A DNA stretch of 64,000 nucleotides, taken from the IMG/VR virus record IMGVR_UViG_3300032753_000003, positions 1-64,000 of that record, one strand, 5' to 3'. A program made the translations under genes and the position numbers. Positions 1 to 64,000 of the stretch are shown piece by piece. Within the stretch, counting starts at the first letter, position 1. Each line of letters starts with the position of its first letter. The notes under the pieces are model-generated. The model worked only from the letters and a program-made list of their open reading frames with translations, made no database searches and was not told the origin of the DNA. Origin of the DNA: a virus.

Positions 1-714
1 CACAACACCAGTTATCATACTAAATTTCCAGAATATATCCATCAGATGATTGGTCTGCCTGTCAATTGGGGATACGCATCTATGCGTTGGTTTCATAAAT
101 TCAGCACCAAAGTTCTTGTAACTACCGAGAGCATGCGAGAAGAATTAGCTGCTAGAGGATTTGAAAGATTGGCTGTATGGAGCAGAGGTGTTGATACTGA
201 CACGTTCAACCCTGATGCAGTCATAGGTGCTATGAGTATACCTAAACCAGTGTTGCTATGTGTTAGTCGAGCCAGTCAAGAGAAAGGTCTAGATGATTTC
301 TGTAAGCTGAAAACATCTGGAAGTAAGATCATGATAGGAGACGGTACATACCTAGATGAACTCAAACTCAAATATCCTGATGTGAGATTTTTAGGTTATA
401 AACACGGTAGAGTATTGGCACATTTTTATGCCAATGCAGATGTATTTGTATTTCCCAGCAAGACTGATACATTTGGGGTAGTTATGCTAGAAGCCAATGC
501 ATGTGGTACACCAGTAGCAGCTTACCCAGTAACAGGTCCAATTGATGTTATAACAGAAGGTGTCAATGGCAGCATGAACAAGGATTTGTCTGTTGCTGTG
601 AATAATGCTATAGAATGCGATAGATCAGTTGTAGCAGAATATGTTAAGAAATACAGTTGGAGAGCATGTACCGAAACATTTCTAGCCAATCTACCAATGA
701 TAGATCGCAACTAA
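1..714 (+). CDS. GT4 (GT-B) glycosyltransferase, 5'-truncated by window edge
   Basis: Frame open from base 1 (HNTSYHTKFPEY); RGVD, SQEKGL and FVFPSKTDTFGVVMLEANACGTPV are GT4 motifs. Confidence 0.9.
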   Translation, partial: HNTSYHTKFPEYIHQMIGLPVNWGYASMRWFHKFSTKVLVTTESMREELAARGFERLAVWSRGVDTDTFNPDAVIGAMSIPKPVLLCVSRASQEKGLDDFCKLKTSGSKIMIGDGTYLDELKLKYPDVRFLGYKHGRVLAHFYANADVFVFPSKTDTFGVVMLEANACGTPVAAYPVTGPIDVITEGVNGSMNKDLSVAVNNAIECDRSVVAEYVKKYSWRACTETFLANLPMIDRN

Positions 715-719
715 CACAA

Positions 720-878
720 TCAATGATGCCAGTATGGTAACCAACTAGGCCAAGTTATCCAACCTTCATAGACTGCAAATATCAACGATAGATAGAATAT
801 AGCTTTGAGTGTATAGAATACTACAACTGCAATACCGCCTCGTTTTAACCATTTGTTGTGTTTTAGTTTGTACCACAT
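720..878 (-). CDS. small membrane protein (52 aa, below ORF-track cutoff)
   Basis: Manual translation MWYKLKHNKWLKRGGIAVVVFYTLKAIFYLSLIFAVYEGWITWPSWLPYWHH; ATG overlaps stop of upstream ORF. Confidence 0.55.
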   Translation of the reverse strand: MWYKLKHNKWLKRGGIAVVVFYTLKAIFYLSLIFAVYEGWITWPSWLPYWHH

Positions 879-1064
879 TTATTGTTGTCCTAACCACCAT
901 ATGACTACTGTGTACATCATAGCTAATCCTAGAGTTATGTTTAACCAAATTGGCAAAGGAAATTCTTGACCAGCTGTAAGTACAAACAATAATGCTAGAA
1001 ATAACTTATGGTTTGTGAAAATATATACTATGCTATTACCAAAAGCTACCAACAATCTTTTCAT
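879..1064 (-). CDS. small two-TM membrane protein
   Basis: Two hydrophobic segments in 61 aa. Confidence 0.55.
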   Translation of the reverse strand: MKRLLVAFGNSIVYIFTNHKLFLALLFVLTAGQEFPLPIWLNITLGLAMMYTVVIWWLGQQ

Positions 1065-1081
1065 AAGTTTATTTATGGATA

Positions 1082-1107
1082 CAAAAAGAGGTGCAAACGC
1101 ACCTCTT
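1082..1107 (-). terminator. intrinsic terminator
   Basis: AAGAGGTGC-N4-GCACCTCTT hairpin followed by TTTTTG on minus strand. Confidence 0.75.
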
Positions 1108-1134
1108 AATGATCAATATATGTGAGTGATTGAG

Positions 1135-1872
1135 TTATCGTACTTTAGCAGGGAAGATGAACTTGTATACACCTACGCCTGTGCTAAGCTTCACTTGTAT
1201 AACACCCTTTGTACTGAAACTCATTTCACAATCTGCTGAATCAGCAAGCTTCAGCGCTGACTGTATATGAGAAATCTTCCAACGATGCTGGCTGTCAAAG
1301 GTAGAAGATAGTCCTGTAGCAAACACAGCGCCACCTCGCTGATTTGCTGCATTATCCTCGCCGATGTAGAACCGTAGTTCACCGTCCTGAATCTTTGGAA
1401 TAAAATAATGTTCATATGAACCTAGTCCATTAGCAGCCCATGCAAACTGCTGTATGTGATTCTTAGTTGGCTTGATTACTACATCCCAAACCGGCTCCTT
1501 GAATATAGGTTGATCTGGAACCAACTGCTTGCTCATAAACCTATATGTTACGAAGGTCTTTGACTTGTTTACATAGTTGAGCTCGATCGGAACATTTTCA
1601 TTGTTGCGATCCTCGTATATCACACTGAGCTTGCTGTCAGGACTGCTAAATTCCTGATCACTAATGATATGACCTAGCAATGACAAGTTGCTAAGACCAA
1701 ATTCTCCGTTTAACTCGCTAACTGGCTTGTTAAATGAACCTTTGAAGACTACTTCTTTGTCTTTTTCCATAGCTTCAATTAGTACACCCTTGGTATCAGC
1801 TGTAACTTTGATCTTCTCAAAAAATCCTGTGCTGATTACGTTCTTAACAATATCCTGAATATGATCTTTCAC
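1135..1872 (-). CDS. probable DNA polymerase sliding clamp / processivity factor (gp45-like)
   Basis: 245 aa, size and alternating beta pattern typical of clamps; next to polymerase; MK..QDIV...GF..EFGL.NL pattern recalled from jumbo-phage clamp homologs. Confidence 0.55.
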   Translation of the reverse strand: MKDHIQDIVKNVISTGFFEKIKVTADTKGVLIEAMEKDKEVVFKGSFNKPVSELNGEFGLSNLSLLGHIISDQEFSSPDSKLSVIYEDRNNENVPIELNYVNKSKTFVTYRFMSKQLVPDQPIFKEPVWDVVIKPTKNHIQQFAWAANGLGSYEHYFIPKIQDGELRFYIGEDNAANQRGGAVFATGLSSTFDSQHRWKISHIQSALKLADSADCEMSFSTKGVIQVKLSTGVGVYKFIFPAKVR

Positions 1873-2078
1873 TTGTATGCTCCTATCTTATCACCAACAC
1901 GTTCTTGTGATACTTCCTCTTGCCTAAGTTTAACGTTCTTAGATATCATATCATCGCTCCATCCTAGCAATTCTCCAATTATAAATCGCTTACTGAGATA
2001 GCTAGGTGCAATGCTCAAAGCTTCAAATACAGTTTTAAGCTCTGCAGGAGTATATGTTGTACTCTTGTTTGTTGCCAT
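1869..2078 (-). CDS. small protein resembling the C-terminal segment of T4-like portal protein
   Basis: PSYLSKRFIIGELLGWSDDMISKN..L.QEE pattern; own AGGAG SD and sigma70-like promoter. Confidence 0.5.
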   Translation of the reverse strand: MATNKSTTYTPAELKTVFEALSIAPSYLSKRFIIGELLGWSDDMISKNVKLRQEEVSQERVGDKIGAYK

Positions 2079-2134
2079 TTGATTCTCCTATACATACAGT
2101 ATATTGTTCTTTAATGATGTGTCAAGTGCAACAT

Positions 2135-3382
2135 CTAGAAACTAAACAAGCTATCAAAGCTGCTGTCATTCTTGCTGGCTTTGAGATCCCACTTGAGAAC
2201 GCCTAATAGGTTGTCTATCTTTTTGTCAATCAAAGCTTCTTCCATTGCATCATGATCAAATGGCAGGTCCTTAAACCAATGAGGTAGTGTAAGCTGATCT
2301 ACAGGATATGCTACACTGGTAATACCAGACGGATTTGGTTTAAGTTTACAAACAATAACCTTAGCACCGTCGCTGATTTCCATGCTGTAATGATCGTTAT
2401 AGATCTTCTTGAGTTTGTTCCAATTTAAGCTGGCTAACACGTGACCCGGTAACATGGTCTTTTTGGTAACAATGTTACTGATAGTTGTACTCTCCATCTG
2501 TTTCTGTAAGTGACTGTAATGCGTCATTTTGTTAGCACGCTTTGGAGATCCTTTTAGCCATGGATCCCAACTTCTAAACTGTTGACGGAAGTCAGCTATC
2601 TGTTGTATAGCTTCAGATTCTGTAGCACCCGTTAGCACCTTAACAAGTACATCACTCAAGAAGTCTTGCACCGATTTAGGAGTGTCCGATCGCTTGAGAT
2701 CCAATCCCATAGCTTTGATCTCACCCGGCTTACCATTTTGATCCTTGCGCTTGCCTTCCTTGTCAAATATAAGAACTGCATATCTCTTCTTGGTGATGAA
2801 CAATCCTTTTAGAGCGCACAGTTCTCTAGCTGCTTTGATGATAGCACCATTTTCTGGCGGACATCCAAACGCACGACCCATGAAGTCTGAGAAGCTAGCA
2901 TTGGTTAAGTCTGCTATCTTGTCATAGAGGTCAATTACGTTTTCTTTAGACCATTCATAGTCTTTGAAGTCTTCTTGATCCTTCATTACAGGGTATGCGG
3001 AGAAATATTGACTGTCTGTATCGGAATAAATGCATGCATCGCCAACATGGTCGTATTTTCCTGTAATAATTTCATTAATTTTAGATCCCATATGCTTAAC
3101 AATGCAACGACCACTCAGAGTGGTGCTCTGCGCAATACGTTGGTCAAACCATCTACTTCCGGGGTTAGCAATGCTCCCGTAAAGCGAATTTAATTTGATT
3201 TTTTCAATAAGTTGCCTTTGATCATAAAAGTCTCGTTGATATGTATAATATTTTTTGTTATTTGGAACTATTTTTCCGTTTTCTAATTTCAGATCAAACT
3301 CTTCCATATAAGCTTTTAACCCTACATAATCTTCTTTATTTAAAAAATCTTTTATAATTTCAATATCGTATTCTTTATCCAT
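2135..3382 (-). CDS. family-B DNA polymerase, C-terminal half (gp43B-like)
   Basis: Motif B KIKLNSLYG, motif C YSDTDS, KKRYAV, GLDLKRSD; own SD (AGGA). Confidence 0.95.
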   Translation of the reverse strand: MDKEYDIEIIKDFLNKEDYVGLKAYMEEFDLKLENGKIVPNNKKYYTYQRDFYDQRQLIEKIKLNSLYGSIANPGSRWFDQRIAQSTTLSGRCIVKHMGSKINEIITGKYDHVGDACIYSDTDSQYFSAYPVMKDQEDFKDYEWSKENVIDLYDKIADLTNASFSDFMGRAFGCPPENGAIIKAARELCALKGLFITKKRYAVLIFDKEGKRKDQNGKPGEIKAMGLDLKRSDTPKSVQDFLSDVLVKVLTGATESEAIQQIADFRQQFRSWDPWLKGSPKRANKMTHYSHLQKQMESTTISNIVTKKTMLPGHVLASLNWNKLKKIYNDHYSMEISDGAKVIVCKLKPNPSGITSVAYPVDQLTLPHWFKDLPFDHDAMEEALIDKKIDNLLGVLKWDLKASKNDSSFDSLFSF

Positions 3383-3425
3383 GTTAAATATTCCTATACA
3401 GCATTACGTAACTTAGGAGTGAGCA

Positions 3426-4336
3426 ATGAATGATATGGTAAAATGCGAAATTTGTCAAAATTTATTTAGGAGAATAACTCGAACACATTTAAACAAGCAT
3501 AACATAACCACAGCTGAATACATCCTCTTATACCCTAATAGTAACTTGATATGCGAAAGTTTACTATACGAAACTGGAAAATATTTTAGAGAAAATAATC
3601 CAATGAAGGTTGAAGAGTTAAAAGAAAAAGTTGCGTCAGTTCATAGAGGGAAACCAAAATCTGAAGAACATAAACGTAAACTCAGCGATTCTCAGGTGGG
3701 AGAAAAAAGCCATATGTGGGGAAAGAAAAGACCAGAACATTCTGCCCATATGAAAGAAATTATGCCAAATATTATGAGAGAATATTATTCTGATGGAAAA
3801 CCGGGTCATAATAAAGGTAAAAAACTTAATTTAACTAACGAACAACGACAGGAAATGTCTAATAGAAATAAAGGTAAACGTAAATGGCCAAACGGTAATC
3901 CAAACAAAGGTAAAAAGTTAAATCTAAGTGATGAACAAAGAAGAAATAGATCTATTAAAAGTTCTAACTGGCTAAAATCTAATAAAATGAAAAATCTTAT
4001 ACAAACATAGAAATTTTATTTAAATCTTGGTGCGAATCACAAAATTTAATATATGAACATCAGTATATTCTTAATACTCCAAAGAACGCATGGGTTTATG
4101 ATTTTTATATACCTTCATTGAATATGTTAGTTGAACTAGATGGAGAATTTTGGCATTCTAAGAAAAAACAGATAAATAGAGATATTTTAAAAACAAATGC
4201 AGCGTATGATCAAAAATTCTTATTTTGTAGACTTTCATCAGATGATTTAAATTTTAACATGATTTATAAATCATCTGAAGAATTAAAACTACATAATCAT
4301 AATATAATAAACAATAGGTTATCTAAACATTTGTAA
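3426..4336 (+). pseudogene. homing endonuclease (Zn-finger + NUMOD3 + Vsr/DUF559-like nuclease) with a frameshift near 3983-3991
   Basis: ORF 3426-4010 holds DNA-binding repeats; another frame opens at 3986 and reads KSYTNIEILFKSWCE...YDFYIPSLNMLVELDGEFWHS. Confidence 0.85.
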
Positions 4337-5990
4337 GTTTGTCAATTTGTTCTTGTGTTAACGTAACTCCGTCTGCTAATGCAGCATATTTTCTCATTGT
4401 TTTTTGCATCTCCTTGCGTTCAGCATACCACCGAGACAACACGCTGGGGATCAATCCAGGTTTGCTATAGTCAAATATAGTACCATTAGCACTTAGCGTT
4501 AATTTCTTACCGCTCTTGAAGATGAGATCATATACTTCCTTAGCTGTTACTACCGCTTCTGAACCGTCTTCAAAGTCAATCTTGAGAGGAGTGTTATTCT
4601 TCTCCATAACAGCTTGATATTCTAAGCTACCAAACACACTATTCCATGCATCTGCAAAGCTTTTCTTTTCTTGCTGTACTTTGATCTTGATAAATTGGTC
4701 AGTCATATCTGGACGAATCTGTCCCACAATGGTTTCTGCACTCATGTTGAGCGCACGAATGGTGCTGGGATATAGACTGTTGATGTCAACACCGCCAATC
4801 CAATCGTGCATACCAGGTTTTGGATCTGCAACATATGCACCAACCACTGAGCCGCCCATTTCAGTTTCTTCTGCCCAACGAGCTTCCTTCTCTTCTTCAG
4901 TTTCTCGTATTCTGGTTGGTACCATTAGACCTAGATCATGTGCAGCATTTACAATTGCTTGATCAATTAGTGCAACAGCGCCCATAGTAGTCTGCAACAG
5001 AACACAATTGGTATGTGCGATGTTATTGGCTAGATCAATGAACTTTAGTTTGGCATCGATCTTTACCAACAGCAAAACGTCCTGTCGGTTATATTCTATG
5101 AACTTCTTAAAATCGCTGTTATACAGTTGATCTAGAGTGCCTTCATACTGCGTCTTCTTCTCCTTAACCTCATACTCGCCCACGAAGTCAAGTCTATAAC
5201 TATGCATCTCGTGGTAGGTATGCTTGCGATACAATTGCAAATAATCCAAGTGTACACGTCCAACTAGATCATATGTTACAGTCTCGCGACCATATGATTC
5301 ATATTCACGCTTCTTAGGATATTTGCCCCAAAGGCATAGCTTGCGAGTTTCGTCCTTGCCTAGCACCTCTACAATACGATTGTGAATGTAGGGAATATCA
5401 AAGCCCTCTGAGTTCCAACCTGACAATATGTCGCAGTCTTCAATCAATTCTAGAAACACGCTTAGCAACTGCTTTTCGTTATCGCAAAGGACTGTGTCCT
5501 CAAATTCATCAACAATGGCCTGTGCTGCGGCTTGACTCATAGCTTTTGGCTTAAGCACAAGCGTAAAATTACGCTCTAGCCAATTTAAGTACACGCTAAT
5601 TGCTGTTATAGGTGAGAATGCGTCATCGGGGCTGCTAAAACCTCTAGCCGGATCAAAATCCGTTTCAATATCGAAGAACCCTATGTGCAAATTGGGGCTT
5701 GGTTGATCTTTATAGTGATCATACAAGCATCTGAAGATAGGATTGATATCTGTTTCGTGTAGCTTACTCTTGGGTATGAGCCCAAGTTCGCGCTGGAACT
5801 CTTTAATCTTTGTAGTTTGAAATTTTTCTAGCTTAATTCCAAATATACTTGTAGCTTTGCCCTTTTCGCTGGGCCAATATGCTACGTATTTTGTTGGGTG
5901 TGTAACAAGTAATCTTTTACCGTTTTTATCTCGTTCAGCAACAAGAATAAGATTCTTCTCGCGTTCACAAATTGCATCCACATAACTCAT
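4323..5990 (-). CDS. family-B DNA polymerase, N-terminal half (3'-5' exonuclease + motif A; gp43A-like)
   Basis: ExoI FFDIETD, ExoII GWNSEGFDIPY, ExoIII YNRQD, motif A VDINSLYPS; ends after first fingers helix RWYAERK. Confidence 0.95.
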   Translation of the reverse strand: MSYVDAICEREKNLILVAERDKNGKRLLVTHPTKYVAYWPSEKGKATSIFGIKLEKFQTTKIKEFQRELGLIPKSKLHETDINPIFRCLYDHYKDQPSPNLHIGFFDIETDFDPARGFSSPDDAFSPITAISVYLNWLERNFTLVLKPKAMSQAAAQAIVDEFEDTVLCDNEKQLLSVFLELIEDCDILSGWNSEGFDIPYIHNRIVEVLGKDETRKLCLWGKYPKKREYESYGRETVTYDLVGRVHLDYLQLYRKHTYHEMHSYRLDFVGEYEVKEKKTQYEGTLDQLYNSDFKKFIEYNRQDVLLLVKIDAKLKFIDLANNIAHTNCVLLQTTMGAVALIDQAIVNAAHDLGLMVPTRIRETEEEKEARWAEETEMGGSVVGAYVADPKPGMHDWIGGVDINSLYPSTIRALNMSAETIVGQIRPDMTDQFIKIKVQQEKKSFADAWNSVFGSLEYQAVMEKNNTPLKIDFEDGSEAVVTAKEVYDLIFKSGKKLTLSANGTIFDYSKPGLIPSVLSRWYAERKEMQKTMRKYAALADGVTLTQEQIDKLTNV

Positions 5991-6048
5991 TTTACTACCT
6001 TTTCTACCGCTTAATGGCCGGCTAACCTTACTACATACTAACTTTACG

Positions 6049-7041
6049 TTAGCGTTGCATATTTAAATATGCACTACTAGTATACCATTGATAAGCGTCA
6101 GAAACAACTTTATCAAGGTCATGTATTGGCGCCCAACCTAACTCTTTATGTATTTTAGTGACATCTGCTATACGCCACGCAGGGTCACCCGAGCGTCTTG
6201 GACCTTCAACAGTCTTTACCTTTTTACCAGTAACTCGTTCAACTGCTGACAGTATATCAAGCACACTATATCCTGAACCACTACCAATATTATACACATA
6301 ATGTCCAGGACTATTAATAAGCCAGGATATACCCATAACATGCGCTACAGCTATATCATTTACGTGTACGTAATCTCTTACACAGGTTCCGTCCTTAGTA
6401 GGCCAATCAGTACCGTTAATAACAAACTCTGTGTCTGCTAACAAACAATCCATAACCCTTGCAATAACGTGTGATGCGTTAGGCAACTGGCCTAAGTTCA
6501 ACTTTGGTGATGCTCCTACAGCATTGAAGTATCTAAATGCAATACTATTGATACCGTATGCTGTAAAGTAATCACCTAGTATCATTTCACCAGCTTGCTT
6601 AGTCCTACCATATGGACTGATAGGGTTAAGCAACTCTGTTTCATTTGACAGAGTTACACCATCGCCGTCTCCGTATACGCTGCTACTTGAACTAAAAATC
6701 ACATTGTTGTGCTTATTATCGCGCAAGTGATTCATAAATTTCAATAAGCTGCATACGTTGTTATCGTAATACTTTGCAGGATTGTTTACACTAGGCGTTA
6801 CAAGACTAGAAGCTGCGCAATGTATAATTGCAAGTGGCTTCACAACATCAATGACATCTAATGCTAACTTGCTTGCATAATCATCATTTACAATTTCATC
6901 TGCAAATGCGTGAGTATGCGGAGCTAATGCTGCATTTTGATCAATGACAAGCGTCTTGTACTTTGTGTCTCGCTTTAAGGAGGCTGCGATATGACTACCT
7001 ACGTATCCGGCGCCGCCTGTAACTACAATCCATTCACTCAT
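6049..7041 (-). CDS. galE: UDP-glucose 4-epimerase
   Basis: VTGGAGYVGSH, FSSSS, PYGRTK, FRYFNAVGA, VRDYVHVND. Confidence 0.92.
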   Translation of the reverse strand: MSEWIVVTGGAGYVGSHIAASLKRDTKYKTLVIDQNAALAPHTHAFADEIVNDDYASKLALDVIDVVKPLAIIHCAASSLVTPSVNNPAKYYDNNVCSLLKFMNHLRDNKHNNVIFSSSSSVYGDGDGVTLSNETELLNPISPYGRTKQAGEMILGDYFTAYGINSIAFRYFNAVGASPKLNLGQLPNASHVIARVMDCLLADTEFVINGTDWPTKDGTCVRDYVHVNDIAVAHVMGISWLINSPGHYVYNIGSGSGYSVLDILSAVERVTGKKVKTVEGPRRSGDPAWRIADVTKIHKELGWAPIHDLDKVVSDAYQWYTSSAYLNMQR

Positions 7042-7313
7042 TTAGACTTGCCGACTGCCATCAAGACTTCTTCAACTGCGTCTAGCTCTTCACGACCTTC
7101 TTCAAGTTCGTCGCGGTTTTCGCCCATCTTAACAGCTACCTTGATAGCTTTTGTCAAGACGTTCTTTGGAATTTCCATCTCCTCACTGATAGCTGCAATG
7201 ACTTCTGCAAGACCTTCCTTGAGATTCTTGATATCGTTTGTGACCTGAACACCCTGATTGATTAGGTCCTTAAGCTTGACCTTGTCGCTTTCGCTAACTG
7301 CACCGATACCCAT
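7038..7313 (-). CDS. small dsDNA-binding protein (T4 DsbA / GapR-like)
   Basis: 91 aa helical, IKNLKE.L.EV......E.EIPK.VL.KAIK pattern. Confidence 0.55.
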   Translation of the reverse strand: MGIGAVSESDKVKLKDLINQGVQVTNDIKNLKEGLAEVIAAISEEMEIPKNVLTKAIKVAVKMGENRDELEEGREELDAVEEVLMAVGKSK

Positions 7314-7344
7314 GTTGATGCTCCTTGTTTGTTGTTAATATAAC

Positions 7345-7373
7345 AGTTTATTTGTAGCTGCGGGTATTGTCAA
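7345..7373 (-). promoter_or_regulatory. sigma70-type promoter for dsbA-galE-polymerase operon
   Basis: TTGACA-N17-TAAACT. Confidence 0.7.
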
Positions 7374-7374
7374 C

Positions 7375-9495
7375 TCAAGGCAATATGGCAAAATCGTACA
7401 TTTGGATATTATTGTTTTGTCCAATCCATGTCACAGTATCAGTACTGGTGAAATAGGTATAGGTAGTTAACAAACTGCGTACACCTACTACCCAGTGATC
7501 TATGTACCATATAACACTTATGAACTGATAACCAGGAGCTTCAAATCTATTCCAGATAGCACCATCTAAGCTGTAATAGATTAATCCGCTGCTGACAGCA
7601 ACTATATGACCGCTGGGATTGGTAGCAATTTTGGTAAAATTTGGGCTTGCATAATTAGCAGTAACATAATCTGTACCGCCCCATTGAGGATTTATGAGAC
7701 TGGGAGTATACAAGATATAACCGTATGCTGCGATGTAAAAATTACTGTTGCTATATGTTATATCAAAGAACTGATTATTGTTAAAGATTTCTGGTACATT
7801 AACTCTATCCCAACTTGTACCATCATCTAAACTATACAATAGAACTGGATTACCATTAGATGATCCGCACACTACCCAAACATCTGGATAACTCCAATTG
7901 AACGTAGTAGTATCTGTTATAGCAAATGTTACATATCCTTGAATTTCAAACGTCCATGTGGTTCCGTTGTTTACAACTCCTATAATATTGAATGGTACAT
8001 TTGGCAAAGAGGAGAATGTTACAGTTCCAACTGATTGGCTGGGATTATTTGTGATCAAATCAGCTAATTCTGATAGAAACGGATTGCTAGATTGATCAAC
8101 AGTTACTTCATTTGTTCCTGAGCCTGATTGTATTGGATATGTAATTACCTGTGCTGGTAATATAGCGAATCTCTTAACTCCGTAGTATCTGCTATCGTTA
8201 CTGTTTTCTGCATATACCATAGTCCAACTATCTTCAAATCCTGGATCTGCAATGGTATCGCTGTCGCTGACAAATATTTGAGCTACCTCATCAAATTGAT
8301 TGTGACTGGGTTCATTATTAGCATATTTTTGGCTACCAACTATCATAAAAGTACTGTTATTGCCGTTTTGATTTGTACCTTGAGATATAGCATATGGAGA
8401 GAAATTACCAAATAATATGCTACCGTTAGACCATATTATGCCATCATAACTGCTGCTCACATATCCACTGTCAGATATAGCAGTTATGGTTTGTTGTACA
8501 GTATTAATAGTACTGGTTATGATAACACCACCGCTGCCTACTGCTACAAATGTATTGAAGTGCTTGTTGTATGCTACTCCGTTTAGATTTGCAACAAACC
8601 TAGTATTATCTTGATACCAAGATATTCCATCTTGACTTCTCAATATACTATTATTAAGGCCAACTGCGACTATCTCAGTTAATCCCCAAGTAACTGAAAG
8701 TAGATCTGTTGATATACCAGTAGCAGATATACTCCAATTAACGCCATCTAAACTGGTTATAGCTACACCAGCAGAGCCTACTGCTACATACCGTGTACCT
8801 GTCCAACAAATTCCATAAAGATTTGCAGTTGTTATTCCATTTTCATAACTAGACCAAGTTAATCCGTCTGTACTAGTGCAAATAGTTCCGTTGTTACCTA
8901 CTGCTAAAAATTCTGATCCATTCCATGTTACGGAATTTAAGCTGTATAGAGAGTTCGATGCGATAAATCTCCAATTTTCAGAATCCAACGATATAATTAA
9001 GATCCCATCTGTTCCCACTGCAACAAACATAGTTAACTCTGAAGACCAACACACACTTAGCAATCTCTCGCTTGATCTTAATGATATCAAATTCCAATTT
9101 ACAGCGTCTGTACTGTTTAATACTACACCTGAATCGGCTACAACAACATAATTGGTATTAGATGCAATTACAGAATTGAGATTATATAACACTCCGCTGG
9201 TTTGAGGTATCCAATCATTACCGTCTGTGCTGGTATATATGTATCCGTTTGAGCCAACAGCTATAAACCTATCATATGCCCATGCTACACCATTGAATGT
9301 TGTAACAGTTCCGTTTGACCTAACTATCCAAGGAATATCAGTAGCACACGCTATACCAACACCCTGTTGTCTAGGCAAGAAGGGTTGAGTTATAGCATCA
9401 GTTGAGCTCCACTCGTAACCATCGGGACTTGTTGTAAAGCCGCTCACAGTCACCATGCGATCGTATATTTGTCCTATAGCTAATAATGTGCTCAA
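7375..9495 (-). CDS. beta-propeller repeat protein, probably virion structural
   Basis: Repeated L.SV.W....FVAVG..G.I..S.DG..W units (YCF48/BNR-like). Confidence 0.7.
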   Translation of the reverse strand: MSTLLAIGQIYDRMVTVSGFTTSPDGYEWSSTDAITQPFLPRQQGVGIACATDIPWIVRSNGTVTTFNGVAWAYDRFIAVGSNGYIYTSTDGNDWIPQTSGVLYNLNSVIASNTNYVVVADSGVVLNSTDAVNWNLISLRSSERLLSVCWSSELTMFVAVGTDGILIISLDSENWRFIASNSLYSLNSVTWNGSEFLAVGNNGTICTSTDGLTWSSYENGITTANLYGICWTGTRYVAVGSAGVAITSLDGVNWSISATGISTDLLSVTWGLTEIVAVGLNNSILRSQDGISWYQDNTRFVANLNGVAYNKHFNTFVAVGSGGVIITSTINTVQQTITAISDSGYVSSSYDGIIWSNGSILFGNFSPYAISQGTNQNGNNSTFMIVGSQKYANNEPSHNQFDEVAQIFVSDSDTIADPGFEDSWTMVYAENSNDSRYYGVKRFAILPAQVITYPIQSGSGTNEVTVDQSSNPFLSELADLITNNPSQSVGTVTFSSLPNVPFNIIGVVNNGTTWTFEIQGYVTFAITDTTTFNWSYPDVWVVCGSSNGNPVLLYSLDDGTSWDRVNVPEIFNNNQFFDITYSNSNFYIAAYGYILYTPSLINPQWGGTDYVTANYASPNFTKIATNPSGHIVAVSSGLIYYSLDGAIWNRFEAPGYQFISVIWYIDHWVVGVRSLLTTYTYFTSTDTVTWIGQNNNIQMYDFAILP

Positions 9496-9499
9496 TTTA

Positions 9500-9718
9500 T
9501 CACCTCGAATCTTGAGATTTTATAGGCAACATGTAGTTGGTGTTTTTACCATTGGTTAGATATGGTCTGCTGAACCACTTGTGAAAGAAGTCGGGATCCT
9601 CTTGCCATTCGTTGTTACCTTGAAATGTAAGAGGACTCTGCGTGCCATCTGTCTTTATACGTTCAGGTGCAGGTTTACCATACACTCCCCAATTGTCGAC
9701 AAACTCGTACAATCTCAT
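9500..9718 (-). CDS. small hypothetical protein with MRLYEF leader
   Basis: Start reassigned to 9718 (AGAGGT SD, upstream GTAAATA). Confidence 0.6.
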   Translation of the reverse strand: MRLYEFVDNWGVYGKPAPERIKTDGTQSPLTFQGNNEWQEDPDFFHKWFSRPYLTNGKNTNYMLPIKSQDSR

Positions 9719-9810
9719 AGAATTACCTCTGTAGTATATGTTATTTACTCCGCAATGCTGTGATATTTTGAAGGTTAAATACTGTGTTATCAAACCATAA
9801 GGATATTAAT

Positions 9811-10623
9811 ATGATCAAGAAGTTGTTATTGTTATCGTTGTTTGCATTATTGCCTACACTGGCAATAGCTTGGGATCAAAAACCATTACTGCCGCTTAAT
9901 GCATGTTCTGCACAGATACCATATGGAATACCAGTATCCTCTAATCAAAATATGCCTGTTATTTGTAGATCTGCATATATTTTACAATATAATCAGTTAG
10001 CTAAACTCCCTATATGGGTATCGTATACATTAACACCTGAACACGCTATAGGTTGCTTGCCTAGGAGTAATGCGTTTGAAACTGACAGAAGTATTCAAAA
10101 TAGTGCCACTCCACAAGATTTTGATGCAAGCGGATATGATAAAGGACATATTGCTCCGGATGGCGATATGAGTTGGAATTCACAAGTTGAGCTAGAGAGT
10201 TTTTTGATGACTAATATGACAGCTCAACTTCCAGGCCTAAATAGAGCAACTTGGAAATTGCTAGAAACATCTATTAGAGATTGGGCATTTCAACTTAACC
10301 AGCCATTTACCATATATGCAGGGCCAATATACAACAATACAGATAAAACTATCGGAAATGGGGTTGTCGTACCACATGCATTTTATAAGATAGTAATTAA
10401 TGATATTACCGGAGAAGTAGCAGGATGGATTTTTCCTCAAGCTAATAATTTGGGAACCGATCTAACTAGATTTAGAGTTTCTGTAGTTCAAATAGAGCAG
10501 GCAGTTGGCATTAAATTTCAATTTCCAAACAATGCAAGAGAATTAAACCAAAACCAAATGTGGCCTATTGATTTTGGAAAAATGACAGAAGCTAAACGTC
10601 AAATTTGTCATATTAATCAATAA
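9811..10623 (+). CDS. DNA/RNA non-specific endonuclease (NucA/EndoG type) with signal peptide
   Basis: YDKGHIAP, NMTAQ...LNR..WK.LE, KIVI motifs; MIKKLLLL...AIA signal peptide. Confidence 0.92.
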   Translation: MIKKLLLLSLFALLPTLAIAWDQKPLLPLNACSAQIPYGIPVSSNQNMPVICRSAYILQYNQLAKLPIWVSYTLTPEHAIGCLPRSNAFETDRSIQNSATPQDFDASGYDKGHIAPDGDMSWNSQVELESFLMTNMTAQLPGLNRATWKLLETSIRDWAFQLNQPFTIYAGPIYNNTDKTIGNGVVVPHAFYKIVINDITGEVAGWIFPQANNLGTDLTRFRVSVVQIEQAVGIKFQFPNNARELNQNQMWPIDFGKMTEAKRQICHINQ

Positions 10624-11404
10624 TCTTCTTATGCTTACATTTATCAAAATGCCAACGTTTTGAATTACTAGAATCACTAACATTTCCGCAATGCGGACAT
10701 GTTAGTTTTTCTCTTGCTTTCTTATGTGGGCCAGTTTTAACTCTCATTTTTGCCAAAGACTCTTCAGTATGTTTTTTACCTAGCATGGTACCGGGTTTGC
10801 CGTATCTATGATTATTTTCTCCTATAGATGCAGCCGATTGTTTGGCTCTAATTTCTTTTGATCGCTCGTTACCGTATATTTCATCAAATGTTAATCCTAG
10901 ACGTTCTTCTTTGTGAGGAAATCGTCGTTGTTTTTTTGGATTTTTATTTTTCCATTTTTCTCGCATTGTATTTTTAAATTTTGATATCTTTTGTTTTGCT
11001 TTTTCTTCACCATATAATTCTTTGTAAGTTTTACCTTTATTAATAGATTTTTGACCTTTATATCTTGCGCTTGCTGCTCGTCTTTCTTCGTCTGTTACAA
11101 CTCGCCCAGCGCCTCCGTCTCCGCCTTTTGTCTGGTTATAGCCTTGTTCATAGCTATTATATAATTCTATATAAAATGGTTCCATTATATTTTTGCAGTA
11201 ATCTTTATCTGTAGATTCAAATATAATTTCTGTTGTAAATTTATCCCATCCATATTTTCTTATTGCTGCTTTAAGTCCTCTTAATTTAGTATTTGCTGGC
11301 AACTTTCTATGTTCTGAAATTCTTCGAAAATAATTTCCAGTAAATCCAATATATATTTTATTATTAACTGTATTTGTTATTTTATAAATGTAATATATTT
11401 TCAT
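10613..11404 (-). mobile_element. GIY-YIG homing endonuclease with NUMOD3 repeats and C-terminal Zn finger
   Basis: YIYKITNTVNNKIYIG, GYNQTKGGDG, GKKHTEES, CPHC; upstream AATAAATA promoter. Confidence 0.9.
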
Positions 11405-11480
11405 AGTTTACCTTAAAATAATATGTAAACTATTTATTAATAAATTGCGGTATTTGGATTTATTTCAACAGAACTATTCA

Positions 11481-12317
11481 TTAGCTGAGAGAGTTAATAT
11501 ATTTCCTAATAGGATCATCTAGGTCTCGGTTGATCCTCTTGATGCTATATAGATGTCTACCAGGGAAAGGCACTTTATTGTAAACCCAATTATTAGGCTG
11601 CCAGAACACAACATCTTTATTGGCTCTGACGTCGTCTACATCTTGGGTATTATCTACATAGTGATTTTTGTGATGGAAACAACAATAGGGATGGCCAAAA
11701 GGCTGTCCCTTTGCTAAATGATGTCCTAATGTAGCAAAATAAACTTCTTCGCATGCATAAGGCCACAGCATCTGCATTATATCATAATGTGCTGCAGTCC
11801 ACTGATACATTTTTTCAAATAGCTCTCGTTTCCACCAATGACCTTCTATGAGATTTCCCACATAGTTACGAGGATCGCTGCCATCAAATAGGTCTTGAAA
11901 TATTCGATTGGTGTAGCTAACTTGAAACGGAGGCCAAATGCTAACCCTGGGCTGAGTGTCTTGATCAAACCACAAACTATATGCATAGTTCTTTATGTAA
12001 TCTTCCATACCCGGTTTGATAAACATTTCGCTAGTATGCAATACACAAACATAATCAAAGTCAATGTTATTGTCTACAGCATGCTTGTAGTTGGTAAAAT
12101 GCAAAGGTACATGACTGGTTTGACTGTGTACTGTAGCAAATTGAATTGGATTAATCAGCACATCCGGTGTATTGCCTATGCTGTAATCAAAATCTTTGAA
12201 GTTTGCAGACACATGGAGAACAAATACACAATTTGGATTGTATTTCCTAGCATTAGCTAGAGTATCTCGTATGTTATCATTATTTTCGTGAACTGGGGTG
12301 CTAAAAAGAATAGTCAT
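11481..12317 (-). CDS. putative GT-A-like glycosyltransferase
   Basis: N-terminal PVHE...FVLHVS and FDYVCVLHTSEMF patterns; weak. Confidence 0.4.
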   Translation of the reverse strand: MTILFSTPVHENNDNIRDTLANARKYNPNCVFVLHVSANFKDFDYSIGNTPDVLINPIQFATVHSQTSHVPLHFTNYKHAVDNNIDFDYVCVLHTSEMFIKPGMEDYIKNYAYSLWFDQDTQPRVSIWPPFQVSYTNRIFQDLFDGSDPRNYVGNLIEGHWWKRELFEKMYQWTAAHYDIMQMLWPYACEEVYFATLGHHLAKGQPFGHPYCCFHHKNHYVDNTQDVDDVRANKDVVFWQPNNWVYNKVPFPGRHLYSIKRINRDLDDPIRKYINSLS

Positions 12318-12354
12318 AACTGCATTTTATCTATAGCTATGACTATATGCAATA

Positions 12355-12885
12355 TCAAGACGGCATATTGTAAGTCTGTTGGAATTCAGCATTGGCAATT
12401 CTATAATAACTGTTGTTGTCGTTTACCAAGAAATCACCTGGCTTGATTGCCATTGCCTCTCCCCAAGATGCTATGAAGTTTACGGCCGTAGTTCCGTTAT
12501 ATTGTGCTACAAGTCTTGGGCTTTGCTCCGGTGTAACAGTCTGCCCAACCGTACCAATATATAATTTTGAAAACTTAGCAGCATCTATAACATAATTTTC
12601 TCGGCTAGGCCCGCTCATAATGATATCGCCAGGTTGAGCCATTCTAGTAGTTTCGAAGCCGTCTGATGTATATGTAGTAACAGGTTGTAGTACTTGATTT
12701 TGCATATAGCTCAGAGCAGGCATAGATCCAAGTTGACCATTTTCTACATACTGATACTGTAGGTTTTTCTTAGTCACTGGTGTAAAATTAAGGTCAGCAG
12801 CAATTTTTTCGATATCTGATTGCTCTATGGAATTATTTTTTGATACAGCCATGTAAAAGCCAACATCACTTGAACCAGTATTCAT
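12355..12885 (-). CDS. PGDYG-like protein
   Basis: Duplicated AQPGDIIM / IKPGDFLV motifs. Confidence 0.55.
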   Translation of the reverse strand: MNTGSSDVGFYMAVSKNNSIEQSDIEKIAADLNFTPVTKKNLQYQYVENGQLGSMPALSYMQNQVLQPVTTYTSDGFETTRMAQPGDIIMSGPSRENYVIDAAKFSKLYIGTVGQTVTPEQSPRLVAQYNGTTAVNFIASWGEAMAIKPGDFLVNDNNSYYRIANAEFQQTYNMPS

Positions 12886-12930
12886 TTTTATCTCCTATTG
12901 TCGAGTGTATTATATTCTATGCTCGATTTG

Positions 12931-14385
12931 TCAATCTGGTTTCTTTGCTGTTCGTTTTTGTCTCGTGCTCTTTATGACATTTTTCAATGCATCAATAGAT
13001 AGCTGCCCAGTTGCATATTGCGCAAAATATTTCACGGTGTCGCTATCAGTTTTAACAGCTGATGCTAGTAGTTTGTATAACTTCTTAGCATATTCTGCCT
13101 TCTCGGCTTCTGGATCAGATGCAATAGCTATAGCTCTAACATATCTCAACATGGTGTTAATTATCTTGTTTTTATTTTCAAAATAATTGCCGCCAGCCGA
13201 ACGGAACTCTATATATTTTTCTTTCATATTGATAGATAGATATCTATCATATCCTGGATCTATGATGCGTTTTATAGCGTTATGTGCTAGGCTATTGATA
13301 CCTGCTTTGAGCGTTTTTATGTCTTTTTCTAAATCGCGATTGCGGATAGATTGCCGAGCTTTGGCAGTGTTTATCATCCAGTCAAGTGTGCTTTGTGCAT
13401 AGCTGTTGGCAGCGCGACCAAATGCTTGCAACACATGGTTATCACCAAGGAACAATATCAACTTGATTTTGTCTATGTTTTCGGTGCTTTGACTGGGTAG
13501 ACTAACCCCAACATGGAACCCACAAGATTGATTGGCAGTTATATTAGAAGATTCAGCCCAATCCCAAAATTTATCAAATGCTTCAAATGCTTGAGGTAAC
13601 TTCATTGGTGGTGATATTAATTCTACACCTCCACTACCCTCTCCAGACTCTATACTGCTATCTGGTTCAAATATCCAAAGTCCTGGTTGACGTTTAACAG
13701 AGTGATATTCTCTACCAACAGTAGATTTAAATCCAGTGTGTTGAACAAAGTCTTGTTCAAGATCTTCGTATGTTAACGAACCTCCGGTATTAAATGTGAT
13801 GTAGGGCCAAGTGATGTTATATTTCTCAGCAAAATCTTTAACAGTTTCGATGCCCTTATAACGCAAAAATTCGTCAAACAAATCAACGGTATTATAGTAA
13901 ATGCTTCTAACAGCGTCTAGCGCAGCCTCATATGTTGTATCTTGTGCATCTATTGCATCAGCTATTTCGTCTTCATCATTAGTGCCTAGGGCCTTGCCTA
14001 TTTCTTTGCGAAGTAATTCTCCGCCTTTGCCACCGTGTATATAATTGTAAAACTCTTCTTCAAGATAATCTAGGTATTCTTCATCCAATTTACCCAACCT
14101 AACTTCTATCCACCTACGGTTATCTGGCATGTCGCCGCTGGTGAGGAATTCAAAAACTTTCTCGTAATAATTTTTAGTTGGAAACGAGAAATCTTTACTG
14201 TAATCTGGTGCCCAATCAGTGTCGTTATGTTTTTCTAAATCGGGAACTACCATTTCGGCTTCAAAGCCCAATGACATATTTTGAGCTAATGGCGTCTTGG
14301 CAAAATCTTCAAGAGCACCCGGGCTCATACTGACTTCGGCTAGTTCTGCTGTATTTGAATGGTTGGTAAATTCTATTGCACGCAT
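12931..14385 (-). CDS. putative amidoligase (Amidoligase_2, COOH-NH2 ligase fold) with MRAIEF leader
   Basis: GFEAE, EPDSSI, GVELISPP, SCGFHV, SIN, IEFRSAGG. Confidence 0.75.
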   Translation of the reverse strand: MRAIEFTNHSNTAELAEVSMSPGALEDFAKTPLAQNMSLGFEAEMVVPDLEKHNDTDWAPDYSKDFSFPTKNYYEKVFEFLTSGDMPDNRRWIEVRLGKLDEEYLDYLEEEFYNYIHGGKGGELLRKEIGKALGTNDEDEIADAIDAQDTTYEAALDAVRSIYYNTVDLFDEFLRYKGIETVKDFAEKYNITWPYITFNTGGSLTYEDLEQDFVQHTGFKSTVGREYHSVKRQPGLWIFEPDSSIESGEGSGGVELISPPMKLPQAFEAFDKFWDWAESSNITANQSCGFHVGVSLPSQSTENIDKIKLILFLGDNHVLQAFGRAANSYAQSTLDWMINTAKARQSIRNRDLEKDIKTLKAGINSLAHNAIKRIIDPGYDRYLSINMKEKYIEFRSAGGNYFENKNKIINTMLRYVRAIAIASDPEAEKAEYAKKLYKLLASAVKTDSDTVKYFAQYATGQLSIDALKNVIKSTRQKRTAKKPD

Positions 14386-14392
14386 CTATTAT

Positions 14393-14920
14393 TTATTGAT
14401 GCATTGCGTCCTTTAGCATAACCTTAAGTTCATCTAAACTGTTTTCGTCAGATTGAAACTTTATGCCAATACCGCCGTGTTGTCGCCACAAGCGTATGTT
14501 AACGCCGAAATCATCTATGAGAATATTGGGAGTACCATTTGATTGTGTAGCATAGATATATTTGTCGTGCTCGAATATTCGTCCACTATCTGGAACAGTG
14601 ATGTGCTTGTTGAGCCACTGCTGCTTGCCTCTAATGCTACCTTCTTTATCAAAATTGAGAGGACTACTCAATATCTTATAGCTGCCAAACATATCTACTA
14701 CCATCTGCAGCAATTTATTAGCAGTTGGAAATACAGGTAAGCTGGCAAACAAATGTTCGGCATTGGTATTCTGTAAGAAACTTTCCCATTCTGATTTAGT
14801 CATCATGTTGTAATGTTCTACATCATGTAATTCTGCTACATGGCCAAACAGGTTTGCCAAAACTCCATCGAGATCGATGTAAACTATTAGACGGTGTATG
14901 TTAATTTCTGCTGCCCTCAT
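14393..14920 (-). CDS. HAD-family 5'(3')-deoxyribonucleotidase-like
   Basis: YIDLDGVLA, LSSP, GKQQWL, LIDD. Confidence 0.85.
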   Translation of the reverse strand: MRAAEINIHRLIVYIDLDGVLANLFGHVAELHDVEHYNMMTKSEWESFLQNTNAEHLFASLPVFPTANKLLQMVVDMFGSYKILSSPLNFDKEGSIRGKQQWLNKHITVPDSGRIFEHDKYIYATQSNGTPNILIDDFGVNIRLWRQHGGIGIKFQSDENSLDELKVMLKDAMHQ

Positions 14921-14950
14921 TAAAAATGGTAACCTTTCAATCCTTAATTA

Positions 14951-14979
14951 AGTTTACAGCTATATGTAAACTCTGTCAA
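14951..14979 (-). promoter_or_regulatory. sigma70-type promoter
   Basis: TTGACA-N17-TAAACT. Confidence 0.7.
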
Positions 14980-15431
14980 CTGGTTCGTTTGAAGTAATAG
15001 AACTTGTCTATTCCGTCAACACCAGAACATTCAAATTCAAAACCCGATATAAATTTACCTAAATTTTGGGCAATTCTATCGTATAGTTTTATTCTACTGG
15101 GTTCTGCAGTTTTACCCGTAAAAGTTAACGCATCAACTGTAACTTTGGTTTTGCTAAGGAATTCCTTAACTATTGCTGCAACCGTAGCAAATATTTTGAA
15201 TGCATCGCCCTTGCCTGTAGCTGCGGTTTTTATACCGTGTGGTGTTTGCTCAGCAAATGCTACTTCCACTCTCGTGTTGCCAGCTGATAGTTTTTCTAAT
15301 GCTAGGCTTACTACCATTTTGGTTCCAGAATCAGTTATGAATATGTATTGACTACCTTCTGATGTTTTTTTGGCTAACATATAACGGTAGGGTTGATCAG
15401 TTACTTCGTTTAACAATTCGATCAATTTCAT
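14976..15431 (-). CDS. hypothetical protein with MKLIEL leader
   Basis: Start reassigned to 15431 (ATGA overlap with upstream stop). Confidence 0.65.
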   Translation of the reverse strand: MKLIELLNEVTDQPYRYMLAKKTSEGSQYIFITDSGTKMVVSLALEKLSAGNTRVEVAFAEQTPHGIKTAATGKGDAFKIFATVAAIVKEFLSKTKVTVDALTFTGKTAEPSRIKLYDRIAQNLGKFISGFEFECSGVDGIDKFYYFKRTS

Positions 15432-15973
15432 TTGCCAGCCTTTGCTTTGCCTCTGCGCATGTTTAGTTGCCAACGTGCCAATTGACCTTTGCGTCCAGGT
15501 GCCTTGGCTGCCTTCTCTAACTGTGCTATAGTAGCGTGCTTGGGTATACCATGTCGCTGGCTGTCACCTGGACGGCCTGGACCTTTACCATCTGCAAAGT
15601 TCTCTTCAACGCTTTCTTTGGGCACGCAGTTGTTCACCCGCACACCATTCTTGAGCTTAGTACCCTGCTTCTTATAGCCAGACCAGCACTTGCGGTCTAA
15701 ACGTTGCTTGGTTTCGGCAACCTTACCATCTGCAAAGTTCTCATCGACCTTGTTTGACTGTTTGTAATACCACAAATCCTTGCTGAGATTTTTTAATGCT
15801 GTATCGCGTGCTATCCTAAACTTTTTAGAATTTGGCAGTTCTGCCTTAATACCTTTTTTCAGTTCTATTTCAACCATCATGAGGCTGCATTTGTACTTTT
15901 CGGCTAGATCGCCTACAGTTGGTATCTTGTGTTTGACTATATTACTATCTTCTTTTATATCATGTAGACGCAT
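15428..15973 (-). CDS. modular hypothetical protein (MRLHDI leader, CWSGY module, duplicated ENFADGK)
   Basis: Modules separated by xxE sites; 20-bp nucleotide repeat encoding ENFADGK. Confidence 0.65.
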   Translation of the reverse strand: MRLHDIKEDSNIVKHKIPTVGDLAEKYKCSLMMVEIELKKGIKAELPNSKKFRIARDTALKNLSKDLWYYKQSNKVDENFADGKVAETKQRLDRKCWSGYKKQGTKLKNGVRVNNCVPKESVEENFADGKGPGRPGDSQRHGIPKHATIAQLEKAAKAPGRKGQLARWQLNMRRGKAKAGK

Positions 15974-15976
15974 TTA

Positions 15977-17737
15977 TTAAACCTCAAATACCTGTTGTAT
16001 ATAACCTGATCTTAGTTCAGGATGGAATGTTGTCAAAACATACTTGTATGAATCATCTATCTGTTGTACTTTAGCTATAGCTAGAGCAGCTGGCTGAGTA
16101 CGGAATCGTACAACAAATGATTCTGAGCCAAGACCTGCTATCTTGTCTTTGTATTGCCTAACTGCCTTTGTTATGAGTTCAGACATTACAGTATTTGATA
16201 GTCCGCGTTCGTGCATCCTATCTACAAAATGTTTACTGATCTCTAATGGACCGTCTGGCATGATACCGTATTTGATGACTTTGTTAATTGGTTTTAACGA
16301 TTCGTTAACACGTTTAAACTCGTTCTTGTTTTGAACAGCACGATATTGTGCGGCCCTGGCCATCTTCTCTCGCTGTTCAGGTGTCTTGCCTGCAAACTTT
16401 GGGTGTGTGCTGGCTTTAAACACTGCAATCCATCGTTCAACAGGATCTGCGCTGGTTAATTTTTTGTTTTGTTCTAAAAGCCCCTCTGCTTTCATACTTT
16501 TCATAATAATTTCTAATTCTGGCCAATTGACATTCAGTCTTTTCAACAAATATAATATGCTTTTTACTATGAAACTTCTGTCAATTAAATTTTTGAGCAA
16601 TAATTTTATTATGTTGGTTTTATTATTTTCTATTATTATTTTTAGCTCAGGCCAATCAAACCCTAAGAATAACAGCAATGAAATAGTAGATATCCTTAAA
16701 TGAACAACACTTAACCCAATTTTTAATTTATTGAGGTCGTCTAACATTTCTAATTTGTATCTGTTAACTAACTTTTTAAATTCATCAGAATTATTATCTA
16801 CAGATAATATTTTCTTAGCATCGGGACTGTTTGGATTTAGTTTTAAGACCTTGATTATATAATCTTTTATCAATCCGGGACCATGAAACCGATCTAAAAG
16901 GTTTCCATAACTACTACCAGCTTCCTTTACTTTTATTTTTTTATTAATATTTCCTAATTTGTTTTTTTGATTTATATTCTCTTTGATTTCGTTTAAATTT
17001 AAGTGTTCGATGCTGTTCAGTACAGTATCAACTTCTGTCCACTTGCAGTCTAAATCTTTTAAACGATTTGATACAGAATATGCCAACGGTATATTTTCCA
17101 TTTTGATCAAAGTTAATATATATTTGATGATATCGTGTTTGTATTCCGTTAAGATATAATCTACTGCTTGCTTAGGAAGATTTGAGAATTTAAATTTGTC
17201 TCTTAAGAATTCCAATGCTTTGATGAACTCGCCAACTTTAATAAATTGATCAAATTTGTTAATGGTACTTTCATATCTATCGGGATCAAATCCTCTTTGA
17301 TTCTCTAGCCAAATGTTTTCTTCTAGATTGTCATAGTTTAGTTGTTCCAAAACATCGTCGTCTGTCTGCGCTCTTTCTGTGTCAATACTTTTTTTGATAA
17401 TGACAAGTTCTGGCCAATCTATACCCAACATTGTCAACGCCCTAACAGCCGGAGATACCACATACAACATGTTACCTGTTGGTAGAGTTTTTATACACGT
17501 TAATAGATGTTTTAGAATCTCACTTTTTCTTTTGTTGATTTCATCAATTAACAAACGTTTGTGTTTATCAACCAAAGCCTTTTCTCGAAAGACTGCATAA
17601 GTGATTTGATCAAGAGCACTGTCAATATATCTTGGATGATTTTGAAGATCGTCAACTATCCTATCTATGATTTGATCATCCTCAGTTAAGGTGTTGACAG
17701 CAGGAGTGGCTTCAGATATAATTTCTTTACAAAACAT
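15977..17737 (-). CDS. modular protein with four DWPEL-type repeats
   Basis: Start reassigned to MFCKEIISE at 17737 (ATAAATA-N4-ATG). Confidence 0.7.
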   Translation of the reverse strand: MFCKEIISEATPAVNTLTEDDQIIDRIVDDLQNHPRYIDSALDQITYAVFREKALVDKHKRLLIDEINKRKSEILKHLLTCIKTLPTGNMLYVVSPAVRALTMLGIDWPELVIIKKSIDTERAQTDDDVLEQLNYDNLEENIWLENQRGFDPDRYESTINKFDQFIKVGEFIKALEFLRDKFKFSNLPKQAVDYILTEYKHDIIKYILTLIKMENIPLAYSVSNRLKDLDCKWTEVDTVLNSIEHLNLNEIKENINQKNKLGNINKKIKVKEAGSSYGNLLDRFHGPGLIKDYIIKVLKLNPNSPDAKKILSVDNNSDEFKKLVNRYKLEMLDDLNKLKIGLSVVHLRISTISLLLFLGFDWPELKIIIENNKTNIIKLLLKNLIDRSFIVKSILYLLKRLNVNWPELEIIMKSMKAEGLLEQNKKLTSADPVERWIAVFKASTHPKFAGKTPEQREKMARAAQYRAVQNKNEFKRVNESLKPINKVIKYGIMPDGPLEISKHFVDRMHERGLSNTVMSELITKAVRQYKDKIAGLGSESFVVRFRTQPAALAIAKVQQIDDSYKYVLTTFHPELRSGYIQQVFEV

Positions 17738-17783
17738 GAAATATTTATTAGATTTCATCTAACAAAAATTTCATAAATAAATT

Positions 17784-17849
17784 TAAGATGTAGCTCAGGA
17801 TAGAGCGGCTGCTTGCAGTGGGTCATGGGTGTAAGTCTCATCGTCTTAT
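17784..17849 (+). ncRNA. tRNA-like element lacking an anticodon loop
   Basis: Acceptor TAAGATG/CGTCTTA, D arm GCTC/GAGC, anticodon stem GCTGC/GCAGT closed by only TT, variable GGGTC, T arm ATGGG/CTCAT. Confidence 0.7.
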
Positions 17850-17879
17850 GTCAACGTAAACCTGTTAACATGAGGAGTA

Positions 17880-18260
17880 ATGCAAATGTCAAACCAATGG
17901 GGATATCACTTGATTATCAATGCAGCCGGCGCTGATATGAGTTCTATTAGTAGTCACGATAATATAAAAGCTTTCGCACGAGATCTAGTAAAAAGAATAG
18001 ACATGGTTCCTTTTGGAGAACCACAGACTGTTAGATTTGGAGAAGGCAATAAGGCAGGTATCACTCTGATACAACTAATTGAGACATCCAACATCATGTG
18101 CCACTTTGTAGAAGAAGATATGGGCGACGGCACTGGTAGTTACTATATGGATGTGTTTTCTTGCAAGACATTCAATCAGGAAGATGTTATCAAGTGCTGC
18201 GAGGAATATTTTGGTAAAACACGTAACTCTGTTACGTTTTTAACTCGCCACGCATTTTGA
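17880..18260 (+). CDS. speD: S-adenosylmethionine decarboxylase proenzyme
   Basis: GITLIQLIETSNIMCHF self-cleavage motif, DVFSCK. Confidence 0.85.
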   Translation: MQMSNQWGYHLIINAAGADMSSISSHDNIKAFARDLVKRIDMVPFGEPQTVRFGEGNKAGITLIQLIETSNIMCHFVEEDMGDGTGSYYMDVFSCKTFNQEDVIKCCEEYFGKTRNSVTFLTRHAF

Positions 18261-18266
18261 GAACAA

Positions 18267-18677
18267 TTATCTCTTTTTCAAGAGATCTGCAACTGTCTTT
18301 GATAGTTCTAGATCTCTTGGAGCATTTGGTAAGTCGCCCGCTTGTATCGGGCGATAGCTGAGTATCTCACCGCCGGAATATTCAAGTTCATTGCGCTCAA
18401 ATCTCTTTATAAAATCTTCAATTGGTGCAGGACCATCTGCATCAATCATTTTGTTATCTAATAATAGCACAGCATGTTGAGCTTTATCAGCACCATTTGG
18501 AACAGTGTGTCCAACTAGCACGTAAACTTCTCCGCCATATATTATCTGCAATGCTTGCGCAAATATAACACATCCGCCATCAAACGGTCCGCTGTCTATA
18601 GAGTTAACTAACAGATTATATATCTTGTTTTTGTTGCGCCAGTGCCATGCTTCGGATATTATATCTCGTGCTCTCAT
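18267..18677 (-). CDS. putative papain-like (Cys-His-Asp) enzyme with MRARDI leader
   Basis: DGGC...HAV...IDADG ordering. Confidence 0.5.
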   Translation of the reverse strand: MRARDIISEAWHWRNKNKIYNLLVNSIDSGPFDGGCVIFAQALQIIYGGEVYVLVGHTVPNGADKAQHAVLLLDNKMIDADGPAPIEDFIKRFERNELEYSGGEILSYRPIQAGDLPNAPRDLELSKTVADLLKKR

Positions 18678-18684
18678 GAGATAT

Positions 18685-19296
18685 TTATTGTATCCTATGA
18701 TAGAGACTTGTCTTGCGTTCTAACCAATTCAGCAATATACCATATGCAGGAAGTACCATAATGCTGCTAACTACCATTTTGATTAATATTTGATTGGTAG
18801 CTACAGTTAACCAATGTGCAGACATATATGAATTGCTGCTACCAGCAAATGCTGATCCCAAGAACACATATTGTGCAAACGCTACTGTTATTAGAGTACT
18901 GACTGTTGGGGCTGTCCACCATGCTGCCCACTTGTCTCTAGACCATTGGAATACAAATACATCTAAACTAGCAGCCAATATATATGTAAATCCACTAGCA
19001 GCACCCACTCTTAATGCTAGAGCCCAATCGGATACAGCCAAGAATACTATGGGAACACTGATAATAGAGCTTGGTATAAAACTGAGTAATATTACTTGTC
19101 TTGCTAATTTCTTACCCATAAATCTCACAGTTAGATCGCTGGCTAGATACACAAGAGGCGATGTTAATGTGCTACAAGTAATAACAATACCGGCTGCATT
19201 TAATTTGTAATTTACCAGCCAGTTGCTTAAACAGATGATAATGGTATGCAATATCATCAGTTTCACTATCAGTAGTTGGTTCAGTTTTTCTGTCAA
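18685..19296 (-). CDS. yhhQ: VUT-family queuosine-precursor (preQ0/preQ1) transporter
   Basis: Six TM segments; SNWLV, ASDLTVRFMGKKLAR, LDVFVFQ, WWTAP..ST, P.YG.LL motifs. Confidence 0.8.
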   Translation of the reverse strand: MTEKLNQLLIVKLMILHTIIICLSNWLVNYKLNAAGIVITCSTLTSPLVYLASDLTVRFMGKKLARQVILLSFIPSSIISVPIVFLAVSDWALALRVGAASGFTYILAASLDVFVFQWSRDKWAAWWTAPTVSTLITVAFAQYVFLGSAFAGSSNSYMSAHWLTVATNQILIKMVVSSIMVLPAYGILLNWLERKTSLYHRIQ

Positions 19297-19357
19297 GACG
19301 CTAGATCCACTTAAAAGTTTACTTTAAGTTAATCGATCAAACCAGTCAAAGTCTAGT

Positions 19358-22240
19358 TTATTTCTTCATCACAGCCATGTTATCGACCAAGTTGGGATAT
19401 GGTCTACCAGCAGCTTTGGCTCTGCGCTTGGCTTCTGCTTTCTGTGCAGGTGTCATGGTCTTGTGCTTTTTCTTGGGATTGGGTTTGTCCCAAACTTCAG
19501 CTTCTTCTACAGTCTTTAAGCCCATGTTCTTCTCTGCAATGTCCATGAGATGTTTGATCCATACGCGACCAAGCTTCTTTTCATCAAATCCCTTGCACCA
19601 TAGATTCAGTTTCTGTTCTTCAGTTGCATTTGGATCTTTGAGTATGTTCCTCAATTGAGTGAAGCTCATACCAGTTCCACCTTCTTCGGTACTGCGACCA
19701 GTTCTAACAGTCTCAAAGTCAACTTGATCCTGAGTGCCGCCAAATTTAGCTAGTGCTACTGGATCCTTCATGCGCTTCTCTAGAGTGTCCATCCACTTCT
19801 TGAAGCCTTCATAACGATCATCACCAACCATTAGTATAACCTTCTTGTATGGACTATCAGCAGGCAATACCAATTCTTTTTCAATCTTCTTGACTGGGGA
19901 CGGACTTGTGATGCCATCTGGAGATACTATTAGGTGGAATATATTGGCATGGGATGGATACAGTTTCTGCCAAGTCTCTAGTTTGGTCATTGGAGGTATT
20001 GGATCATCTGGACCAACTTTTGAACTGATGTACACATAGGGATCGCCGCCTAGTTCTGCTGCTTTCTTGAGAACCAAATTAACCAACTGTTCGTGACCCT
20101 TGTGCCCAACAAAGCTGCCTGCTGTGACCACTGCAGTCCTAGTTCTGTTATGTGCGGTCGATGTTGTGGCTTTCTTAGCAGCCATTTTGGCTTTCATCTC
20201 TGAACTGGTTACTTTAGCCAGCTGACCATTAGGCAAATTGATCACCAGACCTTCTATATTGCTACCCAGTTGATCTTTGCCTTTGATGTTGGGACTGTTT
20301 ATGATAACGTCACTTAGTGCTTTGCGAGCCTTGTTGAGTATTTCTTTAGCAGCGGCTTTGTTTGGATCATCTTTCTTTTTGGATGACAGCGCAGCTTTTA
20401 GATTTGACTGATTTTTTACAATTGGATCAACTATCTTGCTGACATCTACTCCACGTTGTGTGAGATGATTATCAACAAATTTGACCTCTGGACTACTGTA
20501 TGACATCAGTTTCTTTTTGACGGCCTGTGCATCGGGTAGTGCATCACCGGTGCTGTATTGTCTAAAACTGAATGGTACCAAAGTCATTTTGGTTCCCAGT
20601 TTCTTGGGATCATAGTCTATATTAACAAACTTATAACCGTCGTCGCTCTTCTGTGCCATTTCATTGAACAGTAACTCTGCTTGTACTATGCAGTCAGATG
20701 GTAGTGATTTTATGAAGTTGCTATTCGCAATTGCTGCTAGAGCATGATCATAAGCTTCTGTACGTTTAAGCTGCTCGCCTGTTTGTCCGTGTTCTTCGCC
20801 ATAGCGACGGAACATGCCAATGTCACTGGCATACATTGGTTTAGTAACTTTAGAAGTCATCATAAAAGGGCGACCGCTAGCATCCTTACCAAAGCGTATA
20901 CCAGCACCATCTACCTTTAGATTGACTTGTATACCGTCCAGTGTTCCGCCATTTTTAGCTATCTCATCACACATGGTAATAAAATCTAGATCCTTCATTT
21001 CAGTACTTGATCCAGGATTATATATGTGCTTGATACCCTGTCGCTTGTAATCAGGGGTGTCCGCTTCTGACAGAGATTCTGTCATCTTGTAGCTTGCTTT
21101 GTAGGTATCTATCTGTTGATCTAAATCAGCTGGTGCAGATACACCCAGCACATCTATCATCTTCTTTAGTGCAACTGACTTTTCTGCAATATCTCGTTCG
21201 GGATCGTTCTTATAGAGTCCCTGTGCGCCTGGACCAAACAGCTTCTTGATGAAGTTTTCAACCACAATGTTCTTTTCGCTGTCGTCTAACAATTCATTCA
21301 TGACATCTAGAAGACCAGTAAAACTCCAGAACTTCTTGCTCATTCGTTTGAAATTTTCAGGGGTTAATTTCTTGCCAAATAAGTTGGCAAATATGCTGGA
21401 CAGTGACTGGTCGTAGCCTTCTGTTGGTCTAGCTTTCAATACCTGCAAGCCATCTTTAATCAAAGGTTTACCTGCATCGTCTAGTACTGGTTCAAACTTC
21501 TGCCTTAGGCCGCCGCCTTCTTTGCTGCTGACAGCAAACGATACCATATTGTCTGTAGTGGACACATCTTGTTCAACTCGTGATTTGCCTCTACCAACCA
21601 TTTTTCTCAGAAGGAAGTCAGTTTTGGTTAAACTTGCAAAGCTTTGTATGATGTACTTGTGGAACACGCCCTTGATGCCAGACTGTATATCTTCCCAAGC
21701 GCTGCTGTGACTAAATGCAGACCAATCGGTAGGTTCGCCACCTTCATAATGCACAAACTCTAAATCTATTTGAATCTTAAGAGGTGGTTCAGACAATTCC
21801 CACAGACTACTGAATTGTTCGTTGCCTCTTTCATAGCCTAAGAACACTGCTGGACCTATCTTGCGACCTTTTATGCCCTGCAAGAATGTATCAAGATCAG
21901 CTGCTTTGTCTCTATCTACCTGTGTATCTATATCGCCTACTTTGGGTTTAACTTTGGCAAATTCTTCGTCGGGTATGTTGGTGTCAAAGAAGTGCAGAGA
22001 TGATCCGCTGAGGAACTTACCACTTTGTAACAATTCTGGTGACCACAATGGCACTTTATATTGTTTCTGATATGCTGTGTTTATAGCTGTCATCAGCTTC
22101 TTCAATATGGGAACTATATAAGATCTATCATGAACTCGCAGGTCAATATGCTGAGCACGATGTCCACCCGGTAATTCTAAGTTGCCGCCTTCCTTCAACA
22201 ATATTTTCACAGCGGGGGCAAATAATTCCTGTAATAACAT
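19358..22240 (-). CDS. tri-domain protein: Pol-beta nucleotidyltransferase + KxDG ligase-type domain + HIGH-type nucleotidyltransferase
   Basis: GS..GDID..IQID; NLKVDG..QAE..EGLVI; GSFVGHKGH..MVGDDR. Confidence 0.75.
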   Translation of the reverse strand: MLLQELFAPAVKILLKEGGNLELPGGHRAQHIDLRVHDRSYIVPILKKLMTAINTAYQKQYKVPLWSPELLQSGKFLSGSSLHFFDTNIPDEEFAKVKPKVGDIDTQVDRDKAADLDTFLQGIKGRKIGPAVFLGYERGNEQFSSLWELSEPPLKIQIDLEFVHYEGGEPTDWSAFSHSSAWEDIQSGIKGVFHKYIIQSFASLTKTDFLLRKMVGRGKSRVEQDVSTTDNMVSFAVSSKEGGGLRQKFEPVLDDAGKPLIKDGLQVLKARPTEGYDQSLSSIFANLFGKKLTPENFKRMSKKFWSFTGLLDVMNELLDDSEKNIVVENFIKKLFGPGAQGLYKNDPERDIAEKSVALKKMIDVLGVSAPADLDQQIDTYKASYKMTESLSEADTPDYKRQGIKHIYNPGSSTEMKDLDFITMCDEIAKNGGTLDGIQVNLKVDGAGIRFGKDASGRPFMMTSKVTKPMYASDIGMFRRYGEEHGQTGEQLKRTEAYDHALAAIANSNFIKSLPSDCIVQAELLFNEMAQKSDDGYKFVNIDYDPKKLGTKMTLVPFSFRQYSTGDALPDAQAVKKKLMSYSSPEVKFVDNHLTQRGVDVSKIVDPIVKNQSNLKAALSSKKKDDPNKAAAKEILNKARKALSDVIINSPNIKGKDQLGSNIEGLVINLPNGQLAKVTSSEMKAKMAAKKATTSTAHNRTRTAVVTAGSFVGHKGHEQLVNLVLKKAAELGGDPYVYISSKVGPDDPIPPMTKLETWQKLYPSHANIFHLIVSPDGITSPSPVKKIEKELVLPADSPYKKVILMVGDDRYEGFKKWMDTLEKRMKDPVALAKFGGTQDQVDFETVRTGRSTEEGGTGMSFTQLRNILKDPNATEEQKLNLWCKGFDEKKLGRVWIKHLMDIAEKNMGLKTVEEAEVWDKPNPKKKHKTMTPAQKAEAKRRAKAAGRPYPNLVDNMAVMKK

Positions 22241-22254
22241 CCTTGTTTCCTTGA

Positions 22255-22674
22255 TTATTTGTCTATTGCTTCCAGCAACGCCTTCATGATGTCCATATGA
22301 CTCTCACTCATGTGGAATTTCATCACAGGACTCACAGTATTAACACCAGGCTGTTCTCGGCTTGCAGCAAAGGCTATTTCTTTTACTTCTTTACCCATGC
22401 GTTTTGCAACAGCTTTGATCATCTCGGCTTCTTGTGGGCTATATGCTGTTGCTATGGGAACGTCTCTTAGATTACGTTCGTGGTAGAATGATGGATCTAT
22501 TTCTGGGTGAGCTGCCATTGCTACCACAAACTTGTAGAACTCATAGTAGCCGTCCATGTCTGGGAATATGAAGGTATGAGGCAACGTGTGCCTTACACCT
22601 ATTGGAAGATCAGTTTCAGCATACTCATATGCTCTATCTGGATCTTTAGTTTCGTATAATTCTCTAAGTCTCAT
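22255..22674 (-). CDS. hypothetical protein with MRLREL leader
   Basis: ORF with SD and CATAAATA promoter. Confidence 0.65.
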   Translation of the reverse strand: MRLRELYETKDPDRAYEYAETDLPIGVRHTLPHTFIFPDMDGYYEFYKFVVAMAAHPEIDPSFYHERNLRDVPIATAYSPQEAEMIKAVAKRMGKEVKEIAFAASREQPGVNTVSPVMKFHMSESHMDIMKALLEAIDK

Positions 22675-22709
22675 GGTACCTACCCGTTGTTGTATTTATG
22701 GCGTAGGTA

Positions 22710-25307
22710 TCACTTGCCTTTTAGTATCTTGCTAACTGGTTTGCTTGACCATAGTCTACATGACCAGTATGCAGCTTTGGTCCTGTCGCTTGCTCGAGAT
22801 GTTCCGCAACCATGACGTGCTCTGAAGCTCCTGCGTCTTGCAGGGTCATCTCGTTTGATCTCCATGTTCTTGTCGCCAAAGTTAACTTTCTTGATGTTGC
22901 CAGTCTTTGGATCTTTGAGAAAGACCTTAAACTTTTTCACATCGCCTCTCATAGGTTTGCCTAACTTGACTTCTCGGCCGTGATATTCTGCTTCTTCAAG
23001 TGGATATGTATTGCCTTCTAGCACAATAGTATCACCTTTGATCTCAGCTATCACACCAGCTATGGCAGATCTCTTGCCTTCGATCATCAGGAAGTCACCT
23101 GCTTGCATGCTTTCATTAGTGTTGTGATCTCGCAACACTTGGCATTCAACACCTATGTGATCCCATTCACGTTGAGCCCACTTTATAGCTTTGCTCAAAG
23201 CTTCACGTTCGTCATTGGCATAAAATACCTGAACGGTTTTGCTACCATCTTCTCCAACAATTCTAACTTTAAATTGCTTTCCAACATTTTCGTTGATATC
23301 AGATGGCCAATCTGCTCTGTCACCTATGATGCTGCTGTTTAGATGCAATGCATCAGGTGTGGTCAGTGCTCGAGCACGCTTTACTATTTCTAGATATTCT
23401 TTCTTGATGTTTCTATATGCTTGTTTAGCTTCATCATTAAAACTGTGGCCTACGTGTATTTTAAGAGGGAAGTAATCAGCATAAGCTGGACTAAACAGGT
23501 GTGCAGGATCCCAACCTTGGCTTTGGTGATACTTGATAGTGTCGTGCATCCACTGTTCTAGATCATCACCGTGACTTGGCCAACGTTTGGGTTTAACAAC
23601 TTGTTCCACAGGCGCTTTCTTTTTGAATGGCCACATTTCATTCAGCTTATTTGCTTCAATACTACGAACAATAACATCAAACTCTGGCCAATCGGCACCC
23701 ATATTCTTTAGTATCTTTATGACTTCTAGAATAGATTTTGTATTTCTTCCTGCTTTGTAAGCTGTGAGCAGCGCTTTTACGACTTCGTGTTTTTTTGTTA
23801 GAACTGTCTTTTTCACATTGTCGTCGTGACGCATTGAGCCTATTATAGCAAATGCCAAATTGTAATCATTTTTATCCAGTGCAGGTCCCAAATTGAAGGC
23901 AAATGGTTTGCCAGTATATGGATTGCTTCTTATTCCCATCTGCAACATCATTTCTGGCTGATCAGCAGCATAGTCGTCATACATATTGGCCATGTAACTG
24001 TTGAAGTCTTTTACACCAAGATGCTTTTTGGCAGCAGCAGCTAACCATTTGCTGATATCATAGGTATCTATACCCATTCTACGTAGTTTTGGACTCAATA
24101 TATCCCAGGGATCACCATCTGGGAATGCTTGCCCTGCTGCGTCTTGTATTGCATTAGCTATTGCAATCAGCATCTGTTCTTTAGATTCTCTCTTAGCAGC
24201 GGCGCTAGCACTGGGACCGCGGCTGCGATCCATAACCACTTGGCCTTTGAGTTTGGCCAATACATCCTTGACAAATTCTTTCCATGTGTTAGATTTGGGA
24301 TTGTTCTTGAATTGTAATTCGACAGGATTGATTTTGTATGCTGCAGACTCTATAGCCTGTGAGATTTCGTCTTTTTTCAGAGGCTCTCTCTGTGATTGAG
24401 CTATAACTGCATCGGCTACTGCTTGTACTCTATCATCGTATGCTTCGTTTATCTGTGCTGTGGGAGGTGTGTAATTAGACTTTGGATTTGGAAGATCAAC
24501 AACGTGCATTATTTTGCCAGGTCTCACATTATAAAAGATTTTAAAAAACACGTTATCAGCAACCGGAGCCGCAACACGCCTGACAGACTTGCTGCCCTTT
24601 TTCACACGCATTTGGTCAATGTCTGCGAGAACTTTGTCGTGATGGTCATTGACCCAGTCCATAGCATCTCTGCTGTTGTATACACCATCCATGCCCTTGT
24701 AAACTTTATACGGTACGGTTCTGTAGTCATAATGCTTGCCGTCGTACACATTGGCAGGTATTTCAACTAAAAATACTTCAAACTCTTGATAGTTGTTTGA
24801 GTTTTCTGCTAGAGGGTCAGTTGTGGATTTCTTGCTATTGACTGGATCATTTTCCATCATGGGATGGCTTCGTGCATTTGGCCCCGCCATTGGTTGGCCT
24901 GGTAATCCCTGTGGATCTAAATCATTGCCTTCTGCTCCTGTTGCAGGTTCAACTGCTACAGTTTCTGGTTGCAGTTTGCCTGCCTTTAGTTGATCAACTG
25001 TGTATCTAAACATAGGTACAATGTTCATCCCACGCTCATATGGGCTATGTATATTTCCAGTCTTTGGATCTACCACACTGTGTATGCGTATGTATTGCTG
25101 TTGGACTATCTTGCGACCAAAGTGGTCAAATGTGTGTTGCCCAACATGTTTGTAAACAGCATATGTGGATTTTCTAGCATCGCTATCACCATCATTTTCT
25201 GCACCTAGCACATACCCTTCATATTCTGAATTTGGTACTAGATCAAAGTCGCGACCTGCCACAAATCGTGTTGGTCTTCTATCTTCTAAAAGTTCAAAAA
25301 TATTCAT
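22710..25307 (-). CDS. large modular protein (MNIFEL leader, one DWPEF module, C-terminal EAEY..KVNFG..SFRARH.C..YWSC module)
   Basis: Modules bounded by [LIV]xE sites. Confidence 0.7.
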   Translation of the reverse strand: MNIFELLEDRRPTRFVAGRDFDLVPNSEYEGYVLGAENDGDSDARKSTYAVYKHVGQHTFDHFGRKIVQQQYIRIHSVVDPKTGNIHSPYERGMNIVPMFRYTVDQLKAGKLQPETVAVEPATGAEGNDLDPQGLPGQPMAGPNARSHPMMENDPVNSKKSTTDPLAENSNNYQEFEVFLVEIPANVYDGKHYDYRTVPYKVYKGMDGVYNSRDAMDWVNDHHDKVLADIDQMRVKKGSKSVRRVAAPVADNVFFKIFYNVRPGKIMHVVDLPNPKSNYTPPTAQINEAYDDRVQAVADAVIAQSQREPLKKDEISQAIESAAYKINPVELQFKNNPKSNTWKEFVKDVLAKLKGQVVMDRSRGPSASAAAKRESKEQMLIAIANAIQDAAGQAFPDGDPWDILSPKLRRMGIDTYDISKWLAAAAKKHLGVKDFNSYMANMYDDYAADQPEMMLQMGIRSNPYTGKPFAFNLGPALDKNDYNLAFAIIGSMRHDDNVKKTVLTKKHEVVKALLTAYKAGRNTKSILEVIKILKNMGADWPEFDVIVRSIEANKLNEMWPFKKKAPVEQVVKPKRWPSHGDDLEQWMHDTIKYHQSQGWDPAHLFSPAYADYFPLKIHVGHSFNDEAKQAYRNIKKEYLEIVKRARALTTPDALHLNSSIIGDRADWPSDINENVGKQFKVRIVGEDGSKTVQVFYANDEREALSKAIKWAQREWDHIGVECQVLRDHNTNESMQAGDFLMIEGKRSAIAGVIAEIKGDTIVLEGNTYPLEEAEYHGREVKLGKPMRGDVKKFKVFLKDPKTGNIKKVNFGDKNMEIKRDDPARRRSFRARHGCGTSRASDRTKAAYWSCRLWSSKPVSKILKGK

Positions 25308-25331
25308 GGCAGATCTCTTGTTGTTTATATG

Positions 25332-25487
25332 TTAATGTCCTATAAAATATTTCCAAATCAGCAGGGCTATTCCTACTAGCACTGCTAGTCCAAATGCTGT
25401 CTCAACTAGATTGAGCAGTTTGCCTAGCGCAAATCCGCCAATCAATATAAGAACAACTATCACCCAGGTATTCATATCAGTTAACAT
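25332..25487 (-). CDS. small two-TM membrane protein (51 aa, missed by track)
   Basis: MLTDMNTWVIVVLILIGGFALGKLLNLVETAFGLAVLVGIALLIWKYFIGH; GGGGGTG SD; CAATAAATA promoter. Confidence 0.65.
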   Translation of the reverse strand: MLTDMNTWVIVVLILIGGFALGKLLNLVETAFGLAVLVGIALLIWKYFIGH

Positions 25488-25516
25488 ATCATCACCCCCT
25501 TCTGGAGTTTAGGTAT

Positions 25517-26002
25517 TTATTGCCTAGAAGTTACGTGATAATCTTTAGCCCACTGGTCTGGTGTCTTGTTGAATCTCTCGATAAACAAATCATGTAGAGA
25601 TTTGGGTTCGCACTTGTATTCTCCGCAGATATCATGCATGATACCGTCTATCTTGCTATATGATAGATCTGGATTTGATCCTACTGCCAACGCCCTCAAT
25701 CTCTTGCGTAGTTCCAATGCAGCAGCGTTTACTTGTTTGCTGGGACTGCTCAACAGTTCATTGAGTTTGCGTCCAAACAGTTGACCATACTGATCCTCTA
25801 GCTGGCCCAATGCAGACACAATTTCAGCCGATGCTAGCAATTGCTTGTTGATAGTTCTCAATGCATTGATATGATCTTCTACCATACTCTTGATTACCTG
25901 TACGTTAACAGGCTCTCTTTGCGGTCCAGGATCTATACTGGGTGTAGCCGATCGAGTTATGAGTATGTCTGCTTCGCCAATTTTAATGTCATTTATTCTC
26001 AT
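25517..26002 (-). CDS. hypothetical protein with MRINDI leader
   Basis: Start reassigned to 26002. Confidence 0.6.
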   Translation of the reverse strand: MRINDIKIGEADILITRSATPSIDPGPQREPVNVQVIKSMVEDHINALRTINKQLLASAEIVSALGQLEDQYGQLFGRKLNELLSSPSKQVNAAALELRKRLRALAVGSNPDLSYSKIDGIMHDICGEYKCEPKSLHDLFIERFNKTPDQWAKDYHVTSRQ

Positions 26003-26013
26003 GTCATACTCTC

Positions 26014-26949
26014 TCAATAATCCGATAATTTAAATTTCAAAACTTTTTCCAATACATCATGGTAAGTGTTGTAATCAAATGCGTAGTAACTACCATTTAT
26101 CAAAATTTCAACACCATCCTTTAGACCTTTGCGAAGGTTCTTGTCAGTTGGTGCATATCGTTTCTTAAATTCTGCTAGATCAACTAAATCTTCTGCTTTT
26201 AACTTGCTTAGTACTGGATCTTTTGAGAAGTCTTTTTTGATATCTCTAATTGAAGATTCTAAATAGTCACTTGCTAGGTCATAATCGTCTGGGTCTCTGC
26301 CAGCCTTTTTAATCAGTTTGTTGATTACGTTGATTTTCTTTTCACTAACCAATTCGCTGGGATAATCAATCTGTACGTCTCCCTCAGAAGTGTAGCTAAA
26401 AATAAATCCGTTAGCAGGTATTATCACATACAAATCACCATAACTTTCTGCTTGTGATATTTTACTGCTTGTAAATATACTGTTGCTCCTGAGAGCTTTT
26501 ATTCCCAACTTTGTTAATGCAAAATCAAACATTATCTGCGATGTTGGATCAGAATCTTTAGTCATACGATTTAGTCTGCTTCTGCCCACAAATGCCTTGT
26601 GAGGTGCAACCTCGGTACCTCTGTATAGCACTCGTTTAACAGCTCTAAATTCTTTGAGAGCTTGACTGCAATTGGTTTCTACATTTTGGTTCCAGAAGCC
26701 GATAAATTTTTTATGAGAGGTTGTTTGATCTGCCGCTAGCTGTTTTTTTAGCTTTTCTATCTTGGCATTTACTGCGTTTACTAACGCAAATACCTCTGAT
26801 TTAAACTCTGGTGCCAGAACAGCTACAGATCCTATGGTATATTTCAAATGATCTATTTTTTCTTTGAGTTCACCTAGGCGGTGTAATTCAAGTTTAATTG
26901 CTTTTTTCTTGCCTGGAGCTAACTTTGGTACGTCTTCGTATAATCTCAT
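26014..26949 (-). CDS. putative ADP-ribosyltransferase-like protein with MRLYED leader
   Basis: LYRG, NSIFTS, YGDLYVIIP strands resemble the ART core. Confidence 0.4.
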   Translation of the reverse strand: MRLYEDVPKLAPGKKKAIKLELHRLGELKEKIDHLKYTIGSVAVLAPEFKSEVFALVNAVNAKIEKLKKQLAADQTTSHKKFIGFWNQNVETNCSQALKEFRAVKRVLYRGTEVAPHKAFVGRSRLNRMTKDSDPTSQIMFDFALTKLGIKALRSNSIFTSSKISQAESYGDLYVIIPANGFIFSYTSEGDVQIDYPSELVSEKKINVINKLIKKAGRDPDDYDLASDYLESSIRDIKKDFSKDPVLSKLKAEDLVDLAEFKKRYAPTDKNLRKGLKDGVEILINGSYYAFDYNTYHDVLEKVLKFKLSDY

Positions 26950-26999
26950 CGCTGTCCCTAATATATGCGTTGAGATATTTAGCGTTTATATGATAACAA

Positions 27000-28016
27000 T
27001 CAAAGATTGGTATAATATCTATATAAGGCAGTTGACGCTAGATTCTTGTGCTTGGCTTCAACTTGAATATCAAACTGAGGCAAGAAGCTCAATGCATAGT
27101 CGTTAACTGCGGTGTTCCACATCATGTCGCTATGTGCTCGCAGCTTCTGAATCTTGTGACCCTGACTCTTGAGTAGTTCGCGATTGGGCAACGTGTCAGT
27201 TGGATGCCCAATTAGTAGATCCTCGCGGCTAACACTGTAATGCAAAGTGGGCCTAGTTCCCCGCCAGCTGTTCACAATGCGCTGCACTCTGTCATCTTGT
27301 GTGTCTAGATAGCTAGCAGAATGCACCCAATGATGATGCAAATCCAATACCAATGCCACATGATTTTCCAAAGCTAAGATATTGTCAATGCCAGCAGTCA
27401 TCTCATCATTCTCGATAGTGATGAGATTGCGAGCTTCTGTAGACATACGACCAAGTGCATGGATTATGCCATCGGCACCACGACGTCCAGATAGATGCAC
27501 ATTGATCTTGAACCCATGGTCATGCCAAGTGGTACCATACCCCATCCACCTAGCCATGTCTACATGATATTCAAATTCGTCAATGCTTCTAGTTACAATA
27601 TCATCGCTAGCCGAAACCAATACGCAATATTGACCCGGGTGGAAGCTGAGCCTAACATCCAGCTTGCGTGCAAGTTCGCCTACTTTGGCTAATTCACGTT
27701 CTAAGAATGCAATAACATCTGCTCGGCGCCAGAAGTAGCTCCATGTGGGTTCAGTGTAAACTGGCAGCATGTCACTACCCAACCGCATCATGCGTAGACT
27801 GGGTTCCATACTGCCAACTTCGGTAACTACCCTAAATGTAGCGTGGACATTGTGTTCCATAATGTCCCAAAGACGCTGCTCGGCTACATCTTTGGATTGT
27901 CTATTCAGCCAAGCTACTGTAGTACCTCGATAGTTCTTATCAGGTACAGTTTCACCATTGCTGTCTAGATATTTGCAGCAGAAGCCAATGCGTTTGATTG
28001 CGGTATTCGCGGTCAT
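27000..28016 (-). CDS. uvsE: UV-damage endonuclease
   Basis: IGFCCK, RLSFHPGQY, IENDE, LDLHHHW, HYS, AHSD, VEAKHK. Confidence 0.93.
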   Translation of the reverse strand: MTANTAIKRIGFCCKYLDSNGETVPDKNYRGTTVAWLNRQSKDVAEQRLWDIMEHNVHATFRVVTEVGSMEPSLRMMRLGSDMLPVYTEPTWSYFWRRADVIAFLERELAKVGELARKLDVRLSFHPGQYCVLVSASDDIVTRSIDEFEYHVDMARWMGYGTTWHDHGFKINVHLSGRRGADGIIHALGRMSTEARNLITIENDEMTAGIDNILALENHVALVLDLHHHWVHSASYLDTQDDRVQRIVNSWRGTRPTLHYSVSREDLLIGHPTDTLPNRELLKSQGHKIQKLRAHSDMMWNTAVNDYALSFLPQFDIQVEAKHKNLASTALYRYYTNL

Positions 28017-28068
28017 TTAGGTTTTCCTTTGTACAAACACACTAGCACAAATGTACAGGTGTCGTCAA

Positions 28069-28332
28069 TCAAATAAATCTCATGGAGAATGCTGTATAAT
28101 CTTCTTTGTTCTTAAAATAGAATACACCGAGGTATCCGTTATAATACCTGTCTCGACGTTTAGACCATTTGCTCACACAATTTGATTTGCACCAGTTGTA
28201 CATTTCATTAATTTTATTTTCCACATCACTGTCATGGTAATGGTCCAAATATTTTAGAACGCAAACTGGGTGCCACTTTGCTGCTATATTGGGATTGCAA
28301 ACACGTTCCAATCCAAATTTTTGAACTATCAC
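28069..28332 (-). CDS. small F-x-L-x-W family protein
   Basis: WC..N...W...YFKNKEDYTAFSMRF. Confidence 0.7.
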   Translation of the reverse strand: MIVQKFGLERVCNPNIAAKWHPVCVLKYLDHYHDSDVENKINEMYNWCKSNCVSKWSKRRDRYYNGYLGVFYFKNKEDYTAFSMRFI

Positions 28333-28336
28333 GACA

Positions 28337-28597
28337 TTATCCGTGATTCAAATACATAGACAGTGCATGGCGAGTTTTTCCTCGTCTAAAAATAATTGCC
28401 GCACAAAGATTGCTATTTTTGTCAAAACAAGGGTGCCAATACCAATCTATGTGTTGCATACCAACATTGGCTTCTAGCCACGGCTTCTAAAAATTGTTGA
28501 GATTGTCAGATGATGCATCATGCCAATCTAGATGAAGCGTATAACCGCTCATACACTTCCACCAAAGTCGATTGAATCGTTTGATCAACCAATTCAT
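28337..28597 (-). CDS. small family protein interrupted by in-frame TAG (28487-28489)
   Basis: MNWLIKRF...DNLNNF*KPWLEANVGMQHIDWYW...; GGAG SD; PWL..N.G motif shared with paralogs lies after the TAG. Confidence 0.7.
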
Positions 28598-28626
28598 AAT
28601 TTTAACTCCGTGCTAACAGACTATTG

Positions 28627-28842
28627 CTATTTCCATCTCAAACAAAATTCCATCATGCGTTCGGACGTGTCAAATGCCCATCCCTAGCTGGTATTGTCGT
28701 TAAAAGCTTGCCAATGTTTTCTTCCAAAAGTACGGGTGCACCACTCGTCGATTTCATCAACTTCTGCTATCGATATTTTGGTATCATTTGTTGCACGCCA
28801 TTTACATTTTCGATTGTGTTTTCTACGTTGATGACTGTTCAT
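28627..28842 (-). CDS. small family protein interrupted by in-frame TAG (28684-28686)
   Basis: MNSHQRRK...EWCTRTFGRKHWQAFNDNTS*GWAFDTSERMMEFCLRWK; ATGA-coupled to upstream gene; family C-terminal signature lies after the TAG. Confidence 0.75.
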
Positions 28843-29099
28843 GACCACGTCAACTTGAATAGCACAGCTTCGTCCGCAGATTCAAATACGCCTCGTCCAG
28901 GGAACAATCTCCATCCGTGCTGTATGTTAGACCGAATCCAATCATCTATTCCCCTTAGACTTATGTTATTGTCAAACGCAACCACAGTCCACCCTTCACT
29001 TACCAACTGAGCAATTCTTATCTCTGCGACAATCTCTTTGTCAATTTCTTCTCGCAGCATATCTGCTAACTGCTGAGCTAAATCGTTTTCTGTGTTCAT
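28839..29099 (-). CDS. small F-x-L-x-W family protein with N-terminal capsid-like helix
   Basis: DLAQQLADMLREEIDKEIVAEIR; ends AVLFKLTWS. Confidence 0.7.
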   Translation of the reverse strand: MNTENDLAQQLADMLREEIDKEIVAEIRIAQLVSEGWTVVAFDNNISLRGIDDWIRSNIQHGWRLFPGRGVFESADEAVLFKLTWS

Positions 29100-29344
29100 G
29101 ACCAAGTCAACATGAATTCAGTATAATGTTCTGGCTTTTTAAAATAAACTCGTAAGGTCCATTCACGACCAGGTAGATCACTTAAATATGCCCATCCCCA
29201 CTGGTCGAAACCGCCGTAGCGATCATGTGCCCATAGTATAGAATCCCTGCTAATATCATGGGATGCAAACACACAATTGCCTATAAATTTGTAGCCTTTG
29301 TGCATGCGATCAAAAAAATCAGAATCGGATATATTGCCACTCAT
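29096..29344 (-). CDS. small F-x-L-x-W family protein
   Basis: Ends EFMLTWS; ATGA overlap. Confidence 0.7.
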   Translation of the reverse strand: MSGNISDSDFFDRMHKGYKFIGNCVFASHDISRDSILWAHDRYGGFDQWGWAYLSDLPGREWTLRVYFKKPEHYTEFMLTWS

Positions 29345-29562
29345 GCCCATGTCAACCTGAATAATACTGCATCTTGGTCTAACTCAAATCTACCAAACCC
29401 CATACCAATCCAGTACTTGCCCTGGCAGTTTTCATAGCACCAGTCAAACATGATATTTCTAGTTTCATTTCGTAATACTTGCCCGCCATCAACAGGATCT
29501 TTCACCCAGACATAATGACCGGATTCGTCATCATTTAACATAAATCTTTCTAGATCTATCAT
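29341..29562 (-). CDS. small F-x-L-x-W family protein
   Basis: WCYENCQG..DAVLFRLTWA. Confidence 0.7.
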   Translation of the reverse strand: MIDLERFMLNDDESGHYVWVKDPVDGGQVLRNETRNIMFDWCYENCQGKYWIGMGFGRFELDQDAVLFRLTWA

Positions 29563-29783
29563 AACCACTCTAACTTGAATTTAACAACATCACTGCTATA
29601 TTCGCATGCCAATATCAATATGTGCTTGCCAGAACCACGCACGGCACAAGACCCACTGTCAGCAATTATATTCCATCCATAGTCCAAATTGTGCTCACAC
29701 CATTCCAGCAGTTGCTTAATACTAGCATCTACATTTGTGATGTCAAGCTCATTGTATATGTTGATCTTATGATCTCTCGGCAT
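29559..29783 (-). CDS. small F-x-L-x-W family protein
   Basis: WCEHN..DVVKFKLEWL; TAATG overlap. Confidence 0.7.
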   Translation of the reverse strand: MPRDHKINIYNELDITNVDASIKQLLEWCEHNLDYGWNIIADSGSCAVRGSGKHILILACEYSSDVVKFKLEWL

Positions 29784-30046
29784 TATGTCCATCTCAATCT
29801 AAATGACAGCACATCTCGTTCGTCGCTGAGTGAGATAAACAACATTGGATCACCGCTGTTGAATCTAAATTCACAGTCGTGGTTGCCCATACAGTTTTCG
29901 TTTAACCAAGCGGTTACATCTTCAACTGTGGCGATCGAATTGGGTCTATAACTTATTCGCCATGCAGGATCTCTAGGTTCAGTCCACTGATCGATAGCAG
30001 ACATGTATTGTGGTTTGCCGTCGTCATAGTAGATGTACACTGTCAT
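29783..30046 (-). CDS. small F-x-L-x-W family protein
   Basis: WLNENC..DVLSFRLRWT. Confidence 0.7.
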   Translation of the reverse strand: MTVYIYYDDGKPQYMSAIDQWTEPRDPAWRISYRPNSIATVEDVTAWLNENCMGNHDCEFRFNSGDPMLFISLSDERDVLSFRLRWT

Positions 30047-30282
30047 CCAAACCTCAACTTGAATTGCGTCATGTCCTCTGAGTTCTTAAAATAGATATGA
30101 GTAGGGTCAAACGACCAACGTGGAAACGTTGTGCTATTGTAGTGTAAGTGTCCTAACTTGGTAACTGCTCTATATGCACCCGGGTGGTCGGTATTAAATT
30201 TAGCGAAATTGTCAATACAATATCGCAGCATCTCCATAGTTACATTTACATGTATCGTGTGCATTACTTGTATCGTGTGCAT
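30043..30282 (-). CDS. small F-x-L-x-W family protein
   Basis: YCIDNF..DMTQFKLRFG; 18-bp tandem duplication at the start (MHTIQVMHTIHV). Confidence 0.65.
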   Translation of the reverse strand: MHTIQVMHTIHVNVTMEMLRYCIDNFAKFNTDHPGAYRAVTKLGHLHYNSTTFPRWSFDPTHIYFKNSEDMTQFKLRFG

Positions 30283-30307
30283 TACTTGTATATCTCAATA
30301 TTTTTTG

Positions 30308-30580
30308 TCATCCAAACCTCAACGCAAATTCTATCTGCTGTTCTATAGTCCTAAACCACCACCTAGCATCGGCGCCCACCGTCCCTGGTGCCATAAAATC
30401 TACCATAGGGATCCAACCCTGTGTCTCGCACCATTCTCGCTTTTGATAGCGATCTAGACAAAGTACCTGGTATTCCTGGCTTGAACCTAATCCCTCTGTA
30501 CAGGGCTCTGGCACCTTGACTCCCATACCGTGAGCAGTGAAGATTACGTCTTTGGTAGCTGGATCTCGCAATGTTATCAT
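30308..30580 (-). CDS. small F-x-L-x-W family protein
   Basis: WCETQG..QIEFALRFG; TGATG overlap. Confidence 0.7.
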   Translation of the reverse strand: MITLRDPATKDVIFTAHGMGVKVPEPCTEGLGSSQEYQVLCLDRYQKREWCETQGWIPMVDFMAPGTVGADARWWFRTIEQQIEFALRFG

Positions 30581-31044
30581 CACAGCCACCTCAGCTTGAA
30601 CAACATAGCATGTTCAGGTGTAAATGGCCAAGTGATATGGTTTTCGGCTAACCATTGTTCAACTGAATCAGTAATGTTGTTGTTATTGATCCACCACGCT
30701 AGACGGCCATCCGACCAAATAATTGCAGGTCCGTCGGCCCGATGGTGTTGACCATCGCAATACCATTCTTGTCGGCCGTTTTGGTAGATAACAGCAGGCC
30801 CGTCTGTGCGATGCAGCTGACCATTGCGATACCATCGCTGATCGACATTTGGATATATCATAGCAGGTCCGTCCTCGCGGTGCAGCTTGCCATCGTGATA
30901 CCATCCCTGATATCCATCTGGATATATGATCGCAGGTCCATCCTCGCGATGCAGCTGACCTGCACTATTGCGCCACTGACCCTCGGCGTTTTGCCACCTG
31001 TTGATGCCATTTTCTCCCACAACAAAGGTTGACTCGTCTGTCAT
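30580..31044 (-). CDS. HR[ET]DGPA-repeat protein with F-x-L-x-W tail
   Basis: Four W..G.LHR.DGPA repeats; GAGGTG SD formed by upstream L-R-W codons. Confidence 0.75.
   Translation of the reverse strand: MTDESTFVVGENGINRWQNAEGQWRNSAGQLHREDGPAIIYPDGYQGWYHDGKLHREDGPAMIYPNVDQRWYRNGQLHRTDGPAVIYQNGRQEWYCDGQHHRADGPAIIWSDGRLAWWINNNNITDSVEQWLAENHITWPFTPEHAMLFKLRWL
30869..30976. repeat. 108-bp perfect repeat, inverted copy at 49256-49363
   Basis: Base-by-base identity GTGGCGCAATAGTGCAGG...CCGCGAGGACGG. Confidence 0.9.
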
Positions 31045-31454
31045 AGCCACCTCAGCGTGAACAACATACAATCGTGATCATTTTTGAACCAAAGTATACC
31101 GTTATCAAATACGTATCCAGAGTTGCCAAACTGCTGATTACACCATGCGATACAATCCATATCTTGATCAAATGCGGTAAAATTACATGGCACATATGGA
31201 TATTTTGCTTGGAGAAAGTCATTAACAGTTTGACTCTTCTTGCGATTGTTCAAACGCAGAAACACTCGGTAATGCATCGCAGTCATCTTGATGCGCGGAT
31301 AGTACCTATACCTCATGAATGTAGATCCGCTAGGACCGATCATTGACTGTACGCCAATTATCGAATTGGCTATGATAGTGGGCATAACTTGCCTGATTAC
31401 AGGAATCAATACCGAGTTTGGAGGTATAGTACCAGATAATAAACCTGTTGTCAT
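31041..31454 (-). CDS. small family protein with N-terminal major-capsid-like segment
   Basis: LIPVIRQVMPTIIANSIIGVQSMIGP; ends LFTLRWL. Confidence 0.7.
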   Translation of the reverse strand: MTTGLLSGTIPPNSVLIPVIRQVMPTIIANSIIGVQSMIGPSGSTFMRYRYYPRIKMTAMHYRVFLRLNNRKKSQTVNDFLQAKYPYVPCNFTAFDQDMDCIAWCNQQFGNSGYVFDNGILWFKNDHDCMLFTLRWL

Positions 31455-31687
31455 GCCCATCTCAATTTAAACAGCACAGCATGGTCATGACTTTCAAACT
31501 CCCCTACTGTTGTAACTTTGGAGTTGGGATTTAGATCATTATACCACACTCGCCAATTGGGACCTATCAATCCAATTGGAAGATATCTGCCCATGATATC
31601 CAACTGCACCGGTCCTCCCATATTCTCAATTAACCAAGGTTCCATATGGTCGAGATGCGTGAACGGTATAACAACTTTATAAGTCAT
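31451..31687 (-). CDS. small F-x-L-x-W family protein
   Basis: EPWLIEN..HAVLFKLRWA. Confidence 0.7.
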   Translation of the reverse strand: MTYKVVIPFTHLDHMEPWLIENMGGPVQLDIMGRYLPIGLIGPNWRVWYNDLNPNSKVTTVGEFESHDHAVLFKLRWA

Positions 31688-31902
31688 AGCCATGTCAAGA
31701 TGAACTCAGTTTTGCAATTCGCGTGTCTGAATACGAATCCAGCTACAAGTAGATCCCATTCTCCATTTGGGTTAGTATTAGAGATAGCAGCGCCCCACTT
31801 CTCATGGCACCACAGGCGCATACGCATTAATGAGTGATAATCATCAAATGCACCTTGCACTAGATGTAATTCCTCGCCCCGATATGTGATTGTTGATCCC
31901 AT
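31684..31902 (-). CDS. small F-x-L-x-W family protein
   Basis: WCHEKWG..EFILTWL. Confidence 0.7.
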   Translation of the reverse strand: MGSTITYRGEELHLVQGAFDDYHSLMRMRLWCHEKWGAAISNTNPNGEWDLLVAGFVFRHANCKTEFILTWL

Positions 31903-31903
31903 A

Positions 31904-32098
31904 TTATACCCAAGCTAATTTAAACATCATAGCAAATTCGTAATCATAAAATTCAAAACACAATCTATTGCTCCAATAGAACCAATAGAAGTCAACGGTA
32001 TGAACAAGACCGCGGTCTTCGCACCAACAAGTTGCATCTACAGCCAATTGGTCTGTGATATTGCTTCTACCTCTGTGTTCAAACTTCACAACAACCAT
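31904..32098 (-). CDS. small F-x-L-x-W family protein
   Basis: WCEDRG..AMMFKLAWV. Confidence 0.7.
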   Translation of the reverse strand: MVVVKFEHRGRSNITDQLAVDATCWCEDRGLVHTVDFYWFYWSNRLCFEFYDYEFAMMFKLAWV

Positions 32099-32125
32099 GT
32101 AAAATTCAATGCAACTACAATTCCT

Positions 32126-32287
32126 CTATGCCCATCTCATAATAAACGCGATACGATCCTCGTCAGTCTCAAAGATAAAATATGTTCCAACTCTTGTACA
32201 AGGTATACCCTCATCCTAACACCACTGTCGTATTTCTGCTAGTTGATAAACTAGATTGGGTGCATGGTATCTATAGTTGATATTCAA
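32126..32287 (-). pseudogene. small family gene with in-frame TAG (32216-32218); start uncertain (TTG 32287)
   Basis: ..LAEIRQWC*DEGIPCTRVGTYFIFETDEDRIAFIMRWA; no clear SD/ATG in frame. Confidence 0.55.
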
Positions 32288-32317
32288 AATTGATATCCAT
32301 ATTAAAATTATACATAA

Positions 32318-32325
32318 TATAAATA
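32318..32325 (+). promoter_or_regulatory. T4-like late promoter
   Basis: TATAAATA upstream of endonuclease gene. Confidence 0.7.
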
Positions 32326-32389
32326 TGTGGTAATTGAAGATGTATCAGATCTTCAAAACACAGCACGGAGATACTGTGCTGTCCCACAT
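32325..32389. ncRNA. three-way-junction structured element with complementary loops
   Basis: P1 ATGTGG/CCACAT, P2 TTGAAGAT/ATCTTCAA, P3 ACAGCAC/GTGCTGT; loops carry GTATC and GATAC. Confidence 0.55.
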
Positions 32390-32415
32390 TGTTAATATAT
32401 ACGGAGGAAATAATT

Positions 32416-33246
32416 ATGTCAATGATATTGTGTGCATATGGGTGTGGAAATGTTGCAATATATTTCAATCGGCAACAAGTAGGTAGATGTTCATTTAGGC
32501 CTAGCGTTTGTGAAGGTATACGCGCCCGCGCCAAACAATCTATCAAAAATAGATACGCATCAAAAACTGAAGAAGAGAAACAGTTAATTAAAAATCGCAG
32601 GTTAGCAACAAATATTAAAAAATATGGTGTTGCTAATGTATCTTCAGTTGAATCAGTTAAACTTAAAAAAGAACAAACTTTTTTAGACAAGTTTGGTACT
32701 ACTAACCCGTCCCAAAACACAGATATACGCGCAAAAATTAAAGATAAGATGCCTGTAGTTCTTAAGAAACGTAAAAAAACTAATTTAGATAGATATGGAG
32801 TTGAGCACTACTCTAGTACAGAGGAATTTAAATCTAGACGTAAAATAACCTGGACCAAAAGATACGGAGCAGATAATCCAAGTAAAAATAATAATATCAA
32901 AGACAAAATTATGAAAGGACAGGATCATAGAAGAACTAACAAGATAATTATTTTAAATGGACAAATTGTTAGAGTACAAGGTTATGAAGATCAAGTTATA
33001 CGAGATTTAATAAAATCTGGAATTTCAGAATCTGAGATAATATGTGATAGGGATAGGATACCAAAGATATCATATACCATAGATAATAAAGTTAGAACCT
33101 ATTACCCTGATATATATCTTCCTAGATATAACATTTTGATAGAAGTTAAATCGTTATACACTTGGAAGAAATATAAGGCTATTAATATTGCTAAAATTAG
33201 TTCTGCTAAACATGCAGGATATAATGTACGTGTGGCTATACGTTAG
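32416..33246 (+). mobile_element. free-standing PD-(D/E)XK (TnsA-like) homing endonuclease with KYGV.N.S repeats
   Basis: YYPDIYLPRYNILIEVKS; GGAGG SD; AT-rich; antisense to neighbours. Confidence 0.8.
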
Positions 33247-34187
33247 ATCTTTTGTCCCGGGTCAAATCCTCTAAATGCAACAAATACAGGAAACCTCAAA
33301 CTATACGTATCAGAGTTCTGATTCTGTGTGAGACAGTCTCCCTTAATTTCAACAATTTGGCCAATTACCTGATCTTGGTTGTTCCAGATCTGATCACGCA
33401 GCTCTTCAGTATAACCGCCACCTACAGTAACTTCAATGATCTTACCTTGATCTTCTCCTCGGCAGATTAGACCACCTAATGTATTTTTGAACTTACTCTC
33501 TGGTTTGCCAGGTTCAACTCCGATAACTTCTAAATCTACAGAATATACCGGTTTAATTTTCAACCAGGCATCTGTACGTTTAGTCTTATATGTGGCATTA
33601 GGGTCCTTGATCATAATTCCTTCTAGTCCTTGGCTTAACGTGTCGTTGTTGAATTCCTTGAACTGCTTCTGACCCTCAGGAGTCTCTAGATCCACAGCCA
33701 TCTTGGGAATAACATACACGCGCTCGCCACAATGCTCTGCCAGCAGCGGCACAAATCCAGTCAACACTTCATGCCGCTGAGTCTGAGTCAGCAGGCATTC
33801 ACCTGCAACAAAGTCCTTGAGCGGGACAATATCAAACAGTGCCAGCTTGGCATCGGAGGTGTCAACATCCTCTTTGCGATTCAGCTGCTTCATCAAAGAT
33901 TGGAAACTGCGGCTGACCATTTCGCCGTCAAACACCACGCTCTGTTTGAGCTTGGGTAGCAGCTTGGCCATTGATGCCGCAATAGTCTCAAAACGATCGT
34001 TCTGCCTACCATCGCGACTGTATTGAGTAACAGTGTTGTTCTCAACATCGAGGATGGTGATCATTCGGCAGTTGTGGACGAGCACATTGTTTGCAAAGAA
34101 ATTACTGACATCATCTACCTCCAGATCGTACCGATCGAGGTTGACATCTAACTCTTCAATCCTGGATATTGCCGCTATGTTTTTCAT
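33243..34187 (-). CDS. IntC + C-terminal part of ATP-dependent DNA ligase
   Basis: IntC ends VLVHN/C; then DGEMV, LFDIV, EGIMIK, WLKIKP, SLRFP ligase motifs; start reassigned to 34187. Confidence 0.93.
   Translation of the reverse strand: MKNIAAISRIEELDVNLDRYDLEVDDVSNFFANNVLVHNCRMITILDVENNTVTQYSRDGRQNDRFETIAASMAKLLPKLKQSVVFDGEMVSRSFQSLMKQLNRKEDVDTSDAKLALFDIVPLKDFVAGECLLTQTQRHEVLTGFVPLLAEHCGERVYVIPKMAVDLETPEGQKQFKEFNNDTLSQGLEGIMIKDPNATYKTKRTDAWLKIKPVYSVDLEVIGVEPGKPESKFKNTLGGLICRGEDQGKIIEVTVGGGYTEELRDQIWNNQDQVIGQIVEIKGDCLTQNQNSDTYSLRFPVFVAFRGFDPGQKI
34071..34187 (-). mobile_element. split intein C-half (IntC, 39 aa)
   Basis: RYDLEVDDVSNFFANNVLVHN followed by Cys +1. Confidence 0.92.
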
Positions 34188-34188
34188 G

Positions 34189-35070
34189 TTACTCTGTCTT
34201 TCTGGTAAAGGTATTATATAACATCTTGGTGATGTCGTCAAACGATTTCTTTATATCATTCTCCCATAACACAATTACCTTTACACCAAATGATTCTATA
34301 TGAGATTGTCGATGACTATCAATGTCCCATATTTCTTGGGCGGTAGTTAGGCCAATGAACAGATGTATCACATCGCTAGCATAATATATGTTAGGGTTTG
34401 CGTGCCAATAATCCCCGTATATTTCAATCACTGTATTGTAAGCGTCTATCCAAATATCAACTATAGGCGAATATATGCGATTGTTAGCCGCAACAGGTTT
34501 AGGAAATAGGTTAGGCTTCTCGTTTTCATGTTCGATACCAACCGAGGTCAACCAGTTTGATATCTTTCTATGAGGTACAGACAGAGTTGTGTTGCCGCGA
34601 TACCTCGGAAGATATCTGGCATTGGTCACACCATAATTTATAAACATAGTGTCTTTAATTTTAGAAATAATTTCGGGTCTCTGGGATGGGTTATCGACAC
34701 CATATCGTTCTCGGCTGACCGATAGCTTTCTATCTTTAACATGTTGCGACTGCGATACATTGTCCACACCATACGTGTTTCTCACTGTTTCTTTATATTT
34801 CTGCCTTGTTTCCGGGGATCTTGCAGCATCCTTTATCGATAAAGTCTTTACGCCTCTGATTCTACACCAATCACGTAACCAGTCGCCGCTGATTTTCTGA
34901 CCAGCCCATTGTATGCTAGTTGTCTGCAAGCCATAAATGCTTCGACGCTCTATCATCAACCATTGTATCAGTTCTTTTTCAAATGGTTCCAGCTTTTTTT
35001 GGGCTTTCATAGTCCTGCATTCATGTGTGACACTGATGTTTGATTTCCGACAATAGATGCATTCTGTCAT
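34189..35070 (-). mobile_element. Vsr/DUF559-like homing endonuclease between the intein halves
   Basis: YGVDN repeats; IVDIWI..VIEIYGDYWHAN; GAGGT SD at 35070 and CATAAATA promoter at 35097-35104. Confidence 0.87.
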
Positions 35071-35134
35071 TGGCAACCTCTTGTAATTGACAAGAGTATT
35101 TATGCTAGATTCGAAACTAGACGGCGTATATCCA

Positions 35135-35968
35135 TCATGTATCTTGCAACAGTTTATCGCCAATCATCAATAAATCAACTCGTCTCCAACATTTTAATAG
35201 GGGTAACCAAACCAGATGATTTCCAGTCAAAGGTGGCAGCATATTCCCATTTTCAAGCGTTATTCTGTACCATTTAACCGATGTGTCGTTGATATCAGAA
35301 CCGTTCTTTGCCCAATTAAGTATCTTATTGTATTCTATTTTGCCGGTAGATGGATTAAATGATTTGATCCTACCTTCTATGCGGTTTTCAACTACTTCAG
35401 CGATAGTCACACGTCGACCGTCTTCAAACTCAATGGTCCAGCTTGCTGATAAACAGCCGTCCAGCTTGGGATCCAGCAGTTTGATACCAGACAACTTCTT
35501 GGGATGGTCCTCACCATTCTTGGCCAACTGGCAGCTGAATACAGGGATAATGTAATCAACCGCGCCAACCTTCTCGAGAATCTTGTTGATGGTTGCTTCA
35601 GTGACACCGCACTTGAGATCCTTGAGTAGAATTCTACGATACCAACTGTTCCAATCCTTGACTGAACTTGCGTCAGCAGCAGCACGCAGCACATCGCGGG
35701 CACTGTTACCAGTAAGCTCGCGATGCTGTAGCTTGTGAGCAATGTCCTTGAACTTGGTCCAATTCATAGTGGATTTGAAGTTGGGATCGTCAGCGCCTTC
35801 GATCAGCGGAACCTTCTTGACTCCAAATGTAACGAGAGCATCATAGGCCATCTTGGCGCCTTCAAAGAACTCTGTACAGCCTGCATCCCAGGCGGCACGG
35901 ATAATACTCTCCTTGTCCAAACGGCCGCTGGTAGATTCAAGTTTGGCAATGATGTCTGCGGGGGTCAT
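35135..35968 (-). CDS. N-terminal part of ATP-dependent DNA ligase (171 aa) + IntN
   Basis: Ligase N-domain to active-site KLDG, then intein starting CLSASW. Confidence 0.93.
   Translation of the reverse strand: MTPADIIAKLESTSGRLDKESIIRAAWDAGCTEFFEGAKMAYDALVTFGVKKVPLIEGADDPNFKSTMNWTKFKDIAHKLQHRELTGNSARDVLRAAADASSVKDWNSWYRRILLKDLKCGVTEATINKILEKVGAVDYIIPVFSCQLAKNGEDHPKKLSGIKLLDPKLDGCLSASWTIEFEDGRRVTIAEVVENRIEGRIKSFNPSTGKIEYNKILNWAKNGSDINDTSVKWYRITLENGNMLPPLTGNHLVWLPLLKCWRRVDLLMIGDKLLQDT
35138..35455 (-). mobile_element. split intein N-half (IntN, 106 aa)
   Basis: Cys1 CLSASWTIEFEDG..IAEVV; block B LTGNHLVW; ends IGDKLLQDT. Confidence 0.92.
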
Positions 35969-35989
35969 GGGATCTCCTTTTGATGATGC

Positions 35990-36017
35990 ACTATAACATC
36001 TGTACTAGAGATGTCAA
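35990..36017 (-). promoter_or_regulatory. sigma70-type promoter of ligase
   Basis: TTGACA-N16-TATAGT with TG extension. Confidence 0.65.
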
Positions 36018-36026
36018 CCAAGATGG

Positions 36027-36404
36027 TTATGCCGGCTGTGCTGAAATTACCAACCAGCTGCGCTCGCCAAAGCCGTCGTGGTCTTCAGTCACAGTTACCT
36101 TCAACCCATTGAGCTGCATTTTATAGAGGAAGTCAACCCAAACGGTAAGAAACTTGTTGCTCCGTTCAAACTGAACATCCCTGATCCACTTGATCGTATC
36201 ATAGTCATTGACTTTGATGCTGGGGATCTGTCCAGCTTCAATCGATTCTGTTATTTGGTAAGCTAGATCATTAACCAACCGTTGGACCTTCTTCATTTCT
36301 TTGTCCGATGCCCGTTGCTGAGCCTCTTCCTTGGCCTTTGCAGCACGAGCAGCAGATTCTTCTTTTTCCTGAATAATCAGTTTAAGCTTGTCACCGAGGT
36401 TCAT
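36027..36404 (-). CDS. hypothetical protein
   Basis: Start reassigned to MNLGDK (AAGGAG SD). Confidence 0.65.
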   Translation of the reverse strand: MNLGDKLKLIIQEKEESAARAAKAKEEAQQRASDKEMKKVQRLVNDLAYQITESIEAGQIPSIKVNDYDTIKWIRDVQFERSNKFLTVWVDFLYKMQLNGLKVTVTEDHDGFGERSWLVISAQPA

Positions 36405-36414
36405 AGTTGACTCC

Positions 36415-36741
36415 TTACGCTGCGATGAGATCAAAGCCAATGCTGGCCACAACGTGCCGCTGACCATTGGGGTCCTCAACAATGTCGCCAACTGAAACAC
36501 TGTGCATGCGACTGATGCGCGTGATCTTGTGTTCAGGGCCCATGTTGCCAATGTGGAACACACCCTCGAGATCGTTGGCTTCAATCTCTGCTACCTTGCG
36601 ATAGAGATCCATCTCAAGTCCCAGCCGCGGATTTCCCAACATGCTGGTCATCTTGGCATGAAATTCGGGTACTTCCTGACCAGCATTAACACGATCAATC
36701 TGGGTGTTGCTAAGCTGAATCTGGTAAATGGAATAGCGCAT
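36415..36741 (-). CDS. YodL-like domain protein
   Basis: YSIYQI..LEGVFHIGN..MHSVSVGDIV. Confidence 0.7.
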   Translation of the reverse strand: MRYSIYQIQLSNTQIDRVNAGQEVPEFHAKMTSMLGNPRLGLEMDLYRKVAEIEANDLEGVFHIGNMGPEHKITRISRMHSVSVGDIVEDPNGQRHVVASIGFDLIAA

Positions 36742-36768
36742 GTTGCAACTCCTTGCGTTTGATGCTGT

Positions 36769-36796
36769 ACTATAGCATCTAAAACTCGCTTGTCAA
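36769..36796 (-). promoter_or_regulatory. sigma70-type promoter
   Basis: TTGACA-N16-TATAGT with TG extension. Confidence 0.65.
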
Positions 36797-37011
36797 CCAA
36801 AATCTACCAAAACTTTGTCTAATTCTACAGGAGTTATCTGTATAATAGTCCTAGGCTCAGCCAAACCCATAACATAGTGATATTGTGGAAATTGTGCGTA
36901 AAATTCTTTTGCACGCAATTCATCTGAGAATATAGCCAATATGGTTGTGTTGCTAGAACTCCATACATGCGGATTTGTGGTACGTTCAGCAATCCATACT
37001 GTACGGGTCAT
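36793..37011 (-). CDS. hypothetical protein
   Basis: ATG 1 nt after upstream stop. Confidence 0.55.
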   Translation of the reverse strand: MTRTVWIAERTTNPHVWSSSNTTILAIFSDELRAKEFYAQFPQYHYVMGLAEPRTIIQITPVELDKVLVDFG

Positions 37012-37012
37012 A

Positions 37013-37240
37013 TTATTGCCAAACCAACTTGAAGGCAACAAAATCGCTACGCTTTTCAAATCTCACAGTATATTTTCCTAACTTGTAACTGCCTGTACAA
37101 TTGCTATGGCACCAATTCATAGCTTGAGCACGACTATGGTCATCAGAGAAGTTTAAATATTCCACAAACGGCATTTCATGTGTGAGATTTGCATCTTGTA
37201 TAACTTCCAACACAGGACCTAAAATTGAGTATGTCATCAA
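37013..37240 (-). CDS. small F-x-L-x-W family protein
   Basis: WCHSNC..DFVAFKLVWQ. Confidence 0.7.
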   Translation of the reverse strand: MMTYSILGPVLEVIQDANLTHEMPFVEYLNFSDDHSRAQAMNWCHSNCTGSYKLGKYTVRFEKRSDFVAFKLVWQ

Positions 37241-37494
37241 TAAGGGCCCCAGCTGCGATCTGCTGCAATCTCTTCAAACGTAAACGATCCGCCTTGGCGA
37301 TCCACTTGTCCTGCCCAGCTAGAATTTGAACTTTTGAGCTTGGCAATCTCGTCCTTGAGAGCTGCAATCTCACGGTTCTTAGCGTCAAATGCCTGAGCGA
37401 TGATTTCAGCAACACGGTCATGACCATACAAGTCGCCGTGGATATCAGCGCGAATATCCTCTTGAATTAACTGTTGGATTTCAAATTGGTCCAT
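37237..37494 (-). CDS. hypothetical protein
   Basis: AGGAG SD, coiled coil. Confidence 0.6.
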   Translation of the reverse strand: MDQFEIQQLIQEDIRADIHGDLYGHDRVAEIIAQAFDAKNREIAALKDEIAKLKSSNSSWAGQVDRQGGSFTFEEIAADRSWGPY

Positions 37495-37503
37495 TACCTG
37501 CTC

Positions 37504-37746
37504 CTAACTGTTGTCTGCACCGTTATCAATGCTGTTGGCCCAATCGATCAGTTCAGGGCCGCTCTTGTGTTTGAATTGATATTCGTTATACACATAACCA
37601 GTCTTGGTATCCAATACATGAACCCAGTCGGCACGCCCAATATTGACGATAGCATCGAGCATTGTTTCAAACTTGCCTCGGAAGTCGTGCATACCACCTT
37701 CGGGATAATAATTGTCGCCTGTAAAAAGCCAATAACGGTTGATCAT
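37504..37746 (-). CDS. hypothetical phage protein
   Basis: RYWLF.GDNYYP.GG..DF motif. Confidence 0.65.
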   Translation of the reverse strand: MINRYWLFTGDNYYPEGGMHDFRGKFETMLDAIVNIGRADWVHVLDTKTGYVYNEYQFKHKSGPELIDWANSIDNGADNS

Positions 37747-37847
37747 GTGTCACATCATCTCAAGTTGGTTTATAGCTGCACACTAACACCTATACACAAC
37801 ATGTCAACCAATAATTTATAGGTAATTTACAATAATTTTTGTAATGA

Positions 37848-38084
37848 TTACAACAGATTGCGTTCTTGTAATATACGGTATACAATACGCTCTGCTCTGT
37901 CTTCTATATAACGATTTAGAGCAGTTTTTATGTCCTCTCTAGCAGGACCTAAACGTGATTCTCGTATCAACGCCTTGTGATTGTAATTGCAACGATAGTT
38001 TTCTTCCCACATATCATCTTTGGCATCAATTATATTTTCAAGTGCGTTGATGATATCGTCTAGATAGTCAAAAGATTCAGCCAT
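37848..38084 (-). CDS. hypothetical protein
   Basis: AGGAGG SD and sigma70-like promoter. Confidence 0.65.
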   Translation of the reverse strand: MAESFDYLDDIINALENIIDAKDDMWEENYRCNYNHKALIRESRLGPAREDIKTALNRYIEDRAERIVYRILQERNLL

Positions 38085-38175
38085 GCTACTACCTCCTAGC
38101 TGGTATTATATAGCATAGATAATCGCAGTCAACAGATAATTTATGATAGTGGGCTACTGCCCACTATCAATTGTT

Positions 38176-39051
38176 TCAAGGTGTCCAACCAGGAGGAGGT
38201 TTACAACCTGTGGTATATCCAGGAAATGGCGATGCTGTACTGTTGTCGTACTTGTTTCTAGCCGTACGAATCTGGATGCCCATTTTCTGAAGATTCTTAG
38301 CAGTATTATAGTAGACTGCTAAAATTGCATCAGGGATATTGGGATTTGCTCTATTAAACACAACCTGAGAAGTGTTGAATTCAGTAGCATCTCCAAATCC
38401 AGTGCCAACATCTTGAGAAACAGTTGATGCTGATCTCACGACTGATGCAGTGGGTTGTACACTGGACAGCGACGACATTTGGTATATACCCATCGCAGCA
38501 GACGCTACAGCATTTTGAGGTGCTGCATTTAGCAATGCTGATGTAGGACTGTTGTACAATCCTGCTACAGGTATACTGCCGTTTGGTGGTGACAGTGTAG
38601 CACCAGAAGTGGTCCACTGTGGATACGCCGCAGCGGTATATTGTAGAGGTTCCTGATAGTAGAGTATTTCTCTGAATACCATAGCACCTATAACACCAGT
38701 GTTGCTGGTGCTGTTACCGCTAGTAGCCACATAACTGCGTCCTGCTTTGCTGAAATAAAATTCAGCGGCAGTTCCGCGGTCTAGAGTCCATCCAGGTACC
38801 TCTATGCTGCTGTTGGCATCAACCACATAGCCATCGCTGTTTGGGCCAGCAGGTTGACCCTTGATGGTATCTAATCCATCCACTGAGAATATCACCATAA
38901 CTCTATTTGGTGATCGATTGGTAAACTTGAGAGTGTACCTGCTGTTCTCTCGACCTTCTATCCAGATAGTGCCTTGATGCAGATATTCGTCTGCAGCTCG
39001 GCGACCATTTGGACAGACTTGTAGTTCAAATTGTGCGCTGGGATCAAACAT
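38176..39051 (-). CDS. conserved hypothetical protein
   Basis: IEGRENSRY..N.S..RV..SVDG.D motif. Confidence 0.7.
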   Translation of the reverse strand: MFDPSAQFELQVCPNGRRAADEYLHQGTIWIEGRENSRYTLKFTNRSPNRVMVIFSVDGLDTIKGQPAGPNSDGYVVDANSSIEVPGWTLDRGTAAEFYFSKAGRSYVATSGNSTSNTGVIGAMVFREILYYQEPLQYTAAAYPQWTTSGATLSPPNGSIPVAGLYNSPTSALLNAAPQNAVASAAMGIYQMSSLSSVQPTASVVRSASTVSQDVGTGFGDATEFNTSQVVFNRANPNIPDAILAVYYNTAKNLQKMGIQIRTARNKYDNSTASPFPGYTTGCKPPPGWTP

Positions 39052-39059
39052 GGCTCACC

Positions 39060-39812
39060 TCACAACATGTTCTTTTTTTCGTCGTCCGAGAACATGGCAG
39101 TAGCATAGATATCCATTGTGCTTGTACCTGCAATCTTAGCGCTACGCATTCTAGTAGTTGTGGCATTGAGGCTGCTGTAGGTACCGCCCATGTTTGCAGT
39201 GCTGTAATTGACTGTGTTGCTGGCATTCATGCCAAATGTGCTGCCAACTGCAAAGCTGTCAATGTTGGCACCCATAATCACAAAGCTCCAGTCTGCCTTT
39301 TCAGCAGCAGCAACCATGGCTTTGATCTGCTCGTTGTTGTATTTGTTGCTGGCGTTTTCATAACCGTCTGTGGTAATAACTACAATTACTCCTGGACGTT
39401 CACTCTTCTTGCGTGCTGCCAATGCGGTATTGACACTTTCGATAGTATATCCGATAGCGTCTAGTAGATTGGTTCCGCCGTTTGGTGTATAGGTTTTGGT
39501 ATCCAGTGCCGGAACTTCTGCAATTGGACGATCGGCAAACACAGTCTTGATGTGAGGCGAATCAAACTTGATCAATGTCATGTATGCTGCTCCAGCATCT
39601 GCTGCGGCTTTCTGACCAGCTACATACTCGTTGAATCCAGCGATGGTAGCAGCTTGGGCATTGTGCATGCTGCCACTTTCATCTAGAATTACAGCGATTA
39701 GAGTACCTGCGGTACCTGCCTTCTTGAACTTGTATTTGGGAGTTAATGTTACCTTTGTGGTAACTTGCACTGCGGTCTGAATGCCAGCAGGAAACGGATT
39801 TGGTAAATTCAT
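39060..39812 (-). CDS. von Willebrand factor A domain protein
   Basis: MIDAS ILDESGSM, T.L.DAIG, ITTDGYENAS; start reassigned (AGGAG SD). Confidence 0.88.
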   Translation of the reverse strand: MNLPNPFPAGIQTAVQVTTKVTLTPKYKFKKAGTAGTLIAVILDESGSMHNAQAATIAGFNEYVAGQKAAADAGAAYMTLIKFDSPHIKTVFADRPIAEVPALDTKTYTPNGGTNLLDAIGYTIESVNTALAARKKSERPGVIVVITTDGYENASNKYNNEQIKAMVAAAEKADWSFVIMGANIDSFAVGSTFGMNASNTVNYSTANMGGTYSSLNATTTRMRSAKIAGTSTMDIYATAMFSDDEKKNML

Positions 39813-39819
39813 ATTTTCT

Positions 39820-39896
39820 CTCCTGGGGTCTAACACTGCCGCGAATCACCTCGCGGACTTTACTGCCCCTGTGTGATACATGACTATCATGTATCA
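39820..39896 (-). promoter_or_regulatory. structured 5' leader of the vWA operon
   Basis: 10-bp hairpin at predicted +1, then GGGG/CCCC stem enclosing CCGCGA/TCGCGG hairpin, directly before SD. Confidence 0.45.
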
Positions 39897-39935
39897 TATA
39901 TATTTATGTAGTGAGTTTATTGATCTGTCAATCTA

Positions 39936-40565
39936 TTATATCGTGGGGAATAGCACTTGAGTCACAAACTCAGTTGCACGCTGCTCACCTAGTAGATTCT
40001 TGATTGCCTTAACAGTATGCTCATTCTTGCGCTGTTGCAGACAATAATGGTTCTGAGCGTTTATAACTTCTTCATACTTTGGATGATAGCGTTTGGATAG
40101 AGATAGGTCATCCAAGTATGTGCGCAATACTCTCTGTACTTCTTCTGCAATGGTTATCATTTCTTCAGCATTGGGTCGGCAGGCTATCCAATGCTGAGAG
40201 AATATATCACCCCATTCTGGCCGCTCGCGCATCTTGCCAAAGTTGAGAGATGTAAATGGTTCAGTGTTATCAATTGTAGGCGACAGGTCCATGAATACAC
40301 CAGTGACCTTGCTTTCTCCGGCAATCACATCAAACCCAAAGATTGGACGAGGATCATATGCATGAGGGAACACACAGAGATGCACAACCATAAATCGATC
40401 TTGATTGAATATTTCCAAGTGTGCCATTCTAAAATGCGGACTGCGCCATCTGTGGTTTTCCCAACCATAGTCATCTGTGGGCACAGTCTCTACATCCGCT
40501 GTAGATTCAATTATGGCCTTAAGCTGGCGAGCTGTTTGGTCCAGAAGAGTAATGTAATTCGTCAT
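39936..40565 (-). CDS. pcyX: ferredoxin-dependent bilin reductase (PcyA/PcyX-like)
   Basis: RMAHLE..HLCVFP..PIFGFDVIAG..FMDLSP..QNHYC..Q.KNEHT. Confidence 0.8.
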   Translation of the reverse strand: MTNYITLLDQTARQLKAIIESTADVETVPTDDYGWENHRWRSPHFRMAHLEIFNQDRFMVVHLCVFPHAYDPRPIFGFDVIAGESKVTGVFMDLSPTIDNTEPFTSLNFGKMRERPEWGDIFSQHWIACRPNAEEMITIAEEVQRVLRTYLDDLSLSKRYHPKYEEVINAQNHYCLQQRKNEHTVKAIKNLLGEQRATEFVTQVLFPTI

Positions 40566-41058
40566 AGATCTTGATTATCCATTCAAAGGCGTTGTTTGCT
40601 TCGGCAGGATCAACATCTGTTATGTTGGCCCTGATGTAATTGATGCATTGTTTTAGGTTGTCAAACTCTAGATGGCTATGCTGCCACGGAATCTTCTTGG
40701 CAAGTATTTGCCCGCCATACATATTGCCTAGATAATGTACATATGCATGTGCCCATGCTCTCTGAACATCTAGCTGATCTATATAGTCAACATATCTATT
40801 GGTGCTGTTGGTAGGTGTACCTGCACCTCGACCTAGAGCAGTTAAATCAGCCTTAAACTTGTCTGCACGCTTAACACTGTCTGGCATAAAATGCAATCGA
40901 CGTTCGATAGCACCGTATATTGCCAACATGTTGAATATAAAATTGTGATATTGCACCTCAGTTAGGGTGCTATTTATCATAGCCTGGGAGAATGCAGTCT
41001 TTTCTGCGGCTTTGTGGTTGTGTGATGTTGCTTCGCGCAGATCAATTGAATTGTTCAT
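40519..41058 (-). CDS. hemO: heme oxygenase
   Basis: LREAT..NH..AE, HAYVHYLGNMYGGQIL. Confidence 0.88.
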   Translation of the reverse strand: MNNSIDLREATSHNHKAAEKTAFSQAMINSTLTEVQYHNFIFNMLAIYGAIERRLHFMPDSVKRADKFKADLTALGRGAGTPTNSTNRYVDYIDQLDVQRAWAHAYVHYLGNMYGGQILAKKIPWQHSHLEFDNLKQCINYIRANITDVDPAEANNAFEWIIKIYDELHYSSGPNSSPA

Positions 41059-41073
41059 AATCAAAGTATTTGG

Positions 41074-41643
41074 TCATCGGCGTACCAAATGCAAATTGAT
41101 TGATTCTAAAATAGACAACATCTTTCTGACTTTGGCAGTTTCAGTTGCTTTGGCTTTGGTGCTGAGTTGTTCCCAGGGTAACAATCTGGGATCCATGCGC
41201 AACACTCTATCTCTACGAGGACCATAATTCCAACCTTCTGCCACTCGAGAATTGACGTCGTCTGCATGCAATCTCTTGGCAACTTGTTCAGCTATCTCAT
41301 TGAGAATGTCTTCTTGCAATGCTGCTTTGACAATCTTGCTTTGTTGTGATTGACTGAAGTCAACGATAAAATCACCATCCGGGCAAGCTTTGTCCCAGGC
41401 CACTGCTATGAGACCGGCTTCGTCTTCTGTTAGATCTCTGGTTAATGGTACTACATATCCACCTCTGTTACCCAGCTTGGTAACATAAAACTCGCTTTGT
41501 TTGCGATGACCATTGCTGATGATGTTGGTGCTGCCCTGTACACCGTTGGGCAAATATTTCACCACAGTGTCTCGCCAGCGCTTGGCTAGATCTTTTTCAA
41601 GAGGTTCTGGTGTTATGAGAGTTATATGAGGATGCGTTGACAT
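41074..41643 (-). CDS. RyR-domain protein
   Basis: H..GWNYGP.RD..R.DP.LLPWEQLS. Confidence 0.75.
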   Translation of the reverse strand: MSTHPHITLITPEPLEKDLAKRWRDTVVKYLPNGVQGSTNIISNGHRKQSEFYVTKLGNRGGYVVPLTRDLTEDEAGLIAVAWDKACPDGDFIVDFSQSQQSKIVKAALQEDILNEIAEQVAKRLHADDVNSRVAEGWNYGPRRDRVLRMDPRLLPWEQLSTKAKATETAKVRKMLSILESINLHLVRR

Positions 41644-41746
41644 GCTGATATTTATTGCAAATGATATTAAACTAATCCGGCTGACTTTAGATCTCCATCC
41701 ATTTCATGTGCCATTAATAACTATGAATTTAATGAAGCTTTCATAG

Positions 41747-41911
41747 TTAATATAAACGGCATGATTTTATCAAAGCTTCAAATTTAGCAAAGTCTCGAAT
41801 GCATTCTTCATCAAATTCTATCCATTGCTTGGCAAATTCTTCTGACACTTCTATCCAACCGTCTCCGGGGCATGTTGGAGATCTAACTATTTTCAACTTG
41901 CTGTGTTGCAT
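41747..41911 (-). CDS. small hypothetical protein (54 aa, missed by track)
   Basis: MQHSKLKIVRSPTCPGDGWIEVSEEF...; TAATAAATA promoter upstream. Confidence 0.5.
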   Translation of the reverse strand: MQHSKLKIVRSPTCPGDGWIEVSEEFAKQWIEFDEECIRDFAKFEALIKSCRLY

Positions 41912-41947
41912 TGCATAATTTCCAGTATGTTATTATCGTGATATTTA

Positions 41948-42328
41948 TTAGAACAGCTTTAGATGTCCAGTCACAGCATCTATCTTGTCTGCACTGTCTG
42001 GACCAACTGCCACCGTGGTTAGAGTTGGCACTCCGTTAAATTCAGTAAGACCGCTATCTCGGATGATACTGCAGATCAAACCAGCAGCTTGTGCTTTGGC
42101 ATAAATGTCAAGAAGTTCTTGTTCGCTGTCTACGCTAACACAAATCTTCTTGAACAAGCCTGTGATCCACGGCTTCAATCTATCGTCCATGTGCAAGGTT
42201 AGCGTATCACCGTGTACTTCACATTGATCCAATATGGCTTTGAGGCTGGCATGCGCCAACTGGGCCATCATTTTGCCTTTTCGACATTTTAAATCTTTTC
42301 TGACAACTATTACTTGTTTGTGATTCAT
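41948..42328 (-). CDS. pth2: peptidyl-tRNA hydrolase, Pth2 family
   Basis: KQVIVVRKDL..GKMMAQLAHAS, KKIC, DSGLTEF, T.VAVGP. Confidence 0.92.
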   Translation of the reverse strand: MNHKQVIVVRKDLKCRKGKMMAQLAHASLKAILDQCEVHGDTLTLHMDDRLKPWITGLFKKICVSVDSEQELLDIYAKAQAAGLICSIIRDSGLTEFNGVPTLTTVAVGPDSADKIDAVTGHLKLF

Positions 42329-42353
42329 AATATTCCTCAATTATCTAGTTATA

Positions 42354-42770
42354 TCACTCAGGTATAATTCTATACGGAACATTTCCGCCATATTTTGTAA
42401 ACATCAATATCTCTGATTTGGGATATCCATTCTCCACTAGCCATTCCTCAATCCTATCCATTTGATCATCGGGTATTGGTTTGGGAAATCCCCATTTCCA
42501 ACCTCCCGGAGGATCTATCAAGGTGCGAGGACCTTTGCCGTTCCAGGTTAGATTAAACACAGTAGCATCTTGTTGATTACTGAACAACCATGTACTAAAA
42601 TCTCTGTCTGTTACATGCGGCGAACCTGTTAAGGCTGGTCGCCAAGTTATACCACTGTTGTCTATGCCAAACTGATCTATACACCATCCCATGATGTCTC
42701 GATGATGTTCAAGCTCGTACCACCTGCTGATGGTTACACGATAGGGGAATTGTTCATCTAACTTAGCCAT
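42354..42770 (-). CDS. fusion of small-family domain and DPPGGWKWGFPK module
   Basis: WCIDQFG..DATVFNLTW followed by IDPP.GW.WGFPKP. Confidence 0.7.
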   Translation of the reverse strand: MAKLDEQFPYRVTISRWYELEHHRDIMGWCIDQFGIDNSGITWRPALTGSPHVTDRDFSTWLFSNQQDATVFNLTWNGKGPRTLIDPPGGWKWGFPKPIPDDQMDRIEEWLVENGYPKSEILMFTKYGGNVPYRIIPE

Positions 42771-43043
42771 TTATATTTGCTCTATATCCACGCTGCTCAA
42801 TATAACCCATGTTAACCATTCGGGGTCAATTGGATCAGCATTGTTACCTGTGCTCCTGTTCTTTACGTAACGATATCCGTCACAGTCGGATTGAATTATA
42901 TAATCACAGAGGTTAAACAATTGATACCAATTTCTAGTGTTATATGACGAATCTACATAAGTGCTGGGCACCAAGATGTATTTGTGATTGATGTGATTAT
43001 GCCGTGCGGCGCTATCATTCAAAACGCAATAGAATTGAATCAT
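42771..43043 (-). CDS. hypothetical protein
   Basis: ATGA overlap start. Confidence 0.55.
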   Translation of the reverse strand: MIQFYCVLNDSAARHNHINHKYILVPSTYVDSSYNTRNWYQLFNLCDYIIQSDCDGYRYVKNRSTGNNADPIDPEWLTWVILSSVDIEQI

Positions 43044-43222
43044 AATACTTTTATCCCATAACAATCGTCAAATATATCAACAACAAGTGTAGGATGATGG
43101 TCTTGATTAACATAAAACCATTCTACTATCTTACCTTTGGTATATCCTACACGGCTGAAATCAATTAACCATAGTTGTATGTCTAGGGTATCTGATGTAG
43201 TGTGTACCTTTAACCTCTTCAT
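43040..43222 (-). CDS. hypothetical protein
   Basis: ORF in operon. Confidence 0.5.
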   Translation of the reverse strand: MKRLKVHTTSDTLDIQLWLIDFSRVGYTKGKIVEWFYVNQDHHPTLVVDIFDDCYGIKVL

Positions 43223-43229
43223 TATTAAT

Positions 43230-43601
43230 TTAACCCCAAGCTAACAAGAATTCTGTTGCATGTTTGCTATCATCGATTCCGACACATACTACCATAAATG
43301 CTCGAGATATAGTCTTACCGTAAGTTGTATCAGAATCTCCGCTTTGTACACCCAACCATTTGATATCGCGTTCTCGCAACCACGAGTCCATATCAGGATA
43401 ATATTTTTCTAGCCAACAATGTATAGCTGCATCATGATGATTGCGATATCCTAGTGCATATAGACCTTCGTAATCATCAGGATAATCAAACTCGTGTCTG
43501 TAATCCCACTCAACTTCAGCCACTACAAAATTGTGCCCACAAAAGTAATTTGGTAGCTTTTTAACCGTATCATATAGTCTGTGATACTTATGAATGGTCA
43601 T
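43230..43601 (-). CDS. small-family-related protein
   Basis: Ends HATEFLLAWG. Confidence 0.6.
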   Translation of the reverse strand: MTIHKYHRLYDTVKKLPNYFCGHNFVVAEVEWDYRHEFDYPDDYEGLYALGYRNHHDAAIHCWLEKYYPDMDSWLRERDIKWLGVQSGDSDTTYGKTISRAFMVVCVGIDDSKHATEFLLAWG

Positions 43602-43603
43602 AA

Positions 43604-44080
43604 TCAGTCGCTGCTAGAGCTACCACTGTCATAACTGCTAGAGCTACCACTATCCCACGAGCTTGAACTATGGCTGCTGTCATAGCTGCTATGTGAACTA
43701 GAACTTGAATCATAGCTGCTGTCATAGCTGCTATGTGAACTAGAACTTGAATCATAGCTGCTATGTGAGCTAGAACTTGAATCATGGTTGCTGTGCGAGC
43801 CAGCGCTAGAGTGTGCAGTTGAACTATCAGACGAATAATCTACAGAAGTGCCGGCTCCGCCACTGGATCCGCCGTGTCCGGTAAAAGTATCAGTATGATT
43901 GCTGCTAGACTTGCTGGTCATCATGTCATATAGCAACATGTTGTTTACAATTGCAGGCGTATCGGTACTATCATCCGAACTCTTAGTATAAGAGCTACGA
44001 GTGGATACAGTTGAAGTCTTGCGTAGTTCCTCTGGCTTCTTGCCCTTCAATCTATCCCAAACCCATTTAAAACTGTTCAT
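43604..44080 (-). CDS. Ser/His/Asp-rich low-complexity protein
   Basis: SHSSYDSSSS repeats; AGGAGG SD; sigma70 promoter 44104-44132. Confidence 0.7.
   Translation of the reverse strand: MNSFKWVWDRLKGKKPEELRKTSTVSTRSSYTKSSDDSTDTPAIVNNMLLYDMMTSKSSSNHTDTFTGHGGSSGGAGTSVDYSSDSSTAHSSAGSHSNHDSSSSSHSSYDSSSSSHSSYDSSYDSSSSSHSSYDSSHSSSSWDSGSSSSYDSGSSSSD
43681..43790. repeat. coding tandem repeat (30-bp unit x3 plus 12-bp partial)
   Basis: CATAGCTGCTATGTGAACTAGAACTTGAAT repeated. Confidence 0.85.
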
Positions 44081-44266
44081 ATTGACCTCCTATGTCAATA
44101 GCATTGATAGCATCTTCAGTAAACGCTGTCAACCATATGTTTCTTGATACTGCTAAAATATAGTAGAAACCATTTATTAGTGATAACCATATAGATGTCT
44201 CGTCAATACCCGCAGTGAAATATACGCTAAACCATTATAAATAATATCAATCATAGAGGTGATACC

Positions 44267-45157
44267 GTGTGTATAGTAGCTGCCAAATATTTTCCTGAGA
44301 CAGGTTGGACAATAGTTAAGAACCGCGACAGGAATTATATTCCAGAAATAAGTTTCAAGCAGACAACTGCAGACGGAGTTGAGATACTCGTGTTCTGGGA
44401 CGATATCACTCAGTACTGCGAGGGAATGAACAGTGGCGGCGTCTGCATATTGAGTGCAAGTTTGATGGTCAAGGACGATGAGAAGGAAATAACCGTCCGC
44501 AGCAAGACCCCCAGCAAGGATGGTGTTAAACTCAAGAAAGCTCTGCGTTTCCCCAATGTCAAAGCCGCTGCTATGAGCCTCATCAAAGCCAAACTACCCG
44601 GTAACACACTCATAGCAGACAAAGAGACTTGCTATCTACTAGAAGGTTGCTGGAAACCAGGTGGATATGATTCCAAAGAATGCGCCTACAAGATCCGTGA
44701 AATACCACATGATGAAACTGTAGTACGTACCAATCACGGTGTATGGTTAGATTGGGCTGGGTATCAGCGTGTTGATGACAACGAGAATCAAACTATGAGC
44801 CGCATAAGCTCAGAGAGTCGCAAGGCCATAGCAGAACGTGTAGTAGAGAAAGCCAAAACTCCAGACGAGATGATCGATGGGTTGGCAGGCACATACATAG
44901 ATAATCCTCAGCTCAATTGTTTACGTACAACTGACAAAAAGAAGATGATGAGGACTACCAGTCAAATCATGATGATTCCCGGTGAGGACACTATGTTTAT
45001 TCGCCCAGTTCAAAGTCATATGACTTTTAACTTCTGGGAACTTAACGATCCAAAACACAAGTTGTGGTTAGAAATATTGGGCAACAGAGTCTTGTACAAG
45101 CGCAAACAGGAAGGCGAGAAAATGCCATTCCCCAAGATGAACCACAAGGCGGATTGA
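44267..45157 (+). CDS. putative Ntn-hydrolase (N-terminal Cys; NRDE/C45-like)
   Basis: MCIVA...KNRDR, EGMNS.G, RTNHG; TATAAATA promoter. Confidence 0.6.
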   Translation: MCIVAAKYFPETGWTIVKNRDRNYIPEISFKQTTADGVEILVFWDDITQYCEGMNSGGVCILSASLMVKDDEKEITVRSKTPSKDGVKLKKALRFPNVKAAAMSLIKAKLPGNTLIADKETCYLLEGCWKPGGYDSKECAYKIREIPHDETVVRTNHGVWLDWAGYQRVDDNENQTMSRISSESRKAIAERVVEKAKTPDEMIDGLAGTYIDNPQLNCLRTTDKKKMMRTTSQIMMIPGEDTMFIRPVQSHMTFNFWELNDPKHKLWLEILGNRVLYKRKQEGEKMPFPKMNHKAD

Positions 45158-45161
45158 TCAT

Positions 45162-45674
45162 ATGAAACTCATAGATCTGTTGATTGAGACATCTGATCAT
45201 CGTGCAGAATTAGATCAGCTAACAGTTGATCTCAAACGCGGCATGAGCACTAGAGATCCAAATCCTGTTAGGATATTCATAACAGACGCCCTTAGAGCTA
45301 AATTAAATCATTTGGAAATAAAAGCAGTACTAGAGTCTATGAAACCTGAAATATTGGAATGGTTGAGATCTTTTATTTCAGTTAGGAAGAAATATCTCAG
45401 CAATGTGGCTGCACACTTTGTACTGAACATAAAATATTTGCAAAAATCAGCAGGCATCAACTGGAATGAGCTAGATGCAATTGTAGAAGACAACAAATTT
45501 GATATTGTTAAGTATTTGTTGACGTTATTCAAAACCGAACATTATAAATTTGCATTAGAGTTGATCAAGGATATACATACACTGGGGTTTGACTGGGATG
45601 AGCTTTATACCATTAAGAATAGTATAGATTCAATTGTGTCTGGTAAAATTGATCACCATCGCCAGACCCACTGA
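45162..45674 (+). CDS. protein with MKLIDL leader and two DWPEL-type modules
   Basis: GINWNEL, GFDWDEL. Confidence 0.65.
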   Translation: MKLIDLLIETSDHRAELDQLTVDLKRGMSTRDPNPVRIFITDALRAKLNHLEIKAVLESMKPEILEWLRSFISVRKKYLSNVAAHFVLNIKYLQKSAGINWNELDAIVEDNKFDIVKYLLTLFKTEHYKFALELIKDIHTLGFDWDELYTIKNSIDSIVSGKIDHHRQTH

Positions 45675-46240
45675 TACCCTTGATAGATCATTTCTTTGCC
45701 CATCATAGCCATAACTTCTGCTACATATGTTCCTTTGCCAACGTGTTTGCCTTCGATAATGAGATTGTCGTCAACACACACCAGGGTTCCTGGACGCAAC
45801 GCACCTTTGATAGCTAAAAGCTCATAGATATGATGCTGCGCACTAGGGTGCCAATTGTTGATATCGAGATCATAACTGTCCAAGTAGAGCAAGTCAATCT
45901 TGCGATCTAGCTTATCATATTCTTTCTCTTTGGTAGACAAAAACGCAACACTATCTCCACAATAGATCATAGTGCGATTACTGGTACGAGACGAAGTGAA
46001 GCTACACGCTTCTTGACTGAGATCTACGCTTTGCACAGTGCCATCTAGTTCATTGGCAACTGCATCCCAGATCAGCGAACTCATACCATCTCCAAACCAA
46101 TTGTTCTCCTGACGACTGACACCAGTTTCAACCACAAGTGGATATTTGCAAGTACGCAAGTGATCAACCATCAACCTAAATGCAGGTTCTCTCTTGTCAG
46201 TCTTTGACAGCATCTCTTCTAGAGTTAACTTGTTAATCAT
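45653..46240 (-). CDS. class I SAM-dependent methyltransferase (Methyltransf_24-like)
   Basis: VVETG, DSV.FL, IDLLYLDS, VDDN, GKG. Confidence 0.8.
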   Translation of the reverse strand: MINKLTLEEMLSKTDKREPAFRLMVDHLRTCKYPLVVETGVSRQENNWFGDGMSSLIWDAVANELDGTVQSVDLSQEACSFTSSRTSNRTMIYCGDSVAFLSTKEKEYDKLDRKIDLLYLDSYDLDINNWHPSAQHHIYELLAIKGALRPGTLVCVDDNLIIEGKHVGKGTYVAEVMAMMGKEMIYQGYQWVWRW

Positions 46241-46451
46241 GCATACTCTCCTGTTGAGTGTCTTGTGATTCTGTATCTAAAAATTGCACTATATATTGTT
46301 CTGTATAGATAGCTTTGCGATCTGGTATAAACCCTCGTTTAGCTGCCGACCAAAGTTTGAACGCTTCCCACAATGGCGGATTGATTTCCCAACAGGGCCT
46401 ATCTCTAGGTTGATCTATAGTGTACCAAAATCTATTGTCTCTATTGCTCAT
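46233..46451 (-). CDS. hypothetical protein
   Basis: ORF coupled to methyltransferase. Confidence 0.5.
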   Translation of the reverse strand: MSNRDNRFWYTIDQPRDRPCWEINPPLWEAFKLWSAAKRGFIPDRKAIYTEQYIVQFLDTESQDTQQESMHD

Positions 46452-46490
46452 AACTAAATGATAAGGGTATTACACTATATGTCAATGGTC

Positions 46491-46520
46491 TTGACAAATT
46501 CATTAGCTGCATCTTAATAT
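46491..46520 (+). promoter_or_regulatory. sigma70-type promoter of the tRNA
   Basis: TTGACA-N18-TAATAT, about 8 nt before G1. Confidence 0.6.
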
Positions 46521-46528
46521 AATAACAT

Positions 46529-46604
46529 GCGCCGTTGGGCCAGATGGATGGCCGGTCAACTCTAAATCGACACAAGGTAGGTTCGATACCTACACGGCGC
46601 ACCA
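46529..46604 (+). tRNA. amber suppressor tRNA (anticodon CUA)
   Basis: 76 nt cloverleaf: GCGCCGT/ACGGCGC-A-CCA, GGCC/GGCC, loop CT-CTA-AA (46562-46564), GTAGG-TTCGATA-CCTAC. Confidence 0.92.
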
Positions 46605-46607
46605 ACA

Positions 46608-47357
46608 TTATTTGCGTTTCAGTTGACCTTTGACCCATCCAGTTGGGCAAACATCGGATAAACAATTATTAACTCCGTTGTTATACCACTTTAGACCTTT
46701 AGTGCTTTTACATTTAAGTTGTCCAGATTTCCAACCATCTGGACAACTTTGTGACATCATACTTTCGATGCCATTGTTATACCATTTCCATCCAATTGGC
46801 TTTCCGGTTTGACCTTTGAGTCGTCCGGGCACCCATCCCGGAGGACATTCTAGTAATTGTTTTGCTTTAATTCCATTATTATAGAACTTTTTACCAGGTA
46901 ATCTTCCATTTACCCATCCAGCTGGACATTCGCTGCACCAGCGCTCCTCAAGTCCATTATTGTACCATGTATGGTGTTGTTTAGTGATACTATAAGCCAA
47001 TTTAATTCTAGAATAATTTCTTGAATTAAGTTGGCGTAGTTGATTACTGCTCGAACGATTAAACGCAATTAATGCATATTCCATTTTTATACGGTAAGAA
47101 CTATTTTTACTCACCATCTTTGGTAATAAGAGATGAAAAATGAAGTGTTCTCGAGCAGTTAATAATACACAATTCCATGGGTGTACAGTTAAGTTTTTAT
47201 ATTCAGGGAATAATGATTCAGGTAGAATATGATGTCTCTCATAATAAACACCTTTACCTTTTGATCTCAATTCTACTAGAGCAGAATTAATAATATTATA
47301 ATACCATCTAGTATATTTGTTATCAGAAAACACGCCATTATGGCTATAAATATTCAT
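46608..47357 (-). mobile_element. HNH homing endonuclease with WYNNG..CP.GW..G repeats
   Basis: YERHHILP..N.V.LTAREHF..H.LL; GGGGAG SD; ends 4 nt from tRNA CCA. Confidence 0.85.
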
Positions 47358-47360
47358 GCT

Positions 47361-47422
47361 GTTGCTCCCCAAAGCGATAGAGTAGTTGGGGCGACCAACC
47401 CGCGAACTACATGTTATTTATG
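47361..47422 (-). promoter_or_regulatory. late promoter plus alternative-stem leader controlling endonuclease SD
   Basis: CATAAATA; GTAGTT/AACTAC stem versus CCCCAA/TTGGGG stem covering SD. Confidence 0.55.
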
Positions 47423-47496
47423 TTACATATCAAGTGTAGTTAATTCGTCTAACTGCTAATAAATACACGATATCTTTGTAATAATAGGTACGTGTT

Positions 47497-48339
47497 ATGA
47501 AAATTACAGAATTGAATTATAAATTAGATGAAGATGTAGAAGGTCAAATAGCAGCTAGAGCTAAATTTATTAAAGATAAATTTGGATCACAGTGGCATGG
47601 TGTATCTGGTTATGAAGATATTGATAAATTCATAGAAAAATTGATTCAAGTTGATCCAAGCCTCAAAAAGATTTACATTCCTTGGATGGCTAGGTTGATC
47701 ATCACCAAACCAACTGAGAACCGTGCAGAAGACCTAGACAGAGTAGGACAGGACCTGCAGGCATTTGAAGCCAACAAAGCCAAGATTGCCAACAAAGACA
47801 TCAACTCTTACAAGAGCTTCCAAGATCTATTTGATGTCATAGCTCCATTCCTAGCACCAAAAAAGAAAACTAAAGATGAATTAGCCAAGGAAAAAGAAAA
47901 GGCTGCTCTTGAGAAGGTCAAAGCAGACATCATAACTGTATATCAGGGTCCAGAAGGTTGGATAAGAATTCCAACCACCCAGGCTGCTGCTACATTCCTC
48001 GGACAGGGTACACGTTGGTGTACAGCCGCACAAAAGAACAACATGTTCAGCCATTACGCTAAAGATGATAACCTATTTGTGGTTTATGACAAGACTTCAA
48101 AAGAGCGCTTTCAGTTGCACATACAAAGTGGCCAATTTGCTAGCGAAGATGATCGCAACGAGGGACTTGGTGCAGTTCCAGAATGGGCTGGTAAGATAAT
48201 ATTGGATTATTATCAAAAGCACAATCCCAAATTGACCATGAAGCAACTTATGGCGTTGCAGGGATTTACTAAAGACAATTTGGCTGCGGGAACCGAGCAC
48301 GAAGGACTATTTGATCTTTTTAAACAATATGGAATTTAA
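47497..48339 (+). CDS. PcfJ-like domain protein with MKITEL leader
   Basis: AA.FLGQGTRWCTAA..N.F..Y motif. Confidence 0.65.
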   Translation: MKITELNYKLDEDVEGQIAARAKFIKDKFGSQWHGVSGYEDIDKFIEKLIQVDPSLKKIYIPWMARLIITKPTENRAEDLDRVGQDLQAFEANKAKIANKDINSYKSFQDLFDVIAPFLAPKKKTKDELAKEKEKAALEKVKADIITVYQGPEGWIRIPTTQAAATFLGQGTRWCTAAQKNNMFSHYAKDDNLFVVYDKTSKERFQLHIQSGQFASEDDRNEGLGAVPEWAGKIILDYYQKHNPKLTMKQLMALQGFTKDNLAAGTEHEGLFDLFKQYGI

Positions 48340-48342
48340 TCC

Positions 48343-48693
48343 ATGCGGTTAAATGACATCTTCGAGTATGAGGCCAAACCTATAAATGAAGAGGCTGATG
48401 CAAAACTTGATAAAATAAGCAGCGAATTTACAGACATGTCTGTAATTGGACCTATGACCAAATTGCAAAAATACTATAACCACAATTACAACGTATCGGT
48501 ATCAAGTATACGTACTGTACTTGAGAACAATAAAAACTCCATAATTAAATTTATGTTGTCACATATAAAAATATTCGATAAAAATTCGGTTAGAATGGTA
48601 TTGGTTGATCTTCGCAACTTTGATATAGAATGGCCAGAACTTGATATCATACAAAAAGGTTTAGAAACTATGAATAAAAAGGCAGGACAATGA
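48343..48693 (+). CDS. protein with MRLNDI leader and DWPEL module
   Basis: DIEWPELDIIQ. Confidence 0.65.
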   Translation: MRLNDIFEYEAKPINEEADAKLDKISSEFTDMSVIGPMTKLQKYYNHNYNVSVSSIRTVLENNKNSIIKFMLSHIKIFDKNSVRMVLVDLRNFDIEWPELDIIQKGLETMNKKAGQ

Positions 48694-49673
48694 AAATATT
48701 GGATATTTTTAAACCAATAGCAGTCCGTACCAAACCAAACACTGTGGCAGCAAATTGGATAAGCGAAAATGAAAATACTCAATCGCAACTTGAGGATTTG
48801 GTAGCCAGTAAATTTGAGGAAATACGACGTTCTAGAGTAACACTTGCATTGAGAGGCCTGTTGGAGACCTTTGTAAGAAACAACCTCAATACCAGTGAAA
48901 TGCGCAGACTACTGGCTCCCTATAATTTGGATATTGTAAAAAAGATTGATGGGGATTTGAGTGGTAGAGCTATAACAATAGGTGTAAGAGATCTTTGGAA
49001 TTTGCACAAATTAGAATTAGTTACGCCTGAGATGATAAACGCTGTAAACAAAAACAAAGTAACGATTATTAGAGAATTATTGACTGTAATAAAAGATACT
49101 GGTTCTCCGCTTAGTGTCATGGGACTGGTTAGAAATCTCAAAAACGTAGGTATTGATTGGCCAGAACTTGATATTATAGAAAACAGTACAAAACCTAGGT
49201 TAGAAGAGTCTGGTGACGAGTCAACTATGACTGTTGAATCAGATGGAGACAAATTGTGGCGCAATAGTGCAGGTCAGCTGCATCGCGAGGATGGACCTGC
49301 GATCATATATCCAGATGGATATCAGGGATGGTATCACGATGGCAAGCTGCACCGCGAGGACGGGCCTGCTGTGACTGAGCCAGATGGTTCACAATATTGG
49401 TATCAAAATGACCGTCTGCATCGAGAAGATGGGCCTGCGGTTGTTTGGCCATCTGGCACTATGGAATGGTGGCACAATGGCAAAAATATAACAAAAGTAG
49501 CACTGATCGAGTTAGCCCGGGCAGGTGACAAAGCTACCGTGTTAAAACAATTGTTGATACCAATTAAAAAGTATATGTCATTTGATCAATCACTTAAATT
49601 AATAAAATTATTAAAAAATGCAGGTATCGATTGGCCAGAGTTTGCAGCTATAGAAAAGAGTGCAAAAAAATGA
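48690..49673 (+). CDS. modular protein: MKILDI leader, two DWPEL modules, HREDGPA repeats
   Basis: GIDWPEL, 3x HREDGPA, GIDWPEF. Confidence 0.7.
   Translation: MKILDIFKPIAVRTKPNTVAANWISENENTQSQLEDLVASKFEEIRRSRVTLALRGLLETFVRNNLNTSEMRRLLAPYNLDIVKKIDGDLSGRAITIGVRDLWNLHKLELVTPEMINAVNKNKVTIIRELLTVIKDTGSPLSVMGLVRNLKNVGIDWPELDIIENSTKPRLEESGDESTMTVESDGDKLWRNSAGQLHREDGPAIIYPDGYQGWYHDGKLHREDGPAVTEPDGSQYWYQNDRLHREDGPAVVWPSGTMEWWHNGKNITKVALIELARAGDKATVLKQLLIPIKKYMSFDQSLKLIKLLKNAGIDWPEFAAIEKSAKK
49256..49363. repeat. 108-bp perfect repeat, inverted copy of 30869-30976
   Basis: Direct comparison. Confidence 0.9.
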
Positions 49674-50071
49674 AGATAAATGAAATAGTTGAAAATGCCA
49701 AGAAGAAACTTAATCCCGAGCAAGCCGAAATGCTGTTGGATATTGTCAACCATAAAATAAAAAGAGCCGGTATCTTTATAGCATTATATGACATTGACAC
49801 TTGGGGTCTAACTGTATCTATACTTCCTGAACTAGAACAAATATTAGATGCACACAAAGAATTAATCATCAAGCGCATGCTAAAAAGCATAAAAGCAAAC
49901 GACCACGGGTTAGAAGATACAGAACAAGTGTTGTCTAGGTTAGAACATACTGGTATCAATTGGCTAGAATTGGCAATCATACGACGTAGTTTGGATATCG
50001 AACAAGGCAAGAACATCAATCGCATCAACGAAGCATCAATAGTAAATACTATACTTAAAAAAGGTAATTAA
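49670..50071 (+). CDS. protein with MKINEI leader and DWPEL-type module
   Basis: Start reassigned (ATGA overlap); GINWLEL. Confidence 0.65.
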   Translation: MKINEIVENAKKKLNPEQAEMLLDIVNHKIKRAGIFIALYDIDTWGLTVSILPELEQILDAHKELIIKRMLKSIKANDHGLEDTEQVLSRLEHTGINWLELAIIRRSLDIEQGKNINRINEASIVNTILKKGN

Positions 50072-50072
50072 C

Positions 50073-51335
50073 ATGAAAATGTCCGACGTGATAGTCCTAG
50101 AGGAACAACAAAATATCATCAATGAAAATCTTGGTAATTTGGCACAGCTTCATGTTGGTCCTCTTATCAATGTCTTGAAGCAGACAGGCTATCAGGGTGG
50201 TAAGCGTGGTGGTACAATCATATACCCTGCTGGTGAGAAATTTGCCAAATCTTATGGATATCAAATAGGCAGCACAAGTGAGATTGTGAACATTGGTGTT
50301 CTCAAAGATGGTATCAAAACCCTGCGCAAAGCATTCAAGACGCACGAAGGCGCGCGGGGATTTGCTGTATATATTGGCGATCAAGCTGTGATGTTTGGTA
50401 CTACTGATTCAGGAACACTAGCAGGTGCAAGTAGGTCTGGCAAGTTAGCATACGATCTTACTCCATTTGAAGAAAAGTGGAAAGAATTGCATGTCAAAGG
50501 TTATAAAGGTTGGGGAGAACTCCGTATACCGCCAACTACTACTATAAAAGATCGAGAATCATCTGAATGGGAAGGTAGCAAAAGCATTACCAAAGTTAGA
50601 AAATATTACGGTGATATGATTGACACTGCTACACTGGCAGGAATATTAGACAAAATTGTTACTATTGGTAAAGAACTTAACTTGCCTGTAACAGCCAAGC
50701 TGGTTATGGGAGATGTGATAGGGTATGAAAAACGCAAAGAGCGTTACAGTTTAGCTCAAATTGGTGCAGGTGCTAAAGATCTCAGAACTAGACTGGCTAT
50801 CTACAAAAATCAAAAAAATCCAACTGTGGATACAATAGAAGACTTTGTCAAAATGAGTCTTGAGAACCCAGGTAAGAGCGTGCAGTTTGCAGGTACTACT
50901 TACAAATTGGTCCAGGCGTCATATGACAAAATTGGTGTAATTGATCTGCTCAGCGGCAAATCATTTACTACAGATTACAAGAGCGTTGACCCAGGATCAA
51001 CAGATAGTTTGACCATGACCTATAGATATGATAGATCAAGCAATCAACTTGTACCAATCAAGGCCACATGGTATGATAGGAGAGATCCCGCTAACAAGTA
51101 CAAGAGACAGGAAACGGTCCTCGATGCTAAAGGTTATTTAATAAATGAAATTGGTATACGTAAGTTAGACAAGTCAGTTGTAATACCCAAACTATTAGAG
51201 CTCTTCAAAGCTTCTCAATATGAGAGACTCAAGTTGGCAATAGGTTCTCTAAAAAAGATGGGTGCAGATTGGCCAGAACTTGATACTATACAAAATAGTG
51301 TTAATGTAGAGCTAGCCAAGAAAAACGCTACCTGA
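50073..51335 (+). CDS. hypothetical protein with MKMSDV leader and C-terminal DWPEL module
   Basis: MGADWPELDTIQNSV. Confidence 0.7.
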   Translation: MKMSDVIVLEEQQNIINENLGNLAQLHVGPLINVLKQTGYQGGKRGGTIIYPAGEKFAKSYGYQIGSTSEIVNIGVLKDGIKTLRKAFKTHEGARGFAVYIGDQAVMFGTTDSGTLAGASRSGKLAYDLTPFEEKWKELHVKGYKGWGELRIPPTTTIKDRESSEWEGSKSITKVRKYYGDMIDTATLAGILDKIVTIGKELNLPVTAKLVMGDVIGYEKRKERYSLAQIGAGAKDLRTRLAIYKNQKNPTVDTIEDFVKMSLENPGKSVQFAGTTYKLVQASYDKIGVIDLLSGKSFTTDYKSVDPGSTDSLTMTYRYDRSSNQLVPIKATWYDRRDPANKYKRQETVLDAKGYLINEIGIRKLDKSVVIPKLLELFKASQYERLKLAIGSLKKMGADWPELDTIQNSVNVELAKKNAT

Positions 51336-51336
51336 T

Positions 51337-52566
51337 ATGTCAGCTAAGTCACTACCTTGTTCCCAAATGTGGGAGAAGTTTATGATAAATGCCATAGAAG
51401 GTTATATCAGAACTTGTTGGGATAGAGACAACTCATATGTTACAGTTGACGAGATACGGCACTTGGGTCCCGATCTCTTCACCAAGCATCCTGATATCAT
51501 CAATGATCGTGAATGTTTCATAGATAAAAATAAATTACCATACAAGTGTAAAATATGTATTAACAATTACGGTAATACTAAAGATAACCTACATAACTTA
51601 TGGAAGAATGATGTATTTGATGAAAATAAATTAGATTCGTTACGAGAAGCTGACCTCATTGATAAGATTGACTTTTACTTAGATAGGACCTGTAACCAAA
51701 CATGTTTATATTGTAACAAGGAACATAGCACAGACTGGGCTAGTTTATTAGGTGAGAAAACTTCTAATAAAAATGTAAATCAAGAATGGCACGACGCTAT
51801 ATTAGATGCATTTTATGCATATATAAAGAGGCGGTTGAGCAGTAACAATGCACCTATAGAATATGGATTTGCAGGCGGAGAACCATTTTTAAATTTAAAT
51901 CTTCCTGATATCATAAACAAGATAATAGATCTACATAGAGTCTACGGTAGAGATACTAAATGCGGATTTGAGTTTACAACCAATCTCAATGTCAAACCGT
52001 TGTTAATTGACAGATTTATTGCAATAGCAAATAAAAATCCTAAATTTGATTGGAAAATATCATGCAGCCTCGATGCCCCTGGTCGAGTAGGTGAGGAGAT
52101 ACGGTCTGGTCTAAATTTCAAAGTTTTTGATGCTAATTTTAGGAAATTACTAAAAGAAACAGACATGCATATAGATATATTACCGTCTATTAGTAACGTC
52201 AGCGTGTCTTCAATGCCATCATTACTTACATACATTATAGAAACTATGGAAGAGTATCAAATACCCGATAATAGATGGAACCTCGGTGCAAATTTGATTA
52301 ACCATCCAACCGCTATGCATGTTAGTACATTACCGATCAGTTATAAACATTACATCGATTTATCTATTAAGCTGGTAGAGGGATCTCATATTGACTATTA
52401 TTTCATACCCTATCTCATGAAGATACACCAATTGATCGGCACTAGGCGAGATAAAGATAGTATAACCAATGTCAAAGAGTTCTTTGAATATAATGGTCGT
52501 TTGAGAGGCAAAGATTATTGGTGTATATTTGAGTCGTTGTCAGATATAGTCTCAGAGAATGCATAG
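51337..52566 (+). CDS. radical SAM protein
   Basis: CNQTCLYC, FAGGEPFL, FTTN, SLDA. Confidence 0.88.
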   Translation: MSAKSLPCSQMWEKFMINAIEGYIRTCWDRDNSYVTVDEIRHLGPDLFTKHPDIINDRECFIDKNKLPYKCKICINNYGNTKDNLHNLWKNDVFDENKLDSLREADLIDKIDFYLDRTCNQTCLYCNKEHSTDWASLLGEKTSNKNVNQEWHDAILDAFYAYIKRRLSSNNAPIEYGFAGGEPFLNLNLPDIINKIIDLHRVYGRDTKCGFEFTTNLNVKPLLIDRFIAIANKNPKFDWKISCSLDAPGRVGEEIRSGLNFKVFDANFRKLLKETDMHIDILPSISNVSVSSMPSLLTYIIETMEEYQIPDNRWNLGANLINHPTAMHVSTLPISYKHYIDLSIKLVEGSHIDYYFIPYLMKIHQLIGTRRDKDSITNVKEFFEYNGRLRGKDYWCIFESLSDIVSENA

Positions 52567-52600
52567 TTGGGCTACCATAAATATTTAAAAAGGATCAGCC

Positions 52601-53023
52601 ATGAAAGACCATAAAACAAGTCCAAGACTACGTAATCCTCATAAGGAAGTGCGTGCCAACCTCAGCCTAAGTGATAAAGTGGCTATGTGGATCACCGAAA
52701 AAGTTGGTACCATGGGATTCTTTGGTATAATATTTGGGTGGACAGTGCTGTGGCTAAGTTGGAATATGTTTGCTCCTGCAGCATATCAATTTGATCCTTA
52801 CCCTGCATTTGTTCTATGGTTGTTCATTAGCAATCTTATACAAATACTGCTAATGCCTTTGATCATGGTTGGGCAGAATGTGCAAGGACAACATAGCGAA
52901 GCTAGAGCACAACATGATTTAGAAGTCAATGTCAAAGCTGAAGAAGAAATACGTACCATACTCGAGCATCTAGAGAAACAGAACGAGATGCTGATAACGT
53001 TGGTAAAGAAACTAGGCGATTAA
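52601..53023 (+). CDS. DUF1003-like membrane protein
   Basis: DKVA..IT..VGTM.FF..FDPYP..L..IM.GQN. Confidence 0.8.
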   Translation: MKDHKTSPRLRNPHKEVRANLSLSDKVAMWITEKVGTMGFFGIIFGWTVLWLSWNMFAPAAYQFDPYPAFVLWLFISNLIQILLMPLIMVGQNVQGQHSEARAQHDLEVNVKAEEEIRTILEHLEKQNEMLITLVKKLGD

Positions 53024-53028
53024 TAATC

Positions 53029-53057
53029 TTGCATCAATTAAAAACAGAATGTATATT
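53029..53057 (+). promoter_or_regulatory. sigma70-type promoter
   Basis: TTGCAT-N17-TATATT; predicted +1 at about 53063-53064. Confidence 0.65.
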
Positions 53058-53063
53058 GTAAAC

Positions 53064-53195
53064 ATGAGCTACTAGGTTTCAACCACTAACTTTCGCAAAC
53101 ATAGCGTAACCCAGGACGCTGAGATACATTGTGATCTCAGGCCTGGGTTTCTTTTTGACTCAACGCTAACAATCACACAAGGAGAATCACTATGA
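53064..53195 (+). promoter_or_regulatory. leaderless uORF Met-Ser-Tyr-amber with 43-codon readthrough frame (candidate attenuator)
   Basis: ATG AGC TAC TAG then open frame to TGA 53193-53195 overlapping ATG 53192. Confidence 0.55.
53108..53156 (+). terminator. intrinsic terminator inside leader
   Basis: AACCCAGG/CCTGGGTT plus CTGAGAT/ATCTCAG stems, then TTTCTTTTT. Confidence 0.8.
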
Positions 53196-53779
53196 TAGAA
53201 TTAGCATGTCGCGAAGCAGTATTCCATTTCAACAAGCATCACTTAATTGATCCAACAACTCCCATGTGGGTTGTTAAAACAAAAGGCAAGACCTATATGG
53301 TCAACCATGTTACTGCTACTGTACCGTGGAGTACCAAAGAAACACCAGACAACAATCATACCAAAGGTGCTATCAAATTAAAGAATGCACTGCTAACCAT
53401 TGACGATGACAACTGTGCTGTTCTTTTGGCTCTTAGTAAAAATGATATACTGCGCCTCAAAGCTAAGAAGTGGACCAGAATATTGTTTACTGGCAGTTGG
53501 AAAGACAAGATGGTAGAGTTCTTTCAGGAGCAAAGCATCAAGTTTACACCGTTTAAAAGCGTAAGTGGCGGCTGTGGCAGAACCTATTACATATGCGATA
53601 TAAAAGATTCCAATGACATCGCGCTAATGAAACTGAGCTTTGACCAATCAGCATTTAGAATATTACAAGAAAATGAAGCATATTACAAAGCATATGATAA
53701 TGACAAGTTAAGAAATAGCCTAGATGCAGACGAGGTCGATTATTTTGACTTATATGAAGATGATGAGGATGACCAATAA
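53192..53779 (+). CDS. conserved hypothetical phage protein
   Basis: VFHFNK.HL.DP..PMWV.K..G.TY.VNHV; AAGGAG SD. Confidence 0.75.
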   Translation: MIELACREAVFHFNKHHLIDPTTPMWVVKTKGKTYMVNHVTATVPWSTKETPDNNHTKGAIKLKNALLTIDDDNCAVLLALSKNDILRLKAKKWTRILFTGSWKDKMVEFFQEQSIKFTPFKSVSGGCGRTYYICDIKDSNDIALMKLSFDQSAFRILQENEAYYKAYDNDKLRNSLDADEVDYFDLYEDDEDDQ

Positions 53780-53808
53780 ATATTTGCTATAACAAAAGGA
53801 GAAATGAT

Positions 53809-54036
53809 ATGTTATATTCTTTAGTAGTCGTAGTTAGCATGCATTGGGGTGCTGTACCAACTCAAAGCCATGTTATTACACACAATGATGTAAGTTTGTC
53901 ACAGTGCCAAGCTGAAACTACCAGCTGGATAAATTGGCAGAATGAACTTCGCAAGAAGATGAACGGTAAAGGTGATGTTGCAGTTTATCCAAGTTGCCTA
54001 CCAGAAGGAAGTGGCACCAATTGGTGGAATTGGTAA
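53809..54036 (+). CDS. small exported protein
   Basis: Hydrophobic N-terminus, two Cys; AAGGAG SD. Confidence 0.6.
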   Translation: MLYSLVVVVSMHWGAVPTQSHVITHNDVSLSQCQAETTSWINWQNELRKKMNGKGDVAVYPSCLPEGSGTNWWNW

Positions 54037-54042
54037 TAGTTT

Positions 54043-54067
54043 AAAGGGCTCTTAGGAGCCCTTTTTT
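54043..54067. terminator. bidirectional intrinsic terminator
   Basis: AAAGGGCTC-TTAG-GAGCCCTTTTTT. Confidence 0.8.
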
Positions 54068-54071
54068 ATTA

Positions 54072-54470
54072 TCAAGTTCGATTTGCTATCATGTGATACC
54101 CCACTCTAGTAGGATGCACATGATCTGGTCCTCGTGGTATGTTTACTAGATCTATCATACCGTCGCCGTGTTTGGCAGCAACATCTTTAACTACTTGTCG
54201 TATAGTTGGTTTGATAGCCGGTATCAACCATATTACACGATTGGCTTTTATACTACCTCTAAGTTTCTCTATTTCTTCTCTAGTGATGTTGGGATTCCAA
54301 TCGTTCGATCCAAGGCTTATAATGACTTTGTTAGCACTCATAGTATGAGTTAACCAGCGACGATTCCAATCTCTACTGTTAATTCCAACTTTGGCGTGAA
54401 CTTCGCAGTGCGGCTTGTACCACGACGTTCCAACTGCTATGCTATCTCCCAGTACAAGACATTCTAACAT
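54072..54470 (-). CDS. SGNH/GDSL hydrolase-like protein
   Basis: GDSI, LGSND, DHVHP blocks. Confidence 0.8.
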   Translation of the reverse strand: MLECLVLGDSIAVGTSWYKPHCEVHAKVGINSRDWNRRWLTHTMSANKVIISLGSNDWNPNITREEIEKLRGSIKANRVIWLIPAIKPTIRQVVKDVAAKHGDGMIDLVNIPRGPDHVHPTRVGYHMIANRT

Positions 54471-54617
54471 TTGTGTTCTCCTGTGTTAACTATAATTATA
54501 CATTTTTATATGAACAGTCAATTATGCATTTGACGCAGGGCTGCTCTGGTACATTGGCTATTGCTGATTGTTGCAATGCAACATAAATATTGCATAGCAA
54601 TAAAGAGGAGAATAAAA

Positions 54618-54794
54618 ATGATAAGACTGTTATCAAAGATATATGTTATGTTTGAAGGATATAATGCCTATCGCAAGGCCATGATCGAGTTGCAGCGTCT
54701 GTCTGACAGAGATTTAGCTGACATTGGAATTTCTCGCTGCGATATCAAATCAATTGCTAAAAACGCCTGCAATAACAAACTAGCTACTGTTTGA
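54618..54794 (+). CDS. DUF1127 (YjiS-like) small protein
   Basis: EL.RLSDRDLADIGISRCDI; GAGGAG SD. Confidence 0.85.
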   Translation: MIRLLSKIYVMFEGYNAYRKAMIELQRLSDRDLADIGISRCDIKSIAKNACNNKLATV

Positions 54795-54852
54795 TTAATT
54801 GATAGACATCTGCTAGATCTTTCTGTAATAATAATGAATAGTGAGGAAGATC

Positions 54853-55098
54853 ATGGCAGATTTAATACAAATACAATCAACCAATCCGTATATATTTGAT
54901 ATTACTCAAGTTGATGGTTATGGTGGAAAAACATATTTGATTTCAGCTTCTGATGATTTACAAGAAATGCTGATTTGGTACAACAAATATAAAGATCAGA
55001 TGATCAAGGAAAGCAAAGCTAGAGAGCGATTTGAATCAGTTGCCATTGCATATGAGCAATATCAAATGACTCTCAAGCTAGTCCTTGATCAGATCTGA
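54853..55098 (+). CDS. hypothetical protein
   Basis: GAGGA SD. Confidence 0.55.
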   Translation: MADLIQIQSTNPYIFDITQVDGYGGKTYLISASDDLQEMLIWYNKYKDQMIKESKARERFESVAIAYEQYQMTLKLVLDQI

Positions 55099-55199
55099 TA
55101 GCAACGTTAAACCTATGTAATCCAATGAAATCTATTTAGATAAATTTGTACATCTAATTTATAATGTAAATAAATATAGATATATTACGGAGAAATGCA

Positions 55200-55463
55200 A
55201 TGAACGGAAAGAAGATTTTATCTTTGGCGGTAGCAACATCAATAGTATCTATGCTACAGCTTTCGAGTGCAACAGCGTTTGATAGGTACCATTCTCGAAA
55301 CAACGGTAATTGGGTTGCTCCTGTAATAGGCGGTTTGATCGTTGGTGGTATTATAGCAGGTAGCATGTATGATCCAAATTACGGATATTATAGAACCTGC
55401 AATCAGGTACCAACTTATGATCAGTGGGGGCGGTTTATTTCGTATCAAACTGTTTGTAACTAA
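55200..55463 (+). CDS. exported BA14K-like small protein
   Basis: Signal peptide; PVIGGLIVGGIIAG; Y..C...C. Confidence 0.55.
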   Translation: MNGKKILSLAVATSIVSMLQLSSATAFDRYHSRNNGNWVAPVIGGLIVGGIIAGSMYDPNYGYYRTCNQVPTYDQWGRFISYQTVCN

Positions 55464-55491
55464 GACCAAATAATTTGTATTTGGAGATTGG

Positions 55492-55965
55492 ATGTGTATG
55501 TCAATTATTAAAACTTCGTTATTATTCTTACTAGTAATAGGATTAATGACAGGTGCATTCTATTGGTATTTCCGATACAGCCAAAACAAGATACAAATAT
55601 TAGAAGAAAACAATGCCAAATTAACCGTAGCAGTGCAAGTTCAAACTGAAACTATTAAAGCTCAAGAAGAATTCAATAAGAAACAGAATCAAAACATATC
55701 CGACCTACAGAATGGATTGCAAAAAGCTTATAGTGATAAGGATGCACTAGTGAGTAAATTGTTCAATACTGATCTAAACTCGCAAGCTCAAAAGAATGCA
55801 AAGGCTGTTGAAAATAAGATAAACGCAGATACATCTAAGTTATTTGATGAATTAGAAGCATTAACTGGTTCTAAAACAGTTAACAAATGTAATTCAACGC
55901 ATACTATAAGATGCAAAAAATCTGCCAAAGTTCCAGATTCAACTACTCAGAGGAATCACCAATGA
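55492..55965 (+). CDS. probable inner-membrane spanin (Rz-like)
   Basis: N-terminal TM plus long coiled coil, upstream of lipoprotein. Confidence 0.7.
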   Translation: MCMSIIKTSLLFLLVIGLMTGAFYWYFRYSQNKIQILEENNAKLTVAVQVQTETIKAQEEFNKKQNQNISDLQNGLQKAYSDKDALVSKLFNTDLNSQAQKNAKAVENKINADTSKLFDELEALTGSKTVNKCNSTHTIRCKKSAKVPDSTTQRNHQ

Positions 55966-56330
55966 CCATTATACGCATCCTACCATTACTAACAGCATCT
56001 GTATTAGGTCTATCGGCTTGCAGTAGCGACACTCCTATCGACGTAACATATACGCCTGCACAGATGGTAATTGAGCAACCTCCAGATCCAGCACCTCTAG
56101 AGTTAAATCGTATCAATTTTCATGTTGTTACTAGAGATAACTTTCAAAAATTTGTCAAAGATCAAACTAAAGTCCAAGGTAGTAAGAATCCTGTATTTGT
56201 TGTCATAAACATGAACGGCTATAAATCTATGAGTTTAGATTTAGCCGAGCTAAAACGCTACATTGAACAACAGCAAAAGATTATCGTGTATTATAAAAAC
56301 TCTACTACTGCCACTACACCTACCGAGTAA
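55962..56330 (+). CDS. probable outer-membrane spanin lipoprotein (Rz1-like)
   Basis: Lipobox LSAC, Pro-rich segment. Confidence 0.7.
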   Translation: MTIIRILPLLTASVLGLSACSSDTPIDVTYTPAQMVIEQPPDPAPLELNRINFHVVTRDNFQKFVKDQTKVQGSKNPVFVVINMNGYKSMSLDLAELKRYIEQQQKIIVYYKNSTTATTPTE

Positions 56331-56384
56331 AATAAAAATCCTCTACCAATAAATATATACATAGAATGTGGTTGAGGATTTCCT

Positions 56385-57113
56385 ATGGTAGAAGACAATT
56401 TTTCCCCGCCGCCGGGTGTCCCCGTAAATGAAGTAATCATTTCGCCACCTCTTAACCAAATTCCTAAACCAGGCATTTCTACCGATAAAATATCCATAGC
56501 TGATTCTAGTAGTCCAATTGTACAAAATGCAGAAGCTACTCTAATAGATAGCACTGCTAACAGTGTCAGTGTTGACGACAAGATGGCTGAAAGAAAGCAG
56601 CATCTAGAAGAACTTAAATTCAAACTGGAAGAACGTAAAGTCGTTCACGACATGAAAGTTGAAATGCGCAAAATAGACTTTGCTGAAAGAGAACAACTCA
56701 AACAGGATAAATTAGTTGGCGCTGGCAATGATCATTGGTTGAAGACCTATTGGCGACCTGCTATGGCATGGCTATATGCTATTATATGTACCTGCGACTT
56801 CGTTGTATTTCCAGTATTATGGAATATGATACAGATATATAACAAACAACCAAATGTAACAGCTTGGGCCCCGCTTACTTTACAGGGCAGTGGGTTCGTT
56901 CACGTGGCATTTGGAGCTATATTAGGCGTGTCGGCATGGTCAAGAGGCAGAGAAACAACTACGGCTATGACAAACACCTATAGTAGTTTTCCAATTGGAA
57001 CTAGTTCTATGAGTTCTATAAGCCCTATGAGTTCCATAGGTGGTAACTATGGTAGCAATTATAGCAGTAGTAATAATAGCTACGGCAATTCATATAGCGG
57101 TTTACCTAGATAA
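56385..57113 (+). CDS. 3-TM holin (GTA holin-like)
   Basis: WRPAMAWLY..CDF..FP..PLTLQG.G..H.AFGAILG..AW.RG.E. Confidence 0.75.
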   Translation: MVEDNFSPPPGVPVNEVIISPPLNQIPKPGISTDKISIADSSSPIVQNAEATLIDSTANSVSVDDKMAERKQHLEELKFKLEERKVVHDMKVEMRKIDFAEREQLKQDKLVGAGNDHWLKTYWRPAMAWLYAIICTCDFVVFPVLWNMIQIYNKQPNVTAWAPLTLQGSGFVHVAFGAILGVSAWSRGRETTTAMTNTYSSFPIGTSSMSSISPMSSIGGNYGSNYSSSNNSYGNSYSGLPR

Positions 57114-58280
57114 GTTAGTTGCATTACGCCGAGTATTACCCCATTGTATAATAGAAACACTGTCTGTTGGTAATAATTTTCGCCACGGGTATATCACAAC
57201 TGATCCTTTAGCCATCTGTTCTAATTTATTACTATTATCAACGTCATGTGCAAGCAGATAAACAGCAGGGTTGTCTAAGATTGTATCGTAAGTTACTGTT
57301 GATCCATGCTCTATACAGTAATGTCCAACCAACTTGCTATAGCTTCCATCTGTGTACGGTACTCCTGGTTTGAAGCTCTCGCCTAGTATTACGATAGGTA
57401 AACCAACCTTAACCAACGCTTTGGCTATGTGTTCGGCTTGTACTTCTCTAGCGCGCATAATAGCATCAAACAGGTCGTACCCTAGATCCAATTCAGAAGC
57501 TAACCATCTCAATGCAATATTATCCCTGGGATGACAGGGACCACCGTCTCCCATCCCCGGTCTCATATATGAAGGTCCCATAATCCTCTTGGTACTATTA
57601 GCTAATGCATCTGCTACTATGTCTACGTTTATGTTGCCGATCTTCTCTGCAACATCTTGTATCATGTTAACCAAACCTAATTTAGCCGATATAAACGTAT
57701 TATAGAATATCTTTGTGCATTCCATCTCTTCCCAGGTTCCAACAATTATCCTAGGATTGTTTTCCGTAAGAGTTTTATAAAATCCAATCAAATTGTTGAT
57801 TTTATCATCTATAATACCCGACTCGTTACCTATCATTATCATTTCTGGATTTACCATGTCATATTCGACACTTCCCATAGCAATCAAGTAAGGGTTATAA
57901 ACAAAATACGAGTTTGGTATGATATTACTCAATTCTCTGCGAGTAGTACCCGGTAACACTGTGCTGATCAAAACAACTGTTTGATCTACAGTTAAAAGAT
58001 GGCTGATACTGTGTAATACATCTTTTACATAACTATAATCAAAATCTTTGTTTTCTAGATGGCTGCTAGGTTTGCTACCATCATATCGCGGATCGTGAGG
58101 CGTTTGCACAGCTATGAATATTATATCAGTATCTTTTACAACATCATCTAAACTATCAACAATAACAATTTGGTCACTTGTTACAGGTTTTATATCATAC
58201 CCTTTGACAGGATAATTTTTGGACATACATTCTGCTACTATTAACCCAAGTTTACCTAAACCTATAAATCCAATATTCAC
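57102..58280 (-). CDS. ugd: UDP-glucose 6-dehydrogenase
   Basis: GLGKLG, IAVQTP, ISTVLPGT, K.FYN, GDGGPCHPRD, FKP. Confidence 0.9.
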   Translation of the reverse strand: MNIGFIGLGKLGLIVAECMSKNYPVKGYDIKPVTSDQIVIVDSLDDVVKDTDIIFIAVQTPHDPRYDGSKPSSHLENKDFDYSYVKDVLHSISHLLTVDQTVVLISTVLPGTTRRELSNIIPNSYFVYNPYLIAMGSVEYDMVNPEMIMIGNESGIIDDKINNLIGFYKTLTENNPRIIVGTWEEMECTKIFYNTFISAKLGLVNMIQDVAEKIGNINVDIVADALANSTKRIMGPSYMRPGMGDGGPCHPRDNIALRWLASELDLGYDLFDAIMRAREVQAEHIAKALVKVGLPIVILGESFKPGVPYTDGSYSKLVGHYCIEHGSTVTYDTILDNPAVYLLAHDVDNSNKLEQMAKGSVVIYPWRKLLPTDSVSIIQWGNTRRNATNLSR

Positions 58281-58393
58281 GTTGATCTCCTAATAAATCA
58301 TGCAAACGACATTATGTGTTGTATAAGACAATTCATTTGGAGAATATCTCCCCAAATATCAAATTCACATAATATTTAATAGATATGAAAGTT

Positions 58394-59444
58394 TTATAAA
58401 AGGTCTGCAATCTTTTGGGCATCAGCTAATAATCTAGCCTTAACTTCCTCTGCTCTAGCTTTGGCTTGAGGAGTCTCAGCTTTTTCAAATTTCTTAGCAT
58501 TAGCTGCACCTGTCATCCTAGCTAGATAACTGTTTTTGAACTTTGTTATAAATGCATCGTAATTGGGAATGTCTTTTAGGTTTCGGTAACCAAATAGATC
58601 ATTAGCCTCGAAGCTCTTAGCCAACCCTCTAATTGAAGCCACAAGGTTTTCGGGAGTTATAGCGTCTGGGTCAATGCCCGGATGCGATGCTAATTCTGGA
58701 TCTATCTCAAGTTTGGCAGTTGGATGGATATTCTTTACCATATACTTTAGCAGATCTAGAGCAAAATTATGTATGTCTGTAGTGATAGTTTCTACTTTAT
58801 CTGGATTTCGTTCTTTGGCAAATTCAACTGGTTCGCCATCCTTAATTTTTATCTGCACTCCTGCTCCATATATACTCAAGTGCAGCATTTGTCCGAGTGT
58901 ACTAAACAGATTTCCATATGCAGATCCCTTAACTCCTTGGGCAGGTGTCATTCTGTACCTCTGCCAGTTAGCCAGTTTAGGTTCTGTCCATACTAGATCA
59001 ATTTGCACATATATACCGTTACCAATTGAAACTATAATATGGCCGCCAGATGGTTTGCCAGTATTATAGATTTACATCGCGTATAAATTGGTCTAATAGT
59101 TTATTGATACGACTGGATATTTGCGTCGCAGTTAACCCATCTTCTGGTGGAGACACTACTAACATTTGAAGATCTATATCACCATATGTCTTGTCGTTTG
59201 AATCGGATTTATACCAAGCTGTACTGCCCAATGGATGTCCAACTTGTATTGATATTTCTGTGCCTGATTTCTGTAGATAAGAATTGAAATCTTTAGAGAA
59301 TTTATTAGCTATTGCAAGAGCGGCAGACACTACACCGGGTGTAATGACTGTTTTCTGGGTGATAGGATCTTCCCAACCACCTTCGTTGAATATGAATAAA
59401 GGTAATCTTTGGTTTGGTGTTTCAAATATATCTATCAAACGCAT
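58394..59444 (-). pseudogene. Pol-beta-type nucleotidyltransferase with MRLIDI leader, frameshifted at about 59064-59075
   Basis: GS..YGDIDLQM in ORF 59064-59444; third Asp (YVQIDLVW) in the +1 frame. Confidence 0.8.
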
Positions 59445-59526
59445 AGATTATTTATCGAATGGTTGCCTATTGATATTTGAGAAATCAGTGCATATATAAT
59501 ATTGTAAATGATAGATATATTTTCAC

Positions 59527-59555
59527 TTGACAGCACGACTACGGTATGTTAGTCT
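59527..59555 (+). promoter_or_regulatory. sigma70-type promoter of rpoD
   Basis: TTGACA-N17-TAGTCT with TG extension. Confidence 0.65.
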
Positions 59556-59611
59556 TTGATCTACCAATGAGTAAAATCTAGTTTGGTATAACAATGGAGA
59601 TGGAGAACGTC

Positions 59612-61090
59612 ATGAAAACAGCTTCAAAGAACATTAAGAAAACATCTAATAAAAGTCCCGCTGTTACTACTAACAAGACAACCAAACAGTTGGATCCAGT
59701 AAAGTTGTATCTTCGAGATGTTAGCAAAGCTCCTCTACTCAACCACGCTAGAGAGATTGAGCTTAGTCAGACCATTGAGAATTCTAAGCAAACCATAATG
59801 GATACGTTGTTTGCTGTACCGCTCACAATCAAAACTGTATCACAGTGGATTGGCGAGATATCAGCTGGTTCTAAACCAGCAACTGACGTATTTGACGTTG
59901 AACTCGATGATGAAGATCTAATTACCGATAAATTCCGCGAACAACTTAATAAGTTTAATGTACTATGCGGTAGATATCTTGCAGATCTGGATATCAAGAG
60001 CGCCAAAGCTGAGCTAATTGCTGCATTTAATGATCTTCATCTAAACACAGCAGCAATGGGCAAACTTTTGAAAGATATCCAGGATCTTAACAAGAAAGTT
60101 ACTGCATGTGACGGACGCATGCTCAAATTGGCTACAGAATGCGGAATATCCAGAGAAGACTTCATTCAGGCGTATGTTGGCAATGAGCATATGCGTTGGC
60201 TACAGAGTATGAAGGGCAAGTCTTGGCAGAAGTTTGCCAACAAGCATAATGAGATCTTTGATATCGTAGGAGAAATGCAGAAATATGCAGATGATGCCGG
60301 GTTGGGTGTAACAGAACTACGCACAGCGGTTAAAGTTCTAACACAACAGGCGCGTGCAAAGGAAACAGCTATCAATGAAATGGTTACAGCCAATTTGCGA
60401 TTGGTAGTATCTGTTGCAAAGAAGTACAATCAGCAGAATAACAATCAGATATTGGATTTGGTACAGGAAGGTAATATTGGACTGATCAAAGCTGTAGAGA
60501 AATTCAAGTGGCAATTGGGTTATCGATTCAGTACATATGCTACATGGTGGATCCGACAGGCTATCATCAAAGCTGTAAATGAGCAGAACAAGACCATACG
60601 TATTCCAAGCCATGTTATGGATGCTGTCAAAAAGATCAACAAGGCTATCAAGGATCACGTTAACGCTACGGGACATGAACCAACCAATGCCGAAGTTGGT
60701 GTAATGTTGGGCATGTCTGAGGACAAAGTTGCTCGCATGTTGCGAGTAGCCAAAGATCCAATATCTCTAGAAACTCCTGTTGGAGATGAGGACAATGGTA
60801 CTCTAGGCAGCTACATCGAAGACACTGAAAGCGAGAATGCATTTGATCAGATCGCCAAAGCAGATGTCAACAAGGTTGTGGCAGATACGTTGTCTGGTCT
60901 TAGCAGCAGGGAAGAACGTGTGCTGCGTATGAGGTTTGGCATTGGCACAATGGAAGAATATACCCTTGAGGAAATTGGCAATAAGTTTAAAGTAACTCGA
61001 GAACGTGTTAGGCAGATTGAAAGCAAGGCGCTGAGTCGCTTGCGTAGTCCGCAGCGTGCCAAAGATTTGCAAAACGCAATCAACGATTAA
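59612..61090 (+). CDS. rpoD: phage-encoded primary sigma factor (RpoD-like, regions 1.2, NCR, 2-4)
   Basis: DPVKLYLRD, ANLRLVVSVAKKY, DLVQEGNIGL, STYATWWIRQAI, TLEEIG..TRERVRQIE. Confidence 0.93.
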   Translation: MKTASKNIKKTSNKSPAVTTNKTTKQLDPVKLYLRDVSKAPLLNHAREIELSQTIENSKQTIMDTLFAVPLTIKTVSQWIGEISAGSKPATDVFDVELDDEDLITDKFREQLNKFNVLCGRYLADLDIKSAKAELIAAFNDLHLNTAAMGKLLKDIQDLNKKVTACDGRMLKLATECGISREDFIQAYVGNEHMRWLQSMKGKSWQKFANKHNEIFDIVGEMQKYADDAGLGVTELRTAVKVLTQQARAKETAINEMVTANLRLVVSVAKKYNQQNNNQILDLVQEGNIGLIKAVEKFKWQLGYRFSTYATWWIRQAIIKAVNEQNKTIRIPSHVMDAVKKINKAIKDHVNATGHEPTNAEVGVMLGMSEDKVARMLRVAKDPISLETPVGDEDNGTLGSYIEDTESENAFDQIAKADVNKVVADTLSGLSSREERVLRMRFGIGTMEEYTLEEIGNKFKVTRERVRQIESKALSRLRSPQRAKDLQNAIND

Positions 61091-61095
61091 TAACA

Positions 61096-61129
61096 ATAGG
61101 TGCAAGGTAACACACTTGCACCTATATTT
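61096..61129 (+). terminator. probable terminator after rpoD
   Basis: ATAGGTGCAAG/CTTGCACCTAT stem. Confidence 0.65.
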
Positions 61130-61156
61130 CTATACAAATTGAATTGTATAGTCAGA

Positions 61157-61183
61157 AGAAAAGGGCGACAAGCGCCCTTTTCT
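61157..61183. terminator. bidirectional terminator
   Basis: AGAAAAGGGCG/CGCCCTTTTCT stem. Confidence 0.75.
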
Positions 61184-61203
61184 AAATATCAGTTGATCAA
61201 TAA

Positions 61204-61485
61204 TCAACGATGTGTATTCTGATCAACCACAAAATATCCAGTAGCAGCGCCAACGCCACCACCAATGATAGCAGTGCCAGCAACCGTTCCTTCAACTGTG
61301 GTGGTACCAAGACCAGTAGCTAGAGCTGATCCAGTTCCTGCTGCTGCGCCAATTGCGCCACCAGCGAGAGTACCAACGCCAGCGAGCTGGAGAGTTGTTC
61401 CAAGCTTAGGCTGAGTTGGCTTAACAGCCGTTCCAGTTCCAAATAGTCCTGCAGCAATAATTGCTACTACAACGAGAGGTGCCAT
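61204..61485 (-). CDS. glycine-zipper membrane peptide
   Basis: GxxxG-rich 93 aa; AAGGA SD. Confidence 0.6.
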   Translation of the reverse strand: MAPLVVVAIIAAGLFGTGTAVKPTQPKLGTTLQLAGVGTLAGGAIGAAAGTGSALATGLGTTTVEGTVAGTAIIGGGVGAATGYFVVDQNTHR

Positions 61486-61722
61486 GTTTATTTTCCTTTC
61501 ATGTTTCCTAATGTTAATTACAACAAAAACTTCTAACTGCAATATCTTAAATAAGATTGTGTTAGAAGAACACTGTTATATTACTGATCATTAGAGCAAA
61601 GGTCAATATATGACCGCCGCATATGTTGCATCGCATGATCTCACAGTATTCGCATATACTTAGTCCAGATGTTAAACAAATGCATCTTTACAGACAAATT
61701 TATGTGTAGTATATTTTAAATT

Positions 61723-61980
61723 ATGGGTATTGTGAACACAGAATTTAAGAGGCTAACTGTTAGAGAAGTTATGATATGGGGCACCGTTGTGTTTCCAAAC
61801 GCAACTACATATGACAATTGGCCGCAAGTAGATTGTTCATTTAACTCTTTGTCACAACTGGAAGAAATAGTATCGTGGTGCGATTTGCAGTTTGGACACG
61901 ACAATTGGTTTAGAATTGGTAAAGATTGGTTATTCACAGACACCAACGCTGCAACGTTGTTTAAATTAACATGGACATGA
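61723..61980 (+). CDS. small F-x-L-x-W family protein
   Basis: WCDLQFG..AATLFKLTWT. Confidence 0.7.
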   Translation: MGIVNTEFKRLTVREVMIWGTVVFPNATTYDNWPQVDCSFNSLSQLEEIVSWCDLQFGHDNWFRIGKDWLFTDTNAATLFKLTWT

Positions 61981-62219
61981 GAAAAGAAAGGATGCTATCT
62001 AATTTCCCCAAGTTAGATGCCAACCGTAATATAACAGCACAATCATTTAAGGATGCTGGATATTATGGTGTAGAATGGGTTAACGTAGATGTTAGAGTAT
62101 TTGTTAATGCTATAACATGGTGCGACGACAACATGAAAGATCGTTATGATTTTGTTGATCGTTATTTTTGGTTTACAACAATAGAAGATGCAACACATTT
62201 TAGGTTAGTGTTCACATGA
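61977..62219 (+). CDS. small F-x-L-x-W family protein
   Basis: WCDDN..DATHFRLVF. Confidence 0.7.
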   Translation: MRKERMLSNFPKLDANRNITAQSFKDAGYYGVEWVNVDVRVFVNAITWCDDNMKDRYDFVDRYFWFTTIEDATHFRLVFT

Positions 62220-62476
62220 CTGATATTCCAGAGGTTCTATACGGTATACCAATTACCAACATGAGCGATCAACAGATTTACAAAGCAATGAACTTTTCTA
62301 TGACTGTTGAACCATGGTTGAACGCTAACATTGGCGAGTTTGGTAAGGATTGGTTTGTCGAACTAGATAAAGAATTTAACAGTTTAAGATTGTATTTTAA
62401 AGACAACGAAACAGAAGTATATTTTAAACTGGCTTGGTTACACGGAGCAAAGGAAGATTATGAAGTGGAGAGCTAG
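62216..62476 (+). CDS. small F-x-L-x-W family protein
   Basis: EPWLNANIG..YFKLAW. Confidence 0.7.
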   Translation: MTDIPEVLYGIPITNMSDQQIYKAMNFSMTVEPWLNANIGEFGKDWFVELDKEFNSLRLYFKDNETEVYFKLAWLHGAKEDYEVES

Positions 62477-62753
62477 GAAGATTGATAATCGCAATCAAAT
62501 GTTTGGATATATGGATTATCAGGTAATCTGTAGCTTGCCCGAATTTTTTGATGCTAGAGATTGGTGCTGGGAACAATGGGGTCCGGGTATCGAATATGAG
62601 CATTTCCGCAATCATATGAATTATACAGGTCAAACAAAATATTGGGTATGGGATTGCACTAAGTATCAAGGGTCTAGCATAAACAATGGTAAGATATATC
62701 TCAAAGACGAACATGCTATGACATTATTCAAATTGAGATGGACTGAGGATTAA
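62460..62753 (+). CDS. small F-x-L-x-W family protein
   Basis: WCWEQWG..AMTLFKLRW. Confidence 0.7.
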   Translation: MKWRARKIDNRNQMFGYMDYQVICSLPEFFDARDWCWEQWGPGIEYEHFRNHMNYTGQTKYWVWDCTKYQGSSINNGKIYLKDEHAMTLFKLRWTED

Positions 62754-62756
62754 CAA

Positions 62757-63692
62757 ATGGTAGATAGAATTACAAATGATAAACCCAACAGTTTAAACGT
62801 ATGTTGGGAACCTACCAGCACTTGCAATTATTCATGCTGGTATTGTCCAGAAGAACTGCATGACGGAAAATATAGATGGCCCGATTTAGATACAGCACTT
62901 TCATTCTTCAAAAATATTGCAGCTAAACGTGATACTGTACACATTGATATGGTTGGGGGTGAGCCAACGTTGTGGCCGGATATAGATGAGTTTCTAGATA
63001 AGAAGCCAGACAATGTTCATGTGGAAATCAGCAGCAATGGCGCAAGGACTGTTAGATGGTGGCGTCAAAATTTCTCTAAGATGGCAGGTGCTACGTTAAC
63101 CTTCCATCCCAACTCTGCCGATCCTGATCATTTTTATGACTTATGCGAAGCATTACATGATATGGATAAAGAACTGCATGTATTCATAATGGCAGTTAAG
63201 AGCAAGATTGATGTTTGTCAGTCGCTATTCACTAGGCTCAAAGAGTCTGGATTTAAGATCAGTGTAAGTACCAAGATGCTAGATGTACGACATGACGATG
63301 CTAGAATGCCAATAGCTGAAATAAATTCAGATGCAGACATAGTACATTTACTTAAAACCAATAGATTCAATAGACGCAAACACGGCAAATATGTTAGTAA
63401 GCCTAACATATCGTATTTGAACGGCGAAGAATTTGACCATCTGCTAGCACCTTTGCATAAGAAAAATTTATTCAAAGGTTGGACTTGCTGGGCAGGTGTT
63501 ACTAGATTATATATTAAACCAAACGGAGACATATATAGGGGATCTTGTCGCAACGGTGGTGTAATAGGTAATATCAACAACAATTTAGACATATTAGATA
63601 TTAAACCTGAGATTTGCCAACTAGCACAATGTAACTGTATTGATGAGATATTGATAGAAAAACATTATCCACTAAATGAGAATGAATCATGA
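62757..63692 (+). CDS. radical SAM protein with SPASM/twitch domain
   Basis: CNYSCWYC, GGEPT, SNG, CWAG..PNGDIY..C..G. Confidence 0.9.
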   Translation: MVDRITNDKPNSLNVCWEPTSTCNYSCWYCPEELHDGKYRWPDLDTALSFFKNIAAKRDTVHIDMVGGEPTLWPDIDEFLDKKPDNVHVEISSNGARTVRWWRQNFSKMAGATLTFHPNSADPDHFYDLCEALHDMDKELHVFIMAVKSKIDVCQSLFTRLKESGFKISVSTKMLDVRHDDARMPIAEINSDADIVHLLKTNRFNRRKHGKYVSKPNISYLNGEEFDHLLAPLHKKNLFKGWTCWAGVTRLYIKPNGDIYRGSCRNGGVIGNINNNLDILDIKPEICQLAQCNCIDEILIEKHYPLNENES

Positions 63693-64000
63693 CTGCTGCG
63701 GTTCACCCGGTTATCGTATCAATGATGAATAATATAATATACAATAGTGGAATGATTATTGATCAAAGATCTAGTCATGTAATAGAAAATTGGTATCGCT
63801 GTCGTACCCGTGTAAGTTCAGCAATTTATAAAGTATTTGTGAGGCTCAATAACCGTCGCAAAACACAAGGAATTGAGGATTTTATATCCGCTGAATATCC
63901 AACTTATAAAAGTGAACAGTTTCTTTTGAAATTGTCTGAATGTACAGAATGGTGTAATGACCAATTTGGTAAAAATGGTTATTTTAGAATTGGTAAAGAA
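63689..64000 (+). CDS. paralog of 31041-31454, 3'-truncated by window edge
   Basis: YKVFVRLNNRRKTQ..EYP..WCNDQFG..GY; ATGA overlap. Confidence 0.7.
   Translation, partial: MTAAVHPVIVSMMNNIIYNSGMIIDQRSSHVIENWYRCRTRVSSAIYKVFVRLNNRRKTQGIEDFISAEYPTYKSEQFLLKLSECTEWCNDQFGKNGYFRIGKE

What the first reader, a model, noticed from the sequence alone, without database searches (positions are those of the whole stretch)
28337..53195. Candidate selective amber-readthrough regulon: CUA tRNA, amber-interrupted paralogs and an amber-sensing attenuator
Seen: (i) a complete CUA-anticodon tRNA with its own sigma70-type promoter; (ii) three genes of one paralog family, each broken by a single in-frame TAG, with family motifs continuing after it (28487, 28684, 32216); (iii) a leaderless MSY-amber uORF whose readthrough frame crosses a terminator. 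No convincing internal TAA/TGA-broken gene was found. Long core ORFs are intact under the standard code, and several genes still end in TAG (2135, 4323, 37504, 52566), so this is not genome-wide recoding. Established: some phages encode suppressor tRNAs and switch codes late in infection. Inference: amber is used here as a sparse conditional switch that gates a few accessory genes on tRNA supply versus host RF1. Three of three TAG is only modest statistical support, and CAG/TGG-to-TAG nonsense mutation remains possible.
Basis: partly seen in the sequence, partly recalled or inferred. Interest (0 to 1): 0.85.

Follow-up and report, generated by a model that had tools for sequence, protein, structure and literature searches.

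The report
Phage amber-suppressor tRNA, few TAG-broken genes
A large standard-code phage carries a normal-looking tRNA that reads the UAG stop codon and four otherwise intact accessory genes broken by one UAG, but it also has genes broken by the other two stops, so leaky rescue of broken spare genes fits better than a designed switch.

Summary
The sequence facts hold. A canonical 76-nt tRNA(CUA) lies at 46529-46604, and three members of a roughly 27-copy family of small genes each carry one in-frame TAG. I found a fourth TAG-broken gene outside the window at 69100-69744. Its homologues are unbroken, and the closest ones have Gln at that site.

The 'regulon' reading is not carried by the evidence:
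- The genome uses the standard code. TAG ends 23-32 genes, including both DNA polymerase halves.
- Two of the three broken paralogs also end in TAG.
- The whole contig also holds two TGA-broken genes and one TAA-broken gene that look just as intact. That makes 4 of 7 breaks TAG, against about 1 in 3 expected (P about 0.2).
- The tRNA and the paralog array both sit behind early-type sigma-70-like promoters.
- No release factor or GlnRS/GluRS-type synthetase gene was found.
- The MSY-amber 'attenuator' is a pattern that intergenic gaps here show by chance.

Best reading: these are nonsense alleles in redundant accessory genes, tolerated and probably leakily read through by the phage's own suppressor. 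This matches the early step towards TAG recoding proposed by Borges et al.

Limits: no close relative exists to test conservation, and the contig is about 39% of the genome. Earlier notes of this scan describe conserved amber-gated PTH2 cassettes in other phages. That cassette is absent here.

The parts
46529..46604 (+). tRNA with anticodon CUA (amber-suppressor type). It has a canonical cloverleaf, G1-C72, A73, encoded CCA, anticodon loop C-U-CUA-A-A and an A30-C40 mismatch. Its amino-acid identity is unknown.
   Evidence: ARAGORN. Rfam RF00005: 44.5 bits. No close tRNA in phage records, IMG/VR or bacterial genomes. Best identity to any tRNA of this phage or its relatives is 55 of 76.
46491..46520 (+). 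Sigma-70-like promoter candidate for the tRNA (TTGACA-18-TAATAT). It sits back to back with a TTGACA-16-TATCAT site at 46485-46458 on the minus strand.
   Evidence: This is a consensus match only and is not enriched over shuffles.
46608..47372 (-). HNH homing endonuclease gene. Its stop codon lies 4 nt from the tRNA 3' end, in convergent orientation.
   Evidence: phrog_655, E 1.9e-25. Thirty-nine homologous loci in IMG/VR carry no adjacent tRNA, so there is no sign of a mobile endonuclease-tRNA cassette.
28337..28597 (-). Small-family paralog ('gene 1'), 86 codons, with an in-frame TAG at 28487-28489 (codon 37). It has a GGAG ribosome-binding site 8 nt before the ATG and ends in TAA.
   Evidence: Translation. 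The PWL..N.G..DW and F....A.S motifs after the TAG match neighbouring paralogs. The family profile does not detect it.
28627..28842 (-). Small-family paralog ('gene 2') with an in-frame TAG at 28684-28686 (codon 53). Its true stop, after the ...CLRWK motif, is also TAG (28627-29). Its start overlaps the upstream gene's stop (ATGA).
   Evidence: Translation. Profile hits report '1 TAG'.
32126..32287 (-). Small-family paralog ('gene 3'), the first gene of the array, with an in-frame TAG at 32216-32218 (codon 24). Its true stop, after ...FIMRWA, is also TAG. It has a TTG start and no visible ribosome-binding site. Reading through the end would fuse it in frame to the next paralog.
   Evidence: Translation. 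Profile hits report '1 TAG'.
28069..32098 (-). Tandem array of 13 intact members of the same family (64-163 aa, motif W-C..N...W.....F.L.W followed by the stop). Most stops overlap the next start. More copies lie at 37016-37240, 42540-42719, 43233-43391 and 61723-64054.
   Evidence: No Pfam or PHROG family matches. The AlphaFold2 model is a beta-beta-alpha-beta-beta-alpha fold with pLDDT 75.6 and no PDB fold match.
32394..32422 (-). Strong sigma-70-like promoter candidate (TTGACA-17-TATATT, 11 of 12) that heads the paralog array.
53064..53075 (+). ATG-AGC-TAC-TAG mini-ORF. It has no ribosome-binding site, and the putative promoter at 53029-53057 matches only 8 of 12 positions.
   Evidence: The pattern is common by chance in this genome's gaps.
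53108..53156 (+). Intrinsic terminator hairpin with a U-tract. It lies 85 nt after the stop of the DUF1003 gene (52601-53023) and is most simply that gene's terminator.
   Evidence: Fold of the 141-nt stretch 53060-53200 that holds the hairpin: -32.4 kcal/mol, z -2.7, with no alternative antiterminator in the MFE or centroid structure. DUF1003: E 9.7e-26.

Best explanation
The window is part of a 200-kb contig of a T4-like jumbo phage. CheckV estimates the contig at about 39% of the genome. The phage is related to the Atu_ph07 / PA5oct group, uses the standard code and encodes 37 tRNAs. One tRNA is set apart from the tRNA zone at 97-171 kb and has the anticodon CUA. It is canonical in shape and probably transcribed by host RNA polymerase. 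If a host synthetase charges it, it will insert an amino acid at every UAG at some partial efficiency (inferred, not shown). Four non-core genes each carry a single in-frame TAG and are otherwise intact: three members of a roughly 27-copy small-protein family, and one of two tandem copies of a 215-aa protein family. Most likely these are ordinary nonsense alleles (for example CAG or GAG to TAG) in redundant accessory genes. They persist because the suppressor still lets some full-length protein be made. This is tolerated leakiness, the early step on the road to TAG recoding proposed for phages, and not a purpose-built regulon. The mini-ORF and hairpin at 53064-53156 are an ordinary terminator region, not an amber sensor.
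For: The tRNA is real and canonical, with A37 and A38 in the loop and a well-placed promoter-like site. The code is standard: coding density is 0.909 under code 11 and rises only to 0.923 with TAG read as sense; TAG ends 23 of 270 to 32 of 294 genes, including both polB halves. Three TAG-interrupted family members keep their family motifs after the TAG, and no family copy carries TAA, TGA or a split match. The fourth TAG gene, 69100-69744, aligns end to end with its neighbour paralog (E 2.5e-50) and with 28 unbroken 192-334-aa homologues. It keeps all 21 invariant residues, 17 of them downstream of the TAG. Six of its eight closest aligned homologues have Gln at the TAG column. Borges et al. 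(bioRxiv 10.1101/2021.08.26.457843, read) propose exactly this order of events: a rare stop, then acquisition of a suppressor tRNA, then accumulation of in-frame stops. A distant relative that I read whole (G003) also carries a lone tRNA(CUA) in a standard-code genome.
Against: Nothing shows that the tRNA is expressed, charged or active, and it has an A30-C40 mismatch in the anticodon stem. TAG enrichment is not significant genome-wide: 4 TAG, 2 TGA and 1 TAA, P about 0.17-0.2. The TGA- and TAA-broken genes look as intact as the TAG-broken ones, so an intact-looking remainder is no proof of suppression. TAG-terminated genes show no enrichment of nearby back-up stops, which argues against strong suppression. 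Gene 3 has a TTG start and no ribosome-binding site, and looks like a decaying gene. G003 has a tRNA(CUA) but no detectable TAG-broken genes.
Confidence: 0.5

Rival explanations
1. Plain pseudogenes. The four TAG-broken genes are dead or dying copies in fast-turnover paralog families. The tRNA(CUA) has nothing to do with them: it may be inactive, uncharged or serve another purpose.
For: The same contig holds TGA-broken (99716, 131221) and TAA-broken (87656) genes that look equally intact. The TAG excess is not significant. Gene 3 lacks an ATG start and a ribosome-binding site. The C-terminal LDP.R motif of 69100-69744 has drifted to IEPHQ. G003 has the tRNA but no TAG-broken genes.
Against: Within the small family all three lesions are TAG, with no TAA, TGA or frameshift among about 27 copies. 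A canonical CUA tRNA with its own promoter would read these codons if it is charged at all.
Confidence: 0.27
2. Programmed amber gating. The in-frame TAGs are kept by selection, so that a few accessory proteins are made only as tRNA(CUA) outcompetes host RF1.
For: A dedicated tRNA co-occurs with four TAG-interrupted, otherwise intact genes. Earlier notes of this scan report conserved amber-gated genes next to tRNA(CUA) in other standard-code large phages (unchecked leads).
Against: The TAG positions lie mid-gene at variable family columns, not at a shared early codon. The two PTH2-family genes of this phage are not TAG-gated, and early ATG-x-TAG starts are not enriched. Two gated genes also end in TAG. 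The tRNA and the array both have early-type promoters. Homologues have sense codons at the one testable site. No release factor or GlnRS/GluRS-type synthetase gene was found in the contig. The 'attenuator' is at chance level.
Confidence: 0.15
3. Assembly or consensus artefact. The TAGs (and the TGA and TAA breaks) are sequencing errors or minority alleles in a metagenome-assembled contig.
For: The record is an uncultivated-virus contig classed as linear and about 39% complete. Seven single-codon breaks in 200 kb is rather many.
Against: All seven are base substitutions to stops with no frameshifts. Errors of that kind are uncommon in assemblies, and none falls in a core gene.
Confidence: 0.05

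Closest known systems
Stop-codon-recoded phages with phage-encoded suppressor tRNAs (TAG read as Gln, 'code 15': crAss-like, Lak and others) and their standard-code relatives that have acquired a suppressor tRNA (Borges et al., bioRxiv 10.1101/2021.08.26.457843; Peters et al., PMC9523058)
   Same: A phage-encoded tRNA(CUA) and in-frame TAGs in phage genes. The host presumably uses the standard code. The one TAG site that could be checked sits at a Gln column of the closest homologues. The proposed order of events (suppressor first, in-frame stops later) fits.
   Different: Only 4 in-frame TAGs were found in 200 kb. They lie in small early-region accessory paralogs, not in late structural or lysis genes. 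TAG still ends about 9-11% of genes, including core replication genes. Coding density barely changes under code 15. No RF2 gene was found. TGA- and TAA-broken genes also occur.
Suppressor-type tRNAs noted in standard-code cultured phages, such as tRNA-Sup-TTA of the Klebsiella jumbo phage phiKp24 (PMC8386662), and laboratory T4 psu suppressors that rescue nonsense mutants (McClain 1970, as cited there)
   Same: A lone suppressor-anticodon tRNA in a large, tRNA-rich, standard-code phage. Rescue of nonsense alleles is the function discussed for them.
   Different: Here the candidate target alleles are visible in the same genome. No experimental data exist for this tRNA.
Leader-peptide transcription attenuators (trpL, hisL type)
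   Same: A short ORF lies upstream of an intrinsic terminator and a downstream gene.
   Different: There is no ribosome-binding site, only a weak promoter, and no alternative antiterminator fold. The pattern occurs at chance frequency. The hairpin sits where the upstream DUF1003 gene's terminator would be expected.
'Amber-gated PTH2-like gene next to tRNA(CUA)' cassettes described in earlier notes of this scan (for example e1-5370690, e1-5953590; unpublished AI notes)
   Same: A standard-code large phage with its own tRNA(CUA) and PTH2-family genes.
   Different: Both PTH2-family genes here start normally, have no early TAG, and are not adjacent to the tRNA (they lie 4.2 kb and 24 kb away).

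Membership tests
Amber suppressor tRNA (Sup-CUA) | Canonical tRNA cloverleaf that scores as a tRNA | tested here: met
   ARAGORN cloverleaf. RF00005: 44.5 bits against a 29-bit cut-off. There is one A30-C40 mismatch.
Amber suppressor tRNA (Sup-CUA) | Anticodon CUA at positions 34-36, with U33 and a purine at 37 | tested here: met
   The loop reads C-U-C-U-A-A-A.
Amber suppressor tRNA (Sup-CUA) | Is aminoacylated and inserts an amino acid at UAG in vivo | not testable with these tools
   No isotype could be assigned. The best identity to any tRNA compared is 55 of 76. A73 and G1-C72 are unlike E. coli tRNA-Gln (from my knowledge of GlnRS identity elements).
Pyrrolysine tRNA (ARAGORN's label) | Atypical Pyl architecture: 6-bp anticodon stem, 3-nt variable loop, small D-loop lacking GG | tested here: not met
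   The cloverleaf has a 5-bp anticodon stem, a 5-nt variable loop, a D-loop with GG and a TTCGA T-loop. The 'Pyl' label only reflects the CUA anticodon.
Code-15 (TAG-recoded) phage genome | Many genes need TAG read as sense; coding density and gene length rise clearly under code 15 | tested here: not met
   Density is 0.909 under code 11 and 0.923 with TAG as sense; reading TGA as sense gives 0.918. Only 4 homology-supported in-frame TAGs were found.
Code-15 (TAG-recoded) phage genome | TAG is not used as a true stop | tested here: not met
   TAG ends 23 of 270 to 32 of 294 genes, including both polB halves.
Code-15 (TAG-recoded) phage genome | Code-change helper genes (RF2, aminoacyl-tRNA synthetase), present in some members | tested here: not met
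   PF00472 (RF-1 domain) and PF00749 (GlnRS/GluRS catalytic domain) give no hit in the contig. The contig is about 39% complete.
Leader-peptide or readthrough-sensing transcription attenuator | A translatable leader ORF with a start signal | tested here: inconclusive
   The ATG at 53064 has no ribosome-binding site. The leaderless model rests on an 8-of-12 promoter that the scan does not report.
Leader-peptide or readthrough-sensing transcription attenuator | Terminator plus a mutually exclusive antiterminator, or an arrangement beyond chance | tested here: not met
   A terminator is present, but no alternative fold appears. The same ORF pattern is found in 17, 13 and 8 of 114 gap-strands for TAG, TGA and TAA.
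Leader-peptide or readthrough-sensing transcription attenuator | Conserved in relatives | not testable with these tools
   No close relative exists: UvdE identity is at most 65% in IMG/VR and JGI contigs.
Amber-gated PTH2 cassette (earlier scan notes) | A PTH2-like gene with TAG at codon 3-5, adjacent to the tRNA(CUA) | tested here: not met
   The PTH2 genes at 41948-42340 and 70337-70831 have no stops inside and normal ATG starts.

The most novel reading that the evidence does not exclude
A standard-code jumbo phage uses its own tRNA(CUA) as a deliberate low-efficiency gate. It keeps single UAG codons inside a handful of accessory genes, so that their full-length products appear only as the suppressor accumulates and outcompetes RF1. 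That would be a stable, sparse, gene-specific form of recoding, not a step towards whole-genome code change.
Probability: 0.15. Interest if true: 0.7.

Novelty: new member of a known kind. Interest (0 to 1): 0.38.

Why it matters
Phage stop-codon recoding is thought to begin when a standard-code phage acquires a suppressor tRNA and in-frame stops then become tolerable. Genomes caught at that early stage are rarely described. This contig could be one: it has a suppressor, a handful of in-frame TAGs in dispensable genes, and TAG still serving as a stop in core genes. If the tRNA is active, it would also be a natural case for measuring how a phage lives with partial readthrough of its own TAG-terminated genes. 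If it is inactive, the finding reduces to ordinary gene decay in a jumbo phage.

Tried and rejected
- Close relatives for a TAG-conservation or dN/dS test: the UvdE neighbour was searched in IMG/VR and JGI metagenomes. The best identity was 65%, so the test could not be run. Megablast against phage records found nothing.
- Origin or isotype of the tRNA: blastn against phage records, an exact 40-mer in IMG/VR, and two exact patterns in 185,579 bacterial genomes gave no tRNA match. The 40 D-arm hits were random. Pairwise comparison with 100-odd phage tRNAs gave no clear parent.
- Mobile endonuclease-tRNA cassette: 39 HNH homologue loci carry no tRNA.
- Coding-potential scans for further broken genes were too noisy on short segments and mostly found adjacent in-frame genes.
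- Back-up stops after TAG-terminated genes are not enriched.
- tRNA(CUA) in 13 related contigs: one was found, in G003. G003, read whole, uses the standard code and shows no paralog-supported broken genes.
- The amber-gated PTH2 lead from earlier notes does not apply here.
- Function of the small family: no Pfam, PHROG or PDB fold match.

Full report
WHAT THE DNA IS. The window is the first 64 kb of a single 199,865-bp virus contig with 40% G+C. CheckV rates it about 39% complete. Its family-B DNA polymerase is split into two genes. The N-terminal half (4323-5990), which I searched, is closest, at 46-50% identity, to the jumbo phages Sinorhizobium phage Phosso, Agrobacterium phage Atu_ph07 and Pseudomonas phage PA5oct. 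The contig encodes a sigma-70 homologue, UvdE, a PTH2 hydrolase and 37 tRNAs. Hundreds of aquatic metagenome contigs carry UvdE at 55-65% identity, but none is close.

THE tRNA. ARAGORN finds one tRNA in the window, at 46529-46604 (+), with anticodon CTA. The other 36 tRNAs lie between 97 and 171 kb. It is a regular 76-nt cloverleaf:
- acceptor G1-C72 with discriminator A73 and an encoded CCA end;
- a D-loop with GG, a 5-nt variable loop and a TTCGA T-loop;
- anticodon loop C-U-CUA-A-A;
- one A30-C40 mismatch in the anticodon stem.

The Rfam tRNA model scores it 44.5 bits. ARAGORN's 'Pyl' label only reflects the anticodon; the architecture is not that of tRNA-Pyl. A TTGACA-18-TAATAT site ends 8 nt before the 5' end and sits back to back with a TTGACA-16-TATCAT site for the minus-strand gene 46233-46451. 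An HNH homing endonuclease gene abuts the 3' end, but 39 homologous endonuclease loci have no tRNA beside them. I could not assign an amino acid. No similar tRNA exists in phage records, IMG/VR or bacterial genomes, and the best identity to any tRNA of this phage or its relatives is 55 of 76.

THE CODE. The genome uses the standard code. Greedy ORF coverage is 0.909 under code 11. It is 0.923 with TAG as sense, 0.918 with TGA as sense and 0.907 with TAA as sense. TAG ends 23 of 270 (scored gene set) to 32 of 294 (length-based set) genes, including both polymerase halves. TAG-terminated genes have no more nearby back-up stops than the others. No release-factor gene and no GlnRS/GluRS-type synthetase gene was found in the contig.

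THE TAG-INTERRUPTED GENES. The minus strand from 32287 to 28069 is a tandem array of small genes. They share the pattern W-C..N...W......F.L.W followed directly by the stop, and that stop usually overlaps the next start. My own HMM and the genome search profile find 25-27 copies in the contig. Only two matches contain a stop, each '1 TAG'.

Direct translation confirms three broken members:
- 28337-28597, TAG at codon 37;
- 28627-28842, TAG at codon 53;
- 32126-32287, TAG at codon 24.

Family motifs continue after each TAG. Two points argue against clean recoding. Genes 2 and 3 also end in TAG exactly where the family ends, so the same codon would have to be read through inside the gene and obeyed at its end. 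Gene 3 has a TTG start and no ribosome-binding site.

A self-comparison of the whole contig found a fourth and stronger case outside the window. The gene 69100-69744 aligns over 205 residues (E 2.5e-50) with its upstream neighbour 68374-69030, across a TAG at 69298. Twenty-eight database homologues are unbroken proteins of 192-334 aa. The broken gene keeps all 21 invariant residues, 17 of them after the TAG. Six of its eight closest aligned homologues have Gln at the TAG column. This fits either a CAG-to-TAG mutation or TAG read as Gln. Its C-terminal LDP.R motif has drifted.

IS TAG SPECIAL? The same self-comparison, backed by comparison with relatives, also found three genes broken by the other stops:
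- a TGA-broken paralog, 99479-100048 against 111934-112530, E 1.9e-42;
- a TGA-broken GIY-YIG endonuclease, with TGA at 131221;
- a TAA-broken radical-SAM/SPASM gene, with TAA at 87656. It is unbroken in its paralog and in relatives (E 2e-60 against G003), and it has no start codon for 109 codons after the break.

From this phage's codon usage, random single-base nonsense mutations would yield TAG 33-39% of the time. That gives P(3 of 3) of about 0.04-0.06 for the family and P(at least 4 of 7) of about 0.17-0.2 for the contig. Within the family, the lack of any frameshifted or TAA/TGA-broken copy is suggestive, but that argument is post hoc.

THE 'ATTENUATOR'. ATG-AGC-TAC-TAG lies at 53064-53075. 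A strong hairpin with a U-tract lies at 53108-53156, and the TAG-readthrough frame stays open to a TGA that overlaps the next start. Against the attenuator reading:
- the proposed promoter matches only 8 of 12 positions and is not reported by the scan;
- there is no ribosome-binding site;
- no alternative fold appears;
- the hairpin sits 85 nt after the DUF1003 gene's stop, where that gene's terminator would be expected;
- an ATG followed within 10 codons by a stop and then at least 30 open codons occurs in 17 (TAG), 13 (TGA) and 8 (TAA) of 114 gap-strands in this genome.

This part is at chance level.

TIMING AND RELATIVES. The array is headed by an 11-of-12 sigma-70-like promoter at 32422-32394, and the tRNA has a similar one. 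Both look like early, host-polymerase transcripts, so no early-to-late code switch is visible.

Of 13 related contigs scanned with an anticodon-loop/T-loop pattern, one has a tRNA(CUA): the complete 364-kb IMG/VR genome G003. There too the tRNA lies about 100 kb from the main tRNA array, inside a run of small genes. G003 uses the standard code (density 0.947, TAG ends 25 of 443 genes) and has no paralog-supported broken genes. The two tRNAs are not clearly homologous.

EARLIER NOTES OF THIS SCAN. Several notes on other genomes describe a conserved 'amber-gated' PTH2-like gene, with TAG at codon 3-5, next to a tRNA(CUA) in standard-code large phages. I tested that lead here. Both PTH2-family genes (41948-42340 and 70337-70831) are intact, start normally and are not adjacent to the tRNA. 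Early ATG-x-TAG starts are not enriched either. Another first-reader note had independently flagged the TAG at 69298.

READING. Shown by the data: the tRNA, the four TAG breaks, the three non-TAG breaks, and standard-code usage. Inferred: the tRNA is expressed and charged, and therefore reads all UAGs partially.

On that inference the simplest account is that nonsense alleles in redundant accessory genes are tolerated and leakily expressed. This matches the evolutionary route proposed by Borges et al., in which a suppressor tRNA comes first and in-frame stops accumulate afterwards.

Plain pseudogenes unconnected to the tRNA remain a strong rival. Programmed gating is not excluded, but nothing measured here calls for it. 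Suppressor-type tRNAs in standard-code jumbo phages have been noted before, for example in phiKp24 (PMC8386662). I therefore class this as a new member of a known kind, of moderate interest.

Noticed in passing
G000 contig 69100-69744 (L161:2100-2744): A fourth TAG-interrupted gene lies outside the window, with TAG at 69298. It is a tandem paralog of 68374-69030. Homologues are unbroken 192-334-aa proteins of unknown function with the motifs KIAVLFRGP.RP and MYYQS. The closest ones have Gln at the TAG column.
   Followed up: yes
G000 contig 99479-100048, 131146-131640, 87332-88621 (L163, L164, L162): Three genes are broken by other stops: TGA at 99716 (paralog of 111934-112530), TGA at 131221 (GIY-YIG endonuclease) and TAA at 87656 (radical SAM/SPASM gene, unbroken in relatives). 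They show that TAG is not the only stop that breaks genes in this contig.
   Followed up: partly
IMGVR_UViG_3300042350_002797 (G003) 350196-350271; L254:1470-1545: A distantly related, complete 364-kb standard-code phage also has a lone tRNA(CUA). It lies about 100 kb from that phage's 24-tRNA array, inside a run of small same-strand genes. No TAG-broken genes were detected there.
   Followed up: partly
window 31041-31460 (-): A small-family member whose N-terminus is a fragment of the T4-type major capsid protein (Pfam Gp23 positions 6-46, E 3.5e-8; phrog_138). The paralog at 28839-29105 has a weaker Gp23 hit.
   Followed up: no
window 30580-31071 (-): A family member with an N-terminal run of MORN-like repeats (G.LHREDGPA..Y; Pfam DUF6745, E 2e-9) fused to the family's C-terminal domain.
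   Followed up: no
window 41948-42340 (-) and contig 70337-70831 (+): Two PTH2-family peptidyl-tRNA hydrolase genes (109 and 23 bits). The second is preceded by an in-frame ATG-AGG-AAA-TAA mini-ORF two codons before its ATG.
   Followed up: partly
window 2135-5990 (-): The family-B DNA polymerase is split into two genes (4323-5990 and 2135-3382), both ending in TAG, with a + strand gene (3426-4010) between them.
   Followed up: no
window 46458-46520: Back-to-back TTGACA promoter-like sites drive the tRNA (+) and the 72-aa gene 46233-46451 (-). Transcription from the tRNA promoter would run antisense into the HNH endonuclease gene.
   Followed up: no
contig 101292-101379 and 107744-107829: Both tRNA-Gln genes carry the same extra insert of about 16 nt in the variable region (seen in the ARAGORN output). 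Another note of this scan already covers it.
   Followed up: no
window 59579-59593 (+): An in-frame ATG-AGT-AAA-ATC-TAG mini-ORF ends four codons before the ATG of the sigma-70 homologue gene (59594-61090). It was seen in the control scan and is probably chance.
   Followed up: no
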